A stretch of 64,000 nucleotides of DNA, from NCBI RefSeq assembly GCF_039978735.1, contig NZ_JBDWAS010000058.1, positions 525 through 64,524 of the forward strand. The letters are read 5' to 3'. The position numbers were made by a program, and so were the translations under genes. Source of the stretch: Maricaulis sp. (GTDB lineage: Bacteria > Pseudomonadota > Alphaproteobacteria > Caulobacterales > Maricaulaceae). Every line of letters starts with the position of its first letter. Positions within the stretch are counted from its first letter, which is position 1. Below the pieces are notes generated by a model, which was not told where the DNA came from, did not search any database, and worked only from the letters and a program-made list of their open reading frames with translations. Shown piece by piece: positions 1 through 64,000 of the stretch.

Positions 1-1939
<1,939 letters not shown>

Positions 1940-2147
1940 TCATCAATACTGCGGGAAGGATGACGGGAGGAGTTCTATGAATCAAATCGATTTTATCAGG
2001 CGATCCCATAGATTGTTTCACTGTCATGGCCGCTCGCGACCTTGTGACAGTCATTTGCGCCTGCTGCGGCGTCCGGGTTTGCCCGGCCACTTGTGCCCGC
2101 GGCAAAACAGGCCCACTTCGACGGTGATCAAGCAAGGGAGCGTGTGA

Positions 2148-2663
2148 ATGGGTGCGATTCCGGATCAGGTCGGTTTTGCCGTCATGACCGTGTCCGATAC
2201 GCGCGATGCAGCTACGGACAAGACAGGCCCCTGGTTGCGCGCGGCCATCTCGGCCGACGGTCACCGCGTTGTGGATCACGCCATTGTCCCGGATGATGTT
2301 CCGGCGATCCGCAAACAGCTGGGCGCCTGGATCGCCAATCCCGACATTCACGCCGTAATCGCCACAGGCGGAACCGGTCTGACCGGGCGTGACGTCACGC
2401 CGGAGGCCTTTCGCGGTGTCTATGACAAGGAGATGGACGGGTTTGCCGCGGTCTTTCACCAGGTCAGCTATGCCTCGGTTGGCGTGTCGACGATACAATC
2501 GCGGGCAACGGCCGGCATCGCCGGTGGCACCTACCTGTTTGCCGTGCCGGGCTCGAGCGGCGGCTGCCGGGACGCCTGGGAGAAGGTGCTGAGGATCGAA
2601 TTCGACCGCACGCACCGGCCCTGCAATCTGGTCGAGCTCATCCCCCGCCTGACGGAGCGCTGA
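2148..2663 (+). CDS. moaB: molybdenum cofactor biosynthesis protein B (MoaB/MogA fold)
   Basis: 171-aa ORF containing AVIATGGTGLTGRDVTPEA and AGIAGGTYLFAVPGSSGG. moeA follows after a 1-nt gap. Confidence 0.85.
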   Translation: MGAIPDQVGFAVMTVSDTRDAATDKTGPWLRAAISADGHRVVDHAIVPDDVPAIRKQLGAWIANPDIHAVIATGGTGLTGRDVTPEAFRGVYDKEMDGFAAVFHQVSYASVGVSTIQSRATAGIAGGTYLFAVPGSSGGCRDAWEKVLRIEFDRTHRPCNLVELIPRLTER

Positions 2664-2664
2664 G

Positions 2665-3870
2665 ATGAGCGACTCCGCCATGCTGACCGTCGATGCAGCC
2701 CTGGATGCGATGCTGTCCGCGCTGTCGCCGCTGGCTCCGGTGAGGCGACCGCTCGCGGACTGCGGGGGCGCTTTCCTGGCCGAGCCGCTGGTCGCGCAAT
2801 GGACACAGCCGCCTTTCGCCGCGTCAGCCATGGACGGTTATGCCGTCCGCTCGGCCGATCTTGCGGCAGGATCCGAAGCGCTGCGCCTGGTTGGCGAGGC
2901 GGCGGCCGGGCATGCCTTTGGCCGGCCGGTCGGGCCGGGCGAGGCGGTGCGGATTTCCACCGGAGCGCCGGTGCCGGACGGTGCCGATCAGGTGGTGATG
3001 CAGGAAAAGGCCTCGCGTGCGGGCGATACCGTCCGGCTCGACGATACGGTGCGCCCGATGGCGAATATCCGGCCGGCGGGTACGGACTTCTCCCGCGGAG
3101 ATCGTCTTATAGAGGCCGAGCGACGCCTGTCGCCGGAGGCTGTCGCACTTGCGGCCGCGGCGCGTGTTGCAACCCTTCATATTCACCCGCGACCCCGCGT
3201 GGCGATCCTGGCGACGGGTGACGAGCTGGTCGAACCCGGTGCACCCGCCGGGCCTTCGCAGATCGTCAACTCGGTCGCGCCCGGGCTCGTGGAACTGGTC
3301 CGTATCTGGGGTGGGGAACCGGTCTATCTGGGCATCGCCCAAGACCGGCCCGAAGCGGTCCGTGACGCGCTTCGACGCGGGCGCGACTGCGACCTGACGG
3401 TGACGGTCGGCGGGGCGTCGGTTGGCGGGCATGATCATCTGCGCGCGGTCTTCCAGGCCGATGGTGGCCACTTCGTATTCGAGCGGATTGCGGCCCGGCC
3501 GGGCAAGCCGACCTGGTTCGGCACAATCGCAGAGCATCCGGTGCTCGGCTTGCCGGGCAATCCGGTTTCGGCCCTGGTCATGGCGCGCCTCTTTCTCCGG
3601 CCGGCGCTGGCGCGGCTGGGCGGCGGTGCAGCGGCTGCCGTCTTCGTAGAGGCTCCCCTGGCCGTGACGCTCGAAGCGAATGATTGGCGGGAAAGCTATC
3701 TGCGCGCAACGCGCGATGAAGCCGGCCGCGTTGCGCCGCTGCCCAACCAGGACTCCTCGGCACTCTCCGCGCTCGTACAGGCCGACTGCCTGATCCGGCG
3801 GCCGGCCGGTGCCCCCGCGCTAGCAGCTGGCGAGCGGGTCGAGATACTTGTCCTTTCCGATCGCGCCTGA
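2665..3870 (+). CDS. moeA: molybdopterin molybdenumtransferase MoeA
   Basis: 401-aa ORF with PPFAASAMDGYAV, ISTGAPVPDGADQVVMQE and LPGNPVSALV, all typical of the MoeA/gephyrin-E family. Confidence 0.9.
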   Translation: MSDSAMLTVDAALDAMLSALSPLAPVRRPLADCGGAFLAEPLVAQWTQPPFAASAMDGYAVRSADLAAGSEALRLVGEAAAGHAFGRPVGPGEAVRISTGAPVPDGADQVVMQEKASRAGDTVRLDDTVRPMANIRPAGTDFSRGDRLIEAERRLSPEAVALAAAARVATLHIHPRPRVAILATGDELVEPGAPAGPSQIVNSVAPGLVELVRIWGGEPVYLGIAQDRPEAVRDALRRGRDCDLTVTVGGASVGGHDHLRAVFQADGGHFVFERIAARPGKPTWFGTIAEHPVLGLPGNPVSALVMARLFLRPALARLGGGAAAAVFVEAPLAVTLEANDWRESYLRATRDEAGRVAPLPNQDSSALSALVQADCLIRRPAGAPALAAGERVEILVLSDRA

Positions 3871-3927
3871 ACGCGCCTCTGTCGCTTTTGTAATACCCGG
3901 CAGGCCTTGTCAAAGTCTGGCCATTTC

Positions 3928-3957
3928 GCTATTTACATTAACGTCAATGTAAATAGC
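3928..3957. promoter_or_regulatory. perfect 12+6+12 palindrome, candidate repressor operator upstream of the hydrolase/DUF2147 operon
   Basis: GCTATTTACATT-AACGTC-AATGTAAATAGC read directly. It is AT-rich in a GC-rich background and ends 18 nt before the ATG at 3976. Its core, ACATTAACGTCAATGT, resembles the site at 6045-6060. Confidence 0.6.
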
Positions 3958-3975
3958 GACGCGAGAGAGACACCC

Positions 3976-4833
3976 ATGGCATCCAATTCCGGAACTCCCA
4001 GCGATCTGGTCATCCAGCGGCGCGACATGCGATTTGGCCGCGATACGCCCAATCCGCGCTGGTGGCACGGGGGGGACCCGGGACGTACGGCCTTCTTCAA
4101 TGCGCTGTCCTCGACCTTCCCGCTTGGCGAGAAGTTCTTCATGCAGTCGATCAAGCGCTATCGCGATCGCACCGAAGAGCCGCTGCGCAGCCAGATCGAC
4201 GACTTCATGTACCAGGAATCCATGCATTCGCGGGAGCATGCCGTCTTCAACCGGCAGGCCGAGGATGCCGGTTATGACATCCGGCCGCTGGAAGAGCGCA
4301 CGCGGGTCACGGTGAGCTGGGCCAAGTCGCGACCGCACCAGATTCAGTTGGCCGCGACGTGCGCGCTCGAGCACTTCACGGCCGTGCTGGCCCATGGCGT
4401 GCTGGCCGACCCGAAATATCTCGACGGGGTCAGCCCGGAGGCGCTGCGTCTGTGGCGCTGGCATGCAATCGAGGAGATCGAGCACAAGGCTGTGGCCTTC
4501 GATACCTGGAACAGCGTGACCCGCAACCTGCCCGGCATTCGCCGCTGGGCCCGGCGCTGTGTCGTGATGGCGACGGCGACCGTCCGGTTCCACTGGGTTA
4601 TCTTTCGCAACACCGCCGATCTGCTCAAACAGGACGGGCTGAACAATTTTGGAACCTGGATGCGTCTGCTCGGTTTCCTGTATGGTCGTCCCGGTCCGAT
4701 GCGGGTGCTGGTACAGGGTGCGTTCGGATATATGCGCCCCGGCTTTCACCCCTGGCACACGGACGATCGCGAACTGGTCGAAGGCGCCCTGGAGTCGCTG
4801 AACATGTTCACGGAGCAGGAGAGTCCCGCATGA
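3976..4833 (+). CDS. predicted metal-dependent hydrolase (PF10118-like family, recalled from memory)
   Basis: The track ORF is 3907..4833, but its first 23 codons read through the operator palindrome, so I prefer the ATG at 3976 (MASNSGTPSD). Motifs: RWWHGGDPGRTAFFNALSSTFPLGEKFF, FMYQESMHSREH, IEEIEHKAVAFD. Confidence 0.7.
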   Translation: MASNSGTPSDLVIQRRDMRFGRDTPNPRWWHGGDPGRTAFFNALSSTFPLGEKFFMQSIKRYRDRTEEPLRSQIDDFMYQESMHSREHAVFNRQAEDAGYDIRPLEERTRVTVSWAKSRPHQIQLAATCALEHFTAVLAHGVLADPKYLDGVSPEALRLWRWHAIEEIEHKAVAFDTWNSVTRNLPGIRRWARRCVVMATATVRFHWVIFRNTADLLKQDGLNNFGTWMRLLGFLYGRPGPMRVLVQGAFGYMRPGFHPWHTDDRELVEGALESLNMFTEQESPA

Positions 4834-5258
4834 TGTCCGGATACCTGCCTTTGCTGGCCGGTCTGCTGATCGCTACGCCGGCCGCCCATGCTGACAGCAT
4901 GCCGGACATCACCGGCGTCTGGGCGACCGGCTCGGAGGGTGGCAAGGTGGAAATCTATCGCTGCGACGACGCGCTGTGCGGCCGGATCGTCGATGCCGAT
5001 GCGCTGCGGGAAAATCCCGACCAGCTGGATGTGCGCAACTCGGACCGCAGCTTGCGCGACCGGCGTCTGGACGGGCTCGTCGTGCTGCAGGACTTCTCCG
5101 GTGGACCACGCGAGTGGGAAGGCGGTCCGGTCTATGACCCCCAGTCCGGCGACGGTGCCCGCAATGGAGAGCTGCGCCTGCGCGAAGACGGAAGTCTGGA
5201 AGTGAAGGGGTGTGTTGCCTTCTTCTGCCGGACCCGGGTCTGGACGCGGGCTGACTGA
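4830..5258 (+). CDS. DUF2147-family periplasmic protein
   Basis: In frame within track ORF 4359..5258. The ATG at 4830 overlaps the upstream TGA (ATGA). Signal peptide MMSGYLPLLAGLLIATPAAHA is followed by ITGVWATGSEGGKVEIYRCDDALCGRIV, the DUF2147 signature. Confidence 0.7.
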   Translation: MMSGYLPLLAGLLIATPAAHADSMPDITGVWATGSEGGKVEIYRCDDALCGRIVDADALRENPDQLDVRNSDRSLRDRRLDGLVVLQDFSGGPREWEGGPVYDPQSGDGARNGELRLREDGSLEVKGCVAFFCRTRVWTRAD

Positions 5259-5261
5259 GGG

Positions 5262-5882
5262 TCAGCCCGTACCTTTCGGGCGCTCCAGGAAGGCCGGCAG
5301 CAAGTCGGCCATGATCCGGCGGCTGGCCTTGTCATCCTGGCCGAGAATGTCCCGCAGCGGCAGACCGATAAGGGCATCGCCGAAGGCGGTCAGCGCAATG
5401 AAGAGAACCGCTGCCTTGATCCGCTCGCGGGGCAGCTGCGGATCGTGTCCGGCCATCTCGTCGACTGCATCGACTACGCCCAGTACAGCCTGCCGGACTG
5501 GCTCGAGCCGGGATGTGTCACCGGTCATCACGATCCAGGACGCAAGCCGGCCTGCACCGCCTTCGCCGAAGGCGTCGAATACGGCATCGACCAGTTCGCG
5601 GGGCGCGCTCTCGTCCGTGCGAAGCCGGGCGACGGCTGCATCGAGCGCATCGCGCAGATCGTCCACCATCGACCCCATCAGGGCCGCCTGCAGGTCGGAA
5701 GCCGATCCGAAGTGGTGGATCAGGTTGGCGTGGGTCACGCCGATCTTCTTGGCCACAGCCGACAGTGTGACGGCATCCGGTCCGGCCTGGAGCAGCAGGG
5801 AGCGCGCCGCGGCGAGGGCTTCGCTTCGTGCCTCGTCCGGCGTTCGCCGCCGGCGTTTCTGAACGGTCTTTTCTTTTGGCAT
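5262..5882 (-). CDS. TetR/AcrR-family transcriptional regulator
   Basis: 206-aa ORF. The N-terminal HTH is SLLLQAGPDAVTLSAVAKKIGVTHANLIHHFGS. It is convergent with the DUF2147 gene and divergent from the TBDR at 6211. Confidence 0.9.
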   Translation of the reverse strand: MPKEKTVQKRRRRTPDEARSEALAAARSLLLQAGPDAVTLSAVAKKIGVTHANLIHHFGSASDLQAALMGSMVDDLRDALDAAVARLRTDESAPRELVDAVFDAFGEGGAGRLASWIVMTGDTSRLEPVRQAVLGVVDAVDEMAGHDPQLPRERIKAAVLFIALTAFGDALIGLPLRDILGQDDKASRRIMADLLPAFLERPKGTG

Positions 5883-6044
5883 GTTGGTTGGTTACTTCGA
5901 TGTAGATAGCGGCTGTCTCCTAGACTGAACACCGGGTTAACACAAGCGGCGAGGGCCCGAAGCCTTGCCAGGAAGGCCTGCGCGCAGCGGAACCTTTTCG
6001 CGAGACGCGGCCTTGAGCACGCAGTGATGGAAAAAATCTTACTG

Positions 6045-6060
6045 ACATTGATATCAATAG
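6045..6060. promoter_or_regulatory. palindromic operator-like site in the TetR/TBDR divergent region
   Basis: ACATTGATATCAATAG contains the perfect 12-bp palindrome ATTGATATCAAT (6047-6058). It matches the 3935-3950 core at 11 of 16 positions. A TTGACA hexamer follows at 6063-6068. Confidence 0.5.
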
Positions 6061-6210
6061 TATTGACACTGTCGTGAATAACTGCACCGATATGCGCTCG
6101 AGGGCAGAGCCGCCGCTGTCAGCGAGGAAAAGAACCGGCGGATCGCCGTGCCCCCTGCCAAGGCCGCCTCAAGAGTGGCTGCCGGGGATCGGCAAGAGGG
6201 AGGAAGATAA

Positions 6211-9200
6211 ATGCGAGCTATCGCAACCGGGCGCGCCTGTCTGAAGGCTGGCGTATCGACTGCTGTTCTTGTTCTGGCGGGGGGTGCTGCCTTCGCGCAG
6301 TCCGCGGACGAGACGGAAACCGAGAATGAGCGCCGCTTTTCCGGCGACGTCATCACCGTAACGGCGCAGAAGCGCGAGGAAGTGATCCAGGATGTGCCGA
6401 TTGCGGTGTCGGCCTTCACGGCCGAGGATCTCAACCTGCGCGGCATCGAGGGCGGGTCGGAACTGCTTCGGGCCATCCCGAACGTCGCCTTTTCGAAGAA
6501 CAACTTCTCGATGTTCAACTTCTCGATCCGCGGGATCGGGACCAAGGCGATCTCCGCGGCCAGCGATCCGGCCGTCGCGATCAGCTTCAACAATGTGCCT
6601 CTGATCCGGAACCGGCTGTTCGAGCAGGAGTATTTCGACGTACAGCGCGTCGAGGTGCTGCGCGGGCCGCAAGGCACGCTCTACGGCCGCAATGCGACCG
6701 GCGGTGTGGTCAACATGCTCCCCAACCTGCCGGAAACCGGCGTGTTCGACGGATCGATCGAGGCCGAGGTCGGTGGGTATGACAGCCGCCGCCTGCGTGG
6801 ATACATAAACATTCCGGTCGGCGACACGTTCGCCCTGCGAGTGGCCGGGGCCTCCACCCAGCGCGAGGGTTTCGACTACAACAGCTTCACGGACCGGCAT
6901 GTGAATGACCGCGACCTGTGGTCCACGCGGGTCTCCGCCCTTTGGGAACCGACCGAACGCTTCAGCGCCAGCCTGATCTGGGAACATTTCGAGGAAGACG
7001 ACAACCGTTCGCGCACCGGCAAGCAATTGTGCACGACGGATCCGGGGCCGACCCAGGTGGGCAGCACGACGGTACCGACTTTCGTCGCCGGGACGATCGA
7101 TTCCGGTGATCTTCTGCAAAACCAGCTGAGCCAGGGCTGCCTGCCGAGCTCCCTGTTCGAGGACGCAGCCTTCGATGCGCCCAATGGCGGATCCCTGACC
7201 ATCGTTCGGGCCGGCAGCATGCTGCTCTATCAGGGACTCTCGTCCGACGGCACGCGCCTCGACATTCCCACCTTCGGTACGGATCCGTATGCAGGAGCGA
7301 CCGTTTCCCGCGACCTGCGGGAGATCCATGCTGCGATCGACCCGCGTTTCCGGGCCGAGAACGACGTCTTTCAGCTCAATCTGGCGTTCGAACTGACCGA
7401 TGATCTGACGCTGTACTCGCAGACAGCCTATGCCAAAGACGACTACTGGGCGACGCAGGATTACGGACGTTTCCTGTCCGATCCCATTTTCCCGGACACC
7501 AGCCTGCGGGTGGACAATAGTGGCAACCCCGCGCCGTCGCCTCTGTCGCCGGGTGGCATCTATACCGACCCGCAACTCGGCGCGTCGTCCCGTATGCTGT
7601 CGGCCGATCTGAGTCGTTCGGACAATTCGCAATGGTATCAGGAAGTGCGGCTGCAATCCGACTTCGAAGGGAGCTTCAATTTCAGCCTGGGTGCGAATTA
7701 TCTGGAGTTCGAGTCGCAGGATGACTACTTCGTTTTCAACAATCTTTTCACGGCGTTGTCTGAATACTACTATAATCAGGACGGGGGAATTGGCTCGACG
7801 AGCCCCTGCGACGAGAACTACAAGGCCGGATCTGATCCGAGCGCCACGGAATGCGTTTATGTCGACCCGACGCCGATAGACAATCTGGCTGGCGACGGAC
7901 ATAACTATTTCCGCAGCCGGAATGTTGTGGAGACCCGTTCCTGGGCCGTCTTCGGCGAGGGGTATTGGGAACTCAGCCCCGAACTGCGTCTGACGCTCGG
8001 CCTTCGCTATACGGACGACCAGAAGACTGCGACCCCCTATCCCAGCCAGCTTCTGCTGGGTGCGCAGTCGGATGGCGGTCCGGGTCCGTCTTCCGGCGGG
8101 TATTCCCGCCGCGGTTATCAGGCCGACCCCGATGTCGAACTGGGCTGGGAGGCCCTGACCGGCCGGGCCGTGATCGACTGGATGCCGGATTTGTCCTTTA
8201 CCGAGGATACGCTTGTCTATGCGTCGTTCTCGCGTGGCTATAAGGGCGGCGGCACAAATCCGCCGCGGGCCGAGATCAACCCTGAAGTGATCCAGTATCA
8301 GCCGCTCGAAGGCACGTTCGAGCCGGAATATGTCAACGCCTTCGAAGTCGGCACCAAAAATACCTTCGCCAACGGGCGCGGCATGCTGAATCTGACGGGT
8401 TTCTGGTACGATTATGAAGACTACCAGGTGTCGCAGATCGTCGACCGCATCTCGCTCAACGAAAATTTCGACGCCCGGATCTGGGGGCTGGAGCTGGAGG
8501 CGATGTACCGTCCGACGCCCGACTTCCAGATCGACGGAAATCTCGGTTACCTCAACACCCGCATCGCCGATGGCGAAGGGTCCATCGATGTCATGAACCG
8601 GACGGCGGGAAATGATGGCTGGACCGTGATCCGGCCCTGGGTGCAGGTCCCGTCGAACTGCATTGCGCCGACCGAGCATGTCGAGACCATACTTCAAAGG
8701 GCGCCGATCTTCGGAGTGGTGACCTCCAACGCCCTCTCCGCGCTCTGCGGTGGTGCGGCGCGGTTCGGCGCCTTCGATCCGGACTTCAATACCACTCTGC
8801 CTTACTGGCTGTTCTATGGATTCGAGTACAATCCGCTGGAAGATGCCCCCAACGGCGGGCGTGGTTTCGAGACCGATCTGAGCGGCAATGAACTGCCCAA
8901 TGCGCCCAACTGGACGCTGAATGTCGGGGCCCAGTACACCTTCCATCTCGGTGAATGGGAGCTGACCCCGCGGGCCGACTACTACTGGCAGGGCGAAAGC
9001 TATTTCCGGGTCTACAACACCGAATACGACCAGCTGGAGTCCTGGGAGAACCTCAACGTCTCGGTGACCCTGATGCGGCCGCGCGATGGTTTCGTCATCG
9101 AGGGCTATATCAAGAACGTGTTCGACGATGCGCCGATCGTCGACGCCTTCACCAACAGCGACGATACGGGTCTTTCGACCAATGTGTTCACGCTCGATCC

Positions 9201-9237
9201 CCAGATCTGGGGTGTCAGCGTACGGGCAGCCTTTTAG
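6211..9237 (+). CDS. TonB-dependent receptor
   Basis: 1008 aa. Signal peptide ends AFAQSADE. Plug region: DVITVTAQKREEVIQDVPIAVSAF and VEVLRGPQGTLYGRNATGGVVN. C-terminal aromatic residue (VSVRAAF). GGGAGGAAG Shine-Dalgarno before the ATG. Confidence 0.9.
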   Translation: MRAIATGRACLKAGVSTAVLVLAGGAAFAQSADETETENERRFSGDVITVTAQKREEVIQDVPIAVSAFTAEDLNLRGIEGGSELLRAIPNVAFSKNNFSMFNFSIRGIGTKAISAASDPAVAISFNNVPLIRNRLFEQEYFDVQRVEVLRGPQGTLYGRNATGGVVNMLPNLPETGVFDGSIEAEVGGYDSRRLRGYINIPVGDTFALRVAGASTQREGFDYNSFTDRHVNDRDLWSTRVSALWEPTERFSASLIWEHFEEDDNRSRTGKQLCTTDPGPTQVGSTTVPTFVAGTIDSGDLLQNQLSQGCLPSSLFEDAAFDAPNGGSLTIVRAGSMLLYQGLSSDGTRLDIPTFGTDPYAGATVSRDLREIHAAIDPRFRAENDVFQLNLAFELTDDLTLYSQTAYAKDDYWATQDYGRFLSDPIFPDTSLRVDNSGNPAPSPLSPGGIYTDPQLGASSRMLSADLSRSDNSQWYQEVRLQSDFEGSFNFSLGANYLEFESQDDYFVFNNLFTALSEYYYNQDGGIGSTSPCDENYKAGSDPSATECVYVDPTPIDNLAGDGHNYFRSRNVVETRSWAVFGEGYWELSPELRLTLGLRYTDDQKTATPYPSQLLLGAQSDGGPGPSSGGYSRRGYQADPDVELGWEALTGRAVIDWMPDLSFTEDTLVYASFSRGYKGGGTNPPRAEINPEVIQYQPLEGTFEPEYVNAFEVGTKNTFANGRGMLNLTGFWYDYEDYQVSQIVDRISLNENFDARIWGLELEAMYRPTPDFQIDGNLGYLNTRIADGEGSIDVMNRTAGNDGWTVIRPWVQVPSNCIAPTEHVETILQRAPIFGVVTSNALSALCGGAARFGAFDPDFNTTLPYWLFYGFEYNPLEDAPNGGRGFETDLSGNELPNAPNWTLNVGAQYTFHLGEWELTPRADYYWQGESYFRVYNTEYDQLESWENLNVSVTLMRPRDGFVIEGYIKNVFDDAPIVDAFTNSDDTGLSTNVFTLDPQIWGVSVRAAF

Positions 9238-9249
9238 CCGTCAGGCGAG

Positions 9250-9274
9250 GGGCGGGCACCTCGGGTGCCCGCCC
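9250..9274 (+). terminator. GC-rich hairpin after the TBDR gene (no clear U-tract)
   Basis: GGGCGGGCACC-TCG-GGTGCCCGCCC, a perfect 11-bp stem starting 13 nt after the stop at 9237. Confidence 0.45.
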
Positions 9275-9971
9275 TGCACCGTGTCCGGCCGGGCTTCCTT
9301 CAAACGGTGCCAGGCCTGATTCCGCCAGGCGGTCCGCGACGAAAGCGGGAGAGGGACGCTCCTGCGGCCTTGCGGCGGCCATGCAAGATCAGCGGACCAA
9401 TTCCGGGGCCCGCAGACAGTTAGCCGATAGGGGGGCGAGCCTGCCGCGAGGCAAGGGCTCGCGTAGTGGTGATGCCCGGATCCACCGGATCCGGCGTGTG
9501 GGCCAGTGCTGTTCCGGCCGCCATCTGCGGTGCGGATCGTCACTTCCTTCGGAGGCATCTCCGTGGGGCAAGTATCTATATACAAATTTACTTAAGTATT
9601 TGTTTTCAAATAATAATTTGACTCCAGGGTGCTGTGCGTGCATGCTACCCAAAGTTTCGCAACGGGCAGATGAAGGCTAGCCGGACGGATGCATTCGTCC
9701 TGTGTCATCAGCGGCTGAGGTCGCGAACTTCATCTGCATGAATTGCTCCGGAGCGTGTGTCCGGAGCTGGCCGTATCGCTCGTGCCGTGAGGTGCGTGCG
9801 ATCGTGAGAGGCAGGTCTGCCTCTCCTCCTGCACCTCGTGCCGGGCGCGCCCCTCTGCGCCCGGCGCCTTTCCCGGGCCCGGAAGGCGCGGTGCCGGATC
9901 TGTTCAAGCGTTCAGTGAAATCAATCGTCAGACGGGCCCGCGCTGACCGCGTCTCAAATGGAGGAAATACA

Positions 9972-10409
9972 ATGAAAATCAAGACCACGCTCATGGCCGC
10001 CGTATTCGGCATGGCCGTCACCGCCGCCCCGGCTCTGGCTGCCTGGCCGCCGAACACCAACCAGACGATTTCCGGCACGCTCAGCCTGGAGCAGAGCATC
10101 CAGATCGACTGTGTTGTCACCGTCAATCTGAGCATTGACGGATCCGGCGACCCGACGATTACCGGCCGCAGCTTTGCGCCGGGCAGTTTCCTGTGCGGCG
10201 GCGTGGTTTCGCCGTCTGGTACCTGGACGGCCGCTTGGGGCCCCGGAGCCAATGAAGTGACGCTCTCGATCGGCGCGTCCTCTGTCCTTGGCTCCTGCTT
10301 CGATACGGTGGTGGCCGATTTCGACCACACCACCAATACGCTCACCTTCAACAATGTGACCGTGTCGGGAACGCCGAGCGATTGCTACGTTGACGGCTCC
10401 CTGAGCTGA
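9972..10409 (+). CDS. small Sec-exported, Lys-free, 4-Cys beta-rich protein of unknown function
   Basis: In frame inside track ORF 9702..10409. The ATG at 9972 is preceded by GGAGGA. Signal peptide MKIKTTLMAAVFGMAVTAAPALA|AW. The mature ~122 aa are rich in S/T/G/V/N, have 4 Cys (IDCVV, FLCGG, GSCFD, SDCYV), no Lys and one Arg. Confidence 0.75.
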   Translation: MKIKTTLMAAVFGMAVTAAPALAAWPPNTNQTISGTLSLEQSIQIDCVVTVNLSIDGSGDPTITGRSFAPGSFLCGGVVSPSGTWTAAWGPGANEVTLSIGASSVLGSCFDTVVADFDHTTNTLTFNNVTVSGTPSDCYVDGSLS

Positions 10410-10441
10410 GTTCGGTCTCCACTTTCTGGTGGAACACGACG

Positions 10442-10472
10442 GGAGTCGGGCACGTATCGCGTGCCCGGCTCC
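10442..10472 (+). terminator. intercistronic hairpin (possible attenuator) between the small-protein gene and the ABC genes
   Basis: GGAGTCGGGCACG-TATCG-CGTGCCCGGCTCC, a 13-bp stem with one mismatch, followed by TTCGTCGTT. Confidence 0.35.
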
Positions 10473-10539
10473 TTCGTCGTTCATGCTCGGGCTTGAAGTG
10501 GAGCACAGTGGAGGTAGCATCTGTGCTGGAGGACACGGT

Positions 10540-11214
10540 TTGCTGGCGTTGACAGGTGTCACGAAAACTTATGGCGACGGCGCAGGTCGTGTGACCGCGC
10601 TCGACGATGTGTCGCTCCATGTGGAAGCCGGTGGTTTTGTGGCCGTGTGCGGACCGTCCGGGTCCGGCAAGAGTACTTTGCTCAACATCATCGGCTTGCT
10701 GGACAAGCCGGATGCCGGGGATGTGTCGCTCGGTGGCGAGCGGGTCGTGCTTGCCGGCCGGGCAGAGGCGGCCCGACTGCGCAACCGGCTCATCGGCTTC
10801 GTCTTCCAGTCCTTCCAGCTTCTGCCCCGCCTGACAGCCTGGGAGAACGTGGCCTTGCCGCTGTTCCATCGCGGCGTCGGGCGGGACGAGCGCCGGGTAA
10901 AGGCACTCGCTGCGCTCGACAAGGTCGGTTTGTCGGACCGGGCCACGCATCGACCGGAGGCCCTGTCCGGCGGCCAGCGCCAGCGCGTTGCGCTGGCCCG
11001 CGCGCTGGTCGGCGAGCCCGCGCTGATGCTGGCAGACGAGCCGACCGGCAGCCTGGACAGCGTCAGTGCCGGCGCCGCGCTCGATCTCCTGCGCGATGTG
11101 AATGTGCGTCTGGGCGTCACCATCGTCATGGTCACGCATGACCGTGAAGCAGCAGCCCGCTGCGACCGCACGATCAATATCCGGGACGGCCGGGTGGCCG
11201 GGGAGGCGGCATGA
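10540..11214 (+). CDS. ABC transporter ATP-binding protein (MacB/LolD-type)
   Basis: The track ORF starts at 10429. I prefer the TTG at 10540, which sits 6 nt after GGAGGA (10528-10533). Walker [13 protein letters not shown], signature LSGGQRQRVALARA, Walker B LMLADEPTGSLD. Confidence 0.9.
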   Translation: MLALTGVTKTYGDGAGRVTALDDVSLHVEAGGFVAVCGPSGSGKSTLLNIIGLLDKPDAGDVSLGGERVVLAGRAEAARLRNRLIGFVFQSFQLLPRLTAWENVALPLFHRGVGRDERRVKALAALDKVGLSDRATHRPEALSGGQRQRVALARALVGEPALMLADEPTGSLDSVSAGAALDLLRDVNVRLGVTIVMVTHDREAAARCDRTINIRDGRVAGEAA

Positions 11215-12407
11215 GGGCGGGTCCGCCACCGGCAGCGCTTGCCCTGGAAGCACTGACCAATCTGAGGGGGCAGGGTGCGCGCTCATTGCTGGCGCTACTG
11301 GGCATTGTGATCGGTGCCGCAGCGATCGTGGCGCTGACCAATCTCGGACATGTCGCTCAGGCCGAGACGCTGAAGCGGTTCGAGCAGATGGGGGTCGATA
11401 TGCTGGTTCTGCGCGGTATTCCGGCCGGCGAAGGCCCGGTCCGTCTCGATCGGGAAACGATCGAGCGGCTCCCTGCAAGCGATCCCGACGTGATTGAAGC
11501 CACACCGTTGGCTGTCGGGCGGGACGGGGTCCGGCCGTTGAACAGGAGGCAGGCGGCGGAAGAAGACGCCATGATCGTCGCTGTTACCCCGGCCATCTTC
11601 CAGGTTGCCGGGCTGGGCATTGCGCGCGGCCGCGCGCTGGGTCCGTTCGATGCCTGTGTCCCTGTCGCCGTTGCCGGATCAGTCGTCGCGCGCGATCTGA
11701 CGGCCGGCCAGGCCCACCTCGAACCGGGCGAACGGCTCAGCCTGGCGGGTTATGTCTTCACGCTGGTCGGCGTGCTTGAACCGGCGCCGCTGGAGGCGCT
11801 CAGCCCGGTCGACTATGACCGGTCGATCCTGATCCCGCTCTCCTGCGCCCGGCGCGCCCTGGCCGCCGGGGACCCCACCGTGGCACTCGTCAGGTTGCAG
11901 CCCGAAGCCGATCCAGACCGGACAGGGCCGCGTCTCGCGGCGGCGCTGGGCAATGCGACCGCGACGGTGACCGTGCGCAGCGCGCGCGAGATGATCGCGG
12001 CCATGAAGCGCCAAACGGGTCTCATTGCACGTTTGCTGGCGGGGATCGGAGGGATATCGCTGGTTGTCGGCGGGATTGGCGTGCTGAATGTCATGCTGAT
12101 GAGTGTGATGGAACGCCGCCGCGAGATCGGTCTGCGGGCGGCGCTTGGCGCCACTCCAGCCGATATACGCTCCCTGTTCGCGATCGAGGCCGCGATCCTG
12201 TCGCTTGGCGGAGGGATGCTGGGGGCGGCATTGGGTATGAGCGTTACCGTATTGTTTTCCTTTCTGTCCGGCTGGGACTATGCGGCGGCGTGGTGGATAC
12301 CCATGCTCGGCCCTGCCGTGGCGGTTCTCGTCGGCGGTGCCTTTGGTCTTTATCCCGCCTTCGCTGCTGCCCGGGTCGATCCGATCGAGGCCTTGCGTGC
12401 GGAATAG
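11211..12407 (+). CDS. ABC transporter permease, FtsX/MacB-type (single module with a large periplasmic domain)
   Basis: 398 aa. N-terminal TM SLLALLGIVIGAAAIVAL. C-terminal FtsX region ISLVVGGIGVLNVMLMSVMERRREIGLRAALGA. Its start overlaps the stop of the ATPase gene. Confidence 0.9.
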   Translation: MRAGPPPAALALEALTNLRGQGARSLLALLGIVIGAAAIVALTNLGHVAQAETLKRFEQMGVDMLVLRGIPAGEGPVRLDRETIERLPASDPDVIEATPLAVGRDGVRPLNRRQAAEEDAMIVAVTPAIFQVAGLGIARGRALGPFDACVPVAVAGSVVARDLTAGQAHLEPGERLSLAGYVFTLVGVLEPAPLEALSPVDYDRSILIPLSCARRALAAGDPTVALVRLQPEADPDRTGPRLAAALGNATATVTVRSAREMIAAMKRQTGLIARLLAGIGGISLVVGGIGVLNVMLMSVMERRREIGLRAALGATPADIRSLFAIEAAILSLGGGMLGAALGMSVTVLFSFLSGWDYAAAWWIPMLGPAVAVLVGGAFGLYPAFAAARVDPIEALRAE

Positions 12408-13878
12408 TCCTGCCCTTCTCCTTGCGGTGGCCGCCCTGGCGGTGCACTGGGCTCCGGCGGAGGCCCGGCAACGGTTACCTCAACCGGACCCGCTCGCCGG
12501 TGTGCCGTCACCGCCGGACAATCCCGTTCCGGGCGGACAGGTGATCGAGATCACGCTCGACGAGGCTGTCGCGCTGGGGCTCCGCCGGAACCGGACTGTC
12601 CAGGCTGCCCATCTGCAGCGCGCGGCCGAACGGTTCGATCTCTATGTCGCCGAGCGGGCCTTTGCGCCGCGCGGTGAATTGCGTGCGGAAGTCGTTCGCC
12701 GGGTCTCCGGCGGTGTCACCCGGTCCGAGGCATCGGTCTCGCCGGGGATAGGCCTTGTGACGCCGCTGGGCACGCAGATCGATTTTACCTGGCAGCTCAC
12801 CGAACGGCTCGGCGGTGCCGGTGGCGGTCTGTCCCAATCGGCGACCGTGAGTGTCAGCCAGCCACTGGTCCGCGGTGCTGGGCCCGAGGTCAATCTTGCT
12901 CCGGTCCGGATCGCGCGGCTGCAGGAGCGGATCAACCGTCTCCGGCTGGAGGGCACGGTTTCGGATACGATTACCGCGATCGTCTTTGCCTATCGCGCCT
13001 TGATGCAGGCGCAGGAACAGGTACGGCTGGCCGACATATCGCTGGAACGTGCACGGGCCCTGCTGGAGACCAATCGCCGCCTCGTCGAGGCAGGCCGGAT
13101 GGCGGCGGCCGACATCGTGCAGACCGAGTCAGCTGTCGCGGCCCAGGATGTTGCCCGCCTGCAGGCCGAGCAGAACCTCAACAGTGCCCAGCTAGCGTTG
13201 ACACGTCTTCTTGCGCTCGACCCGCGAACCAACATCCAGGCCGCTGGCCCTGTCGATGCAGAATATGTCGCCGTCGACACTGTTCGCGCGGTACAGCTGG
13301 CCCTGGACAATCGTGTGGATGTGCTGGCGCAGGACATTGCCGTCCAGCAGGCCCGTCAATCCCTTGTGCTTGCACGTGATCGCCGGCGCTGGGATGTCTC
13401 CCTGTTCGGTGCTGTTACGCAGCGGGGCGCCGAACAGGGGCTGGCGGAAATCTATGAGGACGAGACGGATGTAACGGCTGGCGTGCGCGTGGAGATTCCC
13501 TTGGGTGATGTGTCAGCCGAACAGGGCGTGGTGCGCGCCCGCACCAGCCTCGATCTGGCGGAACTGCGATCGGCGGATCTGGCCCAGGCCGTCGAGGTTC
13601 AGGTGCGCGACGCGGTGCAGCAGGTCGAGGCGCGATGGCGTCAGGTGGAGACGGCACGCCGGGCGCGGGACCTCGCTGAACGCGCCCTGGAACTGGAGCA
13701 GGAAAAGCTGCAGGCCGGCCGGACCTCGAATTTCGAGATTCTCTCGCTCCAGGCAGGGCTTCGCACGGCCGACATCCAGGCGCTCGCAGCCGAGATCGCC
13801 TACCTCAACGCGCTGACCGCGCTGGACCAGCAAATCGGGAGTACGCTTGAAACATGGCGCATCACGCTCGAACCCTGA
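12397..13878 (+). CDS. TolC-family outer-membrane efflux protein
   Basis: In frame in track ORF 12280..13878. The GTG at 12397 gives signal peptide VRNSPALLLAVAALAVHWAPAEA. Two-repeat OEP architecture (LDEAVALGLRRNRTVQAA ... LDQQIGSTLETW). Confidence 0.85.
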   Translation: MRNSPALLLAVAALAVHWAPAEARQRLPQPDPLAGVPSPPDNPVPGGQVIEITLDEAVALGLRRNRTVQAAHLQRAAERFDLYVAERAFAPRGELRAEVVRRVSGGVTRSEASVSPGIGLVTPLGTQIDFTWQLTERLGGAGGGLSQSATVSVSQPLVRGAGPEVNLAPVRIARLQERINRLRLEGTVSDTITAIVFAYRALMQAQEQVRLADISLERARALLETNRRLVEAGRMAAADIVQTESAVAAQDVARLQAEQNLNSAQLALTRLLALDPRTNIQAAGPVDAEYVAVDTVRAVQLALDNRVDVLAQDIAVQQARQSLVLARDRRRWDVSLFGAVTQRGAEQGLAEIYEDETDVTAGVRVEIPLGDVSAEQGVVRARTSLDLAELRSADLAQAVEVQVRDAVQQVEARWRQVETARRARDLAERALELEQEKLQAGRTSNFEILSLQAGLRTADIQALAAEIAYLNALTALDQQIGSTLETWRITLEP

Positions 13879-15089
13879 TTGCCGCTGCGGCGCTGCTCAT
13901 GCTGTCCCCCGGGTGCGGTCCGGGAGCAGGTGCACCTGTGACCGGTGCGACGCAAAGCCTGGTCCTGGAACCCCGTCCCGTCGAGATTGTGCTGGGTTTC
14001 ACCGGCCGCATCAGTCCCGGCGACCGTGCGGATCTGCTCGCACCCTATGAAGGCGTGATCGAGACCCTTCACGTGCATGTGGGCGACCGGGTCGCTGCGG
14101 GGGATGCGCTCGTCACGCTCAATCCGGCAGACCTGCAGCGCGAACGCGCGCAGGCCGAGGCGGCGCTTCTCCGCGCCGAGGCCGACGCCGCCGAGCTGGA
14201 GGATTGGGAGAACGGTCCGGAAATGTCCCGGGCTCGTCGTGATGTGGCGGGCGCCCGGGCAGACCTGTCGGATCTTGAGCGGCGTCTCGAGGAAACCGCG
14301 GCCTTGCTGGAGCGTGGACTGGTCCCCCGCGGGGAGTATGACGGGCTGGTGCAGCAGCGCCGCGATCTGGTCATGCAGCTGGACCAGGCGCTTGAACAGC
14401 TGGATGCGACCCGTGAGCGAGGTACCGGAAGCCAGCGCCGGATTGCGTTGCTCGAGCGCGATCTGGCGCGAGAGCGTCTTGAGCGGATCGAGGTCGAGCT
14501 GGCCAATTCAACCCTTCGTGCGCCGGTCGCCGGTCTCGTGGTGCGGCCCCCCGATGCCGATGGTGAGCTGGGCGAGCCGCTACGCGCCGGCAGCCGTGTC
14601 AGCCGCGGCCGGCCATTGCTGATTATTGCGCGTCCGGATGCGCTTGATGCGAGTTTCAGGCTCGACGAGGGCGATGTGACAGCGCTCCTTCCCGGTGCTC
14701 CTGTGCGGGTTACAGGGCCGGGCTTTCCGGGGGTGGAGCTGACCGGTACGCTCACGGCCGTCGCCGGTCAGGCGGAGGCCTCGGCCGCGGGGCAGCTGGC
14801 CGAGTTCACGGCTACGGCCCGTCTGGATCCCCTGCCGGAGCCAGCCGCTGAGTCGGTAAGGATCGGCATGACGGCCGACATCGATGTTGTGGTGTTTGCC
14901 GATGATGCGGCTCTCCTGGTCCCGGCACAGGCAGTCGAGGGCTCGCCGGGGGATGCCTGGGTTCATGTCAGGGACGCGCCCGGCGCGCCGCCGCGCCGCG
15001 TACAGGTGGAGATCCGGGCAACCGGTCCTGCCGGTGTCGTAGTGGGGGAGGGCGTTGCTGCGGGCGACACGGTCGTCTGGCAGAACTGA
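13854..15089 (+). CDS. HlyD/MacA-type periplasmic adaptor
   Basis: 411 aa. N-terminal hydrophobic anchor LIAAAALLMLSPGC. A long Ala/Glu/Arg coiled-coil segment. NSTLRAPVAGLVV lipoyl-like motif. Overlaps the TolC gene by 25 nt. Confidence 0.85.
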   Translation: MAHHARTLIAAAALLMLSPGCGPGAGAPVTGATQSLVLEPRPVEIVLGFTGRISPGDRADLLAPYEGVIETLHVHVGDRVAAGDALVTLNPADLQRERAQAEAALLRAEADAAELEDWENGPEMSRARRDVAGARADLSDLERRLEETAALLERGLVPRGEYDGLVQQRRDLVMQLDQALEQLDATRERGTGSQRRIALLERDLARERLERIEVELANSTLRAPVAGLVVRPPDADGELGEPLRAGSRVSRGRPLLIIARPDALDASFRLDEGDVTALLPGAPVRVTGPGFPGVELTGTLTAVAGQAEASAAGQLAEFTATARLDPLPEPAAESVRIGMTADIDVVVFADDAALLVPAQAVEGSPGDAWVHVRDAPGAPPRRVQVEIRATGPAGVVVGEGVAAGDTVVWQN

Positions 15090-15110
15090 ACTGGCGCCGG
15101 CGAGGCGCGG

Positions 15111-16316
15111 CTACACCCGTTCGACCACCATGGCGCTGCCGACGCCCGAACCGCCGTGCACCACAACCAATCCAAGACTGCCCCCTTGGCGCTCCATACC
15201 GTCAACAAGCGTGCCCAGCAGGATGGCACCTGAGGCCCCCATCGGGTGCCCCATCGCCAGGTGTCCGCCATCGGGATTGACCCTGTCGGGATCGGGTGCG
15301 TATTCGCGCTCGAAGCGGACCGGCGTGGCGGCGAAGGCCTCCATGAACTCGATCCGGTCGAAATCGCCGATCGCGAGCCCGGTCTGCGCGAGAACACTGT
15401 CCATCGCGGCGAAGCCGGCGGTGAGTTGCAGCACGGGATCGGCGGTGGCTTCGGCAAAGCCGCGAATCCGCGCGCGCGGGGCGAGGCCGGCGGCCTCGCC
15501 AGCCGCCCGTGACCCGATCAGCACCAGTCCGGCGCCGTCGCAGGTCGGCGGGCAGTTGGCCACGGAATGCACGTGCCGGATCGCGTCGAGTTCCGGCCGC
15601 GCCGCGAGCATGATGGCGTCGAATCCTTTTGCGCCCATTCCGGCGAAGGCCGGTTCCATCGCGGCGAGGCTTTCTGCCGTTGTGTCGGGGCGGATGCCTT
15701 CATCATGGGCGAGGGCGACCGATCCGTCCGCGCGGACGATCGGCACAACGCCCCCCAGATCGCCGCGCGCCCAGGCGGCTGCTGCGCGCTGGTGCGAGCG
15801 CAGCGTCACGGCGTCGAGGTCCGCCTTGTCATAGCCGTTCATCGTGGCCATCAGGTCGGCGGACAGGACCACCGGCACATAGCGCAGGCGGGCGGCGGTT
15901 TCCGGGTCGTCATAATAGAAAGCGTGGTCGCCCATGAAGGGCACGCGCGACATCATCTCGACACCGCCGGCAATGCGCAGCCGGTCGTCGCCAAGCGCGA
16001 GGGCGTCGCTGGCAGACAGGCCGACGGCGGTGAGGCCGGAAACGCAGAAATTGTTGAGTGAAAGCGCCCGCATCTCCGGCGGCAGATTGGCGTGTAGCCG
16101 GCTGACCAGCGCGATATGTCCGCCCTGGGCGCCGATCTGGCCGACACAGCCCAGCGTCAGCCCGGCCGCCCGACCGATCGTGTCTTCGCCGGTGCGGGTC
16201 CTGAGCGCATCGATCAGCTGGCTGACCAGTTCCTGCGGTGTGAATTCGGCAAGGCCTCCGGTGGCCTTCGACTTGCCGCGCGGCGTCCGCACCGCGTCGT
16301 AAACATAGACTTCCAT
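15111..16316 (-). CDS. acetyl-CoA C-acyltransferase (thiolase)
   Basis: 401 aa. MEVYVYDAVRTPRGKSK, active-site context NNFCVSGL, C-terminal GHPMGASGAILLG and VVHGGSGVGSAMVVE. Confidence 0.9.
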   Translation of the reverse strand: MEVYVYDAVRTPRGKSKATGGLAEFTPQELVSQLIDALRTRTGEDTIGRAAGLTLGCVGQIGAQGGHIALVSRLHANLPPEMRALSLNNFCVSGLTAVGLSASDALALGDDRLRIAGGVEMMSRVPFMGDHAFYYDDPETAARLRYVPVVLSADLMATMNGYDKADLDAVTLRSHQRAAAAWARGDLGGVVPIVRADGSVALAHDEGIRPDTTAESLAAMEPAFAGMGAKGFDAIMLAARPELDAIRHVHSVANCPPTCDGAGLVLIGSRAAGEAAGLAPRARIRGFAEATADPVLQLTAGFAAMDSVLAQTGLAIGDFDRIEFMEAFAATPVRFEREYAPDPDRVNPDGGHLAMGHPMGASGAILLGTLVDGMERQGGSLGLVVVHGGSGVGSAMVVERV

Positions 16317-16322
16317 GCCCGA

Positions 16323-17582
16323 TCAGACCCCGATCACCAGACTGACACTGGCGGTCGTCGATCCGCCGACATTATAGGTCGCCGCTGTGCGGGCGCCCTC
16401 GACCTGGCAGTCCCCCGCCCGGCCCGAGGTCTGGCGGGCTGCATCCAGTGCCATGCGCACGCCGGTCGCGCCGACGGGATGGCCAAGGCCGATCAGACCG
16501 CCCGACGGGTTGAAGGGAAGCTTGCCGCCGGGCGCGATGACGCCGTCCTCGACCGGTTTCCAGGCCTCGCCCGGAGCGGACAGGCCGAAATGCTCGATCG
16601 CCATGTATTCGGTGACCGAGAAACAGTCATGGGTTTCAACAAGGTCGAGATCGTCGGGCCCCGACAGGCCTGCCCGGGCGTAGGCATCGGTGATCGCCTT
16701 GCGCACCCAGGGGAAGATATAGCCGTCGGTGCCGGCGCTCTCCGCCAGCTTTGACTCAAGCAGAAGCGGCGCCGTGGTGTGGCCCCAGCCTTTCAGTCGC
16801 GGAATGTCTTCCAGATCGAGGCCGCGGGCGTCGGCATACTCCCGGGCCACCTCTTCTGAGGCGAGGAAGATCACGGCCGCACCGTCGGTGACCTGGCCGC
16901 AATCGCTCTTGCGCATCCAGCCCTCGATCACCGGATTGGCTTCATCGTCCTGGGCAAAGCTGCGCTCGGTAAACTCCCAGTTCCGCGTCTGGGCGTTCGG
17001 ATTGCGGCGGCCGTTGGCGAAGTTGATCTTCGAGATCTCCGCGAGGTGTTCCGGGTTCAGCCCGTAGCGGCGGTCGTACTCAGCAGCGAGATTGGAGAAC
17101 ATGGCCGGCCAGAGGTAGCGGGCGCCGATGGCCTCGCGTCCGGCCCAGGCCGCGGCGCCAAGATTCTCCGCTGCGGTCTGGCCGGGCACATTGCGCATCA
17201 TCTCGACGCCGATGACGCCAGCCAGTCCATAGCGGCCGGCCTCGATATCCGCCATGGCCGCCAGGATCGCCATGGAGCCGGAAGCGCAGGCGGCTTCGTG
17301 CCGGCTGGTGGGCAGGCCGGCGAAGGCGGGATTGGCGTGGACGGCCATGCCGCCCAGCAGACCCTGGCCGCAGAAGAGTTCCGCCGCGAAATTGCCGACA
17401 TGGAGCACTTCGACATCGCCGGCATCGATCCGCGCATCCTCGAGCGCGGCCTCGGTCGTCTCGGCGATCATGTCGAACAGGCCCTTGTTCTCGCGCGTCC
17501 AGTTGCGCGCGAAATCGCTCTGGGCGCCGCCGAGAATGAAGACGGGCGGGGCGCTGGTCCGGGCGGTCGATCGATAGGTCAT
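16323..17582 (-). CDS. thiolase-like protein (SCP-x / lipid-transfer-type thiolase)
   Basis: The track ORF extends to 17618 (GTG). The ATG at 17582 (MTYRSTART) has AAGGGGA upstream. Motifs: EAACASGSMAIL, NPSGGLIGLGHPVGATGVRM. Confidence 0.85.
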   Translation of the reverse strand: MTYRSTARTSAPPVFILGGAQSDFARNWTRENKGLFDMIAETTEAALEDARIDAGDVEVLHVGNFAAELFCGQGLLGGMAVHANPAFAGLPTSRHEAACASGSMAILAAMADIEAGRYGLAGVIGVEMMRNVPGQTAAENLGAAAWAGREAIGARYLWPAMFSNLAAEYDRRYGLNPEHLAEISKINFANGRRNPNAQTRNWEFTERSFAQDDEANPVIEGWMRKSDCGQVTDGAAVIFLASEEVAREYADARGLDLEDIPRLKGWGHTTAPLLLESKLAESAGTDGYIFPWVRKAITDAYARAGLSGPDDLDLVETHDCFSVTEYMAIEHFGLSAPGEAWKPVEDGVIAPGGKLPFNPSGGLIGLGHPVGATGVRMALDAARQTSGRAGDCQVEGARTAATYNVGGSTTASVSLVIGV

Positions 17583-17666
17583 GGCGTCCCCTTTTCGGTG
17601 TTCTGCGGCTCTGGGCACTCCGGCCGTCAGGCGATGATGGTCTGGTCGGGCAATCTGACAATGAAT

Positions 17667-17998
17667 TAACTTGCGTAGTCAAACCCACTTTATCGATGCT
17701 ATGGTCGTGGAGCAAGTGGAGAGCTGCGGGCACGGTGCTTGTGGTCTGTGCAAGTCAGTTTGCGGTCGCGATAAAGCCCAGACTGTGTGGCCTGTTGCAG
17801 CATCTGTGCAGGGCCATCCGGGGTTTGAATTCGCAAGTCCGTTCCGGGGCGCGGGACGTTCAGCGTGCACGGTCAGACAGCCGATTTTCTGGTTTCAGTG
17901 CGCAAGTGCACAAATGCCGAATAATGGCGGCAAGTCCCTTATATATCGCGATTTATCGCCCGGTTCGAAGAATCCGTACTAACTTGCATTGACGAACC
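17667..17998. promoter_or_regulatory. cluster of 5-6 copies of the ACTTGC(A/G)..AAACC motif in the thiolase/TBDR divergent intergenic region
   Basis: 17667-17685(+) TAACTTGCGTAGTCAAACC. 17739-17757(-) TGACTTGCACAGACCACAA. 17822-17840(-) GGACTTGCGAATTCAAACC. 17891-17909(-) GCACTTGCGCACTGAAACC. 17919-17937(-) GGACTTGCCGCCATTATTC (weak). 17980-17998(+) TAACTTGCATTGACGAACC. Confidence 0.5.
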
Positions 17999-18090
17999 TA
18001 GCTCGCTGCGTGTAGCGTTCCTTCCGGTGTGACCCTCAAACCAATAGCGCTGGCAAGGCAGCTTCGGGTGCACCGAAGGGGAGGAATACC

Positions 18091-20406
18091 GTGAATAAGT
18101 TCAAACAAATGACGGCACTGGCTCTGATACTCGGCATGACCGGGACAGCCGGTGCTCATGCCCAGAATGCCGAGCCGGAAGAGACCGGATCGGGCCCGCA
18201 GCTCGACGTGATCGAGATCACGGCGCAACGCCGTGCGGCAAGCGTCCAGGATTCCGCCATCGCTGTTTCGGCGATCAGCGGGGAAAACCTCGAAAAAGAC
18301 CGGATCCTCAGCTTCGAGGATCTGGCAGGCAGCGTGACATCGCTGTCCTTCACCGCACTGTCGCCGCTGGACCAGGAATTCAACGTCCGCGGCATCACCA
18401 ATACCCGTCTCGACTCACCGTCGGCAGACCAGTCGATCGGCATCTTCCTGGACGATGTCTATGTGGGCCGGTCGGGGTTGTTCAATGCCGACATGTACGA
18501 CATTGAACGGGTCGAGGTCGTGCGCGGCCCCCAGGGCGTGCTTCTGGGACGCAATGTGGTCGGCGGTGCCATCAGCATCGTGACCGCCAGCCCGGAATTC
18601 GAGACCAGCGGTGCGCTGTCGGTGTCCCTGGGCAATTACAATGAAACGCTCGTGCGGGGCCATGTGACCGGTCCGATCAACGAGGTGCTTGCAGGCCGGA
18701 TTTCCTTCTCGTCCCGCGATCGGGGCGGCTTCAATCACGACCTGCTGCATGACCGCGAGCTGGACGATCTGCGCTCCTTGCAGGCCCGGGCTCAGCTGCT
18801 GTTCCAGCCGATTGACGGAAATGTGTCGGCTCGCCTGGTCATCGACTATATGGACGACGAGTCGAACGGCTTCCATTCCGTGGCAATCGACGGCCCCGAT
18901 CCAGCGACGCAGGGCCCGTGGAGCGCCATGCGCGAGCTGATCGGTACCGCCCGCGGCCGGCCGCTCGATATCCGCGAGAGCTTCCCGGAACACCCGATCT
19001 ATGCGGGTGACACGGTGGAGTCCCCGCAGGCGCTGCGGCGTGAAGCCTGGGGTGTCTCGCTCGACATCGACCGGGATATCGGCGACTTCGCCACCCTGAC
19101 CAGCATCACCGGCTATCGCCAGGGTCACGCCTACAATCTCTATGACCAGACCGGCATGGGGCCGAACAGCGGCTATGGCATTGTTTCGCCGCTTCTGTTC
19201 CGCTTTCCGGTCAATGAGCGCGAAGAGATCAGCCAGTTCACCCAGGAATTCCGGCTTGTCTCCGATCTTGGCGACAGCAATTTCGACTGGATCGTCGGCG
19301 CCTACTACCAGCACGACGAAGTCGAGAAGTTCGACCGGTTCTGGGCGGAAGTTCCCTTCCCGGCGCTGGCAACCCTGTCCGGTGAATCGCACTGGGACAA
19401 CTTCGCGGAAACCACCTCTGCTGCCGTCTTCGGTCAGCTGGGCTACCAGTTCACCGAGAACTTCCGGGTCGTGGCGGGTATCCGCTACACGCGGGATGAA
19501 AAGTCCGGCACCGTGTTCGCGCGGGCTGTGGAAGGTGGCGACGCCTTCAACCCGACCGACCAGGTGGCCCTGACGCCGCTCGCCGGCACCTATGTGGAAG
19601 GCGATACCTTCTCGGCGAACTACGGCATGGAATGGGAAGAAGTGACGCCGCAGGTGACGGCGGAATACGAGCCCAATGACAATGCCCTGTTCTATCTGAC
19701 CTGGTCGCGCGGCTATAAGGGCGGCGGGTTCGAAGACGACCCGGCCAACCCGGCGGCCGCCCAGGCCGGCTATGATCCGGAGACGGTCGAGAATATCGAG
19801 TTCGGCGCCAAGCTGGACTTCTTCGACCGGCGGGCCCGGCTCAACGTTGCTGCCTTCATGATGGATTATCAGGACCTGCAGGTGACGCAGACCGATGATG
19901 GTTGCCTGTGCAACATCACCGACAATGCGGCCGATGCCGAGATCATGGGTATCGAGGCCGAGTTCCAGTTTGCCGCCACCGACCGCCTGATGATGTGGGC
20001 GGGCGCCACGGTGCTGGAAACCGAATATGTCGACTTCGTCGACAGCAACGGTCTCGACACGTCCGGCAACACGCTTCAGCGCACGCCGGAGACCCAGTTC
20101 AATGTCGGTGCCGAGCTGACGCTCGATGTCGGCACCTGGCGGGACGCGCTCTCCATCCGTGGCAATTACAGCTATCAGGGCGAGATGTTCTGGGCACCGG
20201 ACAACGCCCAGACGGAAGACGCATACGGCCTGCTCGATGGGCGTGTCACCCTGACGCCGCCGGATCGGGACTGGACCGTCTCGGTGTGGGGCAAGAATCT
20301 GACCGACGAGATCTATCGCACCAATATCATCGCCTTCTTCGGCGATGAGGTGTCCCGCCTGGGCGCGCCGCGCACTTACGGGATCGAGCTCTCGACGACC
20401 TTCTAG
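18091..20406 (+). CDS. TonB-dependent receptor
   Basis: 771 aa. GTG start after GGGGAGGAA. Signal peptide ends AGAHAQNAE. Plug: LDVIEITAQRRAASVQDSAIAVSAI and VEVVRGPQGVLLGRNVVGGAISI. C-terminal YGIELSTTF. Confidence 0.9.
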   Translation: MNKFKQMTALALILGMTGTAGAHAQNAEPEETGSGPQLDVIEITAQRRAASVQDSAIAVSAISGENLEKDRILSFEDLAGSVTSLSFTALSPLDQEFNVRGITNTRLDSPSADQSIGIFLDDVYVGRSGLFNADMYDIERVEVVRGPQGVLLGRNVVGGAISIVTASPEFETSGALSVSLGNYNETLVRGHVTGPINEVLAGRISFSSRDRGGFNHDLLHDRELDDLRSLQARAQLLFQPIDGNVSARLVIDYMDDESNGFHSVAIDGPDPATQGPWSAMRELIGTARGRPLDIRESFPEHPIYAGDTVESPQALRREAWGVSLDIDRDIGDFATLTSITGYRQGHAYNLYDQTGMGPNSGYGIVSPLLFRFPVNEREEISQFTQEFRLVSDLGDSNFDWIVGAYYQHDEVEKFDRFWAEVPFPALATLSGESHWDNFAETTSAAVFGQLGYQFTENFRVVAGIRYTRDEKSGTVFARAVEGGDAFNPTDQVALTPLAGTYVEGDTFSANYGMEWEEVTPQVTAEYEPNDNALFYLTWSRGYKGGGFEDDPANPAAAQAGYDPETVENIEFGAKLDFFDRRARLNVAAFMMDYQDLQVTQTDDGCLCNITDNAADAEIMGIEAEFQFAATDRLMMWAGATVLETEYVDFVDSNGLDTSGNTLQRTPETQFNVGAELTLDVGTWRDALSIRGNYSYQGEMFWAPDNAQTEDAYGLLDGRVTLTPPDRDWTVSVWGKNLTDEIYRTNIIAFFGDEVSRLGAPRTYGIELSTTF

Positions 20407-20415
20407 ACATGCAAA

Positions 20416-20441
20416 AGCCCCGGCGCCATGGCGCCGGGGCT
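20416..20441 (-). terminator. hairpin with T-run on the minus strand; terminator for the minus-strand SDR operon
   Basis: AGCCCCGGCGCC-AT-GGCGCCGGGGCT, a 12-bp perfect stem. On the minus strand it is followed by TTTTGC. Confidence 0.6.
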
Positions 20442-20453
20442 GCACTCCCGCCT

Positions 20454-20489
20454 GAGCCGGCCGTCAATGACGGGCCGGCTCTCTTTTTT
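20454..20489 (+). terminator. rho-independent terminator of the TBDR gene
   Basis: GAGCCGGCC-(10-nt loop)-GGCCGGCTC followed by TCTTTTTT. Confidence 0.75.
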
Positions 20490-20496
20490 GGGCGTC

Positions 20497-21240
20497 TCAG
20501 GTCTTCGGGGCCATCCGGTCGGCCATCGACTTGGCGAGACCGTAGGGGTCGCGGGCCAGATGCGCGCGCACGGCGATGGAATGCGGATCGGTGTCGTGCT
20601 CGGCGACGGCGTTTGCGATGGCCCAGAGACCGGCCTTGCCGATATCGCGCGGCTGGGACTTCTTCACCTTCACATGCGCGGCCATCCGGGTGTCGACCGA
20701 GCCGACGATCAGGGCCGTCACGCCGACGCCCAGCGGCGCCAATTCGGCGCGCAGGCAGTCCGATGCTGCTCGGGCTGCAAACTTGGACGGGCTGTAGCCG
20801 CCCATGTCCGGAACGGCGACGATACCGCCGGCCGACAGCACGTTGATGATGCCGCCGCCCCCGTTCGCGGCGATAACCGGCGCGAAGGCCCGGCTCATCG
20901 ACAGGACGCCGAAATAATTGACTTCCATCTCGCGCCGGGCCGCATCGGGGTCGTCAGTGCCATAGAGGCGCTGCATCTCGAACGCGCCGGCATTGTTGAC
21001 CACAAGCGTGACGTCCCGCGCCTTTTGCGCGGCGGCCGCGACCTGCTCGGGCCGGGTCACGTCCAGCTCGACGGGTACAATCCGCGACGGATCCGTTTTT
21101 GCGACGTCTTCAGCATCGGCCAGCTTGCGCGCGCCGACATAGACGCGTGCCGCGCCATGGTCGAGCAGCTCTTCGACAAAGCCGAGGCCGATGCCGCGGT
21201 TGCCGCCGGTAACGATCGCTGTGCAGCCTTCGATCTTCAT
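20497..21240 (-). CDS. SDR-family oxidoreductase
   Basis: The track ORF extends to 21342. The ATG at 21240 (MKIEGCTAIVTGGNRGIGLGF) lies 1 nt after the upstream stop. TGxxxGxG and YSPSKFAARA (YxxxK) are present. Confidence 0.85.
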   Translation of the reverse strand: MKIEGCTAIVTGGNRGIGLGFVEELLDHGAARVYVGARKLADAEDVAKTDPSRIVPVELDVTRPEQVAAAAQKARDVTLVVNNAGAFEMQRLYGTDDPDAARREMEVNYFGVLSMSRAFAPVIAANGGGGIINVLSAGGIVAVPDMGGYSPSKFAARAASDCLRAELAPLGVGVTALIVGSVDTRMAAHVKVKKSQPRDIGKAGLWAIANAVAEHDTDPHSIAVRAHLARDPYGLAKSMADRMAPKT

Positions 21241-21241
21241 G

Positions 21242-21802
21242 TCAGCTCCAGTCCTGGCTGTAGAGAATGTCGTCGGGTTTCTTGGCGCCGCGCACGAGAG
21301 CCGCCGGATCCGGCGCGATCGCACCGCGGCCCCAGCTCTCATGCAGCGGCATTTCGTGGTTCCACTCCCAGGCGAGGCGGCGATGGGCGATTGCCCAGCG
21401 GCCGTCGCGGCGCTCGAAGCGGTCGATCACGCGCGCCATGGTGAGGCTGTCGAACGGATCGTCGACGCCGGTATCGCGGCGGGAGAAGGTCATGATGTAG
21501 CACTCGGTCAGGGCGCGATCGCCGTCCAGCTCGATCATGATGTTGGTAACGGCGTGGGTCATGCGCGGCGCTTTGGGCAGGACCTTGCGCATCGTGGCCA
21601 CATACTCCGAAGCCGGGCCCTTGAACGTGCCGCCATGGTCCTCGATGGCGTCGTCGTGATAGGCGGCCGCAATCAGATCGGCATCGCCCCTATCAGCGCC
21701 GCGGCAATAGCTGACAAGGACCTCGTAGATCGCCTGTTTGTCGAGGAGCGCGCGGAGCTCGCTCATCATCGCAGCGTCGGCATTTGCGGGAGTGTCGGTC
21801 AT
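21242..21802 (-). CDS. NTF2-fold protein, SnoaL_4 / ring-hydroxylating-dioxygenase-beta-like
   Basis: 186 aa. LRALLDKQAIYEVLVSYCRGADRGDADLIAAAYHDDAIEDHGGTF. Clear paralog of 32096..32635. Confidence 0.8.
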   Translation of the reverse strand: MTDTPANADAAMMSELRALLDKQAIYEVLVSYCRGADRGDADLIAAAYHDDAIEDHGGTFKGPASEYVATMRKVLPKAPRMTHAVTNIMIELDGDRALTECYIMTFSRRDTGVDDPFDSLTMARVIDRFERRDGRWAIAHRRLAWEWNHEMPLHESWGRGAIAPDPAALVRGAKKPDDILYSQDWS

Positions 21803-22263
21803 GTCGGATTCCTCGTCTGGCTGGCCGGCGCAAGCGCGGCCGGTCGCGCGGTCAGCGCGGCTGTGAAATCGGGCAAGGGTGTGCCTGCGGCGCTGCGATC
21901 GGCGGAGCCGCGGTCGAAATAGTCGCGCCAGCCGGTGATCAGATCGCCGTCAAATTCGAGAATGCCCATATAGGGAACGACCGCGTGATGACCGTCTGCC
22001 GTGTCGAACTCATCGACGCCTTCAACGAACAGGGCGTCCTCGGTCTCGGCGATCCTGAAGATGCGCCAGCGCGGATTGCGAACCTTCGCCTTGTAGGCCT
22101 CCAGGAATTCCCGGGCTCCGGTCTTGCCGTGCTTTGGGGGCAGCGAGATCGCGGAATAGTGCCAGACCAGGTCATCACTGAGATGGGCCAGCACGGCGTC
22201 GATATCCTGATCGCGACACCAGACATTGATGATGGACTGGAGAATCTCGGTCTTGCGGCTCAT
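21799..22263 (-). CDS. limonene-1,2-epoxide-hydrolase-fold (LEH-like, NTF2 superfamily) protein
   Basis: 154 aa. LFVEGVDEF and ILEFDGDLITGWRDYFD, motifs shared with 26767..27255 and 27313..27741. 4-nt overlaps with both neighbouring genes. Confidence 0.75.
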   Translation of the reverse strand: MSRKTEILQSIINVWCRDQDIDAVLAHLSDDLVWHYSAISLPPKHGKTGAREFLEAYKAKVRNPRWRIFRIAETEDALFVEGVDEFDTADGHHAVVPYMGILEFDGDLITGWRDYFDRGSADRSAAGTPLPDFTAALTARPAALAPASQTRNPT

Positions 22264-23333
22264 TTACGGCCTCCTCCGGCAGCGCCCGGTGCCTGCCAGG
22301 CCAGGGTGAGTGGTGTCTGTGAAACGCCGGGTTCTGCGTCAACCGCGTGGCGAAGCGTGTTGAGGACGGCACCGGCAACGCCGAGCATTTCCGGCGTGGT
22401 GCGTTCGGTCCAGCCGTCCGGCGGTTCCAGGCCGAAGCTCAGCGCAACACTGGGCGTGCCCTCGACCCGGATCGACCACAGGCCCGGCTCGGCCTCGGCC
22501 GGGTCCGGCGGCTCCATGGTCCAGGACACACCGAGTTCGACGCGCACGGCGTCATCGGCCTCCGCCTGCCACAGCCAGTCAATGCGGGCCGCACGTCCAG
22601 GTTCGATCCGCCCCGCGGCGATTTCGAGGGCTTCGCGGGCCGGCCGCAGGCTGTGTCCCTTGACGACGCGGTCAGCGGTCCAGCCCAGCCGTTCTGCTAC
22701 ACAGGCGGTCACTTCCTCGAACAGGGCGTTCATCATGCCGGCGGGTGCCCAGTCCGGGGAATTGGGGTCGACGGTGTCGACCTCGGCGCCGAAGCCGATC
22801 ACGTCGAAGACGTATTCCGGGCTCTTGACGGCGCGGCAGTCGACAATCTCGTGAATGGAGACGCGTTTGACATCGCTGCAGACACCGGTTGCCAGGACAG
22901 CCAGTTTTTCCGCGGCAAAACCGGGATTGAGACCGGCGCCCATGAAGGTGGCATTGCCGTCCCGTCCCGCCGCTTCGAACGCGTCCCGGCGGGCCTTGGG
23001 CCAATAGTCGGGATTGGTGCCGCCATTGATGCTGACGACATTCTTGCCGGAACGCAGCAGGCGCTGGATGTCTTCGTCATGGCGCTCGAAAGGTGGATCC
23101 AGCCGGGCGGCATGGATCACCACATCGGCGTCCAGTTTCAGGATGTCCTCGATATCGCGGGTTGCCGCGACGCCCACCGGGGCCCGGCGCGCGATATCGC
23201 CCGCATCGCGGCCGGCCTTGCGCTCGCCATAGACATAAAGTCCGACAAGTTCGGTCTGGGGGCTGTCGATCACCGCCTGCAGGCAGGTCCGTCCCATGGC
23301 GCCCGTCGCCCACTGGATCACGCGAAGGGTCAT
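22260..23333 (-). CDS. DapB-like NAD(P)-dependent oxidoreductase (dihydrodipicolinate-reductase / amine-dehydrogenase-like family)
   Basis: The track ORF extends to 23846. The ATG at 23333 overlaps the upstream stop (ATGA). MTLRVIQWATGAMGRTCLQAVIDSPQTELVGLYVY is a Rossmann N-terminus. Confidence 0.7.
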   Translation of the reverse strand: MTLRVIQWATGAMGRTCLQAVIDSPQTELVGLYVYGERKAGRDAGDIARRAPVGVAATRDIEDILKLDADVVIHAARLDPPFERHDEDIQRLLRSGKNVVSINGGTNPDYWPKARRDAFEAAGRDGNATFMGAGLNPGFAAEKLAVLATGVCSDVKRVSIHEIVDCRAVKSPEYVFDVIGFGAEVDTVDPNSPDWAPAGMMNALFEEVTACVAERLGWTADRVVKGHSLRPAREALEIAAGRIEPGRAARIDWLWQAEADDAVRVELGVSWTMEPPDPAEAEPGLWSIRVEGTPSVALSFGLEPPDGWTERTTPEMLGVAGAVLNTLRHAVDAEPGVSQTPLTLAWQAPGAAGGGRK

Positions 23334-24259
23334 GTGCCGGTCTCCGAATTGTGGCGCGCCATGGTCTTGTAGAGGTCGGCGAAGGCCGGTTCCGCACCGG
23401 GGAAACCGCGTGCGGTTTCCAGGCCGGACTGGGTCTCGGCAAAGGCGTCGAACGCGTCGAGCGCCTGTGGCATCGGCCCGCCTTCGGTCTCGACGATCCT
23501 GACCTTGCGCAGCCAGCCAGCCCCGCCAAGCCAGATCTCGCCCGTGCGGGTGAGGGCCGGCGAGACCAGCCAGGCCGCTGCGGGGGCGATATGCTCGGGC
23601 AGAAGCCGCGGGTCGATCTCGTCCGGCCGGCTCACATCCGCCGTCATCTGGGTGGCCGCATAGGGGCACAGCACGTTCACAAGAATGCCCGGCTTGCGCC
23701 ATTCGTCGGCCAGGGTCAGCGCGAAGGCATTCATGGCGCCCTTGGAGGCGGCATAGGCCGCCCGGCCGCGCACGCCATAGAGCCCGGCCGAGGACGAGAT
23801 CATCAGCACGCGCGCAGCAGACGACGCCTCGAGGGCCGGTTGGCATGCGGCGAGGATGTCAGCCGTGGCAAAGAGGTTGGTGTCCATCACAGCGCGGATC
23901 GTCGCCGGACCCTCGGGCGAGAACCTGGCGGCCGGTCCGGTGATGCCCGCATTGCAGACGATGATGTCCAGCTGCCCGAACGCATCGAGCGCCGCCTTGG
24001 CGAGGCGTTCGCCGGCCTGGGGATCGGTGATGTCGGAGTGTTCGGCGACGGCCTCGCCGCCGGCATCGCGGATCTCCGCTGCGACGGCTGCGGCTTCGTC
24101 GGCGCGGCCCGGCTTGAGGCGGTTGTTGACGACGATGCGGGCGCCCTGGCGGGCGAGCTCGCGGGCGAATGCCGCCCCCAGCCCCTTGCCGGCGCCGGTG
24201 ACGATTGCGACCCGGCCTTCCAGCGGCCGTTGGGAGGGATTTGAAGCTTGCATAAACAA
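23330..24259 (-). CDS. SDR-family oxidoreductase with ~60-aa C-terminal extension
   Basis: 309 aa. RVAIVTGAGKGLGAAFAREL and YAASKGAMNAF. The start is TTG 24259 or ATG 24253. Confidence 0.85.
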   Translation of the reverse strand: MFMQASNPSQRPLEGRVAIVTGAGKGLGAAFARELARQGARIVVNNRLKPGRADEAAAVAAEIRDAGGEAVAEHSDITDPQAGERLAKAALDAFGQLDIIVCNAGITGPAARFSPEGPATIRAVMDTNLFATADILAACQPALEASSAARVLMISSSAGLYGVRGRAAYAASKGAMNAFALTLADEWRKPGILVNVLCPYAATQMTADVSRPDEIDPRLLPEHIAPAAAWLVSPALTRTGEIWLGGAGWLRKVRIVETEGGPMPQALDAFDAFAETQSGLETARGFPGAEPAFADLYKTMARHNSETGT

Positions 24260-24291
24260 ACTATAAAACGATGGTTTTATAGTGCAAGCCA
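24244..24291. promoter_or_regulatory. head-to-head pair of the island motif enclosing a 9+4+9 palindrome
   Basis: 24244-24262(+) AAGCTTGCATAAACAAACT faces 24273-24291(-) TGGCTTGCACTATAAAACC. The inner perfect palindrome is CTATAAAAC-GATG-GTTTTATAG (24261-24282). Confidence 0.55.
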
Positions 24292-24316
24292 GTTTCGGCG
24301 CGGCGACCGATTTTGG

Positions 24317-25282
24317 TCAGGCGCTGCCGGTGATGTCCGGGGCGCGGCCCGGGCCCTCGGCGATCTCGAAAGTCACCTCTTCCGGCGCCACAGGCTCGCG
24401 GCAGTGCGAGCAGACGACGACCGGGGTCAGTTCATGGCCGCAGGGCTTGTGCGTCAGCAGCAGCGGCGGGCCCTCCGGAGAGACGTAATAGGTGTCGCCC
24501 CATTGCAGCAGCATCAGCAGGATCGGGTAGTAGTCGATCGCCTTTTCCGTCAGCCGGTACTCATAGCGGTTGGGCCGCGTGGAATAGGGGTGCATCTCCA
24601 GCATGCCGATCTGGCAGAGCCAGTTGAGGCGCTCGGACAGGATATTGGTGGCGATCGCGGTGTCTTCGCAGATTTCGTCGAACTTGCGCAGGCCGGTGAA
24701 GATCGACCGCAGGACCAGGCTTGCCCAGCGGTCGCCGGTGATCTGGGCGACATGGTCCAGCAGGATGGAGGCGGCCTCGCGGTTCGTCGCCGTGTCGCGG
24801 TGGCGGCGCCGGCGCGAATAGGTCGGTGTCATCCAGCCCAGGCCCGGGCCTTCACTCCAGGCCATCTCGCGCGCATGGATCTCGCCGCCGCAATCGCCGC
24901 ACGCGGGTACGGGCTCGAACTCGTGGCCGCAGCCTGTGTGGCGCAGGGTGATCGAGATCTTGCCCTCGCTGGGGCCCCAACGGCGCTCCCAGCGCAGCAT
25001 CATCAGTGCGGTCCAGTAAAGCCCGCGGCCCTTCTCGGTCAGCCGGTACTCGAACCGTTTGGGCGAGGTGCTGTAGGGGGTCTTTTCCAGTACGCCGGCC
25101 GCCATGAGGCGCTTCAGGCGGTCGGACAGGAGCGGCTTGAGCAGGCCGGTCCGGTTGCGCAGCTCCTCGAACCGGCGCGCGCCGAGCCAGTTTGCTTCCA
25201 GGATCAGCAGGATCGAGGTGTCGCCGACGACTTCGAGGGCGCGCCAGATCGAGCAGGTACGAATGAATTTGCGGTCGGACAT
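24317..25282 (-). CDS. tandem (duplicated) HxlR-type winged-helix regulator, with a Cys/His knuckle after each domain
   Basis: 321 aa. Domain 1: CSIWRALEVVGDTSILLILEANWLGARRFEELRNRTGLLKPLLSDRLKRLMAAGVLEKTPY..FEYRLTEKG, then HTGCGHEFEPVPACGDCGG. Domain 2: VAQITGDRWASLVLRSIFTGLRKFDEICEDTAIATNILSERLNWLCQIGMLEMHPY..YEYRLTEKA, then HKPCGHELTPVVVCSHCRE. Confidence 0.85.
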   Translation of the reverse strand: MSDRKFIRTCSIWRALEVVGDTSILLILEANWLGARRFEELRNRTGLLKPLLSDRLKRLMAAGVLEKTPYSTSPKRFEYRLTEKGRGLYWTALMMLRWERRWGPSEGKISITLRHTGCGHEFEPVPACGDCGGEIHAREMAWSEGPGLGWMTPTYSRRRRHRDTATNREAASILLDHVAQITGDRWASLVLRSIFTGLRKFDEICEDTAIATNILSERLNWLCQIGMLEMHPYSTRPNRYEYRLTEKAIDYYPILLMLLQWGDTYYVSPEGPPLLLTHKPCGHELTPVVVCSHCREPVAPEEVTFEIAEGPGRAPDITGSA

Positions 25283-25390
25283 GTCGTGAGGCGCGATGGG
25301 TTCCTGTTGATCTGATGCGGAGCCCGAATCCGCGCTCCGCTTGCGCAGTGATACCTGTTAAGCGCCATGGCCCGTCATCGCAAGGCTGCC

Positions 25391-25417
25391 GGCCGGTCTG
25401 CGACAATCAGACCGGCC
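25391..25417 (-). terminator. GC-rich hairpin downstream of the MFS gene (no U-tract)
   Basis: GGCCGGTCTG-CGACAAT-CAGACCGGCC, a perfect 10-bp stem 10 nt beyond the MFS stop codon. Confidence 0.35.
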
Positions 25418-25426
25418 GCACAGGCC

Positions 25427-26770
25427 TCAGACGTCGACCTCCCGCCGGGCATAGCCGGCCGACAGGAAGAAGAGGCCGGTGGCAATCGCAAAGCCGATTG
25501 GCGACACGATCGCGATGGCGTAACGCACCCCCTCGTCGAACGGGAAGAAGGTGTCGCCCACCAGCGCGGTGGCGGTCGGTCCGGCGCCCAGCCCGACCAG
25601 GTTCACCACGAAGAGGTAGATCGCCGACAGGGTGGCCCGCATCCGGTTGGGTGTGAGCTGCTGAAGCGCGCTCGCGGCGGCGCCGATGGGCACGGCTGCT
25701 GCCGAGAAGAAGACCACGAAGGCAACGGCCGACAGCGCGGGCGATCCGGCGAGCGGGAAGATCACGGCAAACACGGTCCCCGCAAGGCCCGCAAAGCCGC
25801 AGAAGGCAAGGCGCCCCGCTGCCGTCCCGCCGCCGAAACGGTCTGTCGCCCAGCCGCCGCCCACCAGGCCGATCAGTCCGCCGATGATCAGCGCGCCGCC
25901 GGCGAGGTGGCCGGCTGACGCCAGGTCCATGCCGTGCACGCGGATCAGGAAGACCGGGAACCAGGAGACCGCGGCGAACACGGCGAAATTGACCATGCCG
26001 ACCGCGAAGCACAGGCCCAGAACGGCACCCGCGCGTTTGCGGATAAAGCTCATCACCTCGCGCATCGGCACCGCTTCGCGCACAGTCCCGGCGGCGACGC
26101 CGTGACGGGGCGGCTCGGGCAGGATCATGAACAGGCCCGCAATCAGCAGGCCGGGCATCCCGACGATGATGAAGGTTGCCTGCCAGGCGCTGAGTTCGCC
26201 GAACAGGGGCAGGGAAATCGACCCCGCATTGGCAACCATCTCGATCACGACGGCGCCGATCAGGAAGGCCAGGCCCGCGCCGACGGCCGACCCCAGACCG
26301 TAAACGCCCATGGCAAGGCCGAGGCGTTTCTGCGGAAAGGAATCCGAGATGATCGAATAGGCGGCCGGCGACAGGGTCGCTTCGCCGACGCCCACGCCCA
26401 TGCGTGCCAGGAAGAGCTGCCAGTAGTGTACGGCCAGACCGCAGGACGCGGTCATCACGCTCCACAGCGCCACACCGGCAGCAACGATGGGCAGGCGCGT
26501 CGAGCGGTCGATCAGCCGGCCCAGCGGCAGGCCCATCACGGTGTAGAAGATCGCAAAGGCGAAACCCTGCAGCAGGCTGACCTGCGTGTCCGTCAGGTCG
26601 AGGTCGGCCTTGAGGGGCTCGACCAGAAGACCGATGATCATCCGGTCGATGAAGGAGAAGATGTAGGCGATGAAGAGAACGGCCACCATCGCCCAGGCCA
26701 CGGCCGGCGCGGGGTAACCGTCCTCGCTGGCGGCGGCCCCGCCCGGGCCGCCGGCCGTTGCGTCACTCAC
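25427..26770 (-). CDS. MFS transporter
   Basis: 447 aa and strongly hydrophobic throughout. MFS motif-A-like GLPLGRLIDRSTR. Overlaps the upstream secreted LEH-like gene by 4 nt. Confidence 0.85.
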   Translation of the reverse strand: MSDATAGGPGGAAASEDGYPAPAVAWAMVAVLFIAYIFSFIDRMIIGLLVEPLKADLDLTDTQVSLLQGFAFAIFYTVMGLPLGRLIDRSTRLPIVAAGVALWSVMTASCGLAVHYWQLFLARMGVGVGEATLSPAAYSIISDSFPQKRLGLAMGVYGLGSAVGAGLAFLIGAVVIEMVANAGSISLPLFGELSAWQATFIIVGMPGLLIAGLFMILPEPPRHGVAAGTVREAVPMREVMSFIRKRAGAVLGLCFAVGMVNFAVFAAVSWFPVFLIRVHGMDLASAGHLAGGALIIGGLIGLVGGGWATDRFGGGTAAGRLAFCGFAGLAGTVFAVIFPLAGSPALSAVAFVVFFSAAAVPIGAAASALQQLTPNRMRATLSAIYLFVVNLVGLGAGPTATALVGDTFFPFDEGVRYAIAIVSPIGFAIATGLFFLSAGYARREVDV

Positions 26771-27255
26771 CGGGCTTCTGCGTCGAAGTCGGTGTGAATG
26801 CCCATGGCTTCGAGAAGCTCGGCGCGGTCATAATATTCCCGCCACTCCTGGATGGAGCCGTCATCATTGATCTCGATGACGCCGACCACCGGTACGGCGC
26901 CCGCATGACCGTTATAGACGAACTCGTCGACCCGCTCGATGAAGACGACGTCGCCGACCTGGCCGATATTCCGGACATTCAGCGTGATCTCCTCGATGCC
27001 GGCGCCGATATGGCCGATGCGGGCTGCGAGGGCTTCATGGCCCACGATCGGGTCGACCATCATCGAATGCAGCGAACCGTCCTCGGCAAACATCGAGACG
27101 ACGCGGTCCCAGTCCTGCGTGTTCCAGGCATCGACCATGTCCAGAACGACCTGGACCTTCGGATTGTCAGAGGTCTGCTGCGTGCCGGTGTCGGCAAGCG
27201 CGGCCCCGGCAGGCATAGCTACGCTCAGCGCGAGAGCGACGACAAGATTACGCAT
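26767..27255 (-). CDS. Sec-exported LEH-fold (NTF2 superfamily) protein
   Basis: 162 aa. Signal peptide MRNLVVALALSVAMPAGAALA|DTG. VFIERVDEF and IEINDDGSIQEWREYYD. GGGAGGAATTC lies before the ATG. Confidence 0.8.
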   Translation of the reverse strand: MRNLVVALALSVAMPAGAALADTGTQQTSDNPKVQVVLDMVDAWNTQDWDRVVSMFAEDGSLHSMMVDPIVGHEALAARIGHIGAGIEEITLNVRNIGQVGDVVFIERVDEFVYNGHAGAVPVVGVIEINDDGSIQEWREYYDRAELLEAMGIHTDFDAEAR

Positions 27256-27269
27256 GAATTCCTCCCATA

Positions 27270-27288
27270 GGTTTTATTGTGCAAGTCA
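27270..27288 (-). promoter_or_regulatory. island motif copy 14 nt upstream of the secreted LEH-like gene
   Basis: The minus strand reads TGACTTGCACAATAAAACC, then TATGGGAGGAATTC, then the ATG (27255). Confidence 0.55.
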
Positions 27289-27312
27289 TAAGAGCGGGAG
27301 AAATCCGGTGCG

Positions 27313-27741
27313 TCAAGCAGAACCGGATTCGCCAGCCAGCAGAGGCTCGACCCAGGCCGGCACAGGCTCGCCTGCGCGCGCCGCAGCAATCGCGGCGCTG
27401 TCGACATAATCCCGCCAGCGCCAGATGCGGCCGTCGCGGAACTCGAAAACGCCGGCATAGGGGGTGCGGATGCGCACGCCCTCGGCATTCACATAATCAT
27501 CGACGCCCTCGACCATCAGCAGGTCGCCGGTTTCGCTGTGCCGGGTGATCGACCAGGCGATCTCCGTCTGACCAGCACCGAATTTTTCGAGAAAGCGGCG
27601 GATGGCGTCGCGGCCCTCCAGCGGGCGGGAGCCGACATGATAGTGGTAGACAACATCCTCGCAGACAGCGTCCAGCACGGTTTCGATGTCGCCGCGCTTC
27701 CAGGCTTCGATGATGCGATGAACGGTGTCGATATGCGCCAT
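27313..27741 (-). CDS. LEH-fold (NTF2 superfamily) protein, cytoplasmic
   Basis: 142 aa. MAHIDTVHRIIEAWKRGD, LMVEGVDDY, VFEFRDGRIWRWRDYVD. Confidence 0.75.
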   Translation of the reverse strand: MAHIDTVHRIIEAWKRGDIETVLDAVCEDVVYHYHVGSRPLEGRDAIRRFLEKFGAGQTEIAWSITRHSETGDLLMVEGVDDYVNAEGVRIRTPYAGVFEFRDGRIWRWRDYVDSAAIAAARAGEPVPAWVEPLLAGESGSA

Positions 27742-27785
27742 TGCGCCGCCCTTCGGTGAGTTGCGAGCGCAGCCTAGTCATTTCA

Positions 27786-27804
27786 GGTAACGTAATGCAA
27801 GTCA
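27786..27804 (-). promoter_or_regulatory. island motif copy 44 nt upstream of the gene starting at 27741
   Basis: The minus strand reads TGACTTGCATTACGTTACC. Confidence 0.5.
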
Positions 27805-27876
27805 TATCGCGTGGCGGGTTTTCGGGTTGGTCCGTTCATCGATTGACAGTCCCGCGAAGAGCGCTCTAACGTGACA

Positions 27877-27895
27877 TGAATTGCATAATAATACC
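27877..27895 (+). promoter_or_regulatory. island motif copy 11 nt upstream of the acyl-CoA ligase ATG
   Basis: TGAATTGCATAATAATACC, then TGGATGTCGTC, then the ATG (27907). Confidence 0.55.
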
Positions 27896-27906
27896 TGGAT
27901 GTCGTC

Positions 27907-29751
27907 ATGCCCGCAGACTACCGCGCCGTGGAATTCCCGCCGGTTGACCTTGAAATAGACCGCCGTCCCGACGGGACGATCGTGATGACGCCGCGCGAGC
28001 CGCTCGATGTCAGGGATGCTTCCGTCCCGGCGGGTCTGGCGCGTCAGGCGCGGCTGCAGCCGGACAAGGTGCATCTGGCGGCCCGCCCGGCACGGGGCGA
28101 GCCCTGGGTGACGGCGAGCTTTGCCGAGGTGAAGGCGCGGGCAGACGCGCTGACCCGCTTCCTGCTCGACCGGGGCGTCGACCCGGCCAGACCGCTGGTG
28201 ATCGTTTCGGGCAATTCGATCGACCACGCCGTTGTGCGCTATGGCGCGATGGGGGCAGGTGTGCCGGTGTGTCCGGTCAGTGCGAATTATGCCCTGCTGG
28301 GCGCAGCCGGCGGGTTCGAGCGCCTGCGCCACGTGATGGACATGGTCAATCCGGGCTTCGTTTTCGCGGAAACGGCGGCTTATGCCCCCGCAGTCGACGC
28401 GACGGCGCCGGCCGATGCGGTGGTGTTGAGCCGGGCCCCCGACGCTTTCAGGACGCCAGCAAGCGATCTGGCCGACGTGCTGTCCGCACCGGCCGGAGAC
28501 GACATCGAAGACCGGATCGCTGCGCTCGATCCCGATGCGCCGGCGGCCTACATGCTGACGTCCGGCTCGACCGGAAAGCCCAAGGCCGTGATCCACACCC
28601 AGCGCATGATCACCTCCAATCTCTATCAGGGATGGCAGGTGCTCGGCCGCGCTGCCGGCTGGGACGATGTGCTGCTGGAATGGCTGCCCTGGAGCCATGT
28701 CTCCGGCGCCTTTTCCTCGATGGCCGCGGCGATCTTCGGCGGTACTTTCTACATCGACAACGGCAAGCCCTTGCCCGGTCTGTTCGACGAGACGATCGAG
28801 AATCTGCGCGAAGTTCCACTGACCTACTTCACCAATGTGCCCGCTGGCTATGCGATGCTCACCGAGGCGCTGGAGAAGGATGAGGCGCTGCGCAAGACCT
28901 TCTTCGAGAAGCTGCGTCTGATGCTCTATGGCGGAGCGGGTCTGCCGCAGCCCGTCTATGATCGCCTGCAGGCGATCGCCGAGGCGGAGACCGGAAATCG
29001 CGTCTTCATGACGACCGGATACGGCGCCACCGAGACCACATCGGGCTGTATGTCGATCTATTTCCATTCGGAAAAAGTCGGGATCGGTCTGCCGATGCCG
29101 GGGCTTCAGGTAAAGCTTGTCCCGCTGGACGAGACCCGTTTCGAACTGCGCATGAAGGGACCGATGGTGACGCCGGGCTATCTCGGCCGGCCGGACCTGG
29201 AAAGCCAGATCCGCGACGAGGACGGCTTCTACAGGATCGGCGACACAGCCCGCTTTCACGATCCGGCCGACCCCGCCCAGGGCCTCGCCTTTGCCGGCCG
29301 GCTGGCCGAGGAATTCAAGCTCGATACCGGTACATTTGTCAGCGGCGGCGAGCTGCGGGCCGAACTGGTGCGCGTCGGCGCGCCGCTGATCACAGATCTC
29401 GTGCTGTGCGGTGAAAACCGGTCCTACCTGTCCGCCCTGATCTGGCCCAACGCCGGGGCGCTGGCAGCCGAAGCCGGACTGCCGGACATGCCACCCGCCG
29501 ACCTGGTACGCGATCCGCGCGCCCTGGCCGCTATCGAAGCGCGCCTTGCGGCACACAATGCGGCGTGCTCCGGGTCGAGCGAACGCATTCGCCGGTTTGC
29601 CCTGCTGTCAGACCCGCCGAATGCCGAACGCCACGAAGTATCTGACAAGGGAACGATCAATCAGGAGGCGGCCCGGCGTCATCGCGCCGCCGATGTGGAG
29701 CGTCTCTATGCCGACACGCCCGACGCGGGCGTGGTGGAAATCGCACGCTGA
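27907..29751 (+). CDS. AMP-dependent acyl-CoA synthetase/ligase (feruloyl-CoA-synthetase-like long form)
   Basis: 614 aa. AMP-binding motifs YMLTSGSTGKPKAVIHTQR, TTGYGATET, YRIGDTARF and SDKGTINQ. Confidence 0.85.
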   Translation: MPADYRAVEFPPVDLEIDRRPDGTIVMTPREPLDVRDASVPAGLARQARLQPDKVHLAARPARGEPWVTASFAEVKARADALTRFLLDRGVDPARPLVIVSGNSIDHAVVRYGAMGAGVPVCPVSANYALLGAAGGFERLRHVMDMVNPGFVFAETAAYAPAVDATAPADAVVLSRAPDAFRTPASDLADVLSAPAGDDIEDRIAALDPDAPAAYMLTSGSTGKPKAVIHTQRMITSNLYQGWQVLGRAAGWDDVLLEWLPWSHVSGAFSSMAAAIFGGTFYIDNGKPLPGLFDETIENLREVPLTYFTNVPAGYAMLTEALEKDEALRKTFFEKLRLMLYGGAGLPQPVYDRLQAIAEAETGNRVFMTTGYGATETTSGCMSIYFHSEKVGIGLPMPGLQVKLVPLDETRFELRMKGPMVTPGYLGRPDLESQIRDEDGFYRIGDTARFHDPADPAQGLAFAGRLAEEFKLDTGTFVSGGELRAELVRVGAPLITDLVLCGENRSYLSALIWPNAGALAAEAGLPDMPPADLVRDPRALAAIEARLAAHNAACSGSSERIRRFALLSDPPNAERHEVSDKGTINQEAARRHRAADVERLYADTPDAGVVEIAR

Positions 29752-29778
29752 CGACCTGCCTGACCAACGGAGCAAGAC

Positions 29779-30585
29779 ATGCCTGAATTTGTGTTTGTGA
29801 TCGGCGTCAACTTCGCCGTCCTGATCGGTACCATGCTGGCCCTCTGGCTGATCAGCGTTGCCATTGGCGATGTCAGCTTCATCGACTCCTTCTGGGCGGC
29901 GGGCTTTGTGCTCGTGGCCTTTGTGACCCATTTCCTCACCCCTGACGGCGACGCCCAGCGCAAGCTCCTGCTGCTGGCGATCACGACGGTGTGGGGGCTG
30001 CGCCTGGCCGGCTACCTGCTCTGGCGCTGGCGCAAGGAAGGGCCGGACAAGCGCTATGTCGCTCTGCTCGGCAAGGCCAAGGGCAATCCGCACATGACCA
30101 GTCTGACGAAGGTCTTCCTGCTGCAGGGTGTCCTCTTGTGGATCGTCTCGCTGCCGGTGCAGCTGGGCCAGGTGCCGGCGCAGCCGGCCGGCGTCAGCTG
30201 GCTGGCCTGGGCAGGCGCCGCGCTGGCGATCATAGGCATCTTCTTCGAGACCGTCGGCGACTGGCAGATGGCGCGGTTCAAGGGCAATCCGGACAATGCC
30301 GGCAAGGTCATGGACCAGGGCCTGTGGCGCTATACGCGGCATCCCAACTATTTCGGCGATGCCTGTGTCTGGTGGGGCCTGTTCCTGATCGCGGCGGAGA
30401 CGACGCTGGGCCTGTTCGCGATCGTCGGCCCGATGCTGCTCACCTTCCTGCTCGTCCAGTGGAGCGGTGCCGCCCTCCTGGAGCGCCGTCTCAAGCGGTC
30501 GCGGCCCGAATACGAGGCCTATATCCGCCGCACCAGTTCCTTCATTCCGATGCCGCCGCGCCGCGATAGCGGCGAAACGGCCTGA
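29779..30585 (+). CDS. DUF1295-family membrane protein (steroid-5-alpha-reductase / ICMT-like fold)
   Basis: 268 aa with multiple TM segments. WRYTRHPNYFGDACVWWGLFLIA motif. Confidence 0.75.
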   Translation: MPEFVFVIGVNFAVLIGTMLALWLISVAIGDVSFIDSFWAAGFVLVAFVTHFLTPDGDAQRKLLLLAITTVWGLRLAGYLLWRWRKEGPDKRYVALLGKAKGNPHMTSLTKVFLLQGVLLWIVSLPVQLGQVPAQPAGVSWLAWAGAALAIIGIFFETVGDWQMARFKGNPDNAGKVMDQGLWRYTRHPNYFGDACVWWGLFLIAAETTLGLFAIVGPMLLTFLLVQWSGAALLERRLKRSRPEYEAYIRRTSSFIPMPPRRDSGETA

Positions 30586-30600
30586 TCACAGGAGTCCCCG

Positions 30601-32082
30601 ATGTCTGTTGTGAAGCTCGGCACGGTCCCGCACCGCGATCCCGATCCGAACCATCCCTATACGTCCGGTGCCTGGACGCCGGTGTTCGACGAGTATGACG
30701 CCGACGATCTCGAAGTGATCGGCGAGATCCCGAAGGATATCGACGGGATCTACGTCCGGAACAGCGAGAATCCGGCTTTCGGTTCGATCGGTCTTTATCA
30801 CCCGTTCGACGGCGATGGCATGATCCACACCATGTCCTTCCGCGACGGCAAGGCGAGTTACAAGAACCGCTTTGTGCGGACCAAGGGGCTGATGGCCGAG
30901 ATCGAGGCGGGCAAGCCGCTCTGGGCCGGCATTGCCGAGGATCCGCGCCTGTCGACCCGGCCGGGCTGGGGCGCGCATGGCGGCATCAAGGACTCATCCT
31001 CGACCGATGTCGTCGTGCATGCCGGCAAGATCCTGTCGACCTTCTATCAATGCGGGGAGGGCTATCGGCTCGACCCCTACACGATGGAACAGTTCGGGAC
31101 GGAAGGCTGGGTGCCGCTCGACGGTATCTCGGCACACCCCAAGCTGGACGAGAACACGGGCGAGCTGCTCTTCTTCAACTACTCCACCCACGCGCCCTAC
31201 ATGCATTACGGCGTCGTCGGGCCGGACAACAAGCTCAAGCACTACATCCCGATCCCCGTGCCGGGCCCGCGCCTGCCGCACGACATGGCCTTCACAAAAA
31301 ACTATTCGATCATCGCGGATCTGCCGCTGTTCTGGGATGCCGATATTCTGGCCAAGGGGCGCCATGCCGCGCGCTTCCACCGCGACATCCCGACCCGCTT
31401 CGCCATCGTGCCGCGCTACGGCCAGCCGGAAGACATCCGCTGGTTCGAGGCCGATCCGACCTATGTGCTGCACTGGATGAATGCCTGGGAAGAGGGCGAC
31501 GAGATCGTGCTCGACGGCTATTTCCAGGAAGACCCGGCGCCCAAACCGCTTGAGGCGCCCGGCGGCGATCCGCGCCTCGGCCAGCTGATGGCCTATCTGG
31601 ACGAGAACTCCTTCAAGCCGAAGCTGCATCGCTGGCGCTTCAACCTGAAGACCGGCGCGGTCAGCGAAAGCCATCTCGACGACCGGCTGCTTGAATTCGG
31701 AAGTTTCAACCAGACGTATGGTGGCGAGAAGTCGCGCTATCTCTACTCCACCTTCACCAAGCCGGGCTGGTTCCTGTTCGAGGGTCTCGTGAAGCACGAC
31801 TTCGAGACCGGCAAGAGCGAGACGCTCAACTTCGGTGAGGGCCGGTTCGGCAGCGAGGCGCCGTTTGCGCCGCGCGTCGGCGCCAGGTCGGAGGATGATG
31901 GCTACATCGTCTCCTTCATCACGGACATGGTCGAAAACCGCTCGGAATGCGTCCTGATCGACGCGCAGAACATTGCCGACGGTCCGGTGTGCCGGATCAT
32001 CCTGCCCCACCGGATTTCCAGCGGCACGCACGCAAGCTGGGCCGACGGCCCGACCGTGCGTGCAGCCCAGTCAGCAGCCTGA
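30601..32082 (+). CDS. carotenoid-cleavage-oxygenase-family dioxygenase (ACO/LSD/NOV-like)
   Basis: 493 aa. YHPFDGDGMIHTMSF. Four candidate iron-ligand His in the contexts DVVVHAGK, ISAHPKLD, RLPHDMAF and SGTHASW. Confidence 0.85.
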   Translation: MSVVKLGTVPHRDPDPNHPYTSGAWTPVFDEYDADDLEVIGEIPKDIDGIYVRNSENPAFGSIGLYHPFDGDGMIHTMSFRDGKASYKNRFVRTKGLMAEIEAGKPLWAGIAEDPRLSTRPGWGAHGGIKDSSSTDVVVHAGKILSTFYQCGEGYRLDPYTMEQFGTEGWVPLDGISAHPKLDENTGELLFFNYSTHAPYMHYGVVGPDNKLKHYIPIPVPGPRLPHDMAFTKNYSIIADLPLFWDADILAKGRHAARFHRDIPTRFAIVPRYGQPEDIRWFEADPTYVLHWMNAWEEGDEIVLDGYFQEDPAPKPLEAPGGDPRLGQLMAYLDENSFKPKLHRWRFNLKTGAVSESHLDDRLLEFGSFNQTYGGEKSRYLYSTFTKPGWFLFEGLVKHDFETGKSETLNFGEGRFGSEAPFAPRVGARSEDDGYIVSFITDMVENRSECVLIDAQNIADGPVCRIILPHRISSGTHASWADGPTVRAAQSAA

Positions 32083-32095
32083 ACGGAGATTGGAC

Positions 32096-32635
32096 ATGAG
32101 CTATCCGCCGAACACGCTTGAGACCCTGATCGCCAAACAGGACATACAGGACGTCCTCGCGCGCTATGCCCGGGGTGTGGACCGGGCCGACGCCGACCTG
32201 CTCCTGTCCTGCTATCACGCTGATGCGATCGAGGAGCATGGCAGCACCTACAAGGGTCCCGCGCACGAATACGTGCTGGGCGCGGTCGAGCGTCTGGCAA
32301 AGCTGAGCCATCCGATGGCGCACTATGTCAGCAATGTCCACGTCGAGTTCTCCGACGATGGCGAGACGGCCTGGGTCGAGAGCTATGTGCTCACCTTCGC
32401 GCGCTTCGACGACAAGTCGGGCCAGGCGCATGACACGCTGACCGGCGGCCGGCTGGCCGACCGTTTCGAGCGCCGCGGCGGGATCTGGCGGATCGCTCAC
32501 CGCAAGATGGCCTTCGACTGGAACCGCGACGCCCCGGCCAACGAGACCTGGTGCCTGGGCCTGTTCAATCCCGACGACCCCAAAATGGTCATGGGCAAGC
32601 GCGGCAAGGAAGACCTGTCCTACAGCCGGTTCTAG
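32096..32635 (+). CDS. NTF2-fold protein, SnoaL_4-type; paralog of 21242..21802
   Basis: In frame in track ORF 31973..32635, with an ATG at 32096. LIAKQDIQDVLARYARGVDRADADLLLSCYHADAIEEHGSTYKGPAHEYV. Confidence 0.8.
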   Translation: MSYPPNTLETLIAKQDIQDVLARYARGVDRADADLLLSCYHADAIEEHGSTYKGPAHEYVLGAVERLAKLSHPMAHYVSNVHVEFSDDGETAWVESYVLTFARFDDKSGQAHDTLTGGRLADRFERRGGIWRIAHRKMAFDWNRDAPANETWCLGLFNPDDPKMVMGKRGKEDLSYSRF

Positions 32636-33423
32636 CGGCCGGAGCCTCGCAGTAGGCGCTTTACTGACCAGAACAACTGCCAGGCGCGCAGGATGCCGGC
32701 ATAGACCCAGCTGTCATATGACCGGGCATACACGTGCGCGTAGATCGGATTGACGTCGCGGCCGCGTTTGTGCGGGTAGATGCCGAAATACGGGTTTCTT
32801 TCGCGAAAATTGAAGTTCATGCGATGCGGCTCAACGCCGGAGCGCCACAGGGCGTAGGGGAGGCTGACCTGGTCTCTCAAGCGATAGGCTGCAAAGCAAG
32901 CGTTCCAGCATTCCATCGCCGTATCGAGTTCGATCACCTTGTGATTTTTCAAAAGAACTCCGGTCTCGAACAGCCCAACATGATCATCGAAACCGCTTTC
33001 CAGATACGCCTGATATTCCTGTCTCAGCCTTTCAGCGCCTTCAGCCTTCTTGTTCTGAATGCAGCTTTCGACCTCTTCGGCGACGTTCTTGCGCAAGGGG
33101 TGCGGGAATGTCCCAACTGCTTTACCGGCCGCCAGAAAGGACCTGAAGAGCGCTCGTGTCGAACCGAGAACCCTGATATTACCATCGACGTAGATAGAAG
33201 CGTCGTAGCCTGGCAGAATCCGCTGTATCAAAGCGCGGTGATAGAGGTTTGCGGCCTTTGGCGTCGCAAACGCTCCAGCGTCGACTGCGCGAGTGGTCCA
33301 GCCATGGACCTGCATGTCGGGGTCGTCGGTTATGATGACGTAGTCAATCTCCGGATCCGCTTCTACGGGCGGGTAGACGCGGTCGTAATCTCCGAAGACT
33401 GCGGTGTAGACGAGCAGGCGCAT
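32632..33423 (-). CDS. DUF616 (TOD1/MUCI70-like) putative glycosyltransferase
   Basis: 263 aa. MRLLVYTAVFGDYDRV N-terminus. Visibly lower GC and more A/T-ending codons than the neighbouring genes. Confidence 0.65.
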   Translation of the reverse strand: MRLLVYTAVFGDYDRVYPPVEADPEIDYVIITDDPDMQVHGWTTRAVDAGAFATPKAANLYHRALIQRILPGYDASIYVDGNIRVLGSTRALFRSFLAAGKAVGTFPHPLRKNVAEEVESCIQNKKAEGAERLRQEYQAYLESGFDDHVGLFETGVLLKNHKVIELDTAMECWNACFAAYRLRDQVSLPYALWRSGVEPHRMNFNFRERNPYFGIYPHKRGRDVNPIYAHVYARSYDSWVYAGILRAWQLFWSVKRLLRGSGR

Positions 33424-33426
33424 GAG

Positions 33427-34299
33427 CTAGCGGCCTGCGATAATCCGGCCAGCCCGCCGTGCACCTCGCGCCATGACACTCGTCGCGACATCGGGCCAGT
33501 AAGCCGGCATTCCGGGGGGGGGCACATTGTCCGCGAGCGCCCGGCTCCAGGCAATCTGGGCGCGATAGTGCTTGGGCTTCATCAGGGCGGGCCGCAGGAC
33601 TGACGCCAATCGGGTCTGGAAGGTCTTGTCCTTGCGTTGCAATCCGTTATTGCCTTCGTACTCGCCCCGGTGACACACAGCGGCGCGTGGATTGAATTGG
33701 TAGAGGAGCTTGAGGTGCCGGGCGCGGGCAAAGAACTCCTGGCCAATGAACCCGTACATCTTCAGCCGCTCGCTGAAGAGGCCGGCTGATATCCAGTCTT
33801 GGCGGCGCATGCAGAGGTTGTTTTCGATCATGTACGCGTTCGGCCAGTCGCGATGCAGGGTCTCGAAGTCGAGCGGGGTGCAGGGCGGCAGTTTGGCCAG
33901 TTCCTGCATCTTCCAGACCATGCGCGTTTCGCGCGGATCGGACGGGTGGCGCGGGCCGCCTGTCATGACGCCGTCAGCGACGCAGGCCTTGTGCTCCGCA
34001 ACGAAATCCGGTTCGGGAAAGCTGTCGTCATCGAGGATGACAACGGCTTCGCCGTCGGCGGCAAGGATGCCCCGATTGCGCGCCACGGCGAGGCCATAGT
34101 CGCGGCATTCGGTGTCAATCCACTTCAGGTCGAAAGGTGTCCGGCTTCCGGCAAGCATGTCGGCTGTGCCATCCGTCGATCCGTCAATCGCGACGATCAG
34201 CTGGAAATCCGGATCAGACTGCTGTTCCAGCTCGGCGATCAGCTGCGCGACGAGATCCTTGCGATTGTAGGTCGTTACAACGATCGAAAGGGAAGGCAT
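33427..34299 (-). CDS. family-2 glycosyltransferase
   Basis: The track ORF extends to 34455. The ATG at 34299 gives MPSLSIVVTTYNRKDLV. IVAIDGSTDGT and VVILDDDSFPEPDF (DxD) are present. 3-nt gap to the DUF616 gene. Confidence 0.8.
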   Translation of the reverse strand: MPSLSIVVTTYNRKDLVAQLIAELEQQSDPDFQLIVAIDGSTDGTADMLAGSRTPFDLKWIDTECRDYGLAVARNRGILAADGEAVVILDDDSFPEPDFVAEHKACVADGVMTGGPRHPSDPRETRMVWKMQELAKLPPCTPLDFETLHRDWPNAYMIENNLCMRRQDWISAGLFSERLKMYGFIGQEFFARARHLKLLYQFNPRAAVCHRGEYEGNNGLQRKDKTFQTRLASVLRPALMKPKHYRAQIAWSRALADNVPPPGMPAYWPDVATSVMARGARRAGRIIAGR

Positions 34300-34364
34300 C
34301 TTGGTCAGACCTTTTCGGCAGCGCTGCAAAAGGCCTGCTCGTGCGCTCGCCATGAGCGTCCTGA

Positions 34365-34376
34365 TTTGTATACAAA
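34365..34376. promoter_or_regulatory. perfect 12-bp palindrome upstream of the GT cassette
   Basis: TTTGTATACAAA, 66 nt upstream of the GT2 ATG. It has the GT-N-AC architecture typical of GntR/FadR-type operators. Confidence 0.4.
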
Positions 34377-34568
34377 GGTGGAGGCTCGGTCCGGGCGCAG
34401 AGCCTTTGCTACAGCGTCTGATCGACCTCTGATGCTCGACACAACAACGCCCCAATCAATGCGCCCGGAACCCACTGGTCTTGATTGCATATCAGGGAAA
34501 GACGGACAAGCCGCATCAGGCCCCACGGACCTGCGTTTCGTTCCGGATTTCGCGGCTTAACGGTGTCC

Positions 34569-36059
34569 CTACCCCCCAAACACGACCGGCGAGAGCCAGA
34601 GCGCGGCCATGGCCAGGACGGCGATGGCGACGATGTTCAGAAGGAAGCCGGCCCGGGCCATGTGCGGGATCGAGACAAGGCCCGAGCTGAACACGATGGC
34701 ATTCGGCGGTGTCGCCACCGGCAGCATGAAGGCACAGCTGGCCGCCAGCGTGACCGGGATGACAAAGACCAGCGGATCCTGACCGGTTTCCACCGCAATC
34801 GCGGCGATGACCGGCAGGAAGGTCGCGGTGGTCGCGAGATTGCTGGTCAGTTCGGTCAGGAAGATCACGAGCGCTGTCGCGACGATCACCAGCAGGGCGA
34901 GGTTCAGCGCGCCGAGCGGCGCCAGTTGTTCACCCAGCCAGAGCGCGAGGCCCGAACTGGCGACGGCCGAGGCCAGCGCCAGGCCGCCGCCGAACAGGAT
35001 CAGCACGCCCCAGGGCAGCTTGCCCATGTCCTCCCAGACCATGAGCGCCTTTCCGTCCTTGCCGGAGGGAATGAGGAAGGCGCCGACTGCAGCGATCATG
35101 GCAACGCCGGTGTCCGAGATCGAACCGATCACCGGCACGCCCGACAGGAAGCCCCGTCCGACCCAGCCGATCACCAGAAAGGCGAACAGCATGGCCGTGC
35201 GCACCTCGGCCGTGCTCATCGGGCCGAGGGCTGTGCGCATATGGCCGATATGCTTCATGGCGTCTGCGGAGGCGGTGAAGCTGACCGGGAAGATGATGCG
35301 GGTGAGCGTCAGCCAGGCGATCGGGAGCAGCACGGCGCTCACCGGAACGCCCACCAGCATCCAGCGCGCGAAGTCGACCTCGACGCCATAGCTGTCTGAC
35401 ATGAAGCCGACCATGAATGCGTTAGGCGGGGTGCCGACGAGGGTGGCGACACCGCCCAGCGTGGCCCCGTAGGCGAGTCCGAGCAGGAGTGCGATCGAGA
35501 AATTGCTCCGCTGGCGAACGTCCAGATCCGGCATGGTCTCGCCGATCACCGTGACCACGGAAACTGCGATGGGCAGCAGCATCAGCGTCGTCGACGTGTT
35601 GGAGATCCACATGCTGACGATCGCCGCTGCTAGCATGAAACCGCCGACCAGTGCGCGTGCATTCGTGCCCACCATGCGGAAGACGCCGAGCGCGATGCGC
35701 CGGTGCAGGCCACACCGCTCAATGGCCAGGGCCACGACGAAGCCGCCAAAGAAAAGATAGATGATCGGATGGGCGTAGGGTGACGAGATCTCGCCGATCG
35801 TCGAAACGCCGAGGACGGGAAACAGGACCAGCGGCAGGAAGGCCGTGATCGCGACCGGAATCGCCTCAGTTGCCCACCAGATCGCCATCCAGGCGCCGAT
35901 TGCGGCGACGAACACGCCTTCGTTCGACAGGCCTTCCGGGCGCAGAAAGAGACCGATCAGGATTGCAGCCAGCGGGCCGGCGGCCAGTCCGATGCGCTGA
36001 TAGAGGGCGGGCGCGTCGTCATGCGTCGCGTCAGTCATGTCAGTCTCCGTTCGTGGCAA
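34569..36059 (-). CDS. DASS/SLC13-family anion (di/tricarboxylate or sulfate) transporter
   Basis: 496 aa and highly hydrophobic. WISNTSTTLMLLPIA and PVATPPNAIVFSSG hairpin motifs. Confidence 0.85.
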   Translation of the reverse strand: MPRTETDMTDATHDDAPALYQRIGLAAGPLAAILIGLFLRPEGLSNEGVFVAAIGAWMAIWWATEAIPVAITAFLPLVLFPVLGVSTIGEISSPYAHPIIYLFFGGFVVALAIERCGLHRRIALGVFRMVGTNARALVGGFMLAAAIVSMWISNTSTTLMLLPIAVSVVTVIGETMPDLDVRQRSNFSIALLLGLAYGATLGGVATLVGTPPNAFMVGFMSDSYGVEVDFARWMLVGVPVSAVLLPIAWLTLTRIIFPVSFTASADAMKHIGHMRTALGPMSTAEVRTAMLFAFLVIGWVGRGFLSGVPVIGSISDTGVAMIAAVGAFLIPSGKDGKALMVWEDMGKLPWGVLILFGGGLALASAVASSGLALWLGEQLAPLGALNLALLVIVATALVIFLTELTSNLATTATFLPVIAAIAVETGQDPLVFVIPVTLAASCAFMLPVATPPNAIVFSSGLVSIPHMARAGFLLNIVAIAVLAMAALWLSPVVFGG

Positions 36060-36954
36060 GCTGGCAGGCGGCTGTATTGTAGACCGGTTCGGACACCAGA
36101 TAGCGGACGGCGGCGGGCGCCATCCGGGTGTTGTCGTGGGCTACGCCGGGCACGGTCGCGACCGCCCATCCGTGTTCCAGTCCGGCATCGGCAGCCAATC
36201 GATCCACCAGGGCGGCAGTATTCAGGCCGCGCTCGAACCGGTGTGCGCCCTGGGCCCGGGCCTCGGGGGTCTGGCGCAGATTGGATGCATTCGGATCATT
36301 GTCGGCCTCGCCCAGAAGCAGGGTGACCGGCAGGGCGGCAATATCGCCCGGATCGAGCGGCGTGCGCGGCGCGCCGGCAAACCCGTACGGCCATTCGGCC
36401 GACATGTCCGGCCAGGTGTACCAGCCGGCATTGGCGACCACTGCGGCTTCGACGTGCGTATCCGGTGTCAGCATCAGGAAACGATGGACGAATTGCGCGC
36501 CGGCAGAATGTCCGAATATCGAATACCCGTTGCGTGTCGAACCCAGTCCGGCACGCATGGTTGCGAACAGGGGCTCGATGGCGTCGAAGGCTGAGACCGC
36601 ATCGGTGCCGCGAAGCGGTTCGCCCAGATTATATCCGGAAGATCTTGGAAAGCCGTCCTGGTCGAAACCGGGGGCGATGATTGCCAGTCCGCAGGCGTCG
36701 GCCAGGTCGATCCAGGCGTCTCGATAATCGTCGGGATTGCGGTTCACACCGTGCATCACGAAGATGATGGGGGCGTCGGCGGGGAGGTTTTCGGGCCGGT
36801 AGGTTTCGACGCTGAGATCGGGCCCGCCCCATCCGGAATAGACCAGCGAGGCGCGACCCGTGGGGATGGCAAAGCTCGAGTCCGTGCCTTGTGCAGCAGC
36901 GATGCCTGTCATCGCGGACAGGGCGGCGAGCGTGGCAATGTGGGAGAAGCGCAT
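36040..36954 (-). CDS. secreted alpha/beta hydrolase (esterase / PHB-depolymerase-like)
   Basis: 304 aa. Signal peptide MRFSHIATLAALSAMTGIAAAQG. IIFVMHGVNRNPDDY. Nucleophile elbow FGHSAGAQF. Overlaps the DASS gene by 20 nt. Confidence 0.8.
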   Translation of the reverse strand: MRFSHIATLAALSAMTGIAAAQGTDSSFAIPTGRASLVYSGWGGPDLSVETYRPENLPADAPIIFVMHGVNRNPDDYRDAWIDLADACGLAIIAPGFDQDGFPRSSGYNLGEPLRGTDAVSAFDAIEPLFATMRAGLGSTRNGYSIFGHSAGAQFVHRFLMLTPDTHVEAAVVANAGWYTWPDMSAEWPYGFAGAPRTPLDPGDIAALPVTLLLGEADNDPNASNLRQTPEARAQGAHRFERGLNTAALVDRLAADAGLEHGWAVATVPGVAHDNTRMAPAAVRYLVSEPVYNTAACQLATNGD

Positions 36955-37098
36955 GATAGACGGTCCGGATTCGGGCCGGGAGGGCAGGCTGGATGTATGG
37001 CGTGCTAGATCGCCCGGTTGCTGAGCATGCGGGCGAACTGGTCACACTTCGAGCGTGCCCTTGAATTCATGCTGCCCTCCCCGCATTTTGTGTTTCGA

Positions 37099-37129
37099 TG
37101 ACAGTGACGGCGAAGTTCCGACGGTGTCA
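37099..37129. promoter_or_regulatory. imperfect inverted repeat in the divergent region upstream of the double-TetR gene
   Basis: TGACAGTGACGG-CGAAGTT-CCGACGGTGTCA. The arms match at 9 of 12 positions, with TGACA..TGTCA ends. Confidence 0.3.
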
Positions 37130-37298
37130 ATAAAAAACGTACACGTCGTTCAAATTGCCTTCCCTCGGGCTTGTCAACAATGCCGGGCTGGGGTTGTATG
37201 GGGAGGAGCAAGACGGGCGCGCGACTCTTCGGAACGTCGCAAATGCCCGCGGGGTCGGTCTTTTCCGGTTCCGTACTCAAAGGAAAGAGGCACGATCT

Positions 37299-38603
37299 AT
37301 GAGCGTACTCCGTCCCGACTTCCCCGACCATTCTTCGCCGTTTTCGCGCGAACAGGAGCGACAGCGCAAGGAGGCGGCCATCCTGTCGGCGGCGGCGCGG
37401 CGCTTTGACGCCGAAGGTGTCCATGCGACGCGGCTCGAGGACATCGCCGGGGATCTGGGGCTGACGAAGACCGGGATCAGCTATTATTTCGCGTCCAAGG
37501 AAGACCTGGCCGGCGAAGTTTACCGTGCAGCGGCGCGGGCCCTGGCCGAGGCGGTCGAGATTGCGCGTACGGCAGACGGTGCCGCCGCCCAGCTGCGCAA
37601 GCTGTTCGAGGTTTTCGCCGATCACATGCGGGCCGTGTCGGAAGGCCGGCGGCATAATCTCGCGGCGATGAATGATCTCGATGCGCTGGGGGACGAACTC
37701 CACGCGAGCATCGCGGCGGAGCTGTCGCGCTGCGTCTCGGACGTCAATAACATGATCGCCAGCTGGGTCCGGGAAAGCGGGGCGCCACTCGGACGGCCTG
37801 AACCGGCGACCTTCCTTGTTTTCGAGCTGCTCGACTGGATGGGGTCCTGGCCGCGGCGCAAGCGCGACTGGAATATCGACACGGCGGCAGACACACTCCT
37901 CGAGATCCTCGCCGGCGGTCTCAAGGCGGGCGGCGACTGGCAGCCGGCCGCCCTTCAGCCTGGATCGCCCGATGTCGGCGTGCCGCAGGTCTTTGACCGC
38001 GAAGCCCGCAACCGCATGAAGCGGGAAGCCTTCCTCAAGGCTGGCACGCGCTTCTTCAACAAGAAGGGCTTCGGCGGTGTTGCCCTGTCGGAAGTGGCCG
38101 CCTCGCTCGGGGTCACCCGCGGCGCGTTCTACTATCACATCCCCGACAAGGAGCAGCTGCTGGAGCAATGTCTCGAACGGTCCTTCACGGCTGTCGAGCA
38201 GGCGCTGGACCGGGCTGAGGGCGGCGGCCGTTCCGGGCTCGGTGTGATCGAGCATGCCATTCGCGACCTGATTTATCAGCAGGCCAGCGGTGTCACACCG
38301 TTGCTGCGGCCCTCGCTGGCCGCAGCCCTGCCGGAAGCGCGCCAGCGCCGGCATGCGGCCAGGCTGCGCAATATCGCCCGGCGCTTCGGCGACGCGCTGG
38401 AGCATGCCGTCGAGGCCGGTGAGGCGCGGCCGGTGGATATCCAGGCGGCCGAGCGCATCCTGACACACGCTGTCTTCCTGAATGGCGGCTACACGATTGC
38501 CGCCGCGAACAGTTTCACCGACTGGCGGATATCCGAAGATCCGCTCACCGCGACCATCGACTATGTCTACATCCTGATGCGTGGTCTGGGAGCCGGGCAG
38601 TGA
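37299..38603 (+). CDS. double TetR-family regulator (two TetR_N HTH domains in one chain)
   Basis: In frame in track ORF 37155..38603, with an ATG at 37299. HTH 1: AAARRFDAEGVHATRLEDIAGDLGLTKTGISYYFASKEDL. HTH 2: KAGTRFFNKKGFGGVALSEVAASLGVTRGAFYYHIPDKEQL. Confidence 0.8.
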   Translation: MSVLRPDFPDHSSPFSREQERQRKEAAILSAAARRFDAEGVHATRLEDIAGDLGLTKTGISYYFASKEDLAGEVYRAAARALAEAVEIARTADGAAAQLRKLFEVFADHMRAVSEGRRHNLAAMNDLDALGDELHASIAAELSRCVSDVNNMIASWVRESGAPLGRPEPATFLVFELLDWMGSWPRRKRDWNIDTAADTLLEILAGGLKAGGDWQPAALQPGSPDVGVPQVFDREARNRMKREAFLKAGTRFFNKKGFGGVALSEVAASLGVTRGAFYYHIPDKEQLLEQCLERSFTAVEQALDRAEGGGRSGLGVIEHAIRDLIYQQASGVTPLLRPSLAAALPEARQRRHAARLRNIARRFGDALEHAVEAGEARPVDIQAAERILTHAVFLNGGYTIAAANSFTDWRISEDPLTATIDYVYILMRGLGAGQ

Positions 38604-40006
38604 GCCGACTGCGGCAGGCGGTTTGCGCCGCGGTCATCCTGTGCGCGGGGCTGGCTCCCGGCGCTGCAGGCGCACAGTCTGAGAGTATCGAGGACGTCTT
38701 CTCGGATGCGCGGCTGAATGCCTATGTGCTGGAGATCGAGGCTGCCCTGGCGCGCGCCCAGGCGGCCGAAGGCGTGATCCCGCAATCGGCGGCTGACGCG
38801 ATCACGGCGGCAGCCCGGCCGGAAGCGGTTCCGGCAGATGCGCTGGCGGCGGAATATGCGATCGTCCGCCACCGCATGGTTGCCTTCCTCAACGTGTTTT
38901 CGCGCTCGCTCGACGCTGACGCGGCCAACTATCTCCACTATGGCGCGACCACGGTCGACATCTATGACACGGCGGCGATCCTGCAGGTGCGGCAGTCGAT
39001 CCTGCTTCTGATCGAGGACTTGCGGGCGATCGAGCTGCAGCTGATCGATCTTGCCGAGACGCACCGTGACACGCCGATGATCGGCCGCACGCTGGGCCAG
39101 CATGCCCTGCCGATCACGTTTGGCAAGAAAGTGTCCGGCTGGATCGGCGAGAACCGCCGTCATATCGAGCGCCTTGCCGACCTGCTCGACCGGGTCGAAC
39201 GGTCAGCCATCATGAAGGGCGCGGTCGGCAGCTATGTCGGTCTGGGCGACCGGGCCCAGGCGGTCGAGCGCCGGTTCGGTGAGGAACTGGGTCTGTCGGA
39301 ACCCTATGCCGATGACTGGCACGCCTCGCGCGACGTGTTTGCCGAATATGCCGTCACCCTGGGTCTGCTCGCGCGCTTTTACGGTCGGGTCGGGCAGGAG
39401 GTCTTCCTGTTGCAGATGACCGATATCGCGGAGGTTATCGAACAGCGCAGCAGCACGGCGGTCGGATCGAGCACGATGCCGCACAAGAATAATCCGTCCC
39501 TGTCCGAGGCGCTGATCCACTATTCCCGGACCATTCCGGCGCTGTCGGACATCGTCGCGGACGACATGATCAATTTCTTCGAGCGCGACAACACTTCGCG
39601 GCCCAATGACGCCATCGGCGAGCTGTCGATCGAAGCCGAGGACATGCTGTCCGCGGCCAACCGGCTTGTGGGGCGATTGCATGTCGACGCCGAAGCGATG
39701 CGCCGCAATCTGGATCGCTCCGGCGGCTGGATACTGTCGCAGCGTTTCGTGTTCGCGCTGGCGCCGCATATCGGCCGGACCGAAGCGGAGGAACTGATCC
39801 GCGATCTCGCCGCCGAGGCGCATGAAAACGGTGCCGGGCTTCGTGAGGCGGCGATGGAAAATGCCGTTATCCGCGAAGCGCTTGGCGAGGCGGAAGTCGA
39901 GGCCCTGCTGGATCCGGAAACCTATATCGGCCTGGCCGGAGAGCAGGTCGATGCCGTGATCGCCGCAGCGCGTGCGGCGCGCGAGACGGACCCGTCCGCC
40001 GACTGA
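38600..40006 (+). CDS. fumarase/aspartase-superfamily lyase (adenylosuccinate lyase / 3-carboxymuconate cycloisomerase-like) with an N-terminal signal-peptide-like extension
   Basis: 468 aa. The GTG start overlaps the TetR stop (GTGA). MSRLRQAVCAAVILCAGLAPGAAGA|QSE precedes the conserved core, which starts at DVFSDARLNAYVLEIEAALARAQ. Superfamily signature GSSTMPHKNNP. Confidence 0.8.
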   Translation: MSRLRQAVCAAVILCAGLAPGAAGAQSESIEDVFSDARLNAYVLEIEAALARAQAAEGVIPQSAADAITAAARPEAVPADALAAEYAIVRHRMVAFLNVFSRSLDADAANYLHYGATTVDIYDTAAILQVRQSILLLIEDLRAIELQLIDLAETHRDTPMIGRTLGQHALPITFGKKVSGWIGENRRHIERLADLLDRVERSAIMKGAVGSYVGLGDRAQAVERRFGEELGLSEPYADDWHASRDVFAEYAVTLGLLARFYGRVGQEVFLLQMTDIAEVIEQRSSTAVGSSTMPHKNNPSLSEALIHYSRTIPALSDIVADDMINFFERDNTSRPNDAIGELSIEAEDMLSAANRLVGRLHVDAEAMRRNLDRSGGWILSQRFVFALAPHIGRTEAEELIRDLAAEAHENGAGLREAAMENAVIREALGEAEVEALLDPETYIGLAGEQVDAVIAAARAARETDPSAD

Positions 40007-40145
40007 CAGACTCCACCGCATTCGATATGAGACACTCGACGCTCCGGATCGGGTACCTTGCGCCTGCATCGGCTCTGGTAGAGCATGCCGGACTGTCCTG
40101 GGACAGGGCGCCAGAGGGGGCGGCCGGCTGCGGGGAAGCGTAAGA

Positions 40146-40724
40146 ATGGTGGCGGCCGTCAGTGATGCCGTAAATGTGGAAGAGTTGTACCGCGTGCACG
40201 GGCGGCGCGTGCGCTGGATCGTGTGGCGCATTGTCGGCAATGCCCAGGATGCGGACGACATCACCCACGCCGCGTTCGAGCGCCTGCTCGAGGTTGATGG
40301 CGATACCGGACCGGTGCGGAATGAGGGCGCGTTCGTCACGACGATCGCGACCAATCTTGCGCGAAACCATCTGCGGCACTGCAATACGGTGCGGCGCCAT
40401 TCTGCCGCAGTAGCGCATCATTACAGTGACGTTATTGCCCCATTCGCACCGCCTGCGGACACCATAACGGATGAAGAACGTGACATGGCCCGGCGCGCGG
40501 CCCTGTCCGAAGCCATCGGGCAGCTGCCGCCGAAATGCCGGCACGCCTTCGTGCTTTGCAAGCTGAAGGGGATGACCTATCAGCAGGCCGCAGAGCGGAT
40601 GGGTATTTCGATCCACATGGTCAAGAAACACGTTCAGCGCGGCATGGCGCGTCTGGCCGAGCATCTGCACGGGATGCCGGACGGGAACGGGGATACAGCA
40701 AGGGCGGCGAACGATGCCGGCTGA
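40146..40724 (+). CDS. ECF (FecI-like) RNA polymerase sigma factor
   Basis: In frame in track ORF 39972..40724, with an ATG at 40146. Region 2: DADDITHAAFERLL. Region 4: LPPKCRHAFVLCKLKGMTYQQAAERMGISIHMVKKHVQRG. Confidence 0.85.
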   Translation: MVAAVSDAVNVEELYRVHGRRVRWIVWRIVGNAQDADDITHAAFERLLEVDGDTGPVRNEGAFVTTIATNLARNHLRHCNTVRRHSAAVAHHYSDVIAPFAPPADTITDEERDMARRAALSEAIGQLPPKCRHAFVLCKLKGMTYQQAAERMGISIHMVKKHVQRGMARLAEHLHGMPDGNGDTARAANDAG

Positions 40725-41760
40725 TCGCGATATGAACATCTTCGACACCGCCTCTGTCTGGGCCGAGCGTCTTATGGCCGACGGTGCGCTGGACGCAGCC
40801 GTCGAAGCCGAGCTGGAAGCCTGGTTGCAGGCCGATCCGCAGCACCAGGCGGCACTCAATGCCTGTCTCGAGCTCGAGGGCATGATCGATGCCGCGCACG
40901 GCAGCGACTGGGCCGACGGTCTGATCGCCGCCACCGAGGCGGAACTGACGGCGGACGAGGCGCCCGGCCGTCCGGCCTGGATCGTGCCGGCCGTGATCGG
41001 CATGGCGGCGATGCTCGCCCTGGCGATTGCCTTGCCTGTGTGGACAGGCATGCTGGGCGGGGATCGGCCGACTGACATTGACGGAGCTGTGCAGGTCGCG
41101 GCTCTGGAAACCTATTCCACGGCGCGGGGTGACCGGCAGGAGATCGCCCTGCCGGACGGGTCGGTGATGACGCTGAACACCGGTTCCCGGGTCACGACGG
41201 CTTTTGCCACCGATGAGCGCCGGGTCGTGCTGGAAGCGGGGGAGGCCCTGTTCGAGGTTTCGCACGATCCCTCGCGGCCCTTCATCGTCGAGGCGGGCGG
41301 ACACGAAGTCCGGGCCGTGGGCACCGCGTTCAACGTCTATTCCCGCGATGACGGGCGTACGGTTGTGACGGTGGTCGAGGGTCTGGTGCAGACGCGGATC
41401 GAGAGCGGTCCGGCATCGGCGGCCCTGCTGCGCGCCGGTGACCAGGTCGAGCTTGTGCCGGGTGAGCCGGCGCCCGAACCGGCGCGGGTCGATGTCGTCG
41501 CTGCGACCGCGTGGCGTCAGGGGCGGCTTGTGTTCGACGGGCGACGCCTGAGCGAGGTGGTCAGTGAATTCCGCCGCTACAACGATCTCGACATTGCCTT
41601 CGCCGACGGGCAGCTGGGCGAATTGCAGATCTCAGGCTCCTTCGACCCGTCCGACAGCGAGGCGTTCCTGGCGGCCCTGTCGGCGACCGAGTCGCTGCGC
41701 ATCGAGCGGGTTGGCGACGGTATCCGGATCCACGCGTCCGAGGGAAATATACAACCCTGA
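40714..41760 (+). CDS. FecR-family anti-sigma factor / sensor
   Basis: 348 aa. Central TM AWIVPAVIGMAAMLALAIAL. FecR motif IALPDGSVMTLNTGSRV. Overlaps the sigma gene by 11 nt. Confidence 0.85.
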   Translation: MPADRDMNIFDTASVWAERLMADGALDAAVEAELEAWLQADPQHQAALNACLELEGMIDAAHGSDWADGLIAATEAELTADEAPGRPAWIVPAVIGMAAMLALAIALPVWTGMLGGDRPTDIDGAVQVAALETYSTARGDRQEIALPDGSVMTLNTGSRVTTAFATDERRVVLEAGEALFEVSHDPSRPFIVEAGGHEVRAVGTAFNVYSRDDGRTVVTVVEGLVQTRIESGPASAALLRAGDQVELVPGEPAPEPARVDVVAATAWRQGRLVFDGRRLSEVVSEFRRYNDLDIAFADGQLGELQISGSFDPSDSEAFLAALSATESLRIERVGDGIRIHASEGNIQP

Positions 41761-41812
41761 CTGGCCCGCACGTGCATCTTCCGGCAGCAATGCGACATTT
41801 CGGTAACAGCGA

Positions 41813-41843
41813 TGTCACATGGCTTCTGGCAAGTTGTCACATG
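41813..41843 (+). promoter_or_regulatory. 9-nt perfect direct repeat spaced 22 nt, at the expected position of the ECF-dependent promoter
   Basis: TGTCACATG at 41813-41821 and again at 41835-41843. GGTAAC lies at 41802-41807. The element sits between the FecR stop and the TBDR start. Confidence 0.35.
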
Positions 41844-41908
41844 AGGGGGATCGGGCGTCCCCGTATCGAGGTGCGGGGATGCGCGTCAGCGGCAGGACAT
41901 CAGTCAGG

Positions 41909-44900
41909 ATGAAAGGCGTCCGGGCAGCCCTCCTCGGTGCGCTGCTCCCGGTGATGATGCCGCACGTCCCGGCTGTGTCCCAGGAGACGCAAACCGCCGC
42001 GCCGGACGCTTTCAGCTTCGACATTCCGGCCGGACCGCTGGGGCCCGCGCTGTCGCGCTTTGCCCTGGTGACGAGCCATCAATTGCTGGCGGAATCGCAT
42101 CTGGTCGCCGGTGTGCAGACCCGGGGTGCCGAGGGGCAGTATTCCGCCGAGGAAGGGCTCGAACGGCTACTCGCCGGAACCGGGCTGGAGTTCAGCACCG
42201 TCGATGCCCGGACCCATGTGCTCGGGCGGCGCTCCGGCAATCCGTCCGCGGGTGTGTCTACGGATGCGCGGCCCGGCATTGTCCGCCTGTCCGGGCACCC
42301 GGTGAGTGACGATCCGGCCGGAACGCCCGCGGCGTCCGCTTATATCGATCCGCAGGAAGTGATCCTGGTCACCGGGTCGCGCTTCGAGCGGGCCGGGCGG
42401 GCGGCGGTGCTGCCGGTGCAGGTGATCGGCCGCACGGCGCTGGAAACCTCGGGCGCTATCGAGATCGGCGAGATGATCGCCAGCCAGTCGCCGGCGACGC
42501 TGGAGTTCTCCAACGCCTCCACGCATCTCAGCGCCCAGAATGCCGGCCTGTCCTCGATCGGGCTGCGCGGTCTGGGCACGACGCGCACGCTGGTCCTGAT
42601 CGACGGGCGGCGCACGGTGGCAAACAGCGGCAATGCCAGCCGCTTCGGCTCGGACACCATCCCGGCGGAGTTTGTCGAGCGGGTGGAAATCTCCACCGGC
42701 GGCGCGTCTGCGGTCTATGGCTCGGATGCGATTGCGGGCGTGGTCAATTTCGTCCTGATCGACAGTCTGGAAGGCGGCCGCCTGCTCGCCCAGGCCGGCA
42801 TGACCCAGGACGGCGGCGGTCAGTATCACGTGCTCAGCGCTACGCAGGGCTGGCGGTTCGGTGATGGCCGGGGGCGCCTCCTGTTCAACGTCACCCGTGA
42901 CCACATGCGCCGTATCGGTGCCGAGGACCGCGACTGGGCGCAGGTTCCGGTCAGCCTGGCGGGCGATGGCGAGACGCTGGAAGCGGACCTGTCGAGCTAT
43001 ACGCCGGGCGGACGCTTCATCGGCTATGACTTCTGGTATGACGAGGCCGGGCTGCAGACGGATTTCGATATCGCTGTCGATGGCTATGACACCCGCTCCT
43101 TCGCCACGATCTCGGTGCCGCGCGAGCGGGACCTGTTCGCGCTGAAACTCGACTATGATTTCGATGGCGGCGTGTCGGCCTATTTTACGGGCCTGTTCTC
43201 GCACAGCGAGAGCCTGTCCTCGCGGGAAGCCCAGACCGCCTATTACAATGAGCGCTTCGGGCTCGACAATGAGCGGATCGGCATGATTCCGGTGGACCAT
43301 CCGCTGGTGCCCGAACCGATCCGCCAGGCCGCGCTGGACGGGGGATTGTCCGGCATCACCTGGCGCCGGCGTTTCAGCGAGCTGGGCGAGGAATACCGCC
43401 GGAACGACCGGACGACACAGCGCTTCTGGGCCGGGCTGCAGGGCGAGGCGGGTATCTGGAGCTGGGACATCGCCCTGGGCCACGGCCGCTACGACCAGGA
43501 TCAGCTGCGCAGCGGCGAGGTGAATTACGCCCGCATCCGAAACGCTCTGGACATTGAGGCCGATCCGGCGAGTCCCGGCAATTATCGCTGTGTCAGCGCC
43601 GCTGCGCGCGCCGCCGGGTGTGCGCCTCTGGACATGTTCGGCGTGAATGCGATCTCGGCAGAGGCGGCCGACTATATCCGCGCCACCGACCGGCTGGAGG
43701 TCGAGGTCGAGCAATGGACGCTGGGCGGGTCGGCGTTGGGCGATGTCGCGCTGCCGGACGGGCGTGTGATCTCGCTGGCCTGGGGGGCGGAACACCGTGT
43801 CGACAGCCAGCGCACGCGCGGCGATGCGGCGGCGCTGAACCGCGAGACCGGCTATGTCGGCGTTCCCGATCTGGATGCGGTTGGCCATGCGAGCGAAGTC
43901 TTCGCAGAGGCCCTGGTGCCGGTTGTCCCGGACCGTTTCGACGTAACCGCAGCCGTGCGCCTGGCCCATTATGATATCGACCGGGTCGGCCTTGTCGGCA
44001 GCTATCGCCTCGGCGGTGTGTGGTCGCCCAGTGATGCGCTGGCTTTCCGCGGACAGGTCTCCCGTGCCCAGCGTGCGCCCAGCCTGACCGAGCTCTATTC
44101 CGGGCCGCGCGGCGACTATGACACCGTCAGCGACCCCTGCCACGGCGTGACCGGCGCGAGTTCCGGCCGGATCGCCGAAAACTGCCGCTCCGAGCCGGGT
44201 ATTGCCCGGGCGATCGCCGAGGACGGCATCTACGAGCAGACGATCACCAGCGTCTATGCGCCCAATTCGGGCAATCCGGATCTCGAGGAAGAGCGCTCGG
44301 ATGCCGTCACGCTGGGGCTGGTCTACACACCGGTGCGGGCCGAAGGGCTCAGCCTGTCCGTCGATCTCTACGACATCCGGGTGTCCGGTGCGATCTCGTC
44401 CCTGTCCAGCCGGGCGCTGCTGTCGGAATGTTATGGCGCGCCGGTCGCGATATCCGCCAACCGGTATTGCGCCGACATCCAGCGCGGCGAGACGGGCCAG
44501 CTGCTGGAGATGCAGAACCGCGTCGCCAATCTCAACGAGATCCGGTCTGCCGGAGCCGACGTGACGCTGGACTATGCCTGGCAGGTGTCGCCCGCCTCGA
44601 TCTGGGCCGGTGACTGGGATTTGCGGATTCTCTACGCCTATACCGACCGTCTCGAGCAGGTGTTTGAAGGCTCGGACGGCGATGTCAGCCGATCGGTCTG
44701 GGACGGCGAGGTTGGCGCGCCGCACCATCGCTGGACAGCGCGCCTGGGCGTGACGCGCGGGCCCTGGCTGGTGCAGTGGCGGGTGCGCTATGAGGGGGCG
44801 GCAATCGACGGGCATGACCGCGCCGCAAAGGCCAATGCCGGGGATATGCTCTTCCTCGAAATCGATCCGTGGATGCAGCACGACCTGCATGTGCGCTATC

Positions 44901-45070
44901 TCGCCGGCGCTGATGGCCGGCTGCAGATTTTCGGCGGCATCAACAATGTCTTCCACGATTACGGCCCCTTCCTGCCAAGTGGCACGGAAAGCGGCGGCCG
45001 GCGCAATTTCAGTCCGGGCTATGATGCAGCCGGGCGGCGCGTCTATGCCGGTATCCGGGCGCGCTGGTAG
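41909..45070 (+). CDS. TonB-dependent receptor with N-terminal STN signalling domain (FecA-like transducer)
   Basis: Track ORF 41819..45070. I prefer the ATG at 41909 (MKGVRAALLGALLPVMMPHVPAVSQE); 41879 is also possible. STN: FDIPAGPLGPALSRFALVTSHQLL..LLAGTGLEFSTVD. Plug: IEISTGGASAVYGSDAIAGVVNFVL. C-terminal GIRARW. Confidence 0.85.
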   Translation: MKGVRAALLGALLPVMMPHVPAVSQETQTAAPDAFSFDIPAGPLGPALSRFALVTSHQLLAESHLVAGVQTRGAEGQYSAEEGLERLLAGTGLEFSTVDARTHVLGRRSGNPSAGVSTDARPGIVRLSGHPVSDDPAGTPAASAYIDPQEVILVTGSRFERAGRAAVLPVQVIGRTALETSGAIEIGEMIASQSPATLEFSNASTHLSAQNAGLSSIGLRGLGTTRTLVLIDGRRTVANSGNASRFGSDTIPAEFVERVEISTGGASAVYGSDAIAGVVNFVLIDSLEGGRLLAQAGMTQDGGGQYHVLSATQGWRFGDGRGRLLFNVTRDHMRRIGAEDRDWAQVPVSLAGDGETLEADLSSYTPGGRFIGYDFWYDEAGLQTDFDIAVDGYDTRSFATISVPRERDLFALKLDYDFDGGVSAYFTGLFSHSESLSSREAQTAYYNERFGLDNERIGMIPVDHPLVPEPIRQAALDGGLSGITWRRRFSELGEEYRRNDRTTQRFWAGLQGEAGIWSWDIALGHGRYDQDQLRSGEVNYARIRNALDIEADPASPGNYRCVSAAARAAGCAPLDMFGVNAISAEAADYIRATDRLEVEVEQWTLGGSALGDVALPDGRVISLAWGAEHRVDSQRTRGDAAALNRETGYVGVPDLDAVGHASEVFAEALVPVVPDRFDVTAAVRLAHYDIDRVGLVGSYRLGGVWSPSDALAFRGQVSRAQRAPSLTELYSGPRGDYDTVSDPCHGVTGASSGRIAENCRSEPGIARAIAEDGIYEQTITSVYAPNSGNPDLEEERSDAVTLGLVYTPVRAEGLSLSVDLYDIRVSGAISSLSSRALLSECYGAPVAISANRYCADIQRGETGQLLEMQNRVANLNEIRSAGADVTLDYAWQVSPASIWAGDWDLRILYAYTDRLEQVFEGSDGDVSRSVWDGEVGAPHHRWTARLGVTRGPWLVQWRVRYEGAAIDGHDRAAKANAGDMLFLEIDPWMQHDLHVRYLAGADGRLQIFGGINNVFHDYGPFLPSGTESGGRRNFSPGYDAAGRRVYAGIRARW

Positions 45071-45195
45071 GCCGCCGCCATCTTTTTCTCAAAATTTGTG
45101 ACAACCCGGGTACCCGATGCGGTCCCTTGCGTGTCTCCCCTCTACCAACACTACGCGCAGTCGAGGGGACGGTGCGAAAAACAAGGGGATTTCCG

Positions 45196-48099
45196 ATGAG
45201 TTTGGGTAATCGAACCGCATGGACCACGGGCCGGGCCATGCTGATGGGCGGTGTGTCCGCTGCCGCCATGCTGCTCGGCGGCGCCGCTGTCGCGCAGGAC
45301 GCTTCCGCCGATCCGCAAGCGTCCAGCGAAGACACGATCGTGGTCACCGGCTCGCGCATCCGCCGGACCAACGCCACCACGGCAATCCCGACACAAATCT
45401 TCACGACGGACGATATCGACGAGTCCGGCACGGTCGATGTCGGTGAAATCCTGGTCGATATCCCGGGCGTCGATTCCAGCCTGTCGCCGGAAAGCACCGA
45501 TCTGAGCATCCAGAATTCGGGCCTCTCGACGATCAATCTGCGGGGCCTGGGCTCCGAGCGGACGCTGGTCCTGATCGATGGCCGCCGCGCCGTGTCGAAC
45601 TCGGGCAATGGCGAACGCGTCAGCCTGCAGACCATTCCGGCCGGCTTTGTCGACAGTATCGAAGTCACCACCGGCGGCGCCTCGGCGATCTACGGTTCCG
45701 ACGCCATTGCCGGCGTGGCCAACATCATCCTCGAGCGCAACATGGAAGGCGTCGAGGTCGACGCCCGCTATGGCTGGGCGGATGCGAGCGGCGAACGGGA
45801 AACCACGCTCGAACTGACCATGGGCCGCAATTTCGACAATGACCGCGGCAATATCATGGTGGCACTGAGCTACGACCATGAGACTGCGGTCTATGCCGAC
45901 GAGACGCGTCCGGACTCGCTGCGCACCGACGACTGGTCGGGAAATGGCGAGTACAATGACTACTCGCTGACCTCCTACCTGCCGGGCGGCCGTTTCGAGA
46001 GCGACGATGCCTGGAATGTCGATGGCGTCTGGTACAATGACAAATCGCTGGCGCCGAACGATGGCCGCGATCCGGCCATCGGCTTCGAAACCGAACTGGA
46101 TGGCTGGAACTACCGCCCCGGCCGGACCCTGTCCCCGGAAGTCACGGCCTACACCGCCGCCGCCCGTGGCCGTTACGAGCTGACGCCGCGGATCGAGGTG
46201 TTTGCGGATCTGCTCTGGTCGCGCGTGGACAGCCTTTATGAGGGCTCCTACGAGTCCGCGATCTATTCGACGGATATCGGCCCGATCGGCAATACGTTCG
46301 ATATCGGCCAGATCGCGAGCGACCATCCCTTCATCCCGGCGGCCGTCGAAGAGACGCGCTCCGGTTCGGTGAGCTGGTATCGCCGCTTTGTCGAAGTGGG
46401 CCAGGAAACCCGTGACAACGAGCGCGAGACGATGCGCTTTGCCACCGGTCTGACGGGCGAGCTGGGTGAAACCTGGCAGTGGAACGCCTTTGCCACCTAT
46501 GGCCGGTTCGAGCAGAACCAGATCCAGGGCAACAACCTGAATTACCTCAACATCCACTACGCGCTGGATGTCGAGTCCGATGGCGCCGGCGGCTATCAAT
46601 GCGCCGATGCCGGTGCCCGTGCGGATGGCTGTATCCCGCTGAACATTTTCGGTGAGGGCTCGATCACGCCGGAAATGGCCGACTACATCCGTATCGACGG
46701 TCACGTGCAGCAGATCCGCGAGCAGACCGTGATCGGCGGCTCGATGAATGGCGAGCTCTTCGAGGCCCCCGCCGGTGCGGTGTCCGCCGCCTTCGGTGTG
46801 GAATGGCGTGAAGAAACCCAGGACACGAATGTCGACGCCATCATTCTGGAAGAGACCACCAGCCTGTCGGTGATCCCGGAAATCGAAGCCAGCTTCGACG
46901 TCGTGGAAGCGTTTGCCGAAGTCGAGATCCCGGTTCTGGAAAATGTCACGGCACAGCTTGCCGCGCGGGTGGCCGACTACTCCACGATCGGCACGATCTC
47001 GTCCTACAATGTGGGCGGCTACTGGGAACCGACCGACACGCTGCGTTTCCGCACGCAGTATTCGCGCTCGCAACGCGCACCTACGATCACCGAATTCTAC
47101 TCGGCACCGCGTCAGGACGCCGACGATCTGCGCGATCCGTGTGATGGCCTGAGGCCGGACGGTTCGGGCGTCACCGCCCCGCCGGGTACCGGCTTCGATC
47201 CGGCCGTGATCGCCGCCAACTGTCTCAGCAATCCGGGCATTCAGGCCTTTTTCGCCGATCCCAACAATGCCGGACAGCCGTTCGAGTTCGACGGTTCGGT
47301 CAATGCGCCGAACGCGGGCAACAACACGCTGACCGAGGAAACCGCCGACACCTTCACCATCGGTGCGGTGTGGGCGCCGTCCTTTGCCGAAGATCTCGTC
47401 TTGATCGTGGACTACTACAATATCAAGGTCGAAGACGCGATCGGCTCGGTCTCGACCCAGACCACGGTCGACCTTTGCTATGGCTCGCCGAACTTCCCGA
47501 ACAACCGTTTCTGCGATGTCGTCACGCGCGACACGTCGAACGGCCGGGTGATCGAGGTGATCAACCGCGAGGAGAACCTCAACGAGCTGCTGTCCGAAGG
47601 CATCGACGTGTCGGTGCTGTGGGACTTTGAAGTGCAGTCCGTGCCGGGCGAGTTTGGCCTCGACCTGCGCTATTCGCGCTCGCTGGCTGACGAGTACGAG
47701 TTCATCGGTGAGGCCGGTACGCCGGTGCGCGAGGACTCCAACGGCTCCATGTACGACCCGACCCACGAAGCCCGGGCACGCCTGTCCTGGAGCCGCGGCG
47801 ACTTCTACGCCAGCTATACGCTGAAGTATGAGTCCGGCGGCATTGACGATCTCGATGTGGATCCGAGCGATCCGTATTACTTCGAGGCCGACGACCGCTT
47901 CGTGTCGAACATCTATGCCCGCTACCGCTTCGGCGACGACTACCGCACCACGGTCTATGCCGGCATCAACAATCTGTTCGACGATTACGGCACCTTCCTG
48001 CCGAGCAACTTCAACTCGGGCAGCACGTCCAACCTGAAGGGGCCGCAGAACGATCCGATCGGACGCCAGTTCTACGTCGGCCTCCGCTCCCGCTTCTAA
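45196..48099 (+). CDS. TonB-dependent receptor (long, non-siderophore-like type)
   Basis: Track ORF 45127..48099; the ATG at 45196 follows AAGGGGA. Signal peptide ends AVAQDAS. DTIVVTGSRIRR, IEVTTGGASAIYGSDAIAGVANIIL, C-terminal VGLRSRF. Confidence 0.9.
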   Translation: MSLGNRTAWTTGRAMLMGGVSAAAMLLGGAAVAQDASADPQASSEDTIVVTGSRIRRTNATTAIPTQIFTTDDIDESGTVDVGEILVDIPGVDSSLSPESTDLSIQNSGLSTINLRGLGSERTLVLIDGRRAVSNSGNGERVSLQTIPAGFVDSIEVTTGGASAIYGSDAIAGVANIILERNMEGVEVDARYGWADASGERETTLELTMGRNFDNDRGNIMVALSYDHETAVYADETRPDSLRTDDWSGNGEYNDYSLTSYLPGGRFESDDAWNVDGVWYNDKSLAPNDGRDPAIGFETELDGWNYRPGRTLSPEVTAYTAAARGRYELTPRIEVFADLLWSRVDSLYEGSYESAIYSTDIGPIGNTFDIGQIASDHPFIPAAVEETRSGSVSWYRRFVEVGQETRDNERETMRFATGLTGELGETWQWNAFATYGRFEQNQIQGNNLNYLNIHYALDVESDGAGGYQCADAGARADGCIPLNIFGEGSITPEMADYIRIDGHVQQIREQTVIGGSMNGELFEAPAGAVSAAFGVEWREETQDTNVDAIILEETTSLSVIPEIEASFDVVEAFAEVEIPVLENVTAQLAARVADYSTIGTISSYNVGGYWEPTDTLRFRTQYSRSQRAPTITEFYSAPRQDADDLRDPCDGLRPDGSGVTAPPGTGFDPAVIAANCLSNPGIQAFFADPNNAGQPFEFDGSVNAPNAGNNTLTEETADTFTIGAVWAPSFAEDLVLIVDYYNIKVEDAIGSVSTQTTVDLCYGSPNFPNNRFCDVVTRDTSNGRVIEVINREENLNELLSEGIDVSVLWDFEVQSVPGEFGLDLRYSRSLADEYEFIGEAGTPVREDSNGSMYDPTHEARARLSWSRGDFYASYTLKYESGGIDDLDVDPSDPYYFEADDRFVSNIYARYRFGDDYRTTVYAGINNLFDDYGTFLPSNFNSGSTSNLKGPQNDPIGRQFYVGLRSRF

Positions 48100-48124
48100 G
48101 TCTCCTCCTCCGAGACGATTGGGT

Positions 48125-48165
48125 CCGGCACTCTGTCCTGTCTTTATGGCAGGGCGGGGTGCCGG
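48125..48165 (+). terminator. long imperfect hairpin followed by a T-run after the TBDR gene
   Basis: CCGGCAC..(internal CTGTCCTG/CAGGGCGG pairing)..GTGCCGG followed by GCACTTTTCC. Confidence 0.5.
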
Positions 48166-48219
48166 GCACTTTTCCAACGCTTTGACTGGACGGCGCCGGC
48201 AAGGCGTCGCGAGGATAAC

Positions 48220-50304
48220 ATGTTCCGCCAATTCGCTTCTTCCGCCGTGGCCGCGATGCTGGCCGCGAGCGCATCCCTGCATCCTGCCTTCGCCGAAGAC
48301 CCGCTGCCTGCAACGCTCGCAGCCCGGCCGGACATCCCGGTAGCCGACCGGTATATGACACCGGTCGAGATGGTGGCGCTTCGCAGTATCGGCGAGGTCT
48401 CGCTGGCCGATGACGGCCGGCGCGCCATCGTCACGCTGACCCATGCCGACTGGGTCGAGGACGAACGGGCCGACCGGTACTGGGTGCTTGATATCGCCTC
48501 CGGCGAGCTGGCCTATCTGTCCGGCTTCGACGAGGCTGATACGGTGGCCTTCTCGCCCGACGGCCGGATGCTGGCGGCGGACCAGCCGCCGGAGGGTCGC
48601 AAGGAGGACGAGGTCTTCCTGGCCAATGCCGATGGCAGCGATCTGCGCCGGCTGACCCGGCATCCCACCGCTGTGCAGAGCATGTCCTGGTCGCCGGACG
48701 GGCAGTTCATCTACTACCTGGCGACCGACGATCTCAGTGACGAGCAGCGCGACCGGCGTGACCGGGTCGAGCTGATCGAGCCCTATTTCGAGACCACGCG
48801 GCACCGTCATCTCTGGCGGGTCGATGTGGACAGCGGCGCACGCCAGCGCATGACGCAGGGCGACTGGTCGGTGCGCAGCTATGATGTGGCTGCCAGCGGC
48901 GCCGTGCTGATCCGGATCGCGCCGGCCGCCGATCTGGACTCCGCCTATGACAGCGAGCTGTGGATCAGCGAGACGCCCGAGCCGGGCGGCCAGTTCCGCC
49001 GCATCACCGCCAACAACTGGATGGAAAGCAATGCCCGCCTGTCGCCCGATGGCCGGCGGATTGCCTACAAGGCGCGCGTCAGCGGCGCCGGGCTGGACTA
49101 TGTGCAGAACAATCTCATCGTCATCGATCTGGAGACCAATGAAAGCCGGATCCTGACCGATGGTGCCGATTTCGAAGTGGACGGCATGGCCTGGCTGCCC
49201 GATGGCGAGAGCCTGGTCATGGCGGTGCAGGCCGGCGTGCGCTCCGGCCTGGTGCGGATCGATGCAGAAAGCGGCGAGGTGACGGCGCTGTCGCTGCACG
49301 ATCGCCACCTGGCCGACTGGTCGCTGGATGCGGCGGGCAATGCCGTCGCCCTGTTCGAGACGCCGACGACGAATGGCGATCTCTGGCGGATCACGGCCGA
49401 CGGTACGGAAACCCGCCTGACGACGATCGGTGCGGCCACCGTCGCGCCCTATCACCTGCCCGAACAGCAGCTGATCCGCTGGCCCAGCCATGACGGCCAG
49501 GTGATCGAAGGTTTCTACTTCCCGCCGCTCGTCCACACCGGTGACGGTCCGCCGCCCCTGGTGGTGCAGGCCCATGGCGGGCCGCGCTCGGCAGACGAGT
49601 TCGGCATGTGGAAATGGGGCCGCTATGTGCCGGTGATGACGGCGCAGGGCTATGGCGTGCTGTGGGTGAATTATCGCGGCGGTACCGGTTATGGCGATGC
49701 CTTCATGCAGGCCATGCACGGCACCTATTTCGCCCATGCCGACCGCGATGTGATGAGCGGGGTCGATTATCTGGTCGAGACCGGCCGCGCCGATCCGGAG
49801 CAGCTGATCATGTCGGGCTGGAGCGCCGGCGGTCACATGACCAACCGGCTGATCACCACGACCGACCGTTTCCGAGCGGCCTCGTCCGGGGCCGGGGCTG
49901 TCGACTGGGCAGTGCACCATCTCACCAGCGACACCCGCCAGGCCCGCCGTCTGCTGTTCGGCGCCGATGCCTGGGCCGAGGGGGCGCTGGAAACCGTGTT
50001 CCAGCCGCAATCCCTGCTGCGGGATCTCTACCGCGTGACCACGCCGACCCTGATCTTTGCCGGCGAGGATGACGAGCGGGTGCACCCGTCACAATCCATC
50101 ATGCTCTACCAGGCGCTGCGCAATCTGGGTGTCGAGACGCGGCTCTACCTGGCGCCGGGCGAGGGGCATTCCTTCTCGGACCTGTCTCACCGCCTGTTCC
50201 GCATCAATGCCGAACTGGACTGGTATGCCCGGCATCTGGGGCGGGAAGCCTATGAGTGGCAGCCTCTGCCCGTCGATCCCGATGACGAGGATGACGGTGC
50301 GTAA
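48220..50304 (+). CDS. S9-family serine peptidase (prolyl-oligopeptidase / dipeptidyl-peptidase-like with N-terminal beta-propeller)
   Basis: 694 aa. Signal peptide MFRQFASSAVAAMLAASASLHPAFA. Nucleophile SGWSAGGHMT. C-terminal FAGEDDERVHPSQS and GEGHSF. Confidence 0.85.
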   Translation: MFRQFASSAVAAMLAASASLHPAFAEDPLPATLAARPDIPVADRYMTPVEMVALRSIGEVSLADDGRRAIVTLTHADWVEDERADRYWVLDIASGELAYLSGFDEADTVAFSPDGRMLAADQPPEGRKEDEVFLANADGSDLRRLTRHPTAVQSMSWSPDGQFIYYLATDDLSDEQRDRRDRVELIEPYFETTRHRHLWRVDVDSGARQRMTQGDWSVRSYDVAASGAVLIRIAPAADLDSAYDSELWISETPEPGGQFRRITANNWMESNARLSPDGRRIAYKARVSGAGLDYVQNNLIVIDLETNESRILTDGADFEVDGMAWLPDGESLVMAVQAGVRSGLVRIDAESGEVTALSLHDRHLADWSLDAAGNAVALFETPTTNGDLWRITADGTETRLTTIGAATVAPYHLPEQQLIRWPSHDGQVIEGFYFPPLVHTGDGPPPLVVQAHGGPRSADEFGMWKWGRYVPVMTAQGYGVLWVNYRGGTGYGDAFMQAMHGTYFAHADRDVMSGVDYLVETGRADPEQLIMSGWSAGGHMTNRLITTTDRFRAASSGAGAVDWAVHHLTSDTRQARRLLFGADAWAEGALETVFQPQSLLRDLYRVTTPTLIFAGEDDERVHPSQSIMLYQALRNLGVETRLYLAPGEGHSFSDLSHRLFRINAELDWYARHLGREAYEWQPLPVDPDDEDDGA

Positions 50305-52905
50305 CTACCGCGTGCCGATCTGGCGCGGGGTGAAGGTGGGGGCCGGCAGGTTGACGGCTCCCGCCGCCTTTGCGGCATCGAGGAAGGCCACCAGTTCCGG
50401 CACCGGCAGCGGCTTGGACAGGCCGAAGCCCTGTGCCCAGTCACAGCCCAGCAGTTTCACGATCGCCAGGCCTGCATCGTCCTCGACGCCTTCGGCGACG
50501 AGATCGAGACCCAGATTGTGGGCGAGGTCGACGGTCGACTTCACCACCATGCGGTCGCGTTCCGACGTCGCCACATGCTGCACGAAGGCCCGGTCCAGCT
50601 TCAGTTCGCGCGCCGGCAGCGTGCGCAGATAGGCCAGCGAGGACAGGCCCGAACCATAATCGTCGATCGACAGGCGCACGCCCGCCTCATTGATGCGGTT
50701 CAGGTTGGCGATGGCCAGTTCCGGATCGTCCATCACGGCGGTTTCCGTGATCTCGAACGTGATCCGGCCGGCGGCGGTCTTGATCAGATCGAGGGCGATA
50801 TTGACGAAATCCGTATCGCAGACGAGTGCGCCGGAAATATTGGTCGCAACGCAGATATCGTGACCAGCTTCGGCGAAGCGGCGCTGGTCGTCGATCACCC
50901 GCTGGATGGCCCATTCGGTGAGCGCGCGGATATGCCCCATCTCCTCGGCCTGATGGATAAAGGCCGCCGGCGGAATGAAGCCCTGCTGCGGATCGAACCA
51001 GCGGCACAGCGCTTCGGCGGACTGGTAGCGGCCGGTGCGCAGGTTGAGCTTGGGCTGGTAGTGCATGCTCATATCGCCCGACCGGGTCGCCTGGAGCATG
51101 CGGGTCATCAAGGTCAGATTGCGCGACGGATCGCCGTACTGGCCAGCGTCGAACAGGGCGGCGGCCTCGCGGTGCTGCTGCGCCTGGTGAACGGCGATCG
51201 TGGCGTGGCGGATGCACAATTCCGGATCGTCGCCAATCCCGACACCGCCGCGGACCGAGACATCGATATCCAGATCCGCAATCCGGACGGGCTCGGCGAG
51301 CCGTTCCACACAGGCCCGGGCCAGCGCCAGGGCGTCGTCGGCCGTGCGGCAGGTCGCCAGAATGCCCAGCATGCCGGGCGAGATGCTGTAGACCGTGTCG
51401 ACCGGCTCGATCTCGCGCAGGCGGGCGGCCATGCGGGCCTGGATCTCGGCGAATTTGGTGAAGCCCAGAACGCTTTCCAGATGCTTGCGGCGATTGAGCT
51501 GCAGGGCGATGACATTCGGCGGCACGTCCGAACGCACGGCCCGCTCTTCAAGGCTGCGCTCAAGCGCGGCGCGTGACGGCAGGCCGGTCTGGGAATCCTC
51601 GTACAGCGTGCGGGCCAGGATCCGCGCACGCTCCTTGGCCGAGCGCTGGCGCACGACGGCGACGATCAGCAGCATCAGCACCAGGGCCAAGGCCGCGGTC
51701 GCGACGATCACGCGCTGGCTGGCACGCGAGCTTTGCAGGGCGAGCTCGCGCTGCAGGCCCTCGATCCGCAGCCGGTCGATCTCCATTTCCTGGATGGCGA
51801 AGTCGAACTGGGCGTTGATCAGCGCCGTATTGGCCGAGGTGGCAAACTCCGCGCGGTCGTCGTCGAGGCGCTTGAAGGCACGCAGGTGTGCCATGGCGTG
51901 ACGCCAGTCGCCTTCGGACTCGTACAGCTGGGCCGCCATCTCGTGATAGGTGATGTAGGCCTGCGTGGTCGTTGTCAGGTCGCGTCCTTCGAAGACGCGT
52001 TCCATGTGCTGGATGGCGGTCGAGATATCGCCGCGGGCATAGGCAATCTGGGAGCGCACGCCCCAGAAGAAGCGCGTCCATTCCAGGTCCGGCATGTCGC
52101 TGACACGCTCGAAGGCCAGGTCGATACTGGCAGTGGCATCGTCATAATGACCGGCCTCGGCCTGCATGATCGCCAGGTTTTCGAGAATCCGGGCCTCCAG
52201 CGACGCGCTCTCCATGTCGCGCGCGAGGGTCAGCGCCGCCTCGAAGGCCAGTTCCGCCTCGTCATAGCGTTCCAGCTGGGTCAGCGCATTGGCGATATTA
52301 TTGTTGGCCGACAGGCCGAGCGCCGGGTCCTGATAGCGTTCAAGCGCATGACGGAAATACTCGACCGCGCGCTCATACTGGCGGGCATCGGTGTAGAGCG
52401 AGGCAATGCCCTGCAGGGTGATGGATTCGCTGCGCGGCTCGCCGATATCGCGATAGATGTCATAGGCATTCTGGTAGTTTTCCAGCGCCTCGCCATGGCC
52501 GCCGAGCATCTTGTTGATGCGGCCGAGCGCGGTGAGGATATCTGCGTGAAGCTTGCTGTTCGGCGGATTTTCGCCCAGCGCCTCGAGCGCGCGTCTGGCG
52601 ACGGGCAGGGCGTCCTCGAACCGCGCCAGGCGCAGAAGGGCTTCGGCCTGGAGCCACCAGACGGTTGCCTGGGCCGTGGCCGGATCGGTGAAATCGGTGA
52701 TGGTGGGGATCAGGGCTTCGGCCGTGCGGGCGCGCTCAAGCGCTTCCTGCGGCGAGGCCATCATGACCGCCTGGGCCGATTCAACGGCCTGACGATAGCT
52801 GCTTGCGGGCGGGGCATCGTCCGTGCGGACATGACCGGACGCAGGTTCGCACACTGCACCGAGCAGCAGACACACGCCTGCAATCGCCAGGATTAGCCGC
52901 TGCAT
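50305..52905 (-). CDS. periplasmic-TPR / TM / degenerate GGDEF / EAL signalling protein
   Basis: 866 aa. Signal peptide, then TPR-like repeats. TM VIVATAALALVLMLLIVAVV. GGDEF-domain start DSQTGLPSRAAL, but no GG[DE]EF motif. EAL domain: QPKLNLRTGRYQSAEALCRW, DDYGSGLSSLAYL. Confidence 0.8.
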   Translation of the reverse strand: MQRLILAIAGVCLLLGAVCEPASGHVRTDDAPPASSYRQAVESAQAVMMASPQEALERARTAEALIPTITDFTDPATAQATVWWLQAEALLRLARFEDALPVARRALEALGENPPNSKLHADILTALGRINKMLGGHGEALENYQNAYDIYRDIGEPRSESITLQGIASLYTDARQYERAVEYFRHALERYQDPALGLSANNNIANALTQLERYDEAELAFEAALTLARDMESASLEARILENLAIMQAEAGHYDDATASIDLAFERVSDMPDLEWTRFFWGVRSQIAYARGDISTAIQHMERVFEGRDLTTTTQAYITYHEMAAQLYESEGDWRHAMAHLRAFKRLDDDRAEFATSANTALINAQFDFAIQEMEIDRLRIEGLQRELALQSSRASQRVIVATAALALVLMLLIVAVVRQRSAKERARILARTLYEDSQTGLPSRAALERSLEERAVRSDVPPNVIALQLNRRKHLESVLGFTKFAEIQARMAARLREIEPVDTVYSISPGMLGILATCRTADDALALARACVERLAEPVRIADLDIDVSVRGGVGIGDDPELCIRHATIAVHQAQQHREAAALFDAGQYGDPSRNLTLMTRMLQATRSGDMSMHYQPKLNLRTGRYQSAEALCRWFDPQQGFIPPAAFIHQAEEMGHIRALTEWAIQRVIDDQRRFAEAGHDICVATNISGALVCDTDFVNIALDLIKTAAGRITFEITETAVMDDPELAIANLNRINEAGVRLSIDDYGSGLSSLAYLRTLPARELKLDRAFVQHVATSERDRMVVKSTVDLAHNLGLDLVAEGVEDDAGLAIVKLLGCDWAQGFGLSKPLPVPELVAFLDAAKAAGAVNLPAPTFTPRQIGTR

Positions 52906-52970
52906 TGACTCACTTGCCTCCCCAACTCGGCAGGTCCACCGCGCCGGAAGTTAGGGCATGCAAGTTAATA

Positions 52971-53002
52971 TAAACCAAAACCCCTTCGCGATTGCGAAAG
53001 GG
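52971..53002 (-). terminator. rho-independent terminator of the autotransporter gene
   Basis: The minus strand reads CCCTTTCGC-AATC-GCGAAGGG followed by GTTTTGGTTTAT. Confidence 0.65.
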
Positions 53003-53050
53003 CCTTGATTCATCTTGCAAATCACGTCCGCCGGTGGGCGGAAATGATGT

Positions 53051-56000
53051 TTAGAAGCGCATGCGGAAGCTGGCGCCGGCGGCCAGGTCGTTCCGGGCCC
53101 GGTCGAAGGCATTGCCGGCGACCTGCTGGCGGGCGAACAGGCTGGCTTCGCCCATAATGCCGGGCAGCGGCGTGGAATAGAGGAACTCGGTATAGAGCGG
53201 ACGCTCGCCACCCAGTTCCCACACCTGGCTGTCAAAGCCCAGCGCCCCGGTCTCCCGGTCGGTCACGCGGGCTGCCGTGTAACGCAGGGAGCCCGTCTCC
53301 ACATGCAGCGGCTGCATCAGGCTGACGCGGATGGCGTCGGCTTCACCGGCGATGCCGGAATACTGGATGCTCATTTGCGCCGCGGTCGAGACGATATTGT
53401 CGTCGAGATCCAGCAGGCCGCTGTCGAACGCGGTCTGACGGGTCACGGCGGCCGTGGTCGAGGCGCTCAGCCGCAGGCGCGGCGTGAGTTCGGTGTCCAC
53501 GCCCATGGAGAAGGCGCTGGTATCGGCACCGCCGGAGAAGTCCAGCGGACCGGTGCCCTGGGCCCCCAGAAGGCCGGTGGTTTCATGCAGCTGGGTCACT
53601 GCACCATGCAGCGTCGTCGTGTCCGACAGGCGGTGTTCAATCGCCACGTTCAGCGCCATTGCCTGATAGGCGGCCAGACCGTCATGCAGCGGCCGCTCCT
53701 CGCCCGTGCCGGGGATCAGATAGGTCCGCTCTTCGTGATTCATGGTCGAGCCGACTGTCAGGCGCGTCCGTTCGGAGAGCTGGAAGCCGCTGGCGGCAAA
53801 GACGCCGCCCGATGCGAAGCCGAGGACAGGGTTCACGCCGCCGGTCTCCGGACGGTGATCCGAGAACAGGCCGAACCCGTCATTCCCCGTCAGGGCGAGC
53901 GCCCCTTCACCGACACCCAGCATGACATCGCGGCCCGTGCTGCGGTCGGCAAAGCGCAGGCCTGTCTGGAAGCCCAGCTCGCGCGACAGGCCGCGGCCCT
54001 GCAGATCGGTGGCGCCGGCAAAGGCGGTGACTTCCAGATTGCCGCGGCGCAGGACCGGGCGGTCCATCAGGCCGGCATCGGTGAAGCTGGCACCCGAGCT
54101 GCCGGTGGTGCGTTCGTAGATATAGGTCTCGGCATAGATGCTGGAGACATTGTCGGACAGGCTGGAACCGGCCGTCAGCGCGTCCACCGAGATTTCGAAA
54201 TCGCGGAAAGTGTCGTTGACGTTCTCGAACAGCACGACGGTGTCGCTGGAGCCGTAGCGGAAGCGCAGGCGGCCGCCATCGATCATCACGTCGCTGGCCG
54301 AAACCTGGCGGCCGCGGCGGTCGACGACGTAGAGATCGCCGGCATCGATGGGCGCCATGGCGCCGGCCACGTTCAGAAGGCCGTGGCCGTAGACAGCGTC
54401 GACACCCTCATCGCCCAGATCGGTGGCAGATTGCAGCAGGACATCGGCCAGGTCGGCGCCTTCCAGCCAGCCCCAATGCCCCTTGACCAGCGCGGCGGCG
54501 CCGGAAACGAGCGGTGCGGCGAAGGACGTGCCGGACACGCGGACCACACCGCCATCGCTATCATCGACCAGGATCAGCTCGCCCGGAGCGACCAGGAAAC
54601 GGTCCATCAGGCGATGGCCGGGCTGGCAGCTGCCGCGCACCGTCAGGCACGCATCGCCCGGACGGTTGGAGAAGCTGGAGATATGGCCGCCCGGATCGAC
54701 AGAGCCAACAATCAGGAGGTTCTCGACGGTGTTGACGCCGGTCCAGTCCACATCGACCGTCTGGGCAGCGCCGTCATTGCCGGCGGCCAGGACGAAAAGC
54801 GTGTCGTCGCCGAACAGGCGCACGAAGGGGCTGGTGAAGATACGCTCCCATTCCGGCGCCAGCGTCCAGCCGGACACGCCCATCGACAGGTTCACGATGT
54901 CCGTCTGCATCAGGGCGAGATAGCTCATCCCCAGTTCGACCGTGCCCCAGTCGGTGGTCTGGGTGTCGTCATAGGGGTCGAAGGAGATGAGGTCGGCATT
55001 CTGGGCCACACCCATCACGCCGCTGCCGTCGAGCGGTGCGTTGATCAGGCTGCGCACAGCGGCGCCGTGATGGAAGTCACGCGAGCCGAAATCGCCTTGG
55101 CTGAGCTGGAAATAGCCGTCGCCCGACCGCGTGGAGAAGTCCATCAGGCCGATGCGGACGCGATCGCCGCCGCCATACATCTGCGAGAGCGCCGGGTACC
55201 AGTTGGTCGCCGCCATCCAGTGATCGACATGGTCGATACCGGTATAGGACATCAGATTGTCGTAGAAGGTCAGGAAAAACTCGGACCGGTCGGCGGCATC
55301 CATGCTCGCCAGAGAGGCCGGATTGGCCGGATCGATGCCGAAATCGTCGAGCAGCGCGTTGAGGAAAGCCTCGTTCATCGACTTTCCGGTCGCGCTCTGG
55401 ATGGCCTCGCCGAAGACGTTTTCCGCCTCGTCGAAGATCAGGTTGAGACCGTCGGCGATCGGCTGGTAGTCGCCGGTTTCCGGGTCGATCTGGTCCCAGC
55501 CGAGATTCATCACACCCCAGACACCGCCGGCGGTCTCCCAGAACGGATTGATGTCCCCGCCGAACGGGTTGATGTCCCCGCCGAAGGGATTGATGTCGCC
55601 ACCCACGGTCGAGAGATCGCCCCAGAACGGATTGATGTCGCCACCGAAGGGGTTGATGTCGCCACCGAAGGGGTTGATGTCGCCGCCAAAGGGATTGATG
55701 TCCCCACCGAACGGATTGATGTCACCGCCAAAGGGATTGATGTCGCCCCAATAGGGTTCGACATTGCCCCAGAACGGGCTGACGAAACCGTAGAACGGGC
55801 TCTGGGACGCCTGGAACGGATTGATGTCGCCACCGAAGGGGTTGATGTCCCCGCCGAACGGATTGATGTCGCCACCGAAGGGGTTGATGTCCCCGCCGAA
55901 CGGATTGATGTCGCCGCCAAAGGGATTGATGTCCCCGCCGAACGGATTGATGTCGCCGCCAAAGGGATTGATGTCCCCGCCGAACGGATTGATGTCACCA

Positions 56001-56209
56001 CCAAAGGGGTTGATGTCACCACCAAAGGGATTGATGTCCCCGCCGAAGGGATTGATGTCCCCGCCAAAGGGATTGATGTCGCCGCCCATGGCCCGGACGG
56101 GCCCCTGGCCGGTGGCTTCCTGCGCCAGAACGCCCTGGCTGAAGATTGCGGAAGACACGACGAGCGCGGTTGCAGCCGCACCGCTCAACAACTGACGTTT
56201 CATGGACAT
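53051..56209 (-). CDS. S8 (subtilisin-like) serine protease autotransporter with an N-terminal heptad-repeat array
   Basis: The track ORF extends to 56278 (TTG). I prefer ATG 56209 or 56203 (MSMKRQLLSGAAATALVVSSAIFSQGVLAQE). S8 triad contexts: IGLMDFS, FHHGAAV, SGTSFAAPLVSGAAALV. C-terminal ~280-aa beta-barrel-like region ends AGASFRMRF. Confidence 0.85.
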   Translation of the reverse strand: MSMKRQLLSGAAATALVVSSAIFSQGVLAQEATGQGPVRAMGGDINPFGGDINPFGGDINPFGGDINPFGGDINPFGGDINPFGGDINPFGGDINPFGGDINPFGGDINPFGGDINPFGGDINPFGGDINPFQASQSPFYGFVSPFWGNVEPYWGDINPFGGDINPFGGDINPFGGDINPFGGDINPFGGDINPFWGDLSTVGGDINPFGGDINPFGGDINPFWETAGGVWGVMNLGWDQIDPETGDYQPIADGLNLIFDEAENVFGEAIQSATGKSMNEAFLNALLDDFGIDPANPASLASMDAADRSEFFLTFYDNLMSYTGIDHVDHWMAATNWYPALSQMYGGGDRVRIGLMDFSTRSGDGYFQLSQGDFGSRDFHHGAAVRSLINAPLDGSGVMGVAQNADLISFDPYDDTQTTDWGTVELGMSYLALMQTDIVNLSMGVSGWTLAPEWERIFTSPFVRLFGDDTLFVLAAGNDGAAQTVDVDWTGVNTVENLLIVGSVDPGGHISSFSNRPGDACLTVRGSCQPGHRLMDRFLVAPGELILVDDSDGGVVRVSGTSFAAPLVSGAAALVKGHWGWLEGADLADVLLQSATDLGDEGVDAVYGHGLLNVAGAMAPIDAGDLYVVDRRGRQVSASDVMIDGGRLRFRYGSSDTVVLFENVNDTFRDFEISVDALTAGSSLSDNVSSIYAETYIYERTTGSSGASFTDAGLMDRPVLRRGNLEVTAFAGATDLQGRGLSRELGFQTGLRFADRSTGRDVMLGVGEGALALTGNDGFGLFSDHRPETGGVNPVLGFASGGVFAASGFQLSERTRLTVGSTMNHEERTYLIPGTGEERPLHDGLAAYQAMALNVAIEHRLSDTTTLHGAVTQLHETTGLLGAQGTGPLDFSGGADTSAFSMGVDTELTPRLRLSASTTAAVTRQTAFDSGLLDLDDNIVSTAAQMSIQYSGIAGEADAIRVSLMQPLHVETGSLRYTAARVTDRETGALGFDSQVWELGGERPLYTEFLYSTPLPGIMGEASLFARQQVAGNAFDRARNDLAAGASFRMRF
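55541..56086 (-). repeat. 26 in-frame 21-nt tandem units encoding GGDINPF heptads
   Basis: 13 perfect GGDINPF units (55814-56086). Three degenerate units follow (QASQSPF, YGFVSPF, WGNVEPY). Then 10 more units (WGDINPF, 5x GGDINPF, WGDLSTV, 3x GGDINPF; 55541-55750). The heptad register continues with WETAGGV, WGVMNLG and WDQIDPE. Confidence 0.95.
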
Positions 56210-56226
56210 CCCGTTCGCTTGGCCCG

Positions 56227-56242
56227 TTAAGAGAATATTAAC
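56227..56242. promoter_or_regulatory. perfect CtrA-box consensus TTAA-N7-TTAAC
   Basis: TTAAGAGAATATTAAC. With its flanking G it reads GTTAA..TTAAC and matches the consensus on both strands. It lies in the divergent region between the autotransporter and the ABC operon. Confidence 0.5.
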
Positions 56243-56405
56243 AGAGCTTTCAGTGGCTCGGCTAGGGGCGAGGCGCAATTTATGCTCGATATTTTATACA
56301 TCGGGCCCGACAGCGTGTGCGGCCCCGGCGCGAGGCGAAACTCTGCGGCGTCCGGGCGCACACCCTGCCTGCCGCATCGTGTTATAGAGAGCCGGTGAAG
56401 GGTGG

Positions 56406-57155
56406 ATGGAGCCCATGCAGGACACGCAGGGCCAGAGCGGTCGAGACCGGGACACGGCGTGTTTTCGCACGCGCGGCCTGACGAAAGTCTATGGCAGCGG
56501 TGCGTCTGCTGTGCATGCCCTGCGTGGCGTCGATCTGGACATTCCCGAGGGCGATCTGGTGGTCCTGCTGGGGCCGTCCGGTTCGGGAAAGTCCACGCTG
56601 CTCAACATACTGGGCGGTCTGGACCGGCCGACCGGCGGTGAATTCCTGTTCCGGGGTGAGAATCTCACTCAGGCCTCGACCCGGGCGCTGACCCTCTACC
56701 GGCGCCGGCATGTCGGCTTCGTCTTCCAGTTCTACAATCTGATGCCCTCGCTGACGGCGCGGGAAAATGTCGAGCTGGTGACCGAGATCGCGCAGAACGG
56801 TCTGTCCGCCGGCGAGGCGCTCGAGCTGGTCGGTCTGGAAAAGCGTGCCGATCATTTTCCCGCCGAACTGTCCGGCGGCGAGCAGCAGCGGGTCGCGATC
56901 GCGCGGGCCATCGCCAAGCGGCCCGAGGTCATGCTGTGCGACGAACCGACCGGCGCGCTCGACAGTGCGACCGGTATCCGCGTGCTGCAGGCGCTCAAGA
57001 CCGTCAACGAGACGCTGGGCGCGACGACGATCATCATCACCCACAATGCCGGCGTCGCGGACATGGCGCATCGCGTCATCACCTTTTCCGACGGGCAGGT
57101 CGGCAATGTCCGCGTCAACACCGAACGCGCCAATCCGGAGGATCTGGCATGGTAG
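56406..57155 (+). CDS. ABC transporter ATP-binding protein (MacB/DevA-type)
   Basis: 249 aa. Walker [13 protein letters not shown], signature [14 protein letters not shown], Walker [13 protein letters not shown]. Confidence 0.9.
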
Positions 57156-59551
57156 GCGGCGGTCGGTTCGACATGGCGCGCCTGGTGCCGCGCAAGCTCG
57201 ACCGAAAACTCCTGCGTGACCTCTGGGCGACCAAGATGCAGGCCATCGCGATCGCCTTTGTCGTGGCTGCCGGTATCGCGGTTCATGTCGTGGCGGCCGG
57301 CATGCTCGATTCGCTGCAGGAAACCCGGCGTGCGTATTACGACCGCTACCGGTTTGCCGATGTCTGGGCGCCGGTGGTGCGGGCGCCCGACCGGCTCCTC
57401 GCCGGTATCCGCGACATTCCCGGCGTGGCCGCTGCCGAAACGCGGGTGACATCGCATGTCCTGTTCGACATTCCCGGCATGGACGCGCCCGCCAGCGGCC
57501 AGGCGATTTCCCTGCCGGACAACGGCCGCCCCGCCGTCAATCACATCCATCTGACCGAAGGCCGTCTGCCCCGCCGCGGCCAGCGCGACGAGGCCGTTCT
57601 GCTGGACGCCTTTGCCCGGGCCCACGGCATTGCGGTCGGGGACACCGTCGCCCTGACGCTGCATGGCGGACGGGAGGAGTTGCGGATAGTCGGGATCGCG
57701 CTTTCGCCGGAGCATGTCTATGCGGTGGCGCCGGGGCAGCTTGTGCCGGATGCACGGCTGTTCGGCGTTGTCTGGATGGGGCGCGAGGCCCTGGCCCAGG
57801 CCGTCGACCGCGACGGCGCTTTTACCGAGGCCGTTGTGACGCTGGAGCCGGGCTATCCGGAGGCCGCGGTGACCGGCGCCCTGGACCGGCTGCTGGCGCC
57901 CTATGGCGCACCGGGTGCCTACGGCCGGGAGCAGCAGATCTCCGACGCCTTCATCTCCAGCGAGATCACACAGCTGTCGACCATGGCGCGCGTGCTGCCG
58001 CCGATCTTTCTCGCCGTTGCCGCCTTTCTGGTGAATGTCGTCCTCACCCGGCTCGTGGCGATGGAGCGGACCGAGATCGGCCTGCTCAAGGCGTTCGGCT
58101 ATCACGATGGCGACGTGGTCTGGCACTATGTGAAGTTCGCTGGTGCCATCGGGGTGCTGGGCCTGGCGATCGGGCTCGGCCTGGGCACCTGGCTCGGCCG
58201 GCAGATGGCGGTGCTCTACACCGAATACTACCACTTTCCCTTCCTGATCTTCCGTCTCGAGGCGGGGGTCTATCTGTCGGCCTGTCTCGTGACGGCCCTC
58301 GCCGTGGGCGGCGGTGGCGCCCTGGCCGCCTGGCGGGCCGCCCGGCTCGATCCGGCCGTGGCGATGCGCGCGCCGCCGCCGCCCGACTATTCCAAGTCCA
58401 TCGGCGCCGGCCTGACGCGCTGGCGGATGCTCGACCGCCAGACCCGGATGGTGTTCCGCCAGATCCTGCGCTGGCCGGGCCGTTCCGCTTTCACCCTGGT
58501 CGGCGTGTCCGTGTCCGGCGGGCTTTTGATCGGCACGCTCTTCTTCCTCGACAGTGTCGACGTGATGATCGACGTCTATTTCAACAGCGCCAACCGGCAG
58601 GACGTCTCCGTGTCCTTTGTCGAGCCGCGCTCCTGGGAGGCCTTTCATTCGCTGCGCCGCATGCCGGGCGTGATCGAGGCCGAGCCCGTGCGGCAGGTCG
58701 CGGTGCGGCTGCGGCATGGCGCCGCCGAGGAGCGCACGGCGCTGTCCGGTGTGCCGCGCGGGGCGCGCCTGTCGCGCATGGTCGATCTGGACAATCGCAG
58801 CGTCGAGGCGCCGCCGGGGGCCCTGGTCATGTCGCAGGACCTGGCCGACAAGCTGTCCATTGCCGCCGGCGATCTTATCGAGGTCGAGGTCACCGAAGGG
58901 CGCCGTCCGGTTTTCGAACTGCCGGTCTCGGCCGTCACCACGACCCTGGTCGGTTCCGGACTGCAGATGGAGATCGGCGACCTGAACCGCCTGCTGGGCG
59001 AGGGGCGGGTGCTGTCGGGGGCGTCGCTGCGGGTCGACGCCCATGAAACCCGTGCGCTCTATGCCCGGCTCAAGGATACGCCGGGCATTGCCGGCGTCTC
59101 GCTGCAGAGCGAGGCCGAGGAGCGCTTCGTGGAGCTGCTGGACCAGAGCCTGGGCACCTCGATCGTCATCTATACCGGGTTTGCGGCCCTGATCGCGATC
59201 GGCGTGGTCTACAACAGTGTGCGCATCTCGTTTTCCGAACGCGAGCATGAACTCGCCGTGCTGCGCGTCCTCGGTTTCACGCGCGGCGAGGTCGCCTATG
59301 TGCTGCTCGGCGAGATCGCCATCCTGACGCTGCTGGCCCTGCCGGTCGGCGCACTCATGGGAACCGGGCTGGCCTGGGGCTTCTCCCAGGCGATGAGTTC
59401 GGACCTGTTCCGCCTGCCCTTCGTGATCAGCCCGCGCACTTATGGCTATGCGGCCGGTGTCGTGCTGGTGATCGCGATATCGTCCGCCCTCATGATCCGC
59501 TCCCGGCTGGACAAGCTGGACATGGTCGCCGTGCTCAAGTCCGGCGAATAG
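57149..59551 (+). CDS. ABC transporter permease with two FtsX modules (YbbP/DevC-like, ~800 aa)
   Basis: In frame in track ORF 56936..59551. The ATG at 57149 overlaps the ATPase gene end. FtsX cores: [23 protein letters not shown] and [23 protein letters not shown]. Confidence 0.85.
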
Positions 59552-59563
59552 GAGATCATTCGC

Positions 59564-60769
59564 ATGAAACTCAGCTTCCGAACCGTGTTCTGGGGACTGG
59601 CCGCACTGATCGTCGTCATCCTTCTGGTGCTGGCCTTCCGCCCTCGGCCATTGCCGGTCGATATGGGCGAGGTCATGAGCGGGCCCATGTCGGTCACGGT
59701 GAGCGATGAGGGGCGGACGCGGATCCGCGATGTCTATGCCGTCGCCGCCCCGGTCGGCGGCCGCCTGCTGCGGGTGGCAGCCGAAGCCGGCGATGCCGTT
59801 GCGGCCGGCGATGTGGTGGCCCGTCTCCTGCCCAGCGAGCCGGCTTTCCTGGATGCCCGCACAGAAGCCGAGGCGCGCGCTGCCGTCGATCTCGCCGAGG
59901 CCGGCCTCGCCGCATCCCGCGCCGATGCCGAGAGCACCGCCGCCACGCTGGAGCTCGCACGGTCGGAACATGCGCGTATCCGCTCGCTGTTCGACAGCGG
60001 GATCGCCTCCCAGGCGCAACTCGATCGCCTGGCCAGCGAGCTGCGCGCGGCCCGGGCGGCGGACAACCGGGCGCGGGCCTCGGTCAATATGCGGCAGGCG
60101 GAGGTGGAAGCCGCGCGTGTCCGGCTGCTCGAGCCGGATGGCGCGCCGGGCGGCAATGGCAGCGTGCTGGACATCCGGGCGCCGATCGGCGGTGTCGTGC
60201 TGCGGGTGCTGCAGGAAAGTGAAACGCCGCTCGCGCCGGGCGCCGTCGTGATGGAAATCGGCGATCCGGCGGACCTGGAGGTCGTGGCAGAATTCCTCTC
60301 CACCGAAGCCGTGCAGGTTGAAGCGGGCGCCGCCGCCCGGATCACCGGCTGGGGTGCTGGAAACGACCCGCTTTCAGCGCGCGTGCGCCGGATCGAGCCC
60401 TATGGCTTCCTGAAGGTCTCGGCGCTGGGGGTCGAGGAGCAGCGGGTCAATGTGATCCTCGATTTCGACGCGCCGGCCGACAGCTGGCGGCGGCTGGGCC
60501 ATGGTTACCGGGTCGAGGCGGCGATCACCGTGTGGGAGACCGGCGAAGCGGTTCAGGTGCCCGTCGCGGCCCTGTTCCGCGAGGATGGCAGCTGGGCCGT
60601 CTACCGGGTCGAGGACGGCCGGGCGCGTCTGACCCCGGTCGAGATCGGCCACGACAATGGCGAGACTGCGGAGATCCTGTCCGGGATCGAACCGGGGCGC
60701 CGCATCATCCTCTATCCCGGTGCAGGCCTGTCCGACGGCGTTCGCGTGGCGCTGCGCGATCCGGAATAA
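59564..60769 (+). CDS. HlyD-family periplasmic adaptor
   Basis: 401 aa. N-terminal TM FWGLAALIVVILLVLAF. Ala/Arg-rich coiled coil. VLDIRAPIGGVVLRV. Confidence 0.85.
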   Translation: MKLSFRTVFWGLAALIVVILLVLAFRPRPLPVDMGEVMSGPMSVTVSDEGRTRIRDVYAVAAPVGGRLLRVAAEAGDAVAAGDVVARLLPSEPAFLDARTEAEARAAVDLAEAGLAASRADAESTAATLELARSEHARIRSLFDSGIASQAQLDRLASELRAARAADNRARASVNMRQAEVEAARVRLLEPDGAPGGNGSVLDIRAPIGGVVLRVLQESETPLAPGAVVMEIGDPADLEVVAEFLSTEAVQVEAGAAARITGWGAGNDPLSARVRRIEPYGFLKVSALGVEEQRVNVILDFDAPADSWRRLGHGYRVEAAITVWETGEAVQVPVAALFREDGSWAVYRVEDGRARLTPVEIGHDNGETAEILSGIEPGRRIILYPGAGLSDGVRVALRDPE

Positions 60770-60776
60770 AAGGAAC

Positions 60777-60800
60777 GGCGGCCCGAAAGACCGGGCCGCC
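60777..60800. terminator. bidirectional GC hairpin between convergent genes
   Basis: GGCGGCCCG-AAAGAC-CGGGCCGCC, a perfect 9-bp stem between the HlyD stop (60769) and the TBDR stop (60829). Confidence 0.5.
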
Positions 60801-60828
60801 GCACAGGGATGTGCCGGCTGGTTGGGGC

Positions 60829-63807
60829 CTAGAAGTTGACTGTCACACCCACCGTGTAGACCCGGCCCAGCACGTCATAGAGGCTGGGGAAGGTGTTGCC
60901 GGAGTTGAACGAGGTCGTCCCCGTCGAGTTGCCGATGACCGGCGGATCCTCGTCGAAGATGTTGGTGACCGTCGCGTTGAAACGGACATTGTCGTTCAGC
61001 CGGTAGGACCCGGCGAGATCGAAATAATCGTAGGCTTCGATCGAACGGAAGGCCGGGAACAGGTTTGCGGCCTCCCCCGTCTGCGCATCCATGCCGGACA
61101 GGTGACGCCACAGGTAGGACAGTTCCACATCGTCGAAGCGCCAGGTGGTGCGCTGGACGATACGCAGCTGCGGCACCGGATCGCAGGTCGTGCCGTAATA
61201 CCCGTTGCAGTCGACCACCGCCGAGAAGGGCGCCGATTGCAGCTCGTTGGTCATGTAGTAGTTGGCGTTGACGTTGATATCGAGATTGCCCCAGTTGCCC
61301 AGGTCGTAACCCGTATTGGCACTGATCTCGATGCCCTCGGCCCGGCGGAAGGTCAGGTTGGTGTTGTAGCCGGGAAGGCCGGCACCGGACGTCGCCAGCG
61401 ACCCGTTGATCCGCACGATCCCGGCACAGCCGGCCGGATCGGCCAGGACGTAGCACGCATCCATCGCTTCCTGTCCCGAGAACGTCCCGATGAAGTCGTC
61501 GATCTGGATATCGTAATAGTCGATCGAGATCAGCGGGTCGGTGACGCGGGGCAGGTTGAGGCTGGGCGACCAAACCAGGCCCAGCGTCAGGGTTTCCGCC
61601 GTTTCCGGTCCGGGCAGTGCGTTCGGCTGGGTGCCGCCGAACTGGTTGACCTGGCCGGACACGATGTCGCCGACGACACCGACCAGCGCCGGCGGCACGC
61701 CGGTCGCTTCGCACAATGCGCGCAGATTGGCGTCGATCGGGTTTGGATTGCCCGCCGAGCAGGGGTCGAACGTCGCGTTGGACAGGCCTGTGGTGATCGG
61801 GCTGAACAGCTCACTGATGTTCGGGGCACGGTTGGCCTGCTGCAGCATGGCCCGCAGACGCAGGCTTTCGACCGGAGACCAGTTGATACCGGCCTTCCAG
61901 GTCGCTGACTGGCCGGAGATGGAATAGTCCGAAAGGCGATAGCCCAGCTCTACATTGAGGTCTTCGAACAGGGGCCGCCCCTCGGCCAGCGGGATGAACA
62001 TCTCGCCGAAGGCCTCGTAGACGTCATAGGAACCGGAGACCGGCAGCACATTGCCGCCGGCGCCGCCCTGACAGCTGGTCGGCGGGGTTTGCAGGCAGTT
62101 GTCGGGCAAGGTCGAAGCCGTTTCCTGGCGATACTCGATCCCGAACGCCGCATCGACCGGATTGTCTGCCCAGGGCATCTGCCAGCCGGACACCGGTCCG
62201 CTCATCGAGGCGGACAGGATGTCCTGTGTCGTCTTTTCCTGCAGCAATGCCGTCACCGAGGCATAGCCCGCCATGGCGTCGGTGATGATCCCGAAACCGC
62301 CGGAGAACAGATCGAGCGGCACACAGGTCGACGGGCCGACCTGTCCGTTCGGCGTGATACAGGTGGTCGCGTCGACCGTATTCAGCGCCGTCGCGATATT
62401 GGTCACATTCGTGTAGCCGGCGCGGACCCGGGTCCGGTCGGATTCGCCGTGCTGGTAGGACAGATCATAGGCCCAGTCGCCCCACAGATCACCGCGCAGG
62501 CCGGCAACGATGTGGAACTGGTTGGCATCGAATGCTTCCGAGCGTGTGCCCAGTTCCAGCGTGCGGCGGCGGATCGGCACCGAGATGGAGTCGTTGAGGT
62601 CGAAAAGACCGTTGGAATTGTTGTCGATCGCACCGGTTGTCGGATCAAACACGCCGACGCCCGCATTCGTCGCGAAGCTGTTGACCTGGTCCAGGATCGA
62701 CTGGCGGGCAGCGGCCGACAGGAAGGGGTTCATCAGTGGAAGGGTGAACACATTGCCGAACACGCCGGAGGGCGCGATCTGCTGGGTCACGTTCGTCGCG
62801 GTGAAATTGCCGCGGCCGTAGAGCTCGAAATGCCGGTTGATCTCGTAGCGGCCGACAAAATCGAGATTAAACCGCTCCTGCGGTGTCTGATAGTAGTTGA
62901 ACGGGTTGAAATTGAAGCGGGAACAGCGCGGTCCCAGCGTTCCGTCATTGCGGAATTGCAGGGTCTGTCCCGGCAGGTCCAGCGCGGTCGGAATGGCGGT
63001 GGTGGAGCCGGAGGCCGTGTCGTCGACCCCGTTCGGTGACTGGCAGTCGGCCTCTTCGGGCAGCAACGGGGCGCCGCCCAGACCGGAGCCATTGGTCGAC
63101 GAGACGCCGACAAGCCCGAACGGGCGATCGCCGAACTGCACGCCCATTCGCTGGGTATAGCCCAGGCTGGCCATCACATTGCCACGGCCATTGTCGAGAT
63201 TGGTGCCCAGAAGGACGGAAAGATTGTGCTGCTCGCCGTCCGACTGTTCCGATGCGCGGCCCTCATAGCTCAGTTCCACGCCTTCGAAATCATTCTTCAG
63301 GATGAAGTTGATCGCGCCGGACATGGCATCGGAGCCGTAGACAGCAGACGCCCCGCCGGTGACCACATCGACCCGTTCGAGCATGTTCACGGGAATGGTC
63401 TGGGTATCGACGGTGCCGGTCAGCGAGAACGGCGTCAGGCGCTTGCCGTCGACCAGAACCAGGCTGCGATTGGTCCCGAGGCCACGCAGGTTGATCGATG
63501 CGGCGCCAGAGGTGCCATTGTTGACGTTCTGGCCATCGCCGGGGATGGTCGATGGAAGGTTGCGGAATATCCGCTCGATATTCGCCTCTTGCTGGAACTC
63601 CAGCTCGACTTCGCTGACTGATGTCACCGGGCTGCTGGAGACCACGTTGGGCGACTGGATACGCGTGCCGGTGACCACGACAATATCATTGCCGGACTCC
63701 GGCTCGTCCTGCGCCAGTGCAGGTGCGCCGGCGGCGGCAAGGCTCAGCGCAACGCCGCCGAGCAGCGCTGTGCGCAGTCTCGGCATGTATCTGTAATGTC
63801 CGCTCAT
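60829..63807 (-). CDS. TonB-dependent receptor (long type, paralog of 45196..48099)
   Basis: The track ORF extends to 63906. The ATG at 63807 follows GAGGGA (MSGHYRYMPRLRTALLGGVALSLAAAGAPALAQDE). NDIVVVTGTRIQ, VDVVTGGASAVYGSDAMSGAINFIL, C-terminal VGVTVNF. Confidence 0.9.
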   Translation of the reverse strand: MSGHYRYMPRLRTALLGGVALSLAAAGAPALAQDEPESGNDIVVVTGTRIQSPNVVSSSPVTSVSEVELEFQQEANIERIFRNLPSTIPGDGQNVNNGTSGAASINLRGLGTNRSLVLVDGKRLTPFSLTGTVDTQTIPVNMLERVDVVTGGASAVYGSDAMSGAINFILKNDFEGVELSYEGRASEQSDGEQHNLSVLLGTNLDNGRGNVMASLGYTQRMGVQFGDRPFGLVGVSSTNGSGLGGAPLLPEEADCQSPNGVDDTASGSTTAIPTALDLPGQTLQFRNDGTLGPRCSRFNFNPFNYYQTPQERFNLDFVGRYEINRHFELYGRGNFTATNVTQQIAPSGVFGNVFTLPLMNPFLSAAARQSILDQVNSFATNAGVGVFDPTTGAIDNNSNGLFDLNDSISVPIRRRTLELGTRSEAFDANQFHIVAGLRGDLWGDWAYDLSYQHGESDRTRVRAGYTNVTNIATALNTVDATTCITPNGQVGPSTCVPLDLFSGGFGIITDAMAGYASVTALLQEKTTQDILSASMSGPVSGWQMPWADNPVDAAFGIEYRQETASTLPDNCLQTPPTSCQGGAGGNVLPVSGSYDVYEAFGEMFIPLAEGRPLFEDLNVELGYRLSDYSISGQSATWKAGINWSPVESLRLRAMLQQANRAPNISELFSPITTGLSNATFDPCSAGNPNPIDANLRALCEATGVPPALVGVVGDIVSGQVNQFGGTQPNALPGPETAETLTLGLVWSPSLNLPRVTDPLISIDYYDIQIDDFIGTFSGQEAMDACYVLADPAGCAGIVRINGSLATSGAGLPGYNTNLTFRRAEGIEISANTGYDLGNWGNLDINVNANYYMTNELQSAPFSAVVDCNGYYGTTCDPVPQLRIVQRTTWRFDDVELSYLWRHLSGMDAQTGEAANLFPAFRSIEAYDYFDLAGSYRLNDNVRFNATVTNIFDEDPPVIGNSTGTTSFNSGNTFPSLYDVLGRVYTVGVTVNF

Positions 63808-64000
63808 TTTTCCCTCGTAGGCATGGATTGAGACAGGCGCATTCGCGCCCCGACGCGCGGTCCCCCCGCTCGTCTCCATCCACGCTGTCATGGGGGCGTG
63901 TGACACTTCGCCAGCAAAGCGTCGATCATCGCGGAAAACGCGACCAGCGGTCTTGGTCGCGGCGAAAAGTCCGGAATTCTTCGGTGAACGGTCCGAAAAG

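Follow-up and report, generated by a model that had tools for sequence, protein, structure and literature searches.

The stretch of DNA analysed here, referred to as the window, comprises 64,000 nucleotides of a Maricaulis sp. genome. On its forward strand, a gene for a 145-aa protein with a Sec signal (9972..10409; hereafter PRA) is followed by a hairpin and by genes encoding a split ABC ATPase, a MacB-type permease, a TolC-like channel and a HlyD/MacA-like adaptor; these elements and their order and positions, already proposed in a sequence-only reading of the same DNA, were all confirmed. A GGAGG Shine-Dalgarno sequence lies 7 nt 5' of the PRA start codon (ATG), and the precursor begins with the signal peptide MKIKTTLMAAVFGMAVTAAPALA, whose cleavage before A leaves a mature protein of 122 aa (12.4 kDa) with the N-terminus AWPPN. 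As that reading had described, the protein is acidic (pI 4.05), its mature part contains no Lys and it carries four Cys (positions 47/75/109/138). Homologues range in identity from 98% to ~20% and the four Cys are invariant in 32 to 37 diverse relatives, on which basis the open reading frame can be regarded as a real gene.

The sequence-only reading did not recognise the family of this protein, which in fact falls among the PraA/PraB proteins (PF28046). The direct matches of the window PRA to the NCBIfam equivalog models NF041561/NF041562 are weak (PraA, E 5.5e-6, 26 bits; PraB, E 3e-4, 20.4 bits) and lie far below the respective cut-offs of 150 and 120 bits, so that it is to be considered a member of the superfamily and not an orthologue of PraA or PraB. 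Precomputed PF28046 PraA_PraB matches are found on its paralogues and orthologues, homologues that are 39-74% identical to it. Moreover, a profile of the window clade retrieves 372 clusters, ten distant members of which were scanned and score ~30-121 bits against PraA/PraB (~65-121 for the six most PraA-like). The window protein also shares the membership features of a ~145-175-aa precursor, an N-terminal Sec signal and four conserved Cys. Taken together, these sequence comparisons identify it as a divergent member of the family, distantly related to the Pseudomonas proteins. Its AlphaFold2 model is all-beta with eight strands (pLDDT 78.8); a fold search of the PDB with this model gave no significant match, and ligand binding therefore receives no support from the fold.

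Folding and a repeat search place a strong stem-loop, with a stem of ~14 bp, between PRA and the pump genes (10442..10472, forward strand), and the 141-nt spacer that contains it folds at -66.8 kcal/mol (z = -4.2 vs shuffles). The hairpin is not called by a simple terminator scan because it has no T-run; it is a candidate terminator/attenuator or 3'-end stabiliser. The feature is conserved: colinear relatives keep it (-38.5 kcal/mol in L017 and -30.5 in L019), and the best hairpin 3' of PRA genes has a median of -26.8 kcal/mol vs -20.9 in controls (p = 1.6e-11), the hairpins being stronger than controls also when only PRA genes co-directional with and just upstream of the pump are considered (p = 9e-6). 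Among the contigs of two metatranscriptomes, the locus has near-identical counterparts only for the PRA 5' end and leader, a result that concerns contig presence only. The repeat search of the window also revealed an 11-bp perfect hairpin directly 3' of the stop codon of the upstream receptor gene (9250..9274, forward strand).

The four pump genes lie on the forward strand. The ATPase (10540..11214; ABC_tran E 6.5e-33) is, unlike in E. coli MacB, encoded separately from the permease and most likely starts at the TTG at 10540, preceded by the Shine-Dalgarno sequence GGAGGA, which gives 224 aa as in relatives; its best NCBIfam matches are DarD, LolD, MacB and DevA. The permease (11211..12407) has a MacB periplasmic core domain (MacB_PCD, PF12704, E 2.3e-22) and an FtsX domain (PF02687, E 3.4e-16), and aligns over its full length to the MacB structures 5gko, 5lil and 5nik. 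The TolC-like outer-membrane channel (12397..13878; OEP E 8e-35, TIGR01844 E 6e-21), its start corrected to the GTG at 12397, is 493 aa long with its own signal peptide, and the adaptor (13854..15089) matches HlyD_3 and RND_mfp (119.7 bits, cut-off 94.9 bits). The closest solved structures are MacB for the permease and MacA for the adaptor. All components of a MacB-type (type VII ABC) pump are thus present, namely a permease with FtsX and MacB core domains, an ATPase, a MacA/HlyD adaptor and a TolC-type channel. The genes overlap (ATGA at 11211; 11 nt at 12397-12407; 25 nt at 13854-13878), an arrangement consistent with a single operon.

Upstream of PRA lies the gene for a TonB-dependent receptor (TBDR) of 1008 aa (6211..9237, forward strand) with Plug and barrel domains and no STN extension, the Plug domain starting at residue 59. 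Its orthologues encoded beside PRA reach 1000-1550 bits in phmmer vs 30-140 bits for other TBDRs, and the PRA-linked receptors form one orthologous subfamily. A TetR-family regulator is encoded divergently from the receptor (5262..5882, reverse strand; TetR_N E 6.6e-10); it weakly resembles the fatty-acid-responsive FasR in NCBIfam and occupies the same position in L001, L006 and L017-19. Related modules are under either TetR or ECF-sigma/FecR control, and six of the eight ECF-sigma/FecR loci have a receptor with an STN signalling domain. Further upstream, both on the forward strand, are genes for a PF10118 'Metal_hydrol' protein (3907..4833; Pfam E 3.7e-79), which recurs beside the module in Maricaulis, Sphingomonas and Caulobacteraceae loci, and for a small DUF2147 protein (4830..5258; PF09917 E 3.9e-23 over the C-terminal 112 aa of the ORF), which adjoins TBDR/PRA genes in many loci, pump-less ones included. 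Downstream of the pump, two thiolase genes on the reverse strand (15111..17618; NCBIfam acetyl-CoA C-acyltransferase, PRK06289) provide an acyl-CoA catabolism context; they keep this position in Maricaulis relatives, and at L106 PRA lies directly 5' of a full beta-oxidation gene set. No alkB gene is present near the window PRA.

The distribution of the module was analysed through a permease-based scan of 185,579 species genomes, which gave 79 loci. The sequence-only reading had staked its proposal beforehand on the small gene being conserved beside the pump in other genomes, and such is the case: among loci of other species with a permease at least 45% identical and a flank of at least 6 kb, 31/33 have a PRA gene within 10 kb of the pump, vs 8/24 loci of more distant pumps. 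One to six PRA-like genes are found per near-pump locus, and the genes stay close together in at least six architectures, their order, orientation and regulators having been rearranged many times. The order of the window (TBDR-PRA-ABC-MacB-OEP-HlyD) recurs in L017-24, L029-30, L033, L041, L050, L052 and L054-55. In the permease tree, PRA-positive pumps form one large alphaproteobacterial clade and a separate pseudomonad subclade, and the module occurs widely among Alphaproteobacteria from the sea and from soil (Maricaulis, Caulobacter, Brevundimonas and Sphingomonas). The three-way linkage of PRA, pump and importer is conserved. The earlier proposal of a cargo-plus-exporter module stands as regards the conserved linkage; it was incomplete in that the importer, TBDR or FadL, was missing from its frame. 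In fact, the importer (TBDR; FadL in pseudomonads) is the most constant neighbour of PRA, which would make the locus an uptake module with an export arm.

Across near-identical Maricaulis strains, the only strong difference is in the PRA cassette (one vs three genes, 68% aa identity); the TBDR is 87% identical overall, with patchy differences, and all other genes are 94-99% identical. Where the receptor varies together with the PRA cassette, the patches are long and loop-like, the plug being conserved, which points to a contact outside the cell.

A counterpart of the locus is found in pseudomonads, where L090 has the order ABC-MacB-OEP-HlyD-PraB-FadL (PraB 179.7 bits, above the cut-off of 120; FadL E 1.9e-122). 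This layout is that of P. aeruginosa PA4594-PA4589 (PMC6437102, PMC5410065, PMC5491041), in which pra ('protein activator of alkane oxidation') is PA4590; P. protegens CHA0 has praA-praB. RNA-seq on alkanes vs glycerol reported increases of 12.9x for PA4590, 10.5x for PA4591, 7.8x for both PA4592 and PA4593 and 2.7x for PA4594, values that share a column with those for alkB1 and alkB2, and Ribo-seq showed PA4590 up 52x and PA4589 up 20.7x (PMC5410065 supplements). PraA of P. aeruginosa, with which the family was founded, is induced by alkanes; according to the passages of PMC4542665 that cite Hardegger 1994, it is extracellular and growth on hexadecane is poor when praA is mutated. The Pseudomonas Pra protein is described as active when supplied from outside (Hisatsuka 1977, as cited in PMC5410065), and it is only for the Pseudomonas proteins that an extracellular location and an alkane-solubilising effect are documented (PMC4542665, PMC5410065). 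The window protein resembles PraA/PraB in superfamily, precursor size (~150-170 aa in Pseudomonas), Sec signal and four invariant Cys, and also in adjoining an outer-membrane importer of hydrophobic compounds and, as in the P. aeruginosa-type locus, a split MacB-type pump made up of those four genes (PMC6437102). It differs in being only ~20-30% identical and in lacking the C-terminal '...SSPxLTIxP' tail of most members; moreover, its importer is a TBDR and not FadL, its host is a marine Maricaulis and no alkB lies nearby. The literature searched contains no experiment tying any PraA-family protein to a MacB-type pump.

The best explanation of these data is that the locus would be a TetR-controlled acquisition module of hemophore-like build for a poorly soluble, hydrophobic substrate. 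PRA, which has its own Shine-Dalgarno sequence and a strong hairpin downstream, would be made in excess over the pump and would enter the periplasm via Sec, where two disulfides probably form. The adjacent tripartite pump (MacB-type ABC, MacA-like and TolC-like) would then expel it across the outer membrane; outside, PRA would bind its substrate and deliver it to the dedicated TBDR encoded just upstream, a role that a FadL/TodX channel would play in pseudomonads, and the imported compound would pass to acyl-CoA catabolism. To this chain of steps as a whole, from Sec-dependent export through pump-driven expulsion and extracellular capture of a hydrophobic substrate to delivery to the receptor, we assign an even chance. 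We infer both the pump as export route and the docking of PRA on the receptor; a lipid or hydrocarbon, and not heme, is the probable substrate. Two points speak against export by the pump: several PRA loci lack a pump nearby, and a folded, disulfide-bonded beta protein of 12.4 kDa is bulky for a duct of the TolC type; enterotoxin STII, the protein substrate established for MacAB-TolC, is ~5 kDa.

Known systems offer partial parallels. MacAB-TolC shares with the window a MacB_PCD/FtsX permease, a MacA-like adaptor and a TolC-like channel, and the proposed cargo would be, like STII, a Sec-exported, disulfide-bonded protein taken up by the pump from the periplasm; in the window, however, ATPase and permease are separate genes, the channel gene is in the operon and the candidate cargo, ~2.5x the size of STII, is encoded beside the pump. 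The Aat system of enteroaggregative E. coli, consisting of a MacB-like permease, an ATPase, a TolC-like channel and an adaptor-like protein, is likewise dedicated to one small co-encoded Sec-dependent protein, dispersin (Aap), whose ~10 kDa show that a cargo of the PRA size class is possible. Aat depends on an acyltransferase, AatD, and on its cargo being lipidated at the N-terminus; no AatD-type acyltransferase was found among the annotated neighbours in the window or the 79 related loci, and mature PRA begins with AWPPN, not with Gly. In the Has operon (hasI-hasS-hasR-hasA-hasD-hasE-hasF), the gene for a small secreted protein lies between those for a TBDR and an ABC exporter, as it does in the window, and in relatives the same succession of ECF sigma/anti-sigma, receptor, small secreted protein and ABC exporter is found. 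The window differs in its TetR regulator and in its receptor without STN. Furthermore, HasA has no Sec signal and leaves by classical one-step type I export through a C-terminal signal, whereas PRA carries a Sec signal and is encoded beside a MacB-type pump, which would load from the periplasm; PRA has no family match to HasA, which is also absent from its fold matches. By analogy, the locus appears to work like the Has system without being a member of it. Finally, the MacB-type pump PvdRT-OpmQ exports the periplasmic carrier pyoverdine, whose loaded form returns via the neighbouring TBDR FpvA. A pump-exported carrier is paired there with a TBDR, but pyoverdine is a non-ribosomal peptide siderophore, and the only conserved candidate carrier of the window is a ribosomal protein.

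The strongest competing reading, which we consider rather unlikely, is that what the pump exports is a hydrophobic small molecule (excess substrate, a lipid surfactant or a toxic intermediate, for instance a fatty alcohol or acid), PRA either leaving by another way, such as type II secretion or vesicles, or serving as a periplasmic carrier from the outer-membrane importer to the inner membrane. MacB-type pumps with periplasmic small-molecule substrates are well known, as in PvdRT-OpmQ with pyoverdine and DevBCA with a glycolipid; the ATPase resembles DarD, LolD, MacB and DevA to an equal degree, and the tight fit of PRA in a TolC duct also speaks in favour. Moreover, many PRA loci (L010-13, L015, L099-L105) keep the receptor with no pump within ~10 kb, so that the receptor is the more constant partner; L016 has PRA with neither within that distance. 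Against this reading, the neighbourhoods of the 79 related loci contain no conserved biosynthetic genes for such a cargo, and Brevundimonas-type loci (L063, L066, L068, L071, L081) consist of PRA and pump, with no receptor detected. Where PRA is missing, related pumps are accompanied by other small proteins with a Sec signal (FlhE-like and two unclassified families), an observation that agrees better with a protein cargo than with a shared small molecule, and the co-variation of loop-like receptor patches with the PRA cassette, the plug remaining conserved, points to an extracellular contact.

It is improbable that PRA is an accessory part of the machinery, i.e., a subunit, located in the periplasm or at the surface, for gating or loading the pump or the receptor. 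FlhE has been proposed as the plug of the flagellar export gate, FlhE-like proteins (PF06366, 30.0 and 28.6 bits) lie beside sister pumps, and PRA genes are always near membrane machinery. Nevertheless, a subunit should have a fixed stoichiometry, yet PRA copies vary from one to six and the cassette is swapped between close strains; a strong hairpin separates PRA from the pump genes, PRA appearing far more expressed, and the Pseudomonas protein is, according to the accounts cited above, recovered from culture fluid and active if added externally (PMC4542665, PMC5410065). That the adjacency is fortuitous, or inherited synteny with no functional link, is highly improbable: most PRA-positive pumps do belong to one alphaproteobacterial clade, so that part of the linkage signal is shared descent, but proximity survives repeated reshuffling of order, strand and regulators, an unrelated pseudomonad subclade has the same pairing, the P. 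aeruginosa counterpart genes are co-induced (PMC5410065), and of the window's five TBDR genes a single one has PRA next to it.

The co-occurrence of PRA, pump and importer in many bacteria suggests a hemophore-like shuttle for greasy nutrients. A broader generalisation, put forward tentatively and with more doubt than confidence, would regard the PraA family as 'lipophores', ribosomal carriers that have their own clade of split MacB-type tripartite pumps for leaving the periplasm and that capture insoluble hydrophobic nutrients outside the cell and bring them to a cognate TBDR or FadL, sometimes with ECF-sigma cell-surface signalling; the whole clade would then carry out two-step secretion of small folded periplasmic proteins from at least three unrelated families (PraA-like, FlhE-like and unclassified ~150-aa proteins). 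To our knowledge, very few protein cargoes have been established for MacB-type pumps, and the finding bears on the natural substrates of many orphan members of this class. That PraA acts outside the cell to help in the use of alkanes has been known since the 1970s, and the route by which the protein leaves the cell is now testable, the adjacent PA4591-PA4594 pump of P. aeruginosa being an obvious candidate. The finding also bears on how nutrients that do not dissolve in water arrive at the importers of the outer membrane: the pairing of a protein shuttle with a TBDR, if true, would carry the hemophore principle further than metals and heme, in hosts (Maricaulis, Caulobacter, Brevundimonas and Sphingomonas) that matter in hydrocarbon and lipid turnover.

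The small gene at 9972-10409 (+) is a 145-aa open reading frame with a GGAGG 7 nt 5' of its ATG, and its N-terminus, MKIKTTLMAAVFGMAVTAAPALA followed by AWPP, is a standard signal for signal peptidase I. In translation, the mature protein has 122 aa, 12.4 kDa, a pI of 4.05 and no lysine, with the cysteines of the small protein at positions 47, 75, 109 and 138, so that the ORF listing and translation bear out the exported, Lys-free, four-cysteine protein that the sequence-only reading had placed upstream of the pump. The profile searches which that reading proposed have supplied the family it did not recognise. The NCBIfam scan gave weak matches to PraA (E 5.5e-6) and PraB, several of the close homologues, which are few and mostly metagenomic, carry a precomputed PF28046 'PraA_PraB' assignment, and a search of 1.84 billion representatives with a profile built from the window clade collected 372 clusters, whose distant members score up to 121 bits with PraA; nearly all of the 150 best-scoring matches are ~145-175 aa long. 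The four cysteines are the sole invariant residues among 32-37 diverse family members. A metagenome scan (alignment A2) gave 8 loci only, and the Pfam scan of the protein was empty because the copy scanned lacks the newest families, including the PF28046 model. Judged by these matches, the profile set and the invariant cysteines, the protein (PRA, used here also for its relatives) is a divergent member of the PraA/PraB superfamily; it is classed as an orthologue of neither PraA nor PraB, since it scores far below both equivalog cut-offs and lacks the usual C-terminal tail of the family.

Two AlphaFold models of the protein (pLDDT 75.7 and 78.8) are all-beta with eight strands. The structure search proposed earlier, run with both models against the PDB, returned nothing at E <= 0.001, and for this reason no fold class is claimed; the best TM-scores (0.36-0.46) are with generic 8-stranded barrels and lipid carriers (nitrobindin, HphA, NHBA, LolA-like proteins, lipocalins), and the PDB sequence search gave no match. 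Handling as a lipoprotein, Lol-like or Aat-like, was ruled out, there being no lipobox and no acyltransferase gene.

Four overlapping pump genes (10540-15089, +) lie downstream of a hairpin at 10442-10472. Domain matches confirm the order read from the sequence, namely an ABC ATPase (224 aa, the length found in relatives, from the best start, TTG 10540, which has GGAGGA before it), a permease with a MacB periplasmic core and FtsX domains, an OEP/TolC-like channel (493 aa from GTG 12397, including a signal peptide of its own) and an HlyD/RND_mfp adaptor. Among solved structures, MacB (5gko, 5lil, 5nik) and MacA are the nearest. A second FtsX-type permease, at 56936-59551, has no PraA-like neighbour.

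The association of PRA with the pump was followed by a permease-alignment scan of one genome per species (185,579 species), from which the best 79 loci were kept and annotated with PraA-like family profiles and the window's own proteins. Counting loci with at least 6 kb of flank and PraA-like genes within 10 kb of the pump, PRA was found in 31 of the 33 loci whose permease is at least 45% identical to that of the window, and in 8 of 24 at 44% or less; the small gene is thus present beside related pumps elsewhere, the reverse of what the sequence-only reading had expected of a fortuitous neighbour. The linkage is real, and is either ancient or recurrent. In the permease tree the PRA-positive pumps form one large alphaproteobacterial clade and a separate tight pseudomonad subclade, and among the best 79 loci the arrangement varies by lineage: TetR, receptor, one or more PRA genes and pump in Maricaulis; ECF sigma, FecR, receptor, one or more PRA genes and pump in several Sphingomonas and MAGs; the pump followed by a convergent receptor-PRA pair in Caulobacteraceae; PRA, TetR, DUF2147 and a receptor divergent from the pump, with ECF sigma and FecR, in Sphingomonas; PRA and pump with no receptor in Brevundimonas; and pump, PraB and FadL in pseudomonads. 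One contig binned as 'Propionibacteriales' (L028) has an alphaproteobacterial-type pump and clusters tightly in the permease tree with a Caulobacterales MAG (L027), probably a binning error in a public MAG.

The PRA-negative sister pumps (L062, L064, L072, L074, L076-L080, L082, L084, L086, L089, L091, L092 and L094) have other small proteins with Sec signals beside them, for example at L089:8478-8891 (-), L092:8892-9323 (-), L072:14091-14546 (+) and L062:8262-9102 (+). FlhE-like proteins (PF06366; 30.0 and 28.6 bits, cut-off 25) occur there, often in 2-3 copies, an unclassified recurrent family of ~150 aa is found in 10 loci, and in L062 two tandem paralogues of ~100 aa stand immediately 5' of the ATPase. 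Photorhabdus, Stutzerimonas and Azospirillum are among the genera with such PRA-negative pumps. The pump clade as a whole may handle small proteins of the periplasm.

The small gene of Ectopseudomonas chengduensis encodes a true PraB (179.7 bits) and is followed by one for a FadL/TodX channel (E 1.9e-122). Pseudomonas aeruginosa has this layout in PA4594-PA4589: its pump operon is PA4594-PA4591 (PMC6437102), pra is PA4590 (PMC5410065), and PA4589 encodes a homologue of FadL (PMC5491041). PraA of P. aeruginosa is extracellular and alkane-induced, and PraA and PraB solubilise alkanes (Hardegger 1994, cited in PMC4542665; PMC5410065), while a praA mutant grows poorly on hexadecane (Hardegger 1994, cited in PMC4542665). 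The genes are co-induced in the supplementary RNA-seq table of PMC5410065, in a column that also contains alkB1 and alkB2, with RNA-seq and Ribo-seq changes, respectively, of 2.7x and 8.4x for PA4594, 7.8x and 8.2x for PA4593, 7.8x and 6.2x for PA4592, 10.5x and 7.3x for PA4591, and 12.9x and 52x for PA4590, and a Ribo-seq change of 20.7x for PA4589. Within the limited literature collection searched, no paper was found connecting Pra to PA4591-94, and none that ties a MacB pump or a TonB receptor to a PraA-like protein.

The cargo-plus-exporter frame of the sequence-only reading missed the third partner, a TonB-dependent receptor (6211-9237, +, in the window), which adjoins the PraA-like genes in nearly all non-pseudomonad loci. 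The PRA-linked receptors are one orthologous subfamily, scoring 1000-1550 bits against 30-140 bits for other receptors of the same loci, and of five receptor genes in the window this one only has a PraA-like neighbour, the others lying at 18091-20406, 41819-45070, 45127-48099 and 60829-63906 (-). An STN signalling domain is found on one of those four and on 6 of 8 receptors in loci with an ECF sigma and a FecR anti-sigma; the PRA-linked receptor of the window is without it and is paired with a TetR regulator (5262-5882, -). The receptor is a more constant partner of PRA than the pump, because look-ups centred on the cargo give loci with a receptor and PraA-like genes, often with DUF2147, and no pump within ~10 kb (L010-13, L015, L099-L105); a Caulobacter locus (L016) has its PraA-like gene near neither. 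Microbulbifer spongiae (CP098023) is one of the genomes whose PRA loci are pump-less.

The window is colinear with Maricaulis virginensis VKM B-1513 (92.6% nucleotide identity). In another Maricaulis lineage (L018/L006) the flanking DNA is 88-93% identical to that of the window, and a cassette of three PraA-like genes stands in place of 9225-10512 (receptor stop to shortly before the start of the ATPase gene). The closest of its small proteins shares 68% of amino acids with that of the window, the receptor 87% and all other proteins 94-99%. Among close strains the segment behaves as a swappable cassette of one or three PraA-like genes. Five tandem copies occur on a related metagenomic contig, with copy numbers of 5 in L001 and 5-6 in Sphingomonas L033. 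The receptor differences from the three-copy strain fall in discrete patches of 40-80 residues (~281-360, 441-480, 521-560, 801-880; 55-75% identity), with 90-100% identity in the plug and elsewhere in the barrel, and the patches look like surface loops co-varying with the cassette.

The hairpin noted earlier between the small gene and the pump is present, as a GC-rich stem-loop of 13-14 bp with a strong predicted fold (-66.8 kcal/mol for the 141-nt spacer, z = -4.2); it lacks a T-run, and a simple terminator scan does not call it. For 70 PraA-like genes, the best 45-nt hairpin within 110 nt past the stop codon has a median energy of -26.8 kcal/mol, against -20.9 kcal/mol for 156 controls inside the permease genes of the same loci (Mann-Whitney p = 1.6e-11), and the 22 PraA-like genes that lie immediately 5' of the pump and in its direction have a median of -27.6 kcal/mol (p = 9e-6); many of the hairpins downstream of PraA-like genes have T-tails. 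In two metatranscriptomes the sole near-identical contigs from the locus fall on the leader and 5' portion of the small gene. Both observations fit the sequence-only idea of a highly expressed structural gene followed by a pump operon with a candidate attenuator.

In the 735-bp spacer upstream (9237-9972), the only sigma-70-like site (9587-9614) is no better than chance expectation, and a degenerate second PRA copy was ruled out, the PRA profiles giving no match there. A bioreactor metatranscriptome contig (2 mismatches) covers 9512-9673, reaching upstream of that site, and points to a long leader, to transcription continuing from the receptor gene or to a small transcript made separately. DNA runs under one organism label contain the window at 100%, and RNA-seq libraries of the same organism, including oligo-dT, have no locus reads (0 reads on 5800-17700 in four runs sharing the species label); the probable source of the Maricaulis sequence is therefore a bacterium that lived with a eukaryote being sequenced or contaminated that project.

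The catabolic neighbours point to lipids: the Maricaulis and Brevundimonas loci have thiolases, L106 has a complete beta-oxidation set directly downstream of its PraA-like gene, and L010-13 have steroid- or aromatic-type genes nearby. The PF10118 'Metal_hydrol' and DUF2147 proteins (window 3907-5258) recur beside the module in many loci, DUF2147 also at pump-less ones, and an AurF-like PF11583 protein takes their position at L104:8454-9617; substrate oxidation and a periplasmic carrier were raised as candidate roles. In the best supported reading, which we hold at about even odds, PRA would pass through Sec, be expelled from the periplasm by the MacB-type pump, capture a hydrophobic substrate outside the cell and deliver it to the receptor (FadL in pseudomonads), and the substrate would be catabolised through acyl-CoA; the family, the three-way linkage of PRA, pump and importer, the hairpin and, for Pseudomonas, the extracellular location and co-induction are observed, and we infer how PRA is exported, that it docks on the receptor and what it binds. 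In the main rival, which is less probable, a small molecule is what the pump carries, and PRA exits by another route or stays periplasmic. The pump-less PRA loci speak for this rival, as does a protein that is large for a TolC duct; against it, conserved biosynthetic genes were not found, some loci consist of PRA and pump alone, the receptor variation is loop-like, and other small Sec-signal proteins flank the PRA-negative pumps. That PRA is an accessory subunit is ranked as improbable, and chance adjacency is very improbable given the 31 loci with PRA near a closely related pump together with the layout and co-induction in Pseudomonas.

Two-step, MacB-type export of periplasmic proteins is known for STII via MacAB-TolC and dispersin via Aat. 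In the Has operon the order is hasI-hasS-hasR-hasA-hasDEF, and its succession of sigma, anti-sigma, receptor, small secreted protein and ABC exporter is mirrored in the PRA loci with ECF sigma and FecR. The parts are of known kinds (PraA/PraB, a MacB-type pump, a TonB-dependent receptor). What looks new is how they are combined: an operon logic resembling that of Has, a route through Sec and a MacB-type pump, and a ligand that is probably a lipid or hydrocarbon, in a module conserved in Caulobacterales, Maricaulales, Sphingomonadales and one pseudomonad subclade.

Follow-up and report, generated by a model that had tools for sequence, protein, structure and literature searches.

The window analysed here, a 64,000-nucleotide stretch of DNA from a marine Maricaulis, contains a 17.5-kb block of 16 genes (positions 15111–32635), which were defined by ORF calls and by Pfam and NCBIfam matches. 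At the left end, two minus-strand genes encode a thiolase-fold protein (thiolA; 401 aa, 15111–16316, Thiolase_N and Thiolase_C) and an SCP2-type 3-ketoacyl-CoA thiolase (thiolB; 16323–17618, Thiolase_C_1, probable ATG at 17582). A divergent control region (17619–18090) separates thiolB from the plus-strand gene for a TonB-dependent outer-membrane receptor (771 aa, 18091–20406, plug and beta-barrel domains). The next eight genes and LEH3 all lie on the minus strand: the short-chain oxidoreductase SDR1 (247 aa, 20497–21240, adh_short), the LinA/dehydratase-like SnoaL_4 protein Sno4a (21242–21802), the cytoplasmic LEH/SnoaL_2 protein LEH1 (21799–22263, LEH 40.5 bits plus SnoaL_2), a DapB-like NAD(P) oxidoreductase (357 aa, 22260–23333, DapB_N and DAP_DH_C), SDR2, which was assigned by PDB matches as a (3R)-hydroxyacyl-CoA dehydrogenase-like SDR of the MFE-2 type (23330–24259), a tandem HxlR-type winged-helix regulator (321 aa, 24317–25282, two HxlR stretches), an MFS transporter (447 aa, 25427–26770, MFS_1), the LEH/SnoaL_2 protein LEH2s with a signal-like N-terminus (26767–27255), and the cytoplasmic LEH3 (27313–27741, LEH 52.6 bits). 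A second divergent promoter region (27742–27906) precedes a plus-strand operon for an acyl-CoA synthetase-like AMP-binding ligase (614 aa, 27907–29751, AMP-binding and AMP-binding_C_3), a DUF1295 membrane protein (29779–30585, 253 bits), a non-haem iron oxygenase of the carotenoid-cleavage family (493 aa, 30601–32082, RPE65 406 bits) and a second LinA/dehydratase-like SnoaL_4 protein, Sno4b (32096–32635). Genes of the block are densely packed, with stop/start overlaps between neighbours; the ATG of the DapB-like gene, for example, overlaps the SDR2 stop codon. All genes listed in the first-pass annotation were recovered at or near the same positions, but that list had omitted the tandem HxlR regulator. 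No literature on this gene cluster was found.

Synteny was analysed in 80 genomes encoding an oxygenase 65–98% identical to that of Maricaulis, and these orthologs span Alpha- and Gammaproteobacteria, Acidimicrobiales, Myxococcota, and Acidobacteriota. Among neighbours of the oxygenase gene, thiolB is the best conserved (31 of 80 loci, median gap 13 bp); the DUF1295 gene is found nearby in 30–32 loci (median gap 35 bp), the tandem HxlR gene in 30, and thiolA in 17–22. The TonB receptor, MFS, LEH-like, ligase, SDR and DapB-like genes are each present in roughly 11–20 loci (TonB receptor, 17–26; MFS, 16–18; ligase, 11–16; SDR1, 12–13; DapB-like, 11–12). The genes flanking the island in the window occur in none of the 80 loci. 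Near-complete islands are present in Hyphobacterium, Kordiimonas, Hyphococcus, and Sphingomonadaceae, and the Hyphobacterium island includes a second oxygenase paralog. Related clusters, with oxygenases 44–50% identical, are carried on Sphingopyxis and Cupriavidus plasmids. Related clusters also encode enzymes for steps that the Maricaulis island lacks, including aldehyde dehydrogenase, acyl-CoA dehydrogenase and a candidate enoyl reductase of the NMO type, as well as extra ligases and a DUF1302/DUF1329 lipid-uptake pair that replaces the TonB receptor. The island has a sharp right edge: in L001, a 92%-identical relative, colinearity with the window breaks off at 32635 and returns at 34565.

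A 17-bp motif, GGTTT-N6-GCAAGT, occurs in six copies (0.38 expected), all in intergenic regions of the island. Four lie in the divergent region that thiolB shares with the TonB receptor gene (17669 and 17982 on the minus strand; 17822 and 17891 on the plus strand). Another (24273–24289) is contained in a palindromic operator-like element between the regulator gene and SDR2 (24247–24292), which reads CTTGCA...CTATAAAAC-gatg-GTTTTATAG-TGCAAG, and the last, GGTTTTATTGTGCAAGT, lies on the plus strand between LEH3 and LEH2s (27270–27286); the palindromic element, at the same position, and the latter copy are both conserved in loci L001–L005. A weaker copy, GGTAAcgtaatGCAAGT, is present in the divergent region between the LEH3 and ligase operons (27786–27802), with equivalent sites in L002, L003, and L036. 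The motif is conserved at equivalent promoters in related clusters. Loci with a close ortholog of the HxlR regulator contain 29 matches in 291 kb (2.8 expected), whereas those lacking the regulator contain 7 in 835 kb, and across loci the matches are found at promoters of the same genes. From this co-occurrence, we infer that the tandem HxlR protein may recognize the motif. HxlR regulators are known as thiol-based sensors of formaldehyde and other electrophiles or aldehydes; in the tandem protein, the N-terminal Cys of repeat 1 is conserved, and a C-x9-10-C-x2-C motif follows each repeat.

Synteny and the shared motif both show that these genes form a real unit. If instead unrelated metabolic genes had come to lie side by side by chance, without sharing a pathway, this would be in keeping with the variable gene content (the full set is found only in Maricaulis and Hyphobacterium), with the approximately one-quarter of oxygenase orthologs that have none of the partner genes within 10 kb, and with a base composition that does not distinguish the block from the remainder of the window. 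This explanation is nevertheless extremely improbable, given core neighbours in at least 30 of 80 loci from different phyla against none for the flanking genes, a motif that is present at all control regions and conserved in orthologous clusters, and the translational coupling of genes.

Several products point to uptake of an external compound. The TonB receptor has a signal-like N-terminus, and its orthologs in the related clusters L018 and L036 are 59–70% identical. LEH2s begins with MRNLVVALALSVAMPAGAALA/DTG; a signal-like N-terminus is present in all of its orthologs and a lipobox in one. The stop codon of its gene and the MFS start share a 4-bp overlap, and the two genes are translationally coupled, in agreement with the earlier suggestion of an exported LEH-fold protein linked to an MFS importer.

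The five NTF2-fold proteins, originally described as paralogs, are all present but fall into two families with no detectable similarity between them, namely two SnoaL_4 proteins and three LEH/SnoaL_2 proteins. Sno4a and Sno4b are 45% identical, and both peptides previously quoted as evidence of their relationship occur in the translations. The profile of this SnoaL_4 family matches LinA (E = 1.9e-6), and the Asp and His of LinA align to invariant family residues. The AF2 model of Sno4b (pLDDT 91.2) gave a putative scytalone dehydratase (3ef8), LinA, and BaiE as top Foldseek matches. LEH1 and LEH3 are 38% identical, and the best PDB match of LEH3 is limonene-1,2-epoxide hydrolase (5aif, E = 3.4e-14). 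Epoxide hydrolysis by the LEH-like proteins is a tentative assignment, because their catalytic residues are only partly conserved relative to those of the Rhodococcus enzyme.

Of the two proteins first annotated as thiolases, both have the thiolase fold, but only thiolB has the full set of catalytic motifs (CASG, HDCF, NPSGG, and GHPVGATG). It matches NCBIfam PRK06289 above the cutoff (637 bits), and its best PDB matches are SCP2-thiolase-like proteins (4bi9, 3zbg, and 6hsj). ThiolA is non-canonical: it is PRK08242-like with a score under the NCBIfam cutoff, and it retains the nucleophilic Cys and the GHP His but lacks two canonical motifs, NEAF being replaced by MEAF and the C-terminal CxG Cys by His, changes also seen in orthologs at least 49% identical. 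SDR2 best matches a (3R)-hydroxyacyl-CoA dehydrogenase (2et6, 225 bits) and then 17beta-HSD4 (1zbq and 1gz6, 140 bits). The peroxisomal pair of an MFE-2-type dehydrogenase and an SCP2-type thiolase handles 2-methyl-branched acyl-CoAs. SDR1 matches NCBIfam PRK08264.1-4 above the cutoff, and the best PDB matches of the DapB-like oxidoreductase are 7xdu and 2,4-diaminopentanoate/amine dehydrogenase 6g1m (~70 bits). The island represents an incomplete pathway, because it encodes no aldehyde dehydrogenase, enoyl-CoA hydratase or acyl-CoA dehydrogenase.

The DUF1295 protein shows further weak matches to Steroid_dh, PEMT, and ICMT. With its AF2 model (pLDDT 91.8), the top Foldseek hits were sterol delta14-reductase (4quv) and steroid 5alpha-reductases (7c83 and 7bw1), ICMT ranking lower, at weak E-values of 0.012–0.17. 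The model is closest to NADPH-dependent sterol/steroid C=C reductases, and the protein is a candidate NAD(P)H ene-reductase; UsgR, a PEMT/DUF1295-like protein, is a proven ene-reductase (PMC8597850). Steroid catabolism is an equally typical home of KSI-fold proteins, 17beta-HSD4-like SDRs, SCP2 thiolases and 5alpha-reductase-like proteins.

An island for steroids, sterols or another non-carotenoid alicyclic terpenoid, in which the oxygenase would cut an unusual conjugated alkene such as a secosteroid triene or a diene side chain, is unlikely. It would account for the resemblance of SDR2 and thiolB to enzymes of sterol side-chain beta-oxidation, for the nearest structural neighbours of the DUF1295 model, for the BaiE-like fold and a weak NCBIfam match to 'ketosteroid isomerase-related' among the NTF2-fold proteins, and for the NMO-type genes of related clusters, which we take to resemble the steroid enoyl-CoA reductase IpdC; sphingomonad steroid clusters also commonly have TonB receptors and MFS transporters. 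However, the ring-opening hallmarks KstD, KshAB, and HsaABCD were found neither in the window nor in the related clusters inspected, and carotenoid-cleavage-family enzymes are not known to act on steroids. Furthermore, no other part of the cluster is as conserved as the oxygenase, so that the pathway probably centres on cutting a C=C within a conjugated system.

The sensory Cys conserved in repeat 1 of the HxlR protein, together with the electrophile- and aldehyde-sensing habit of its family, could also suggest a stress or turnover system under the control of an electrophile-sensing HxlR. Such a system would dispose of reactive lipid aldehydes and of carotenoids that are photo-oxidised or in excess, whether taken up or made by the cell itself, or would make an apocarotenoid signal or retinal. 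A DUF1295 gene of Chlamydomonas is induced by singlet oxygen (PMC4067076), and in some bacteria DUF1295 genes adjoin rhodopsin genes (bioRxiv 10.1101/2021.02.16.431466). In some genomes, the oxygenase gene adjoins a cyclopropane-fatty-acid synthase-like gene, as judged by eye. We consider such a non-nutritional role rather unlikely, since a dedicated TonB receptor, an MFS importer and an exported protein that acts as a binder or enzyme suggest that the substrate comes from outside the cell, and the CoA ligases and thiolases, together with the aldehyde and acyl-CoA dehydrogenases found in relatives, point to carbon assimilation; crt, blh, and rhodopsin genes are absent from the window.

The oxygenase has four His residues (H179, H227, H291, and H477) that are invariant in its family. 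Its best PDB match is a carotenoid 9,10-dioxygenase, plant CCD1 (9m6z, 246 bits versus 173 for lignostilbene dioxygenase, LSD), to which it is 35% identical, a level that does not fix specificity and leaves the substrate a prediction; identities to LsdA, Cso2, RbCCO, and HsCCO, which are 45–62% identical among themselves, are 26–30%. We infer that the genes form one co-regulated island for catabolism of a compound that is hydrophobic and non-phenolic and contains a conjugated C=C, most likely a carotenoid or apocarotenoid, i.e. an oxygenated, methyl-branched isoprenoid polyene, and give this reading about an even chance. SDR2, thiolB, the DUF1295 protein and the two SnoaL_4 proteins fit the breakdown of such a molecule. 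The previously proposed general scheme of outer-membrane import, oxidative C=C cleavage, tailoring, CoA activation and thiolysis is supported by synteny, the cis-element and the family assignments. In the proposed carotenoid pathway, the TonB-dependent receptor would carry the substrate across the outer membrane, LEH2s would bind or act on it in the periplasm and the coupled MFS protein would move it inwards. The CCD1-like four-His iron oxygenase would then cut a polyene double bond to yield aldehyde or ketone fragments, and the DUF1295 protein may reduce an activated C=C. The SDRs, the DapB-like dehydrogenase, and the LEH-like and SnoaL_4 proteins, the last as LinA/BaiE-like Asp-His elimination enzymes, may tailor hydroxyl, keto and epoxy groups on ring fragments. 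An aldehyde dehydrogenase encoded elsewhere would oxidise the fragments to acids, the ligase would activate these, and the MFE-2-type dehydrogenase and SCP2-type thiolase would shorten the CoA esters. The tandem HxlR protein would set expression of all transcription units via the asymmetric operator GGTTT-N6-GCAAGT, possibly in response to an electrophilic aldehyde product.

Stilbenes and isoeugenol had been thought to fit the oxygenase and ligase equally well, which would make the block an island for lignin-type stilbenes or phenylpropenes (lignostilbene, resveratrol, isoeugenol, or 4-vinylguaiacol) with an LSD-type oxygenase and a feruloyl-CoA synthetase. The oxygenase and the LSDs do share a superfamily, LSDs of sphingomonad lignin-dimer pathways work together with NTF2-fold enzymes, and HxlR regulators sense formaldehyde and other electrophiles. 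For the ligase, the best match is the NCBIfam acyl-CoA synthetase PRK12582, a type often annotated as feruloyl-CoA synthase, but the score falls below the cutoff (682 versus 777 bits), and the feruloyl label is tentative. No vanillin/vanillate, ring-cleavage or demethylase genes are present in the island, PDB searches with the SnoaL_4 proteins gave no match to diarylpropane lyase, and the enzymes of beta-oxidation belong to the type that handles branched-chain lipids. In lignostilbene dioxygenases, a Tyr-101/Lys-134 pair binds the 4-hydroxyl of the substrate (PMC8191317). These residues align to Ala112 and Tyr149 in the island oxygenase, and neither the Tyr nor the Lys is found at its position in any of the 79 family members aligned (the island enzyme and 78 relatives). 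The stilbene/isoeugenol reading of the oxygenase is thus disfavoured by its predicted active site, and an island of this kind is very unlikely; carotenoids or apocarotenoids are the better reading. The isoeugenol and 4-vinylguaiacol enzymes Cso2, RbCCO, and HsCCO possess the Tyr/Lys pair, whereas the island oxygenase, 26–28% identical to them, lacks it.

The island at 15111–32635 contains 16 genes arranged in four transcription units, which were delineated by ORF listing, third-position GC, and scans against Pfam and NCBIfam. The first unit, on the reverse strand, consists of thiolB (16323–17618, with a probable ATG at 17582) followed by thiolA (15111–16316), and it diverges across a 472-bp spacer from the second unit, a single forward-strand gene for a TonB-dependent receptor (18091–20406; Plug and barrel domains at 54 and 159 bits in Pfam, respectively). 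The third unit comprises nine reverse-strand genes: LEH3 (27313–27741), LEH2s, whose product is exported (26767–27255), an MFS transporter gene (25427–26770), the tandem HxlR regulator gene (24317–25282), SDR2 (23330–24259), a DapB-like oxidoreductase gene (22260–23333), LEH1 (21799–22263), Sno4a (21242–21802), and SDR1 (20497–21240). Across 165 bp, it is divergent from the fourth unit, which carries the genes for a ligase (27907–29751), a DUF1295 protein (29779–30585), the RPE65-family oxygenase (30601–32082), and Sno4b (32096–32635) on the forward strand. Several of the stops and starts overlap or abut, and a Shine-Dalgarno-like sequence precedes most of the genes. The gene inventory in the first-pass annotation was correct by ORF listing, Pfam, and NCBIfam, its sole omission being the tandem HxlR regulator. 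The 'five NTF2 paralogs' listed there are indeed five NTF2-fold proteins, but they belong to two separate families with no detectable similarity between the groups (identity is 45% between Sno4a and Sno4b, 38% between LEH1 and LEH3, and 28–30% between LEH2s and either of the latter two).

The flanking genes are unrelated to the island, namely a MacB-type ABC efflux system (10429–15089) on the left, and two glycosyltransferase-like genes and a Na/sulfate symporter gene on the right. The GC content of the window is ~65%, with values of 0.62–0.70 inside the island as well as outside, and base composition thus gives no sign of a recent transfer of the island. Promoter and terminator scans of the island were uninformative (1 promoter-like site versus 2.7 expected and 10 terminator-like sites versus 9.6 expected). 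The surrounding region is rich in genes for outer-membrane uptake: the window contains four further large TonB-dependent receptors (6211–9237, 41819–45070, 45127–48099, and 60829–63906), one of which includes an STN domain and is preceded by an ECF sigma/FecR pair (39972–41760), and a second MacB-type system at 56406–60769.

A one-genome-per-species scan turned up 570 oxygenase relatives, of which the best 80 (65–98% identity) were examined together with 10 kb on either side. The 80 loci derive from Alpha- and Gammaproteobacteria, Acidimicrobiales (Ilumatobacter), Myxococcota, and Acidobacteriota. Neighbours were counted by two routes: the island proteins were searched for by tblastn, and all ORFs were clustered independently. 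The most frequent are thiolB (31 of the 80 loci; median gap 13 bp and mostly directly downstream of the oxygenase gene), the tandem HxlR gene (30 loci), and the DUF1295 gene (30 loci; median gap 35 bp). The counts are 17 for thiolA, 12 for SDR1, 11 for the DapB-like gene, and 11 for the PRK12582-type ligase gene. The partners whose co-occurrence with the oxygenase had been proposed earlier as a check, namely LEH-like, SnoaL_4, TonB receptor lineage, and MFS genes, recur in 19, 9, 17, and 16 of the 80 loci, respectively, whereas the three flanking genes tested were found in 0/80.

Among the 80 loci, complete islands are present only in Maricaulis and Hyphobacterium (L001–L005). Near-complete islands with other gene orders were identified in an unclassified Pseudomonadota MAG (L018), Kordiimonas (L036), Hyphococcus and its relatives (L025, L033, and L045), and Sphingomonadaceae (L070 and L076). 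Locus L001 (92% nucleotide identity) is colinear with the window from 20606 to 32635 and resumes at 34565. The end of colinearity at 32635 marks this position as the true island boundary, and the direct joining of 32635 to 34565 identifies the two glycosyltransferase genes as a strain-specific insertion. This ~1.9-kb segment (32636–34564), absent from L001, carries a TOD1/MUCI70-like gene and a GT2 glycosyltransferase gene.

No aldehyde dehydrogenase, hydratase, or acyl-CoA dehydrogenase gene is present in the island. Related clusters contain genes that are missing from the window, including an NMO-family gene (23 loci) and a second AMP-ligase gene (20 loci), as well as genes encoding a thioesterase and two dehydrogenases, one for aldehydes and one for acyl-CoA. 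The Hyphobacterium island encodes a second RPE65-family oxygenase (L002:16623–18062, also in L004), which is 43% identical to the first, likewise lacks the Tyr/Lys pair of the lignostilbene dioxygenases (LSDs), and has no copy in the window; its neighbours are genes for an additional SCP2-type thiolase, an NMO-family protein, and a second ligase. In Bermanella (L034:6386–9742), a DUF1329/DUF1302 outer-membrane pair directly upstream of the oxygenase gene replaces the TonB receptor. Distant versions, with oxygenases of 44–50% identity, are plasmid-borne in Sphingopyxis granuli and Cupriavidus basilensis and share one set of genes, for a regulator, an MFS transporter, a ligase, an NMO, an SDR, an aldehyde dehydrogenase, a thiolase, and an outer-membrane channel. 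At L051 and five similar loci (Lentisalinibacter and Woeseiaceae), the orthologous oxygenase occurs without any island partner; its neighbours, as judged by eye, resemble a cyclopropane-fatty-acid-synthase-type methyltransferase gene upstream and a gene for a tannase/feruloyl-esterase-type protein downstream.

Reading of the island spacers revealed a recurrent GCAAGT preceded by GGTTT. With at most one mismatch, GGTTT-N6-GCAAGT (17 bp) has six copies in the 64-kb window versus 0.38 expected, a number reached in 0/100 shuffles. All six are located in island spacers: four between thiolB and the receptor gene, one in a palindromic element (24247–24292) between the regulator gene and SDR2, and one between LEH3 and LEH2s. 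Weaker copies are present in the divergent region between LEH3 and the ligase gene and at position 24247. The motif is found at equivalent positions in L001–L006 and upstream of cluster genes in L018, L036, and L025/L033/L045, and in Bermanella (L034) a perfect copy lies directly upstream of the oxygenase gene, 44 bp ahead of its start. Loci with a close HxlR ortholog (at least 55% identity) show a density of 1.0 copy per 10 kb (29 copies versus 2.8 expected), compared with 0.08 per 10 kb where no such ortholog is nearby. This distribution is good evidence for one regulon. The earlier proposal that the whole of 15111–32635 serves a single degradative theme is borne out by the conserved neighbours (30–31 of 80 loci for the core) and by the shared motif (6 copies versus 0.38 expected), and we consider it highly probable that the island is one co-regulated catabolic unit. 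A chance juxtaposition of these genes, against which both the synteny and the shared motif speak, is very improbable. A two-mismatch copy of the motif (AGTTAgggcatGCAAGT) was also found at 52949–52965, between a TPR-GGDEF-EAL gene (50305–52905) and a subtilase gene (53051–56278).

From its co-occurrence with the regulator gene, we infer that the motif is read by the tandem HxlR protein, which matches the HxlR winged-helix family of Pfam (PF01638) with 112 bits in two stretches. The half-sites differ and are about one helical turn apart, an arrangement that would fit a fused pseudo-dimer whose two winged-helix domains have diverged. In the regulator orthologs of ~30 loci, a three-Cys motif is conserved after each HxlR domain (CGHEFEPVPACGDCG and CGHELTPVVVCSHC), and an N-terminal Cys (IRTCSIWRALEVVGD) is kept in the first repeat only; these residues could be a metal or redox site. 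A 482-aa ORF elsewhere in the window (37155–38603), with two TetR_N helix-turn-helix stretches and a TetR_C_24 domain, resembles a second tandem-fused regulator. The HxlR/YodB-type (DUF24) family includes thiol-based electrophile sensors with an N-terminal Cys. A role in stress or turnover, with oxidised carotenoids or lipid electrophiles as the compounds handled, agrees with this regulator family and with the associations of DUF1295, whereas the importers and the beta-oxidation genes disagree with it, and we regard such a role as unlikely.

The 493-aa oxygenase, to which NCBI entries from Maricaulis sp. show 100% identity, matches the RPE65 family (PF03055) with 405.6 bits (cutoff, 27), residues 26–481 covering profile positions 2–468 of 469. 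The four iron-binding residues H179, H227, H291, and H477 align with His-167, 218, 282, and 472 of LsdA and are invariant in 79 family members, in which the hallmark sequence FYQCGEG is also conserved. Among solved structures, carotenoid 9,10-dioxygenase (9m6z) ranks first (246 bits), followed by lignostilbene dioxygenase (173), VP14 (168), NOV1 (155), CAO1 (145), and ACO (142). In LSD, Tyr-101 and Lys-134 hydrogen-bond the 4-hydroxyl of the substrate (PMC8191317). In the HMMER alignment, LsdA Tyr-101, Lys-134, and Phe-59 map to Ala112, Tyr149, and Phe69 of the oxygenase; across the 79 members, position 112 is A, M, T, or V and never Tyr, and position 149 is Y or W and never Lys. Lys-134 of LsdA is followed by a second-shell Glu (KEDS); this residue and its CCD1 counterpart (SEMD) align with Gln150, a position at which 66 members have Q and 13 have M, and the nearby Glu153, within FYQCGEG (residues 148–154), is conserved instead.

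As relatives occur in Caulobacterales and Rhodobacteraceae, the isoeugenol/4-vinylguaiacol oxygenase family (Cso2/RbCCO) was considered; it was rejected, its sequences being LSD-type. In Cso2, RbCCO, and HsCCO (sequences from Table S1 in the supplement of PMC6700365), both the Tyr (in GxYRN) and the Lys (in KEDS) are present, and identity to LsdA is 45–46%. Identity within the LSD type is 45–62%; the oxygenase is only 26–30% identical to LsdA, Cso2, RbCCO, and HsCCO (26–28% to the last three) versus 35% to CCD1. With the Tyr/Lys pair missing and identity this low, the oxygenase does not belong to the stilbene/phenylpropene type, and the earlier view that stilbenes or isoeugenol fit it 'equally well' could not be upheld. 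A stilbene or phenylpropene pathway, which the active-site residues of the oxygenase do not fit, is a very unlikely identity for the island. On bit-score ranking and pairwise identities, the oxygenase is assigned to a bacterial family of its own, strongly conserved and with the CCD1-type carotenoid cleavers as its nearest relatives, and we found no characterised member of this family.

The best PDB match of SDR2, at 225 bits, is 2et6, the yeast MFE-2 (3R)-hydroxyacyl-CoA dehydrogenase; mammalian 17beta-HSD4 (1zbq and 1gz6) follows at 140 bits, well ahead of generic SDRs at ~99 bits, suggesting that SDR2 resembles an MFE-2/17beta-HSD4-type (3R)-hydroxyacyl-CoA dehydrogenase. ThiolB has SCP2-thiolases as its best PDB matches, exceeds the cutoff of NCBIfam PRK06289, and contains CASG at 111, HDCF at 330, NPSGG at 370, and GHPVGATG at 379, corresponding to the SCP2-type motifs (the nucleophilic Cys in CxSG, HDCF, NPSGG, and GHP(V)GATG); on these features it is classed as an SCP2-type thiolase. 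The peroxisomal MFE-2/SCPx pair processes 2-methyl-branched acyl-CoAs, e.g. pristanoyl-CoA. Judging from carotenoid structure, activation of an apocarotenoic acid at the end of its chain would expose alternating unbranched and 2-methyl-branched 2-enoyl-CoA units.

ThiolA, which falls below the cutoff of every NCBIfam equivalog model, has MEAF for NEAF and His for the C-terminal CxG Cys (VVHGGSGVG). This catalytic Cys is likewise lost in its orthologs (at least 49% identity), and thiolA may not be a true thiolase, but perhaps a non-thiolytic enzyme. Within the thiolA lineage (L002, L003, L006, L025, L033, L045, L073, L076, L077, and L079), the nucleophilic Cys and the GHP His are kept, the NEAF position reads AEAF in L025 and MEAF otherwise, and the C-terminal catalytic Cys is replaced by H, L, F, T, or A; more distant gammaproteobacterial homologs retain this Cys. 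The ligase, called feruloyl-CoA-synthetase-like in the first-pass annotation, scores 682 bits against NCBIfam PRK12582 ('acyl-CoA synthetase'), under the cutoff of 777, and its best PDB match (6oz1; 84 bits) is weak and uninformative.

The three LEH-like proteins match the LEH family of Pfam (PF07858; cutoff, 24) with 40.5 (LEH1), 40.1 (LEH2s), and 52.6 bits (LEH3), although SnoaL_2 scores are equal or higher, and LEH3 matches the solved limonene-1,2-epoxide hydrolase 5aif with E=3.4e-14. The Asp-Arg-Asp triad, which in the Rhodococcus enzyme lies within ERVD and WRDYFD, is only partly kept: LEH1 and LEH3 have EGVD (Arg to Gly) with WRDY, and LEH2s has ERVD with WREY (Asp to Glu). Export signals are present on LEH2s and on every LEH2s ortholog. 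The SnoaL_4 family profile matches LinA (3a76) with E=1.9e-6, and the VDKR Asp and IHY His of LinA, presumably its catalytic pair D25/H73, align with the invariant D29 and H76 of Sno4b. The top Foldseek matches of the Sno4b model are a putative scytalone dehydratase (3ef8), LinA, and the bile-acid dehydratase BaiE (probability 1.00, TM 0.6–0.8), and the SnoaL_4 pair are probably elimination (dehydratase-type) enzymes. A role of these proteins as LSD-partner diarylpropane lyases was also considered and rejected, PDB sequence and profile searches having yielded only LinA, Rv3472, and uncharacterised NTF2 proteins.

The DUF1295 model (pLDDT 91.8) appears closest to sterol delta14-reductase and steroid 5alpha-reductases (4quv, 7c83, and 7bw1; Foldseek probability 0.99–1.00, TM 0.47–0.59), ahead of ICMT methyltransferases (probability 0.77–0.80, TM 0.34), with weak E-values of 0.012–0.17; the protein also has a Steroid_dh match of 28.8 bits in Pfam. 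Ene-reductase activity has been proven for a fungal PEMT/DUF1295-like protein (PMC8597850). The DapB-like enzyme is distantly related (~70 bits) to 2,4-diaminopentanoate dehydrogenase and to native amine dehydrogenases. Many of these enzyme types would also be compatible with a steroid-like or other terpenoid substrate; however, ring-opening genes are absent, and we know of no precedent for a member of the carotenoid-cleavage oxygenase family acting on steroids, which leaves such a substrate rather improbable.

Co-regulated uptake and catabolism of a hydrophobic, non-phenolic conjugated alkene is the best-supported reading of the island, and the full statement, in which this substrate is carotenoid-derived, appears to us evenly balanced. 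More tentatively, the island may represent the first recognisable case of a bacterial regulon dedicated to the import and assimilation of polyenes derived from carotenoids, which would be widespread among Proteobacteria of sea and soil and also occur in other groups. Its enzymes would be a CCD1-like oxygenase with a membrane ene-reductase, NTF2 ring-tailoring enzymes, and a peroxisome-like branched-chain beta-oxidation pair, and a tandem HxlR sensor of a new kind would read the asymmetric GGTTT-N6-GCAAGT operator, possibly triggered by aldehyde products.

Carotenoids are among the most abundant lipids of algae, plants, and bacteria, and to our knowledge no bacterial pathway importing them for carbon has been genetically defined. 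Bacterial carotenoid oxygenases have so far been studied as isolated enzymes (PMC5133782). Full-text searches on carotenoid oxygenase/cleavage together with island partner families yielded no description of the cluster. The parts of the island come from known families, and TonB-linked catabolic islands are common; what is not described in the literature searched is the combination of a CCD1-like oxygenase and its fixed partners (SCP2-thiolase, DUF1295, and a tandem HxlR protein) with two NTF2 subfamilies, a dedicated receptor lineage, and a conserved asymmetric operator. The island makes bacterial assimilation of carotenoid-type polyenes directly testable, as it supplies an uncharacterised oxygenase family (65–83% identity across phyla), the fixed partners SCP2-thiolase, DUF1295, and tandem HxlR, and a candidate operator usable as a reporter. 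If true, the carotenoid reading would account for part of the algal pigment turnover in the sea, assign functions to DUF1295 and two NTF2 subfamilies, and provide enzymes for apocarotenoid flavour and fragrance production; if the substrate proves different, the cluster remains an unstudied, widespread catabolic module.

Among known systems, the plant-type carotenoid 9,10-dioxygenase CCD1 (PDB 9m6z, 9m3e, and 9luz) is the best solved-structure match of the oxygenase (246 bits, 35% identity, almost full length), shares the four-His iron site, and also lacks the phenol-binding Tyr/Lys pair. The identity is, however, too low to transfer regiospecificity, the bacterial family has its own hallmark FYQCGEG with Gln150 opposite the second-shell Glu of CCD1 and LsdA, and its setting is a catabolic uptake cluster rather than a biosynthetic or signalling one. 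LsdA, LSD4, NOV1, Cso2, RbCCO, and HsCCO share superfamily and fold with the oxygenase, including Phe-59 (F69), and are bacterial catabolic enzymes whose aldehyde products are funnelled into central metabolism, but Tyr-101/Lys-134 are replaced by Ala112/Tyr149 in the oxygenase, and its neighbours include no aromatic funnelling genes. NACOX1, the 8'-apo-carotenoid 13,14-dioxygenase of Novosphingobium aromaticivorans pNL2 (PMC5133782), is a bacterial apocarotenoid cleaver of the same superfamily, yet it is only 28% identical to the oxygenase, which rules out orthology.

The SDR2 and thiolB pair resembles peroxisomal branched-chain beta-oxidation (MFE-2 with SCPx/SCP2-thiolase) and bacterial sterol side-chain degradation, but the island lacks a hydratase-2 (MaoC), an SCP2 lipid-binding domain, and an acyl-CoA oxidase or dehydrogenase. 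In the bai operon (bile-acid 7alpha-dehydroxylation), a CoA ligase, an SDR, the NTF2-fold dehydratase BaiE, and ene-reductases act together to deoxygenate an alicyclic ring. The island has a matching combination of enzyme types, and BaiE is among the structural neighbours of the SnoaL_4 model; however, the similarity to BaiE is undetectable by sequence, the closest sequence relatives being LinA and Rv3472, the candidate reductase is the membrane DUF1295 protein instead of a flavoenzyme, and Maricaulis is aerobic, with an island centred on an oxygenase. Finally, the regulator resembles HxlR/YodB-type (DUF24) proteins in its two PF01638 domains and in the N-terminal Cys conserved in the first repeat, but differs from them in being a fused tandem (pseudo-dimer) of 321 aa, in carrying a C-x9-10-C-x2-C motif after each repeat, and in having a candidate operator that is asymmetric (GGTTT-N6-GCAAGT) rather than a simple palindrome.

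Follow-up and report, generated by a model that had tools for sequence, protein, structure and literature searches.

The identity of intergenic elements and putative repressor targets

The window analysed here, a stretch of 64,000 nt from Maricaulis, carries a short asymmetric motif that recurs in front of the genes of one 10-kb island, which raises the questions of whether the motif is real, which protein reads it and to what effect. The hexamer most enriched in the intergenic DNA of the window is ACTTGC/GCAAGT, with 12 of its 19 copies in non-coding stretches that total 3,614 nt (hypergeometric p = 2.5e-11); positions 17583-18090 hold seven copies within 508 nt, where about 0.16 would be expected. 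An earlier note had listed ten 19-mers, and all its sequences and coordinates were found in place, at 11, 14, 13/19 and 44 nt from the start codons for the principal copies, the first three of which are indeed alike at 14-17 of 19 positions.

A first matrix came solely from these ten 19-mers and was run against 77 other loci (1.34 Mb) with a cut-off of at least 14 bits. It yielded 272 sites, 231 of them non-coding (85%), compared to 16.4 with column-permuted matrices, and at least one match in 71 of the 77 loci. The motif is kept in orthologous intergenic regions of these loci. A refined matrix matched all 78 sources at least once and gave 301 matches of at least 20 bits against 0.4 in controls. 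A third matrix, trained on distant loci alone (without the window and L001-L007), found eight matches of at least 14 bits in the window where shuffles predict 0.05; seven of the eight lie in intergenic regions of the island, and the strong sites all lie inside it. The spans given by the scan for these seven are 17666-17684(+), 17979-17997(+), 24243-24261(+), 24274-24292(-), 27271-27289(-), 27787-27805(-) and 27876-27894(+). The repeated motif of 19-21 bp is genuine, non-coding, conserved and co-localised with the gene of a tandem-HxlR regulator, HxlR2.

Sites in the island

The sites and the regulator gene are:

17667..17687, plus strand: strong site TAACTTGCGTAGTCAAACCCA, 25.8 bits (distant-loci matrix), thiolase/TBDR divergent region
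17738-17756, 17821-17839 and 17890-17908, minus strand: cluster of weak or partial copies, at most 6.3 bits (family matrix)
17712-17717 and 17930-17935: bare ACTTGC in the same cluster (17738..17908 region, thiolase/TBDR)
17980..18000, plus strand: strong site TAACTTGCATTGACGAACCTA, 23.3 bits, 93 nt upstream of the TBDR GTG
24244..24264, plus strand: strong site AAGCTTGCATAAACAAACTAT, 28.6 bits, the best match of the window
24271..24291, minus strand: strong site TGGCTTGCACTATAAAACCAT, 22.2 bits, upstream of the SDR/DapB-like/SnoaL operon
24317..25282, minus strand: HxlR2 gene, 321-aa tandem-HxlR regulator (Pfam PF01638, 9.5e-33, two stretches)
25337..25357, plus strand: weak site CCGCTTGCGCAGTGATACCTG, 8.3 bits, 55 nt upstream of the HxlR2 ATG, oriented opposite to the gene
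27268..27288, minus strand: strong site TGACTTGCACAATAAAACCTA, 25.0 bits, 14 nt before the secreted-LEH ATG (LEH-MFS operon)
27784..27804, minus strand: site TGACTTGCATTACGTTACCTG, 18.3 bits, 44 nt before the ATG of the SnoaL/LEH gene at 27741
27877..27897, plus strand: strong site TGAATTGCATAATAATACCTG, 23.9 bits, 11 nt before the CoA-ligase ATG
52949..52967, minus strand: outlier copy, 8.9 bits, upstream of a TPR-GGDEF-EAL gene

Between thiolase and TBDR, site 17667..17687 is invariant across four Maricaulis genomes and points to TBDR from 84 nt off the thiolase ATG; a TTGTCA-N16-CATCAT match for thiolase begins 5 nt from it. Site 17980..18000 holds an internal TTGACG, a possible -35, and has a near-identical counterpart upstream of the TBDR orthologues of Marinicauda, Oceanicaulis, other Maricaulis and Sphingomonas colocasiae. 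Of the copies crowded here, only two fit the family-wide model; GCACTTGCGCACTGAAACC reaches 6.3 bits and GGACTTGCGAATTCAAACC stays below 6 bits. All ACTTGC copies of the region are nevertheless in blocks invariant among the four Maricaulis genomes, with variable surroundings, and the weak ones may be low-affinity or half sites facing thiolase.

Site 24244..24264, absent from the earlier list, overlaps the SDR start codons (ATG 24253, TTG 24259) and is convergent with site 24271..24291; convergent pairs occupy the corresponding place in L004-L006, and 29 of 59 SDR309 orthologues have an upstream site. The copy reported upstream of the HxlR gene is present but weak in the window genome. Its counterparts in L001-L003 keep both place and orientation, L005 and, by eye, L006 have a comparable copy, and Phenylobacterium and Caulobacter have a co-directional site about 55-75 nt upstream of HxlR2; site 25337..25357 is a possible autoregulatory site of HxlR2. 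The upstream site is conserved in 15 of 21 secreted-LEH orthologues, site 27784..27804 is kept in L001-L003, and in L004-L007 and L010-L012 the AMP-ligase orthologues have (A/G)ATTGCATAA... sites in the corresponding position. The outlier upstream of the TPR-GGDEF-EAL gene scores at chance level (1.45 matches of at least 8 bits are expected per shuffled window) and is probably not a member.

Distribution across lineages

With the refined matrix, all loci with an HxlR2 orthologue carry the motif, including those of Betaproteobacteria and Niveispirillum, a co-occurrence that is partly by construction since all loci were sampled via the regulator gene. The pair of HxlR2 gene and motif is found in Caulobacterales, Sphingomonadales, Kordiimonas, Niveispirillum and two Comamonadaceae/Hydrogenophaga MAGs. 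Throughout these loci the sites precede the same gene families (SDR, CoA ligases, DapB-like, DUF1295, thiolase, RPE65, secreted LEH and TBDR), their density is highest within about 3 kb of HxlR2 and falls towards +/-10 kb, and HxlR2 is the sole conserved regulator family.

Where genes run in unidirectional arrays, there is a strong bias towards sites that share the direction of the downstream gene, 160 versus 21, and steric repression alone would not call for it. The bias could reflect an oriented contact with RNA polymerase, as in activation, or simply about a dozen orthologous promoter families counted repeatedly. The distance from motif to start codon has a sharp mode at 35-39 nt.

The regulator and the architecture of its putative operator

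HxlR2 contains two HxlR winged-helix modules, and an H-x2-C...C-x2-C cluster follows each of them. Identity between the halves is 38% (E = 4e-30), the structure predicted by AF2 has a pLDDT of 84 and a pTM of 0.82, and the relatives in the PDB are PA1374, PA1607, HypR, YodB, HxlR and QsrR; 2,176 homologues were found at E <= 1e-10. The recognition helices, GLLKPLLSDRLKRL and AIATNILSERLNWL, are different and each is conserved in the family. HxlR2 is a single-chain pseudo-dimer with two non-identical recognition helices.

The family consensus of the motif is T-n-ACTTGCATAA-nn-ATACT-n-A, and the proposed site of 21 bp takes ATAC(T/C) in the 3' part. Its 3' half GATACT is the canonical half-site of HxlR/HypR operators at the same spacing, and ACTTGC stands in the position of GTATCC; for comparison, the DNA crystallised with B. 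subtilis HxlR is CAGTATCCTCGAGGATACTG (PMC7835342) and the HypR box is GTATCAAAATTGATAC (PMC3351151). The earlier description of the motif as not palindromic can be refined: it is a degenerate dyad, spaced as in canonical HxlR operators, one half of which has diverged.

Regulator and site also vary together. The helix of the C-module and the CTTGCAT half are both invariant; the N-module helix variants LKP, LKA, LQT, LPT and RQS pair with the 3' halves AAACC, ATACC, ATACT, ATA(C/G)T and GGAGT, respectively, and the prevailing base at position 17 is, in the same order, A (0.70), T (0.68), T (0.59), T (0.75) and G (0.81). Phylogeny (about five clades) and the selection of sites with one matrix both confound this co-variation. 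It tentatively points to the N-terminal module as the reader of the variable 3' half and to the C-terminal module as that of the 5' half.

Candidate promoters and the register of the motif

An E. coli-type promoter scan found almost nothing, and the promoter hexamers given here are consensus guesses. Two candidates stand out in the window:

27288..27316, minus strand: candidate sigma-70-type promoter of secreted-LEH by consensus, TTGACG (27316-27311), 17-nt spacer, TCTTAT (27293-27288)
27843..27870, plus strand: candidate promoter of the CoA ligase as read from the sequence, TTGACA, 16-nt spacer, TCTAAC

In the former, the final T of TCTTAT is the first T of the motif (T2), and CTTGAC(G/C) is equally distant from the motif in nine lineages (the window, L004, L005, L006, L007, L010, L011, L012 and L064). 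The latter stops 6 nt short of the motif, so that the motif would span about +1 to +21; an 'ACAG...(C/T)ATAG(T/G)' arrangement is seen in L005, L006, L010 and L011, and a similar one in L012. For the SDR operon, the candidate CTGACC-N18-GAAACT would end on the first T of site 24271..24291. Upstream of DUF1295 and thiolase, CTTGCG or TTGGCC precedes the motif centre CATAGA/TATAAT by 16-17 nt, and in Phenylobacterium the centre of the motif at these two genes (CATAAT/CATAGA) is located where a -10 is expected. Since the register of the motif over promoters varies, the element overlaps promoters and is not itself a fixed promoter element.

A model of repression and its alternatives

The motif is probably the operator of a tandem-HxlR regulon of conserved lipid/isoprenoid breakdown genes in many Alphaproteobacteria, acting in repression by occlusion. 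The fused pseudo-dimer would place its two recognition helices in successive major grooves of the 21-bp site, one module reading the invariant ACTTGC(A) half and the other the (G/A)ATAC-type half, the presumed ancestral HxlR/HypR half-site; the operator would be asymmetric because the two modules differ. The predicted targets are TBDR, thiolase, the SDR operon, secreted LEH-MFS, SnoaL, the CoA ligase and, weakly, the gene of HxlR2 itself. HxlR2 would occlude their promoters until released by an effector, perhaps sensed via the conserved Cys10 or the His/Cys clusters. Repression is favoured because the candidate promoters put the site over the -35, the -10 or +1, and a position over core promoter elements that shifts from gene to gene is in keeping with a repressor. 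From these comparisons we infer direct binding by HxlR2, the assignment of modules to halves, the sign of regulation and the effector alike. The earlier suggestion of an operator for the island regulator gains strong comparative support from conservation, the 85% non-coding matches, clustering at HxlR2, HxlR geometry and co-variation. The family model supports neither the EAL outlier nor two copies from the crowded region.

That HxlR2 instead activates from the same site, bound in a fixed orientation at weak promoters where it recruits or remodels RNA polymerase and where the asymmetric site gives direction, appears unlikely. Activation would account for the 160 to 21 co-directionality, although that count is inflated by orthology, and for the sharp peak at 35-39 nt and a pooled profile without a conserved -35 at a fixed distance. 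The relatives HxlR and HypR of B. subtilis are activators (PMC7835342, PMC3351151), which counts against repression. However, the register of the site relative to the candidate -35/-10 differs between gene families, and anti-oriented or convergent sites are conserved (24244..24264, the HxlR-upstream site, L004-L006). The Maricaulis sites moreover end 11-19 nt before start codons with the Shine-Dalgarno sequence in between, too short a gap for a promoter to fit after the site. It is more improbable still that the motif belongs to another transcription factor encoded elsewhere, with the HxlR2 gene merely a member of its regulon. Such a member would likewise show an upstream site, locus sampling was centred on HxlR2, and binding by HxlR2 is a prediction; yet the half-site and spacing are those of an HxlR-family operator, the asymmetry suits a reader with two different modules, and the 3' half-site variants follow the N-module helix variants. 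The loci are also devoid of any other conserved regulator family, and HxlR2 and the motif move together into Betaproteobacteria.

We regard it as very improbable that the motif is a promoter, for an alternative sigma factor or of unusual architecture, with its A/T-rich part as -10. Its conserved blocks are about 10 bp apart, too near for any sigma-70-family -35/-10 pair, and the GG that sigma-54 needs 10 nt upstream of GC is not conserved, so that the earlier exclusion of both was correct. The co-directional sites near start codons, the CATAAY/TATAAT-like centre and its position 16-17 nt downstream of a TTG-type hexamer at Phenylobacterium DUF1295 and thiolase speak for a promoter, but the most conserved bases (T6, T7, A18, C19) are off the -10 consensus positions, sites are confined to one gene cluster and anti-oriented copies are conserved. 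Better and conserved -35/-10 candidates precede the motif in the window, at secreted-LEH and the CoA ligase, and the proposal of an A/T-rich -10 giving very short leaders finds no support for the window genes. Hardly credible is a role in the transcript, as a 5'-UTR element for a protein or small RNA: co-directional sites 11-70 nt before start codons and candidate start sites at or before the motif in two window promoters would suit it, whereas conserved copies occur in the non-transcribed orientation and 90-400 nt from genes, and the half-site matches a DNA-binding family. No Rfam match was found in 9000-30000, and the profile has by eye no stem potential beyond T2/A22, A4/T20 and T6/A18.

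Comparison with known systems

The proposed repressor HxlR2 shares Pfam PF01638 and its fold (Foldseek and phmmer matches 7bzg, 4a5n, 5hs7 and 4hqe) with the MarR-like HxlR/DUF24 family, represented by HxlR, HypR and YodB/CatR of B. subtilis and QsrR of S. aureus. Operators of this family measure about 20 bp, and their two half-sites are spaced by about 10 bp, as in the motif, whose GATACT is identical to a half-site of the HxlR crystal DNA and to half of the HypR box. A conserved Cys in helix alpha1 (N-module of HxlR2), the regulator gene beside its targets and the possible autoregulatory site are further likenesses. Known members, however, are homodimers of about 100-130 aa on palindromes, whereas HxlR2 is one chain of 321 aa with modules 38% identical, each with an extra C-terminal His/Cys cluster; one half-site is changed to ACTTGC, which makes the operator directional, and the regulon would be a catabolic/transport gene cluster instead of a detoxification unit of one or two genes.

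Each half finds its best matches, in sequence and in structure, in the uncharacterised PA1374 and PA1607 of P. aeruginosa (PDB 4gcv, 2f2e), with E = 2e-20 and 1e-17 to the C-half and 9e-13 and 6e-13 to the N-half, covering part of their C-terminal extension; they are single-module proteins crystallised as dimers, and their extension lacks the conserved Cys pairs of HxlR2. SarS (1p4x) and PF0095 (2quf) likewise mimic a dimer with two winged-helix modules in one chain, but their whole-length Foldseek matches are very weak (TM 0.17-0.26, rmsd 17-23 A) and the subfamilies are unrelated. To our knowledge, neither has a conserved asymmetric motif across a regulon that would compare with the present one.

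Mce3R, a double TetR-family repressor of M. tuberculosis, has a TetR fold instead of a winged helix and comes from another phylum, and its binding was established by EMSA and cryo-EM whereas that of HxlR2 is predicted. Like HxlR2 it is duplicated and fused with two non-identical HTH per chain. Its conserved, 25-bp, non-palindromic operator was found by comparing orthologous intergenic regions, and it is autoregulated and controls lipid/sterol-related genes (PMC11667970).

Gene setting and regulon content

The gene map drawn up in the earlier note was confirmed by Pfam, and HxlR2, a 321-aa protein with two HxlR domains, lies at the centre of an island of about 10 kb in a window of 65% G+C. The regulator is 98% identical to its M. 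virginensis counterpart.

Genes of the island and its flanks, assigned by Pfam
16323-17582 (-), thiolase
18091-20406 (+), TonB-dependent receptor (TBDR)
20497-21240 (-), SDR
21242-22263 (-), two SnoaL/LEH genes
22260-23333 (-), DapB-like oxidoreductase
23330-24259 (-), SDR
24317-25282 (-), 321-aa protein with two HxlR domains (HxlR2)
25427-26770 (-), MFS transporter
26767-27255 (-), secreted LEH-like protein
27313-27741 (-), SnoaL/LEH
27907-29751 (+), acyl-CoA synthetase
after 27907-29751, DUF1295, RPE65-type dioxygenase and SnoaL_4

The transport side of the regulon (16323-32635 and orthologous loci) consists of the TonB receptor and the MFS transporter, and its enzymes are an RPE65-type carotenoid/stilbene dioxygenase, LEH/SnoaL proteins, SDRs, DUF1295, two acyl-CoA ligases and SCP-x-type thiolases. 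The DUF1295 protein also matches, more weakly, the steroid 5-alpha-reductase and methyltransferase families. This gene content suggests that an isoprenoid, apocarotenoid or similar lipid is taken up and broken down in a beta-oxidation-like way. At 12 kb from the island a TetR-family gene (5262-5882) is divergent from a second TonB-dependent receptor (6211-9237); the matrix scan of the window found no strong motif copy at these genes, which are a separate small regulatory unit.

Copies of the motif in the window

The earlier note had listed ten 19-mers of the form TGACTTGCAY-N5/6-AAACC upstream of island genes, and all the quoted copies and distances were found in the sequence. With no prior model, ACTTGC/GCAAGT was the hexamer most enriched in the intergenic DNA of the window: this DNA totals 3.6 kb yet contains 12 of the 19 copies (p = 2.5e-11), and the 508-nt thiolase/TBDR spacer accounts for seven. 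A matrix trained on distant relatives only gave eight window matches of at least 14 bits (bits being matrix scores of candidate sites) versus 0.05 expected, and seven of these fall within the island.

Island sites of at least 14 bits, distant-relative matrix
17666-17684 (+)
17979-17997 (+)
24243-24261 (+), top-scoring site of the window
24274-24292 (-)
27271-27289 (-)
27787-27805 (-)
27876-27894 (+)

The top-scoring site was absent from the earlier list; it covers the SDR start codon and is convergent with the SDR site already described. The two strong sites at 24243-24292 thus stand tail-to-tail, 12 bp apart, between the HxlR2 stop codon and the SDR operon, and a convergent strong-site pair downstream of the regulator gene is also seen in L004-L006, three of the orthologous loci sampled around HxlR2 orthologues in other genomes. 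Some of the listed copies fared less well. Two minus-strand copies in the TBDR spacer are weak (at most 6.3 bits) and yet lie inside blocks kept across four Maricaulis genomes, the copy upstream of the HxlR gene is present but weak (8.3 bits), and the outlier at the EAL gene, 52949-52967(-), scores at chance level (8.9 bits) and is probably not a copy of the motif. In a 60-bp A/T-rich stretch (9560-9620), 3' of the second TonB-dependent receptor, two degenerate minus-strand copies resembling the motif lie at 9572-9590 (17.2 bits) and 9596-9614 (11.2 bits), with no gene start downstream; they may be chance occurrences in A/T-rich DNA or a decayed site.

Conservation across orthologous loci

More than 2,000 homologues of the tandem-HxlR protein were found, many of them over 60% identical, and from species-representative genomes among these, eighty loci were collected together with 10 kb on either side. 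Near-identical relatives of the window were left out, and the remaining 77 loci were scanned with a matrix built from the ten 19-mers of the earlier note only. At 14 bits or more this yielded 272 matches, 231 of them non-coding, compared with a mean of 16.4 for column-permuted matrices, and at 16 bits or more 213 matches (183 non-coding) compared with a mean of 4.1, while non-coding DNA plus 30-nt gene margins made up 19% of the scanned sequence. The apparent coding matches were re-examined because the GC3 gene calls mis-set many starts and handled a few low-GC loci poorly; most lie a few bases from mis-called gene ends. A match of at least 14 bits was present in 71 of the 77 loci, and the refined matrix found at least one site in every source. 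Since iterative refinement of a matrix is circular, the key statistics were redone with the matrix from the ten 19-mers and with one excluding the window clade. The earlier note had named two computational outcomes that would speak against the motif, equal frequency inside coding DNA and lack of conservation in orthologous intergenic regions; because of the non-coding excess (231/272 at 14 bits) and the retention of sites upstream of the same gene families across loci, the reverse was found on both counts.

Family members with a site upstream
568-aa AMP ligase, 41/55
DapB-like, 38/52
DUF1295, 30/48
SDR309, 29/59
thiolase, 24/38
secreted LEH, 15/21
TBDR, 14/26
RPE65, 14/34
614-aa ligase, 13/40
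regulator itself, 19/90

Sites are densest at distances of up to about 3 kb from the regulator gene and thin out towards the locus edges. The gene-motif pair also occurs in Niveispirillum (L059) and in two betaproteobacterial MAGs, L073 (Hydrogenophaga) and L078 (Comamonadaceae), where regulator, RPE65 dioxygenase, secreted LEH-like gene and motif are found together outside Caulobacterales/Sphingomonadales. These occurrences suggest horizontal movement of regulator, operator and targets as one unit, with binning errors possible in L073 and L078.

Two further arrangements were observed. Head-to-tail site pairs offset by 18 bp, in which four bases are shared by the end of one site and the start of the next (for example GTCACTTGCATTGAAGAACCTACTTGCATAAGAATACTCG), occur upstream of the TBDR in L007, L010 and L011 and upstream of DUF1295 in L023, which suggests two regulator molecules side by side on the DNA. 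In Phenylobacterium/Caulobacter-type loci (e.g. L013-L016, around 8100-8140) extra conservation is seen at motif positions 22-31 (ACTnTGCnAG), and upstream of the 568-aa AMP ligase this region has the sequence CTATGCAAG, which repeats the CTTGC half in inverted form; the block may be a -10 region or a further half-site.

A probable HxlR-type operator with one re-specified half

The consensus of 347 non-redundant sites is T2 n A4 C5 T6 T7 G8 C9 A10 T11 A12 A13 n n A16 T17 A18 C19 T20 n A22, where position 2 is the first base of the motif as originally described. In the profile of these sites no conservation was detected from -44 to 0, and only traces beyond +24. The motif had been called not palindromic, which holds for the inner positions, whereas the outer ones are dyad-symmetric (T2/A22, A4/T20, T6/A18).

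Operators of the HxlR/DUF24 family carry GTATC/GATAC half-sites about 10-11 bp apart within a site of about 20 bp, and the motif conforms to this except that its 5' half has diverged. B. subtilis HxlR was co-crystallised with the DNA CAGTATCCTCGAGGATACTG (PMC7835342), and the HypR box is GTATCAAAATTGATAC (PMC3351151). The 3' half, (G/A)ATAC(T/C), and the spacing match both, the overlay giving the canonical GATACT, and ACTTGC falls at the exact place of GTATCC; the motif therefore reads as an HxlR-type operator with one half re-specified. As judged from comparative evidence, the operator interpretation is well supported.

The protein has a corresponding architecture. PF01638, the HxlR-type winged helix, matches HxlR2 in two stretches (9.5e-33), and its halves, the N- and C-modules, are 38% identical (E = 4e-30). 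Each is closest to the single-module PA1374 and PA1607 and then to HypR, YodB and HxlR, QsrR being a further PDB relative, and the AlphaFold model is confident overall (pLDDT 84, pTM 0.82). The recognition helices are unlike each other (GLLKPLLSDRLKRL vs AIATNILSERLNWL), and each is kept across the family. At the curated cut-off no NCBIfam model matched HxlR2, with only RrpB and RrpA found far below threshold, and in the searchable literature no paper was found that deals with tandem or double HxlR proteins, or with a regulon of this kind in the genera concerned.

HxlR/DUF24 regulators sense through a reactive Cys conserved in helix alpha1. The candidate for this role in HxlR2 is Cys10 (RTCSIW) of the N-module, which hardly varies and lines up with the alpha1 Cys of PA1607/PA1374; the C-module is without an alpha1 Cys. 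An H-x2-C...C-x2-C cluster follows each module (residues 115-131 and 278-294), in which H115, C118, C128, C131, H278, C291 and C294 are invariant and C281 is variable. These clusters may serve in metal binding, or in redox or electrophile sensing.

Neither the C-module helix nor the 5' half-site changes from clade to clade, and the N-module helix has three variable positions alongside which the 3' half varies.

N-module helix residues and 3' half-site
LKP, AAACC
LKA, ATACC
LQT, ATACT
LPT, ATA(C/G)T
RQS, GGAGT

In this sample of about five clades, with kinship ignored, the co-variation is the pattern to be expected if HxlR2 recognises the site with its N-module on the 3' half.

Promoter interpretations and mode of action

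The exclusion of a sigma-70 -35/-10 pair in the earlier note was upheld among the 347 sites: the conserved blocks are about 10 bp apart, which excludes a bipartite promoter of the sigma-70 family, and they have no fixed-distance partner up- or downstream. A sigma-54 promoter (TGGCAC-N5-TTGC, with GG and GC 10 nt apart) is likewise excluded, since TTGC is present but no GG is conserved upstream, profile positions -4/-3 showing no G preference. An RpoH- or ECF-like -35 element (CTTG, nACTT) was rejected for the 5' half, since the expected -10 positions are information-poor and the best-conserved bases would be spacer. Reading CTTGCA as the -35 of the Maricaulis genes also failed, start codons lying only 11-19 nt past the motif, though this role is possible at some Phenylobacterium promoters (DapB-like, SDR309). 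The proposal that the A/T-rich half acts as a promoter element is unlikely. An E. coli-type scan for promoters and terminators returned essentially nothing and is no guide to start sites, and no Rfam family reached its gathering threshold in 9000-30000.

When sites were grouped by target gene, candidate promoters were found beside them, and the register of the motif relative to their hexamers varies. The secreted LEH gene has CTTGAC(G/C)-N17-TCTTAT, kept in nine lineages, whose last T is motif T2, so that the site would cover about -8 to +13. The 614-aa CoA ligase has TTGACA-N16-TCTAAC (CATAGT or TATAGG in relatives), ending 6-8 nt before the motif, and here the site would cover about +1 to +21. 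In Phenylobacterium, DUF1295 and thiolase have an upstream CTTGCG or TTGGCC hexamer that precedes the motif centre, CATAGA/TATAAT, by 16-17 nt, and the TBDR site has an internal TTGACG. By covering the core promoter at differing registers, HxlR2 would act in repression. Differing registers are typical of a repressor and speak against both a class-II activator and a fixed promoter element.

HxlR2 may alternatively have an orientation-dependent, activating role, since site and gene are co-directional in unidirectional arrays (160 to 21) and, for start codons preceded by a Shine-Dalgarno sequence, the distance from the site is most often 35-39 nt. However, anti-oriented sites exist and are conserved, and both signals are partly orthology because about a dozen promoter families recur in the counts. 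It is improbable that HxlR2 acts orientation-dependently at promoters without a conserved -35, with co-directionality functional and not merely inherited and the pairs of helix and 3' half forming a series of re-specified recognition; on that reading the operator would be directional, and its direction used by the cell, because HxlR2 is a fused pseudo-dimer. Repression from the core promoter is the reading preferred here.

Implications and comparison with known systems

For a family of more than 2,000 homologues, which we found neither named nor studied, a likely function can now be proposed, with some nine to twelve gene families as targets, and the asymmetry of the operator would be accounted for by the architecture of the protein recognising it. 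HxlR2 would be a dimeric winged-helix regulator in which, in nature, one half has kept the ancestral half-site and the other has gained a new one, and the lineage-specific pairs of helix and half-site are open to direct testing. The analysis also defines, in marine and freshwater Alphaproteobacteria, a conserved gene cluster for uptake and degradation that is probably inducible (TonB receptor, RPE65-type dioxygenase, epoxide-hydrolase-like proteins, SDRs, CoA ligases, thiolase), and the operator is a handle for finding its inducer.

Regulators of the HxlR/DUF24 family are single-module homodimers on a palindrome, whereas HxlR2 is one chain with two modules and its operator halves differ, ACTTGC vs GATAC(T); the system would work likewise but without the homodimer-on-palindrome feature that defines the family. 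The closest in logic is Mce3R, a fused double-TetR repressor whose non-palindromic operator was found by comparison of orthologues (PMC11667970). Like HxlR2, Mce3R holds two non-identical DNA-binding modules in one polypeptide, and here too a non-palindromic motif is kept in orthologous intergenic regions adjoining the regulator gene.
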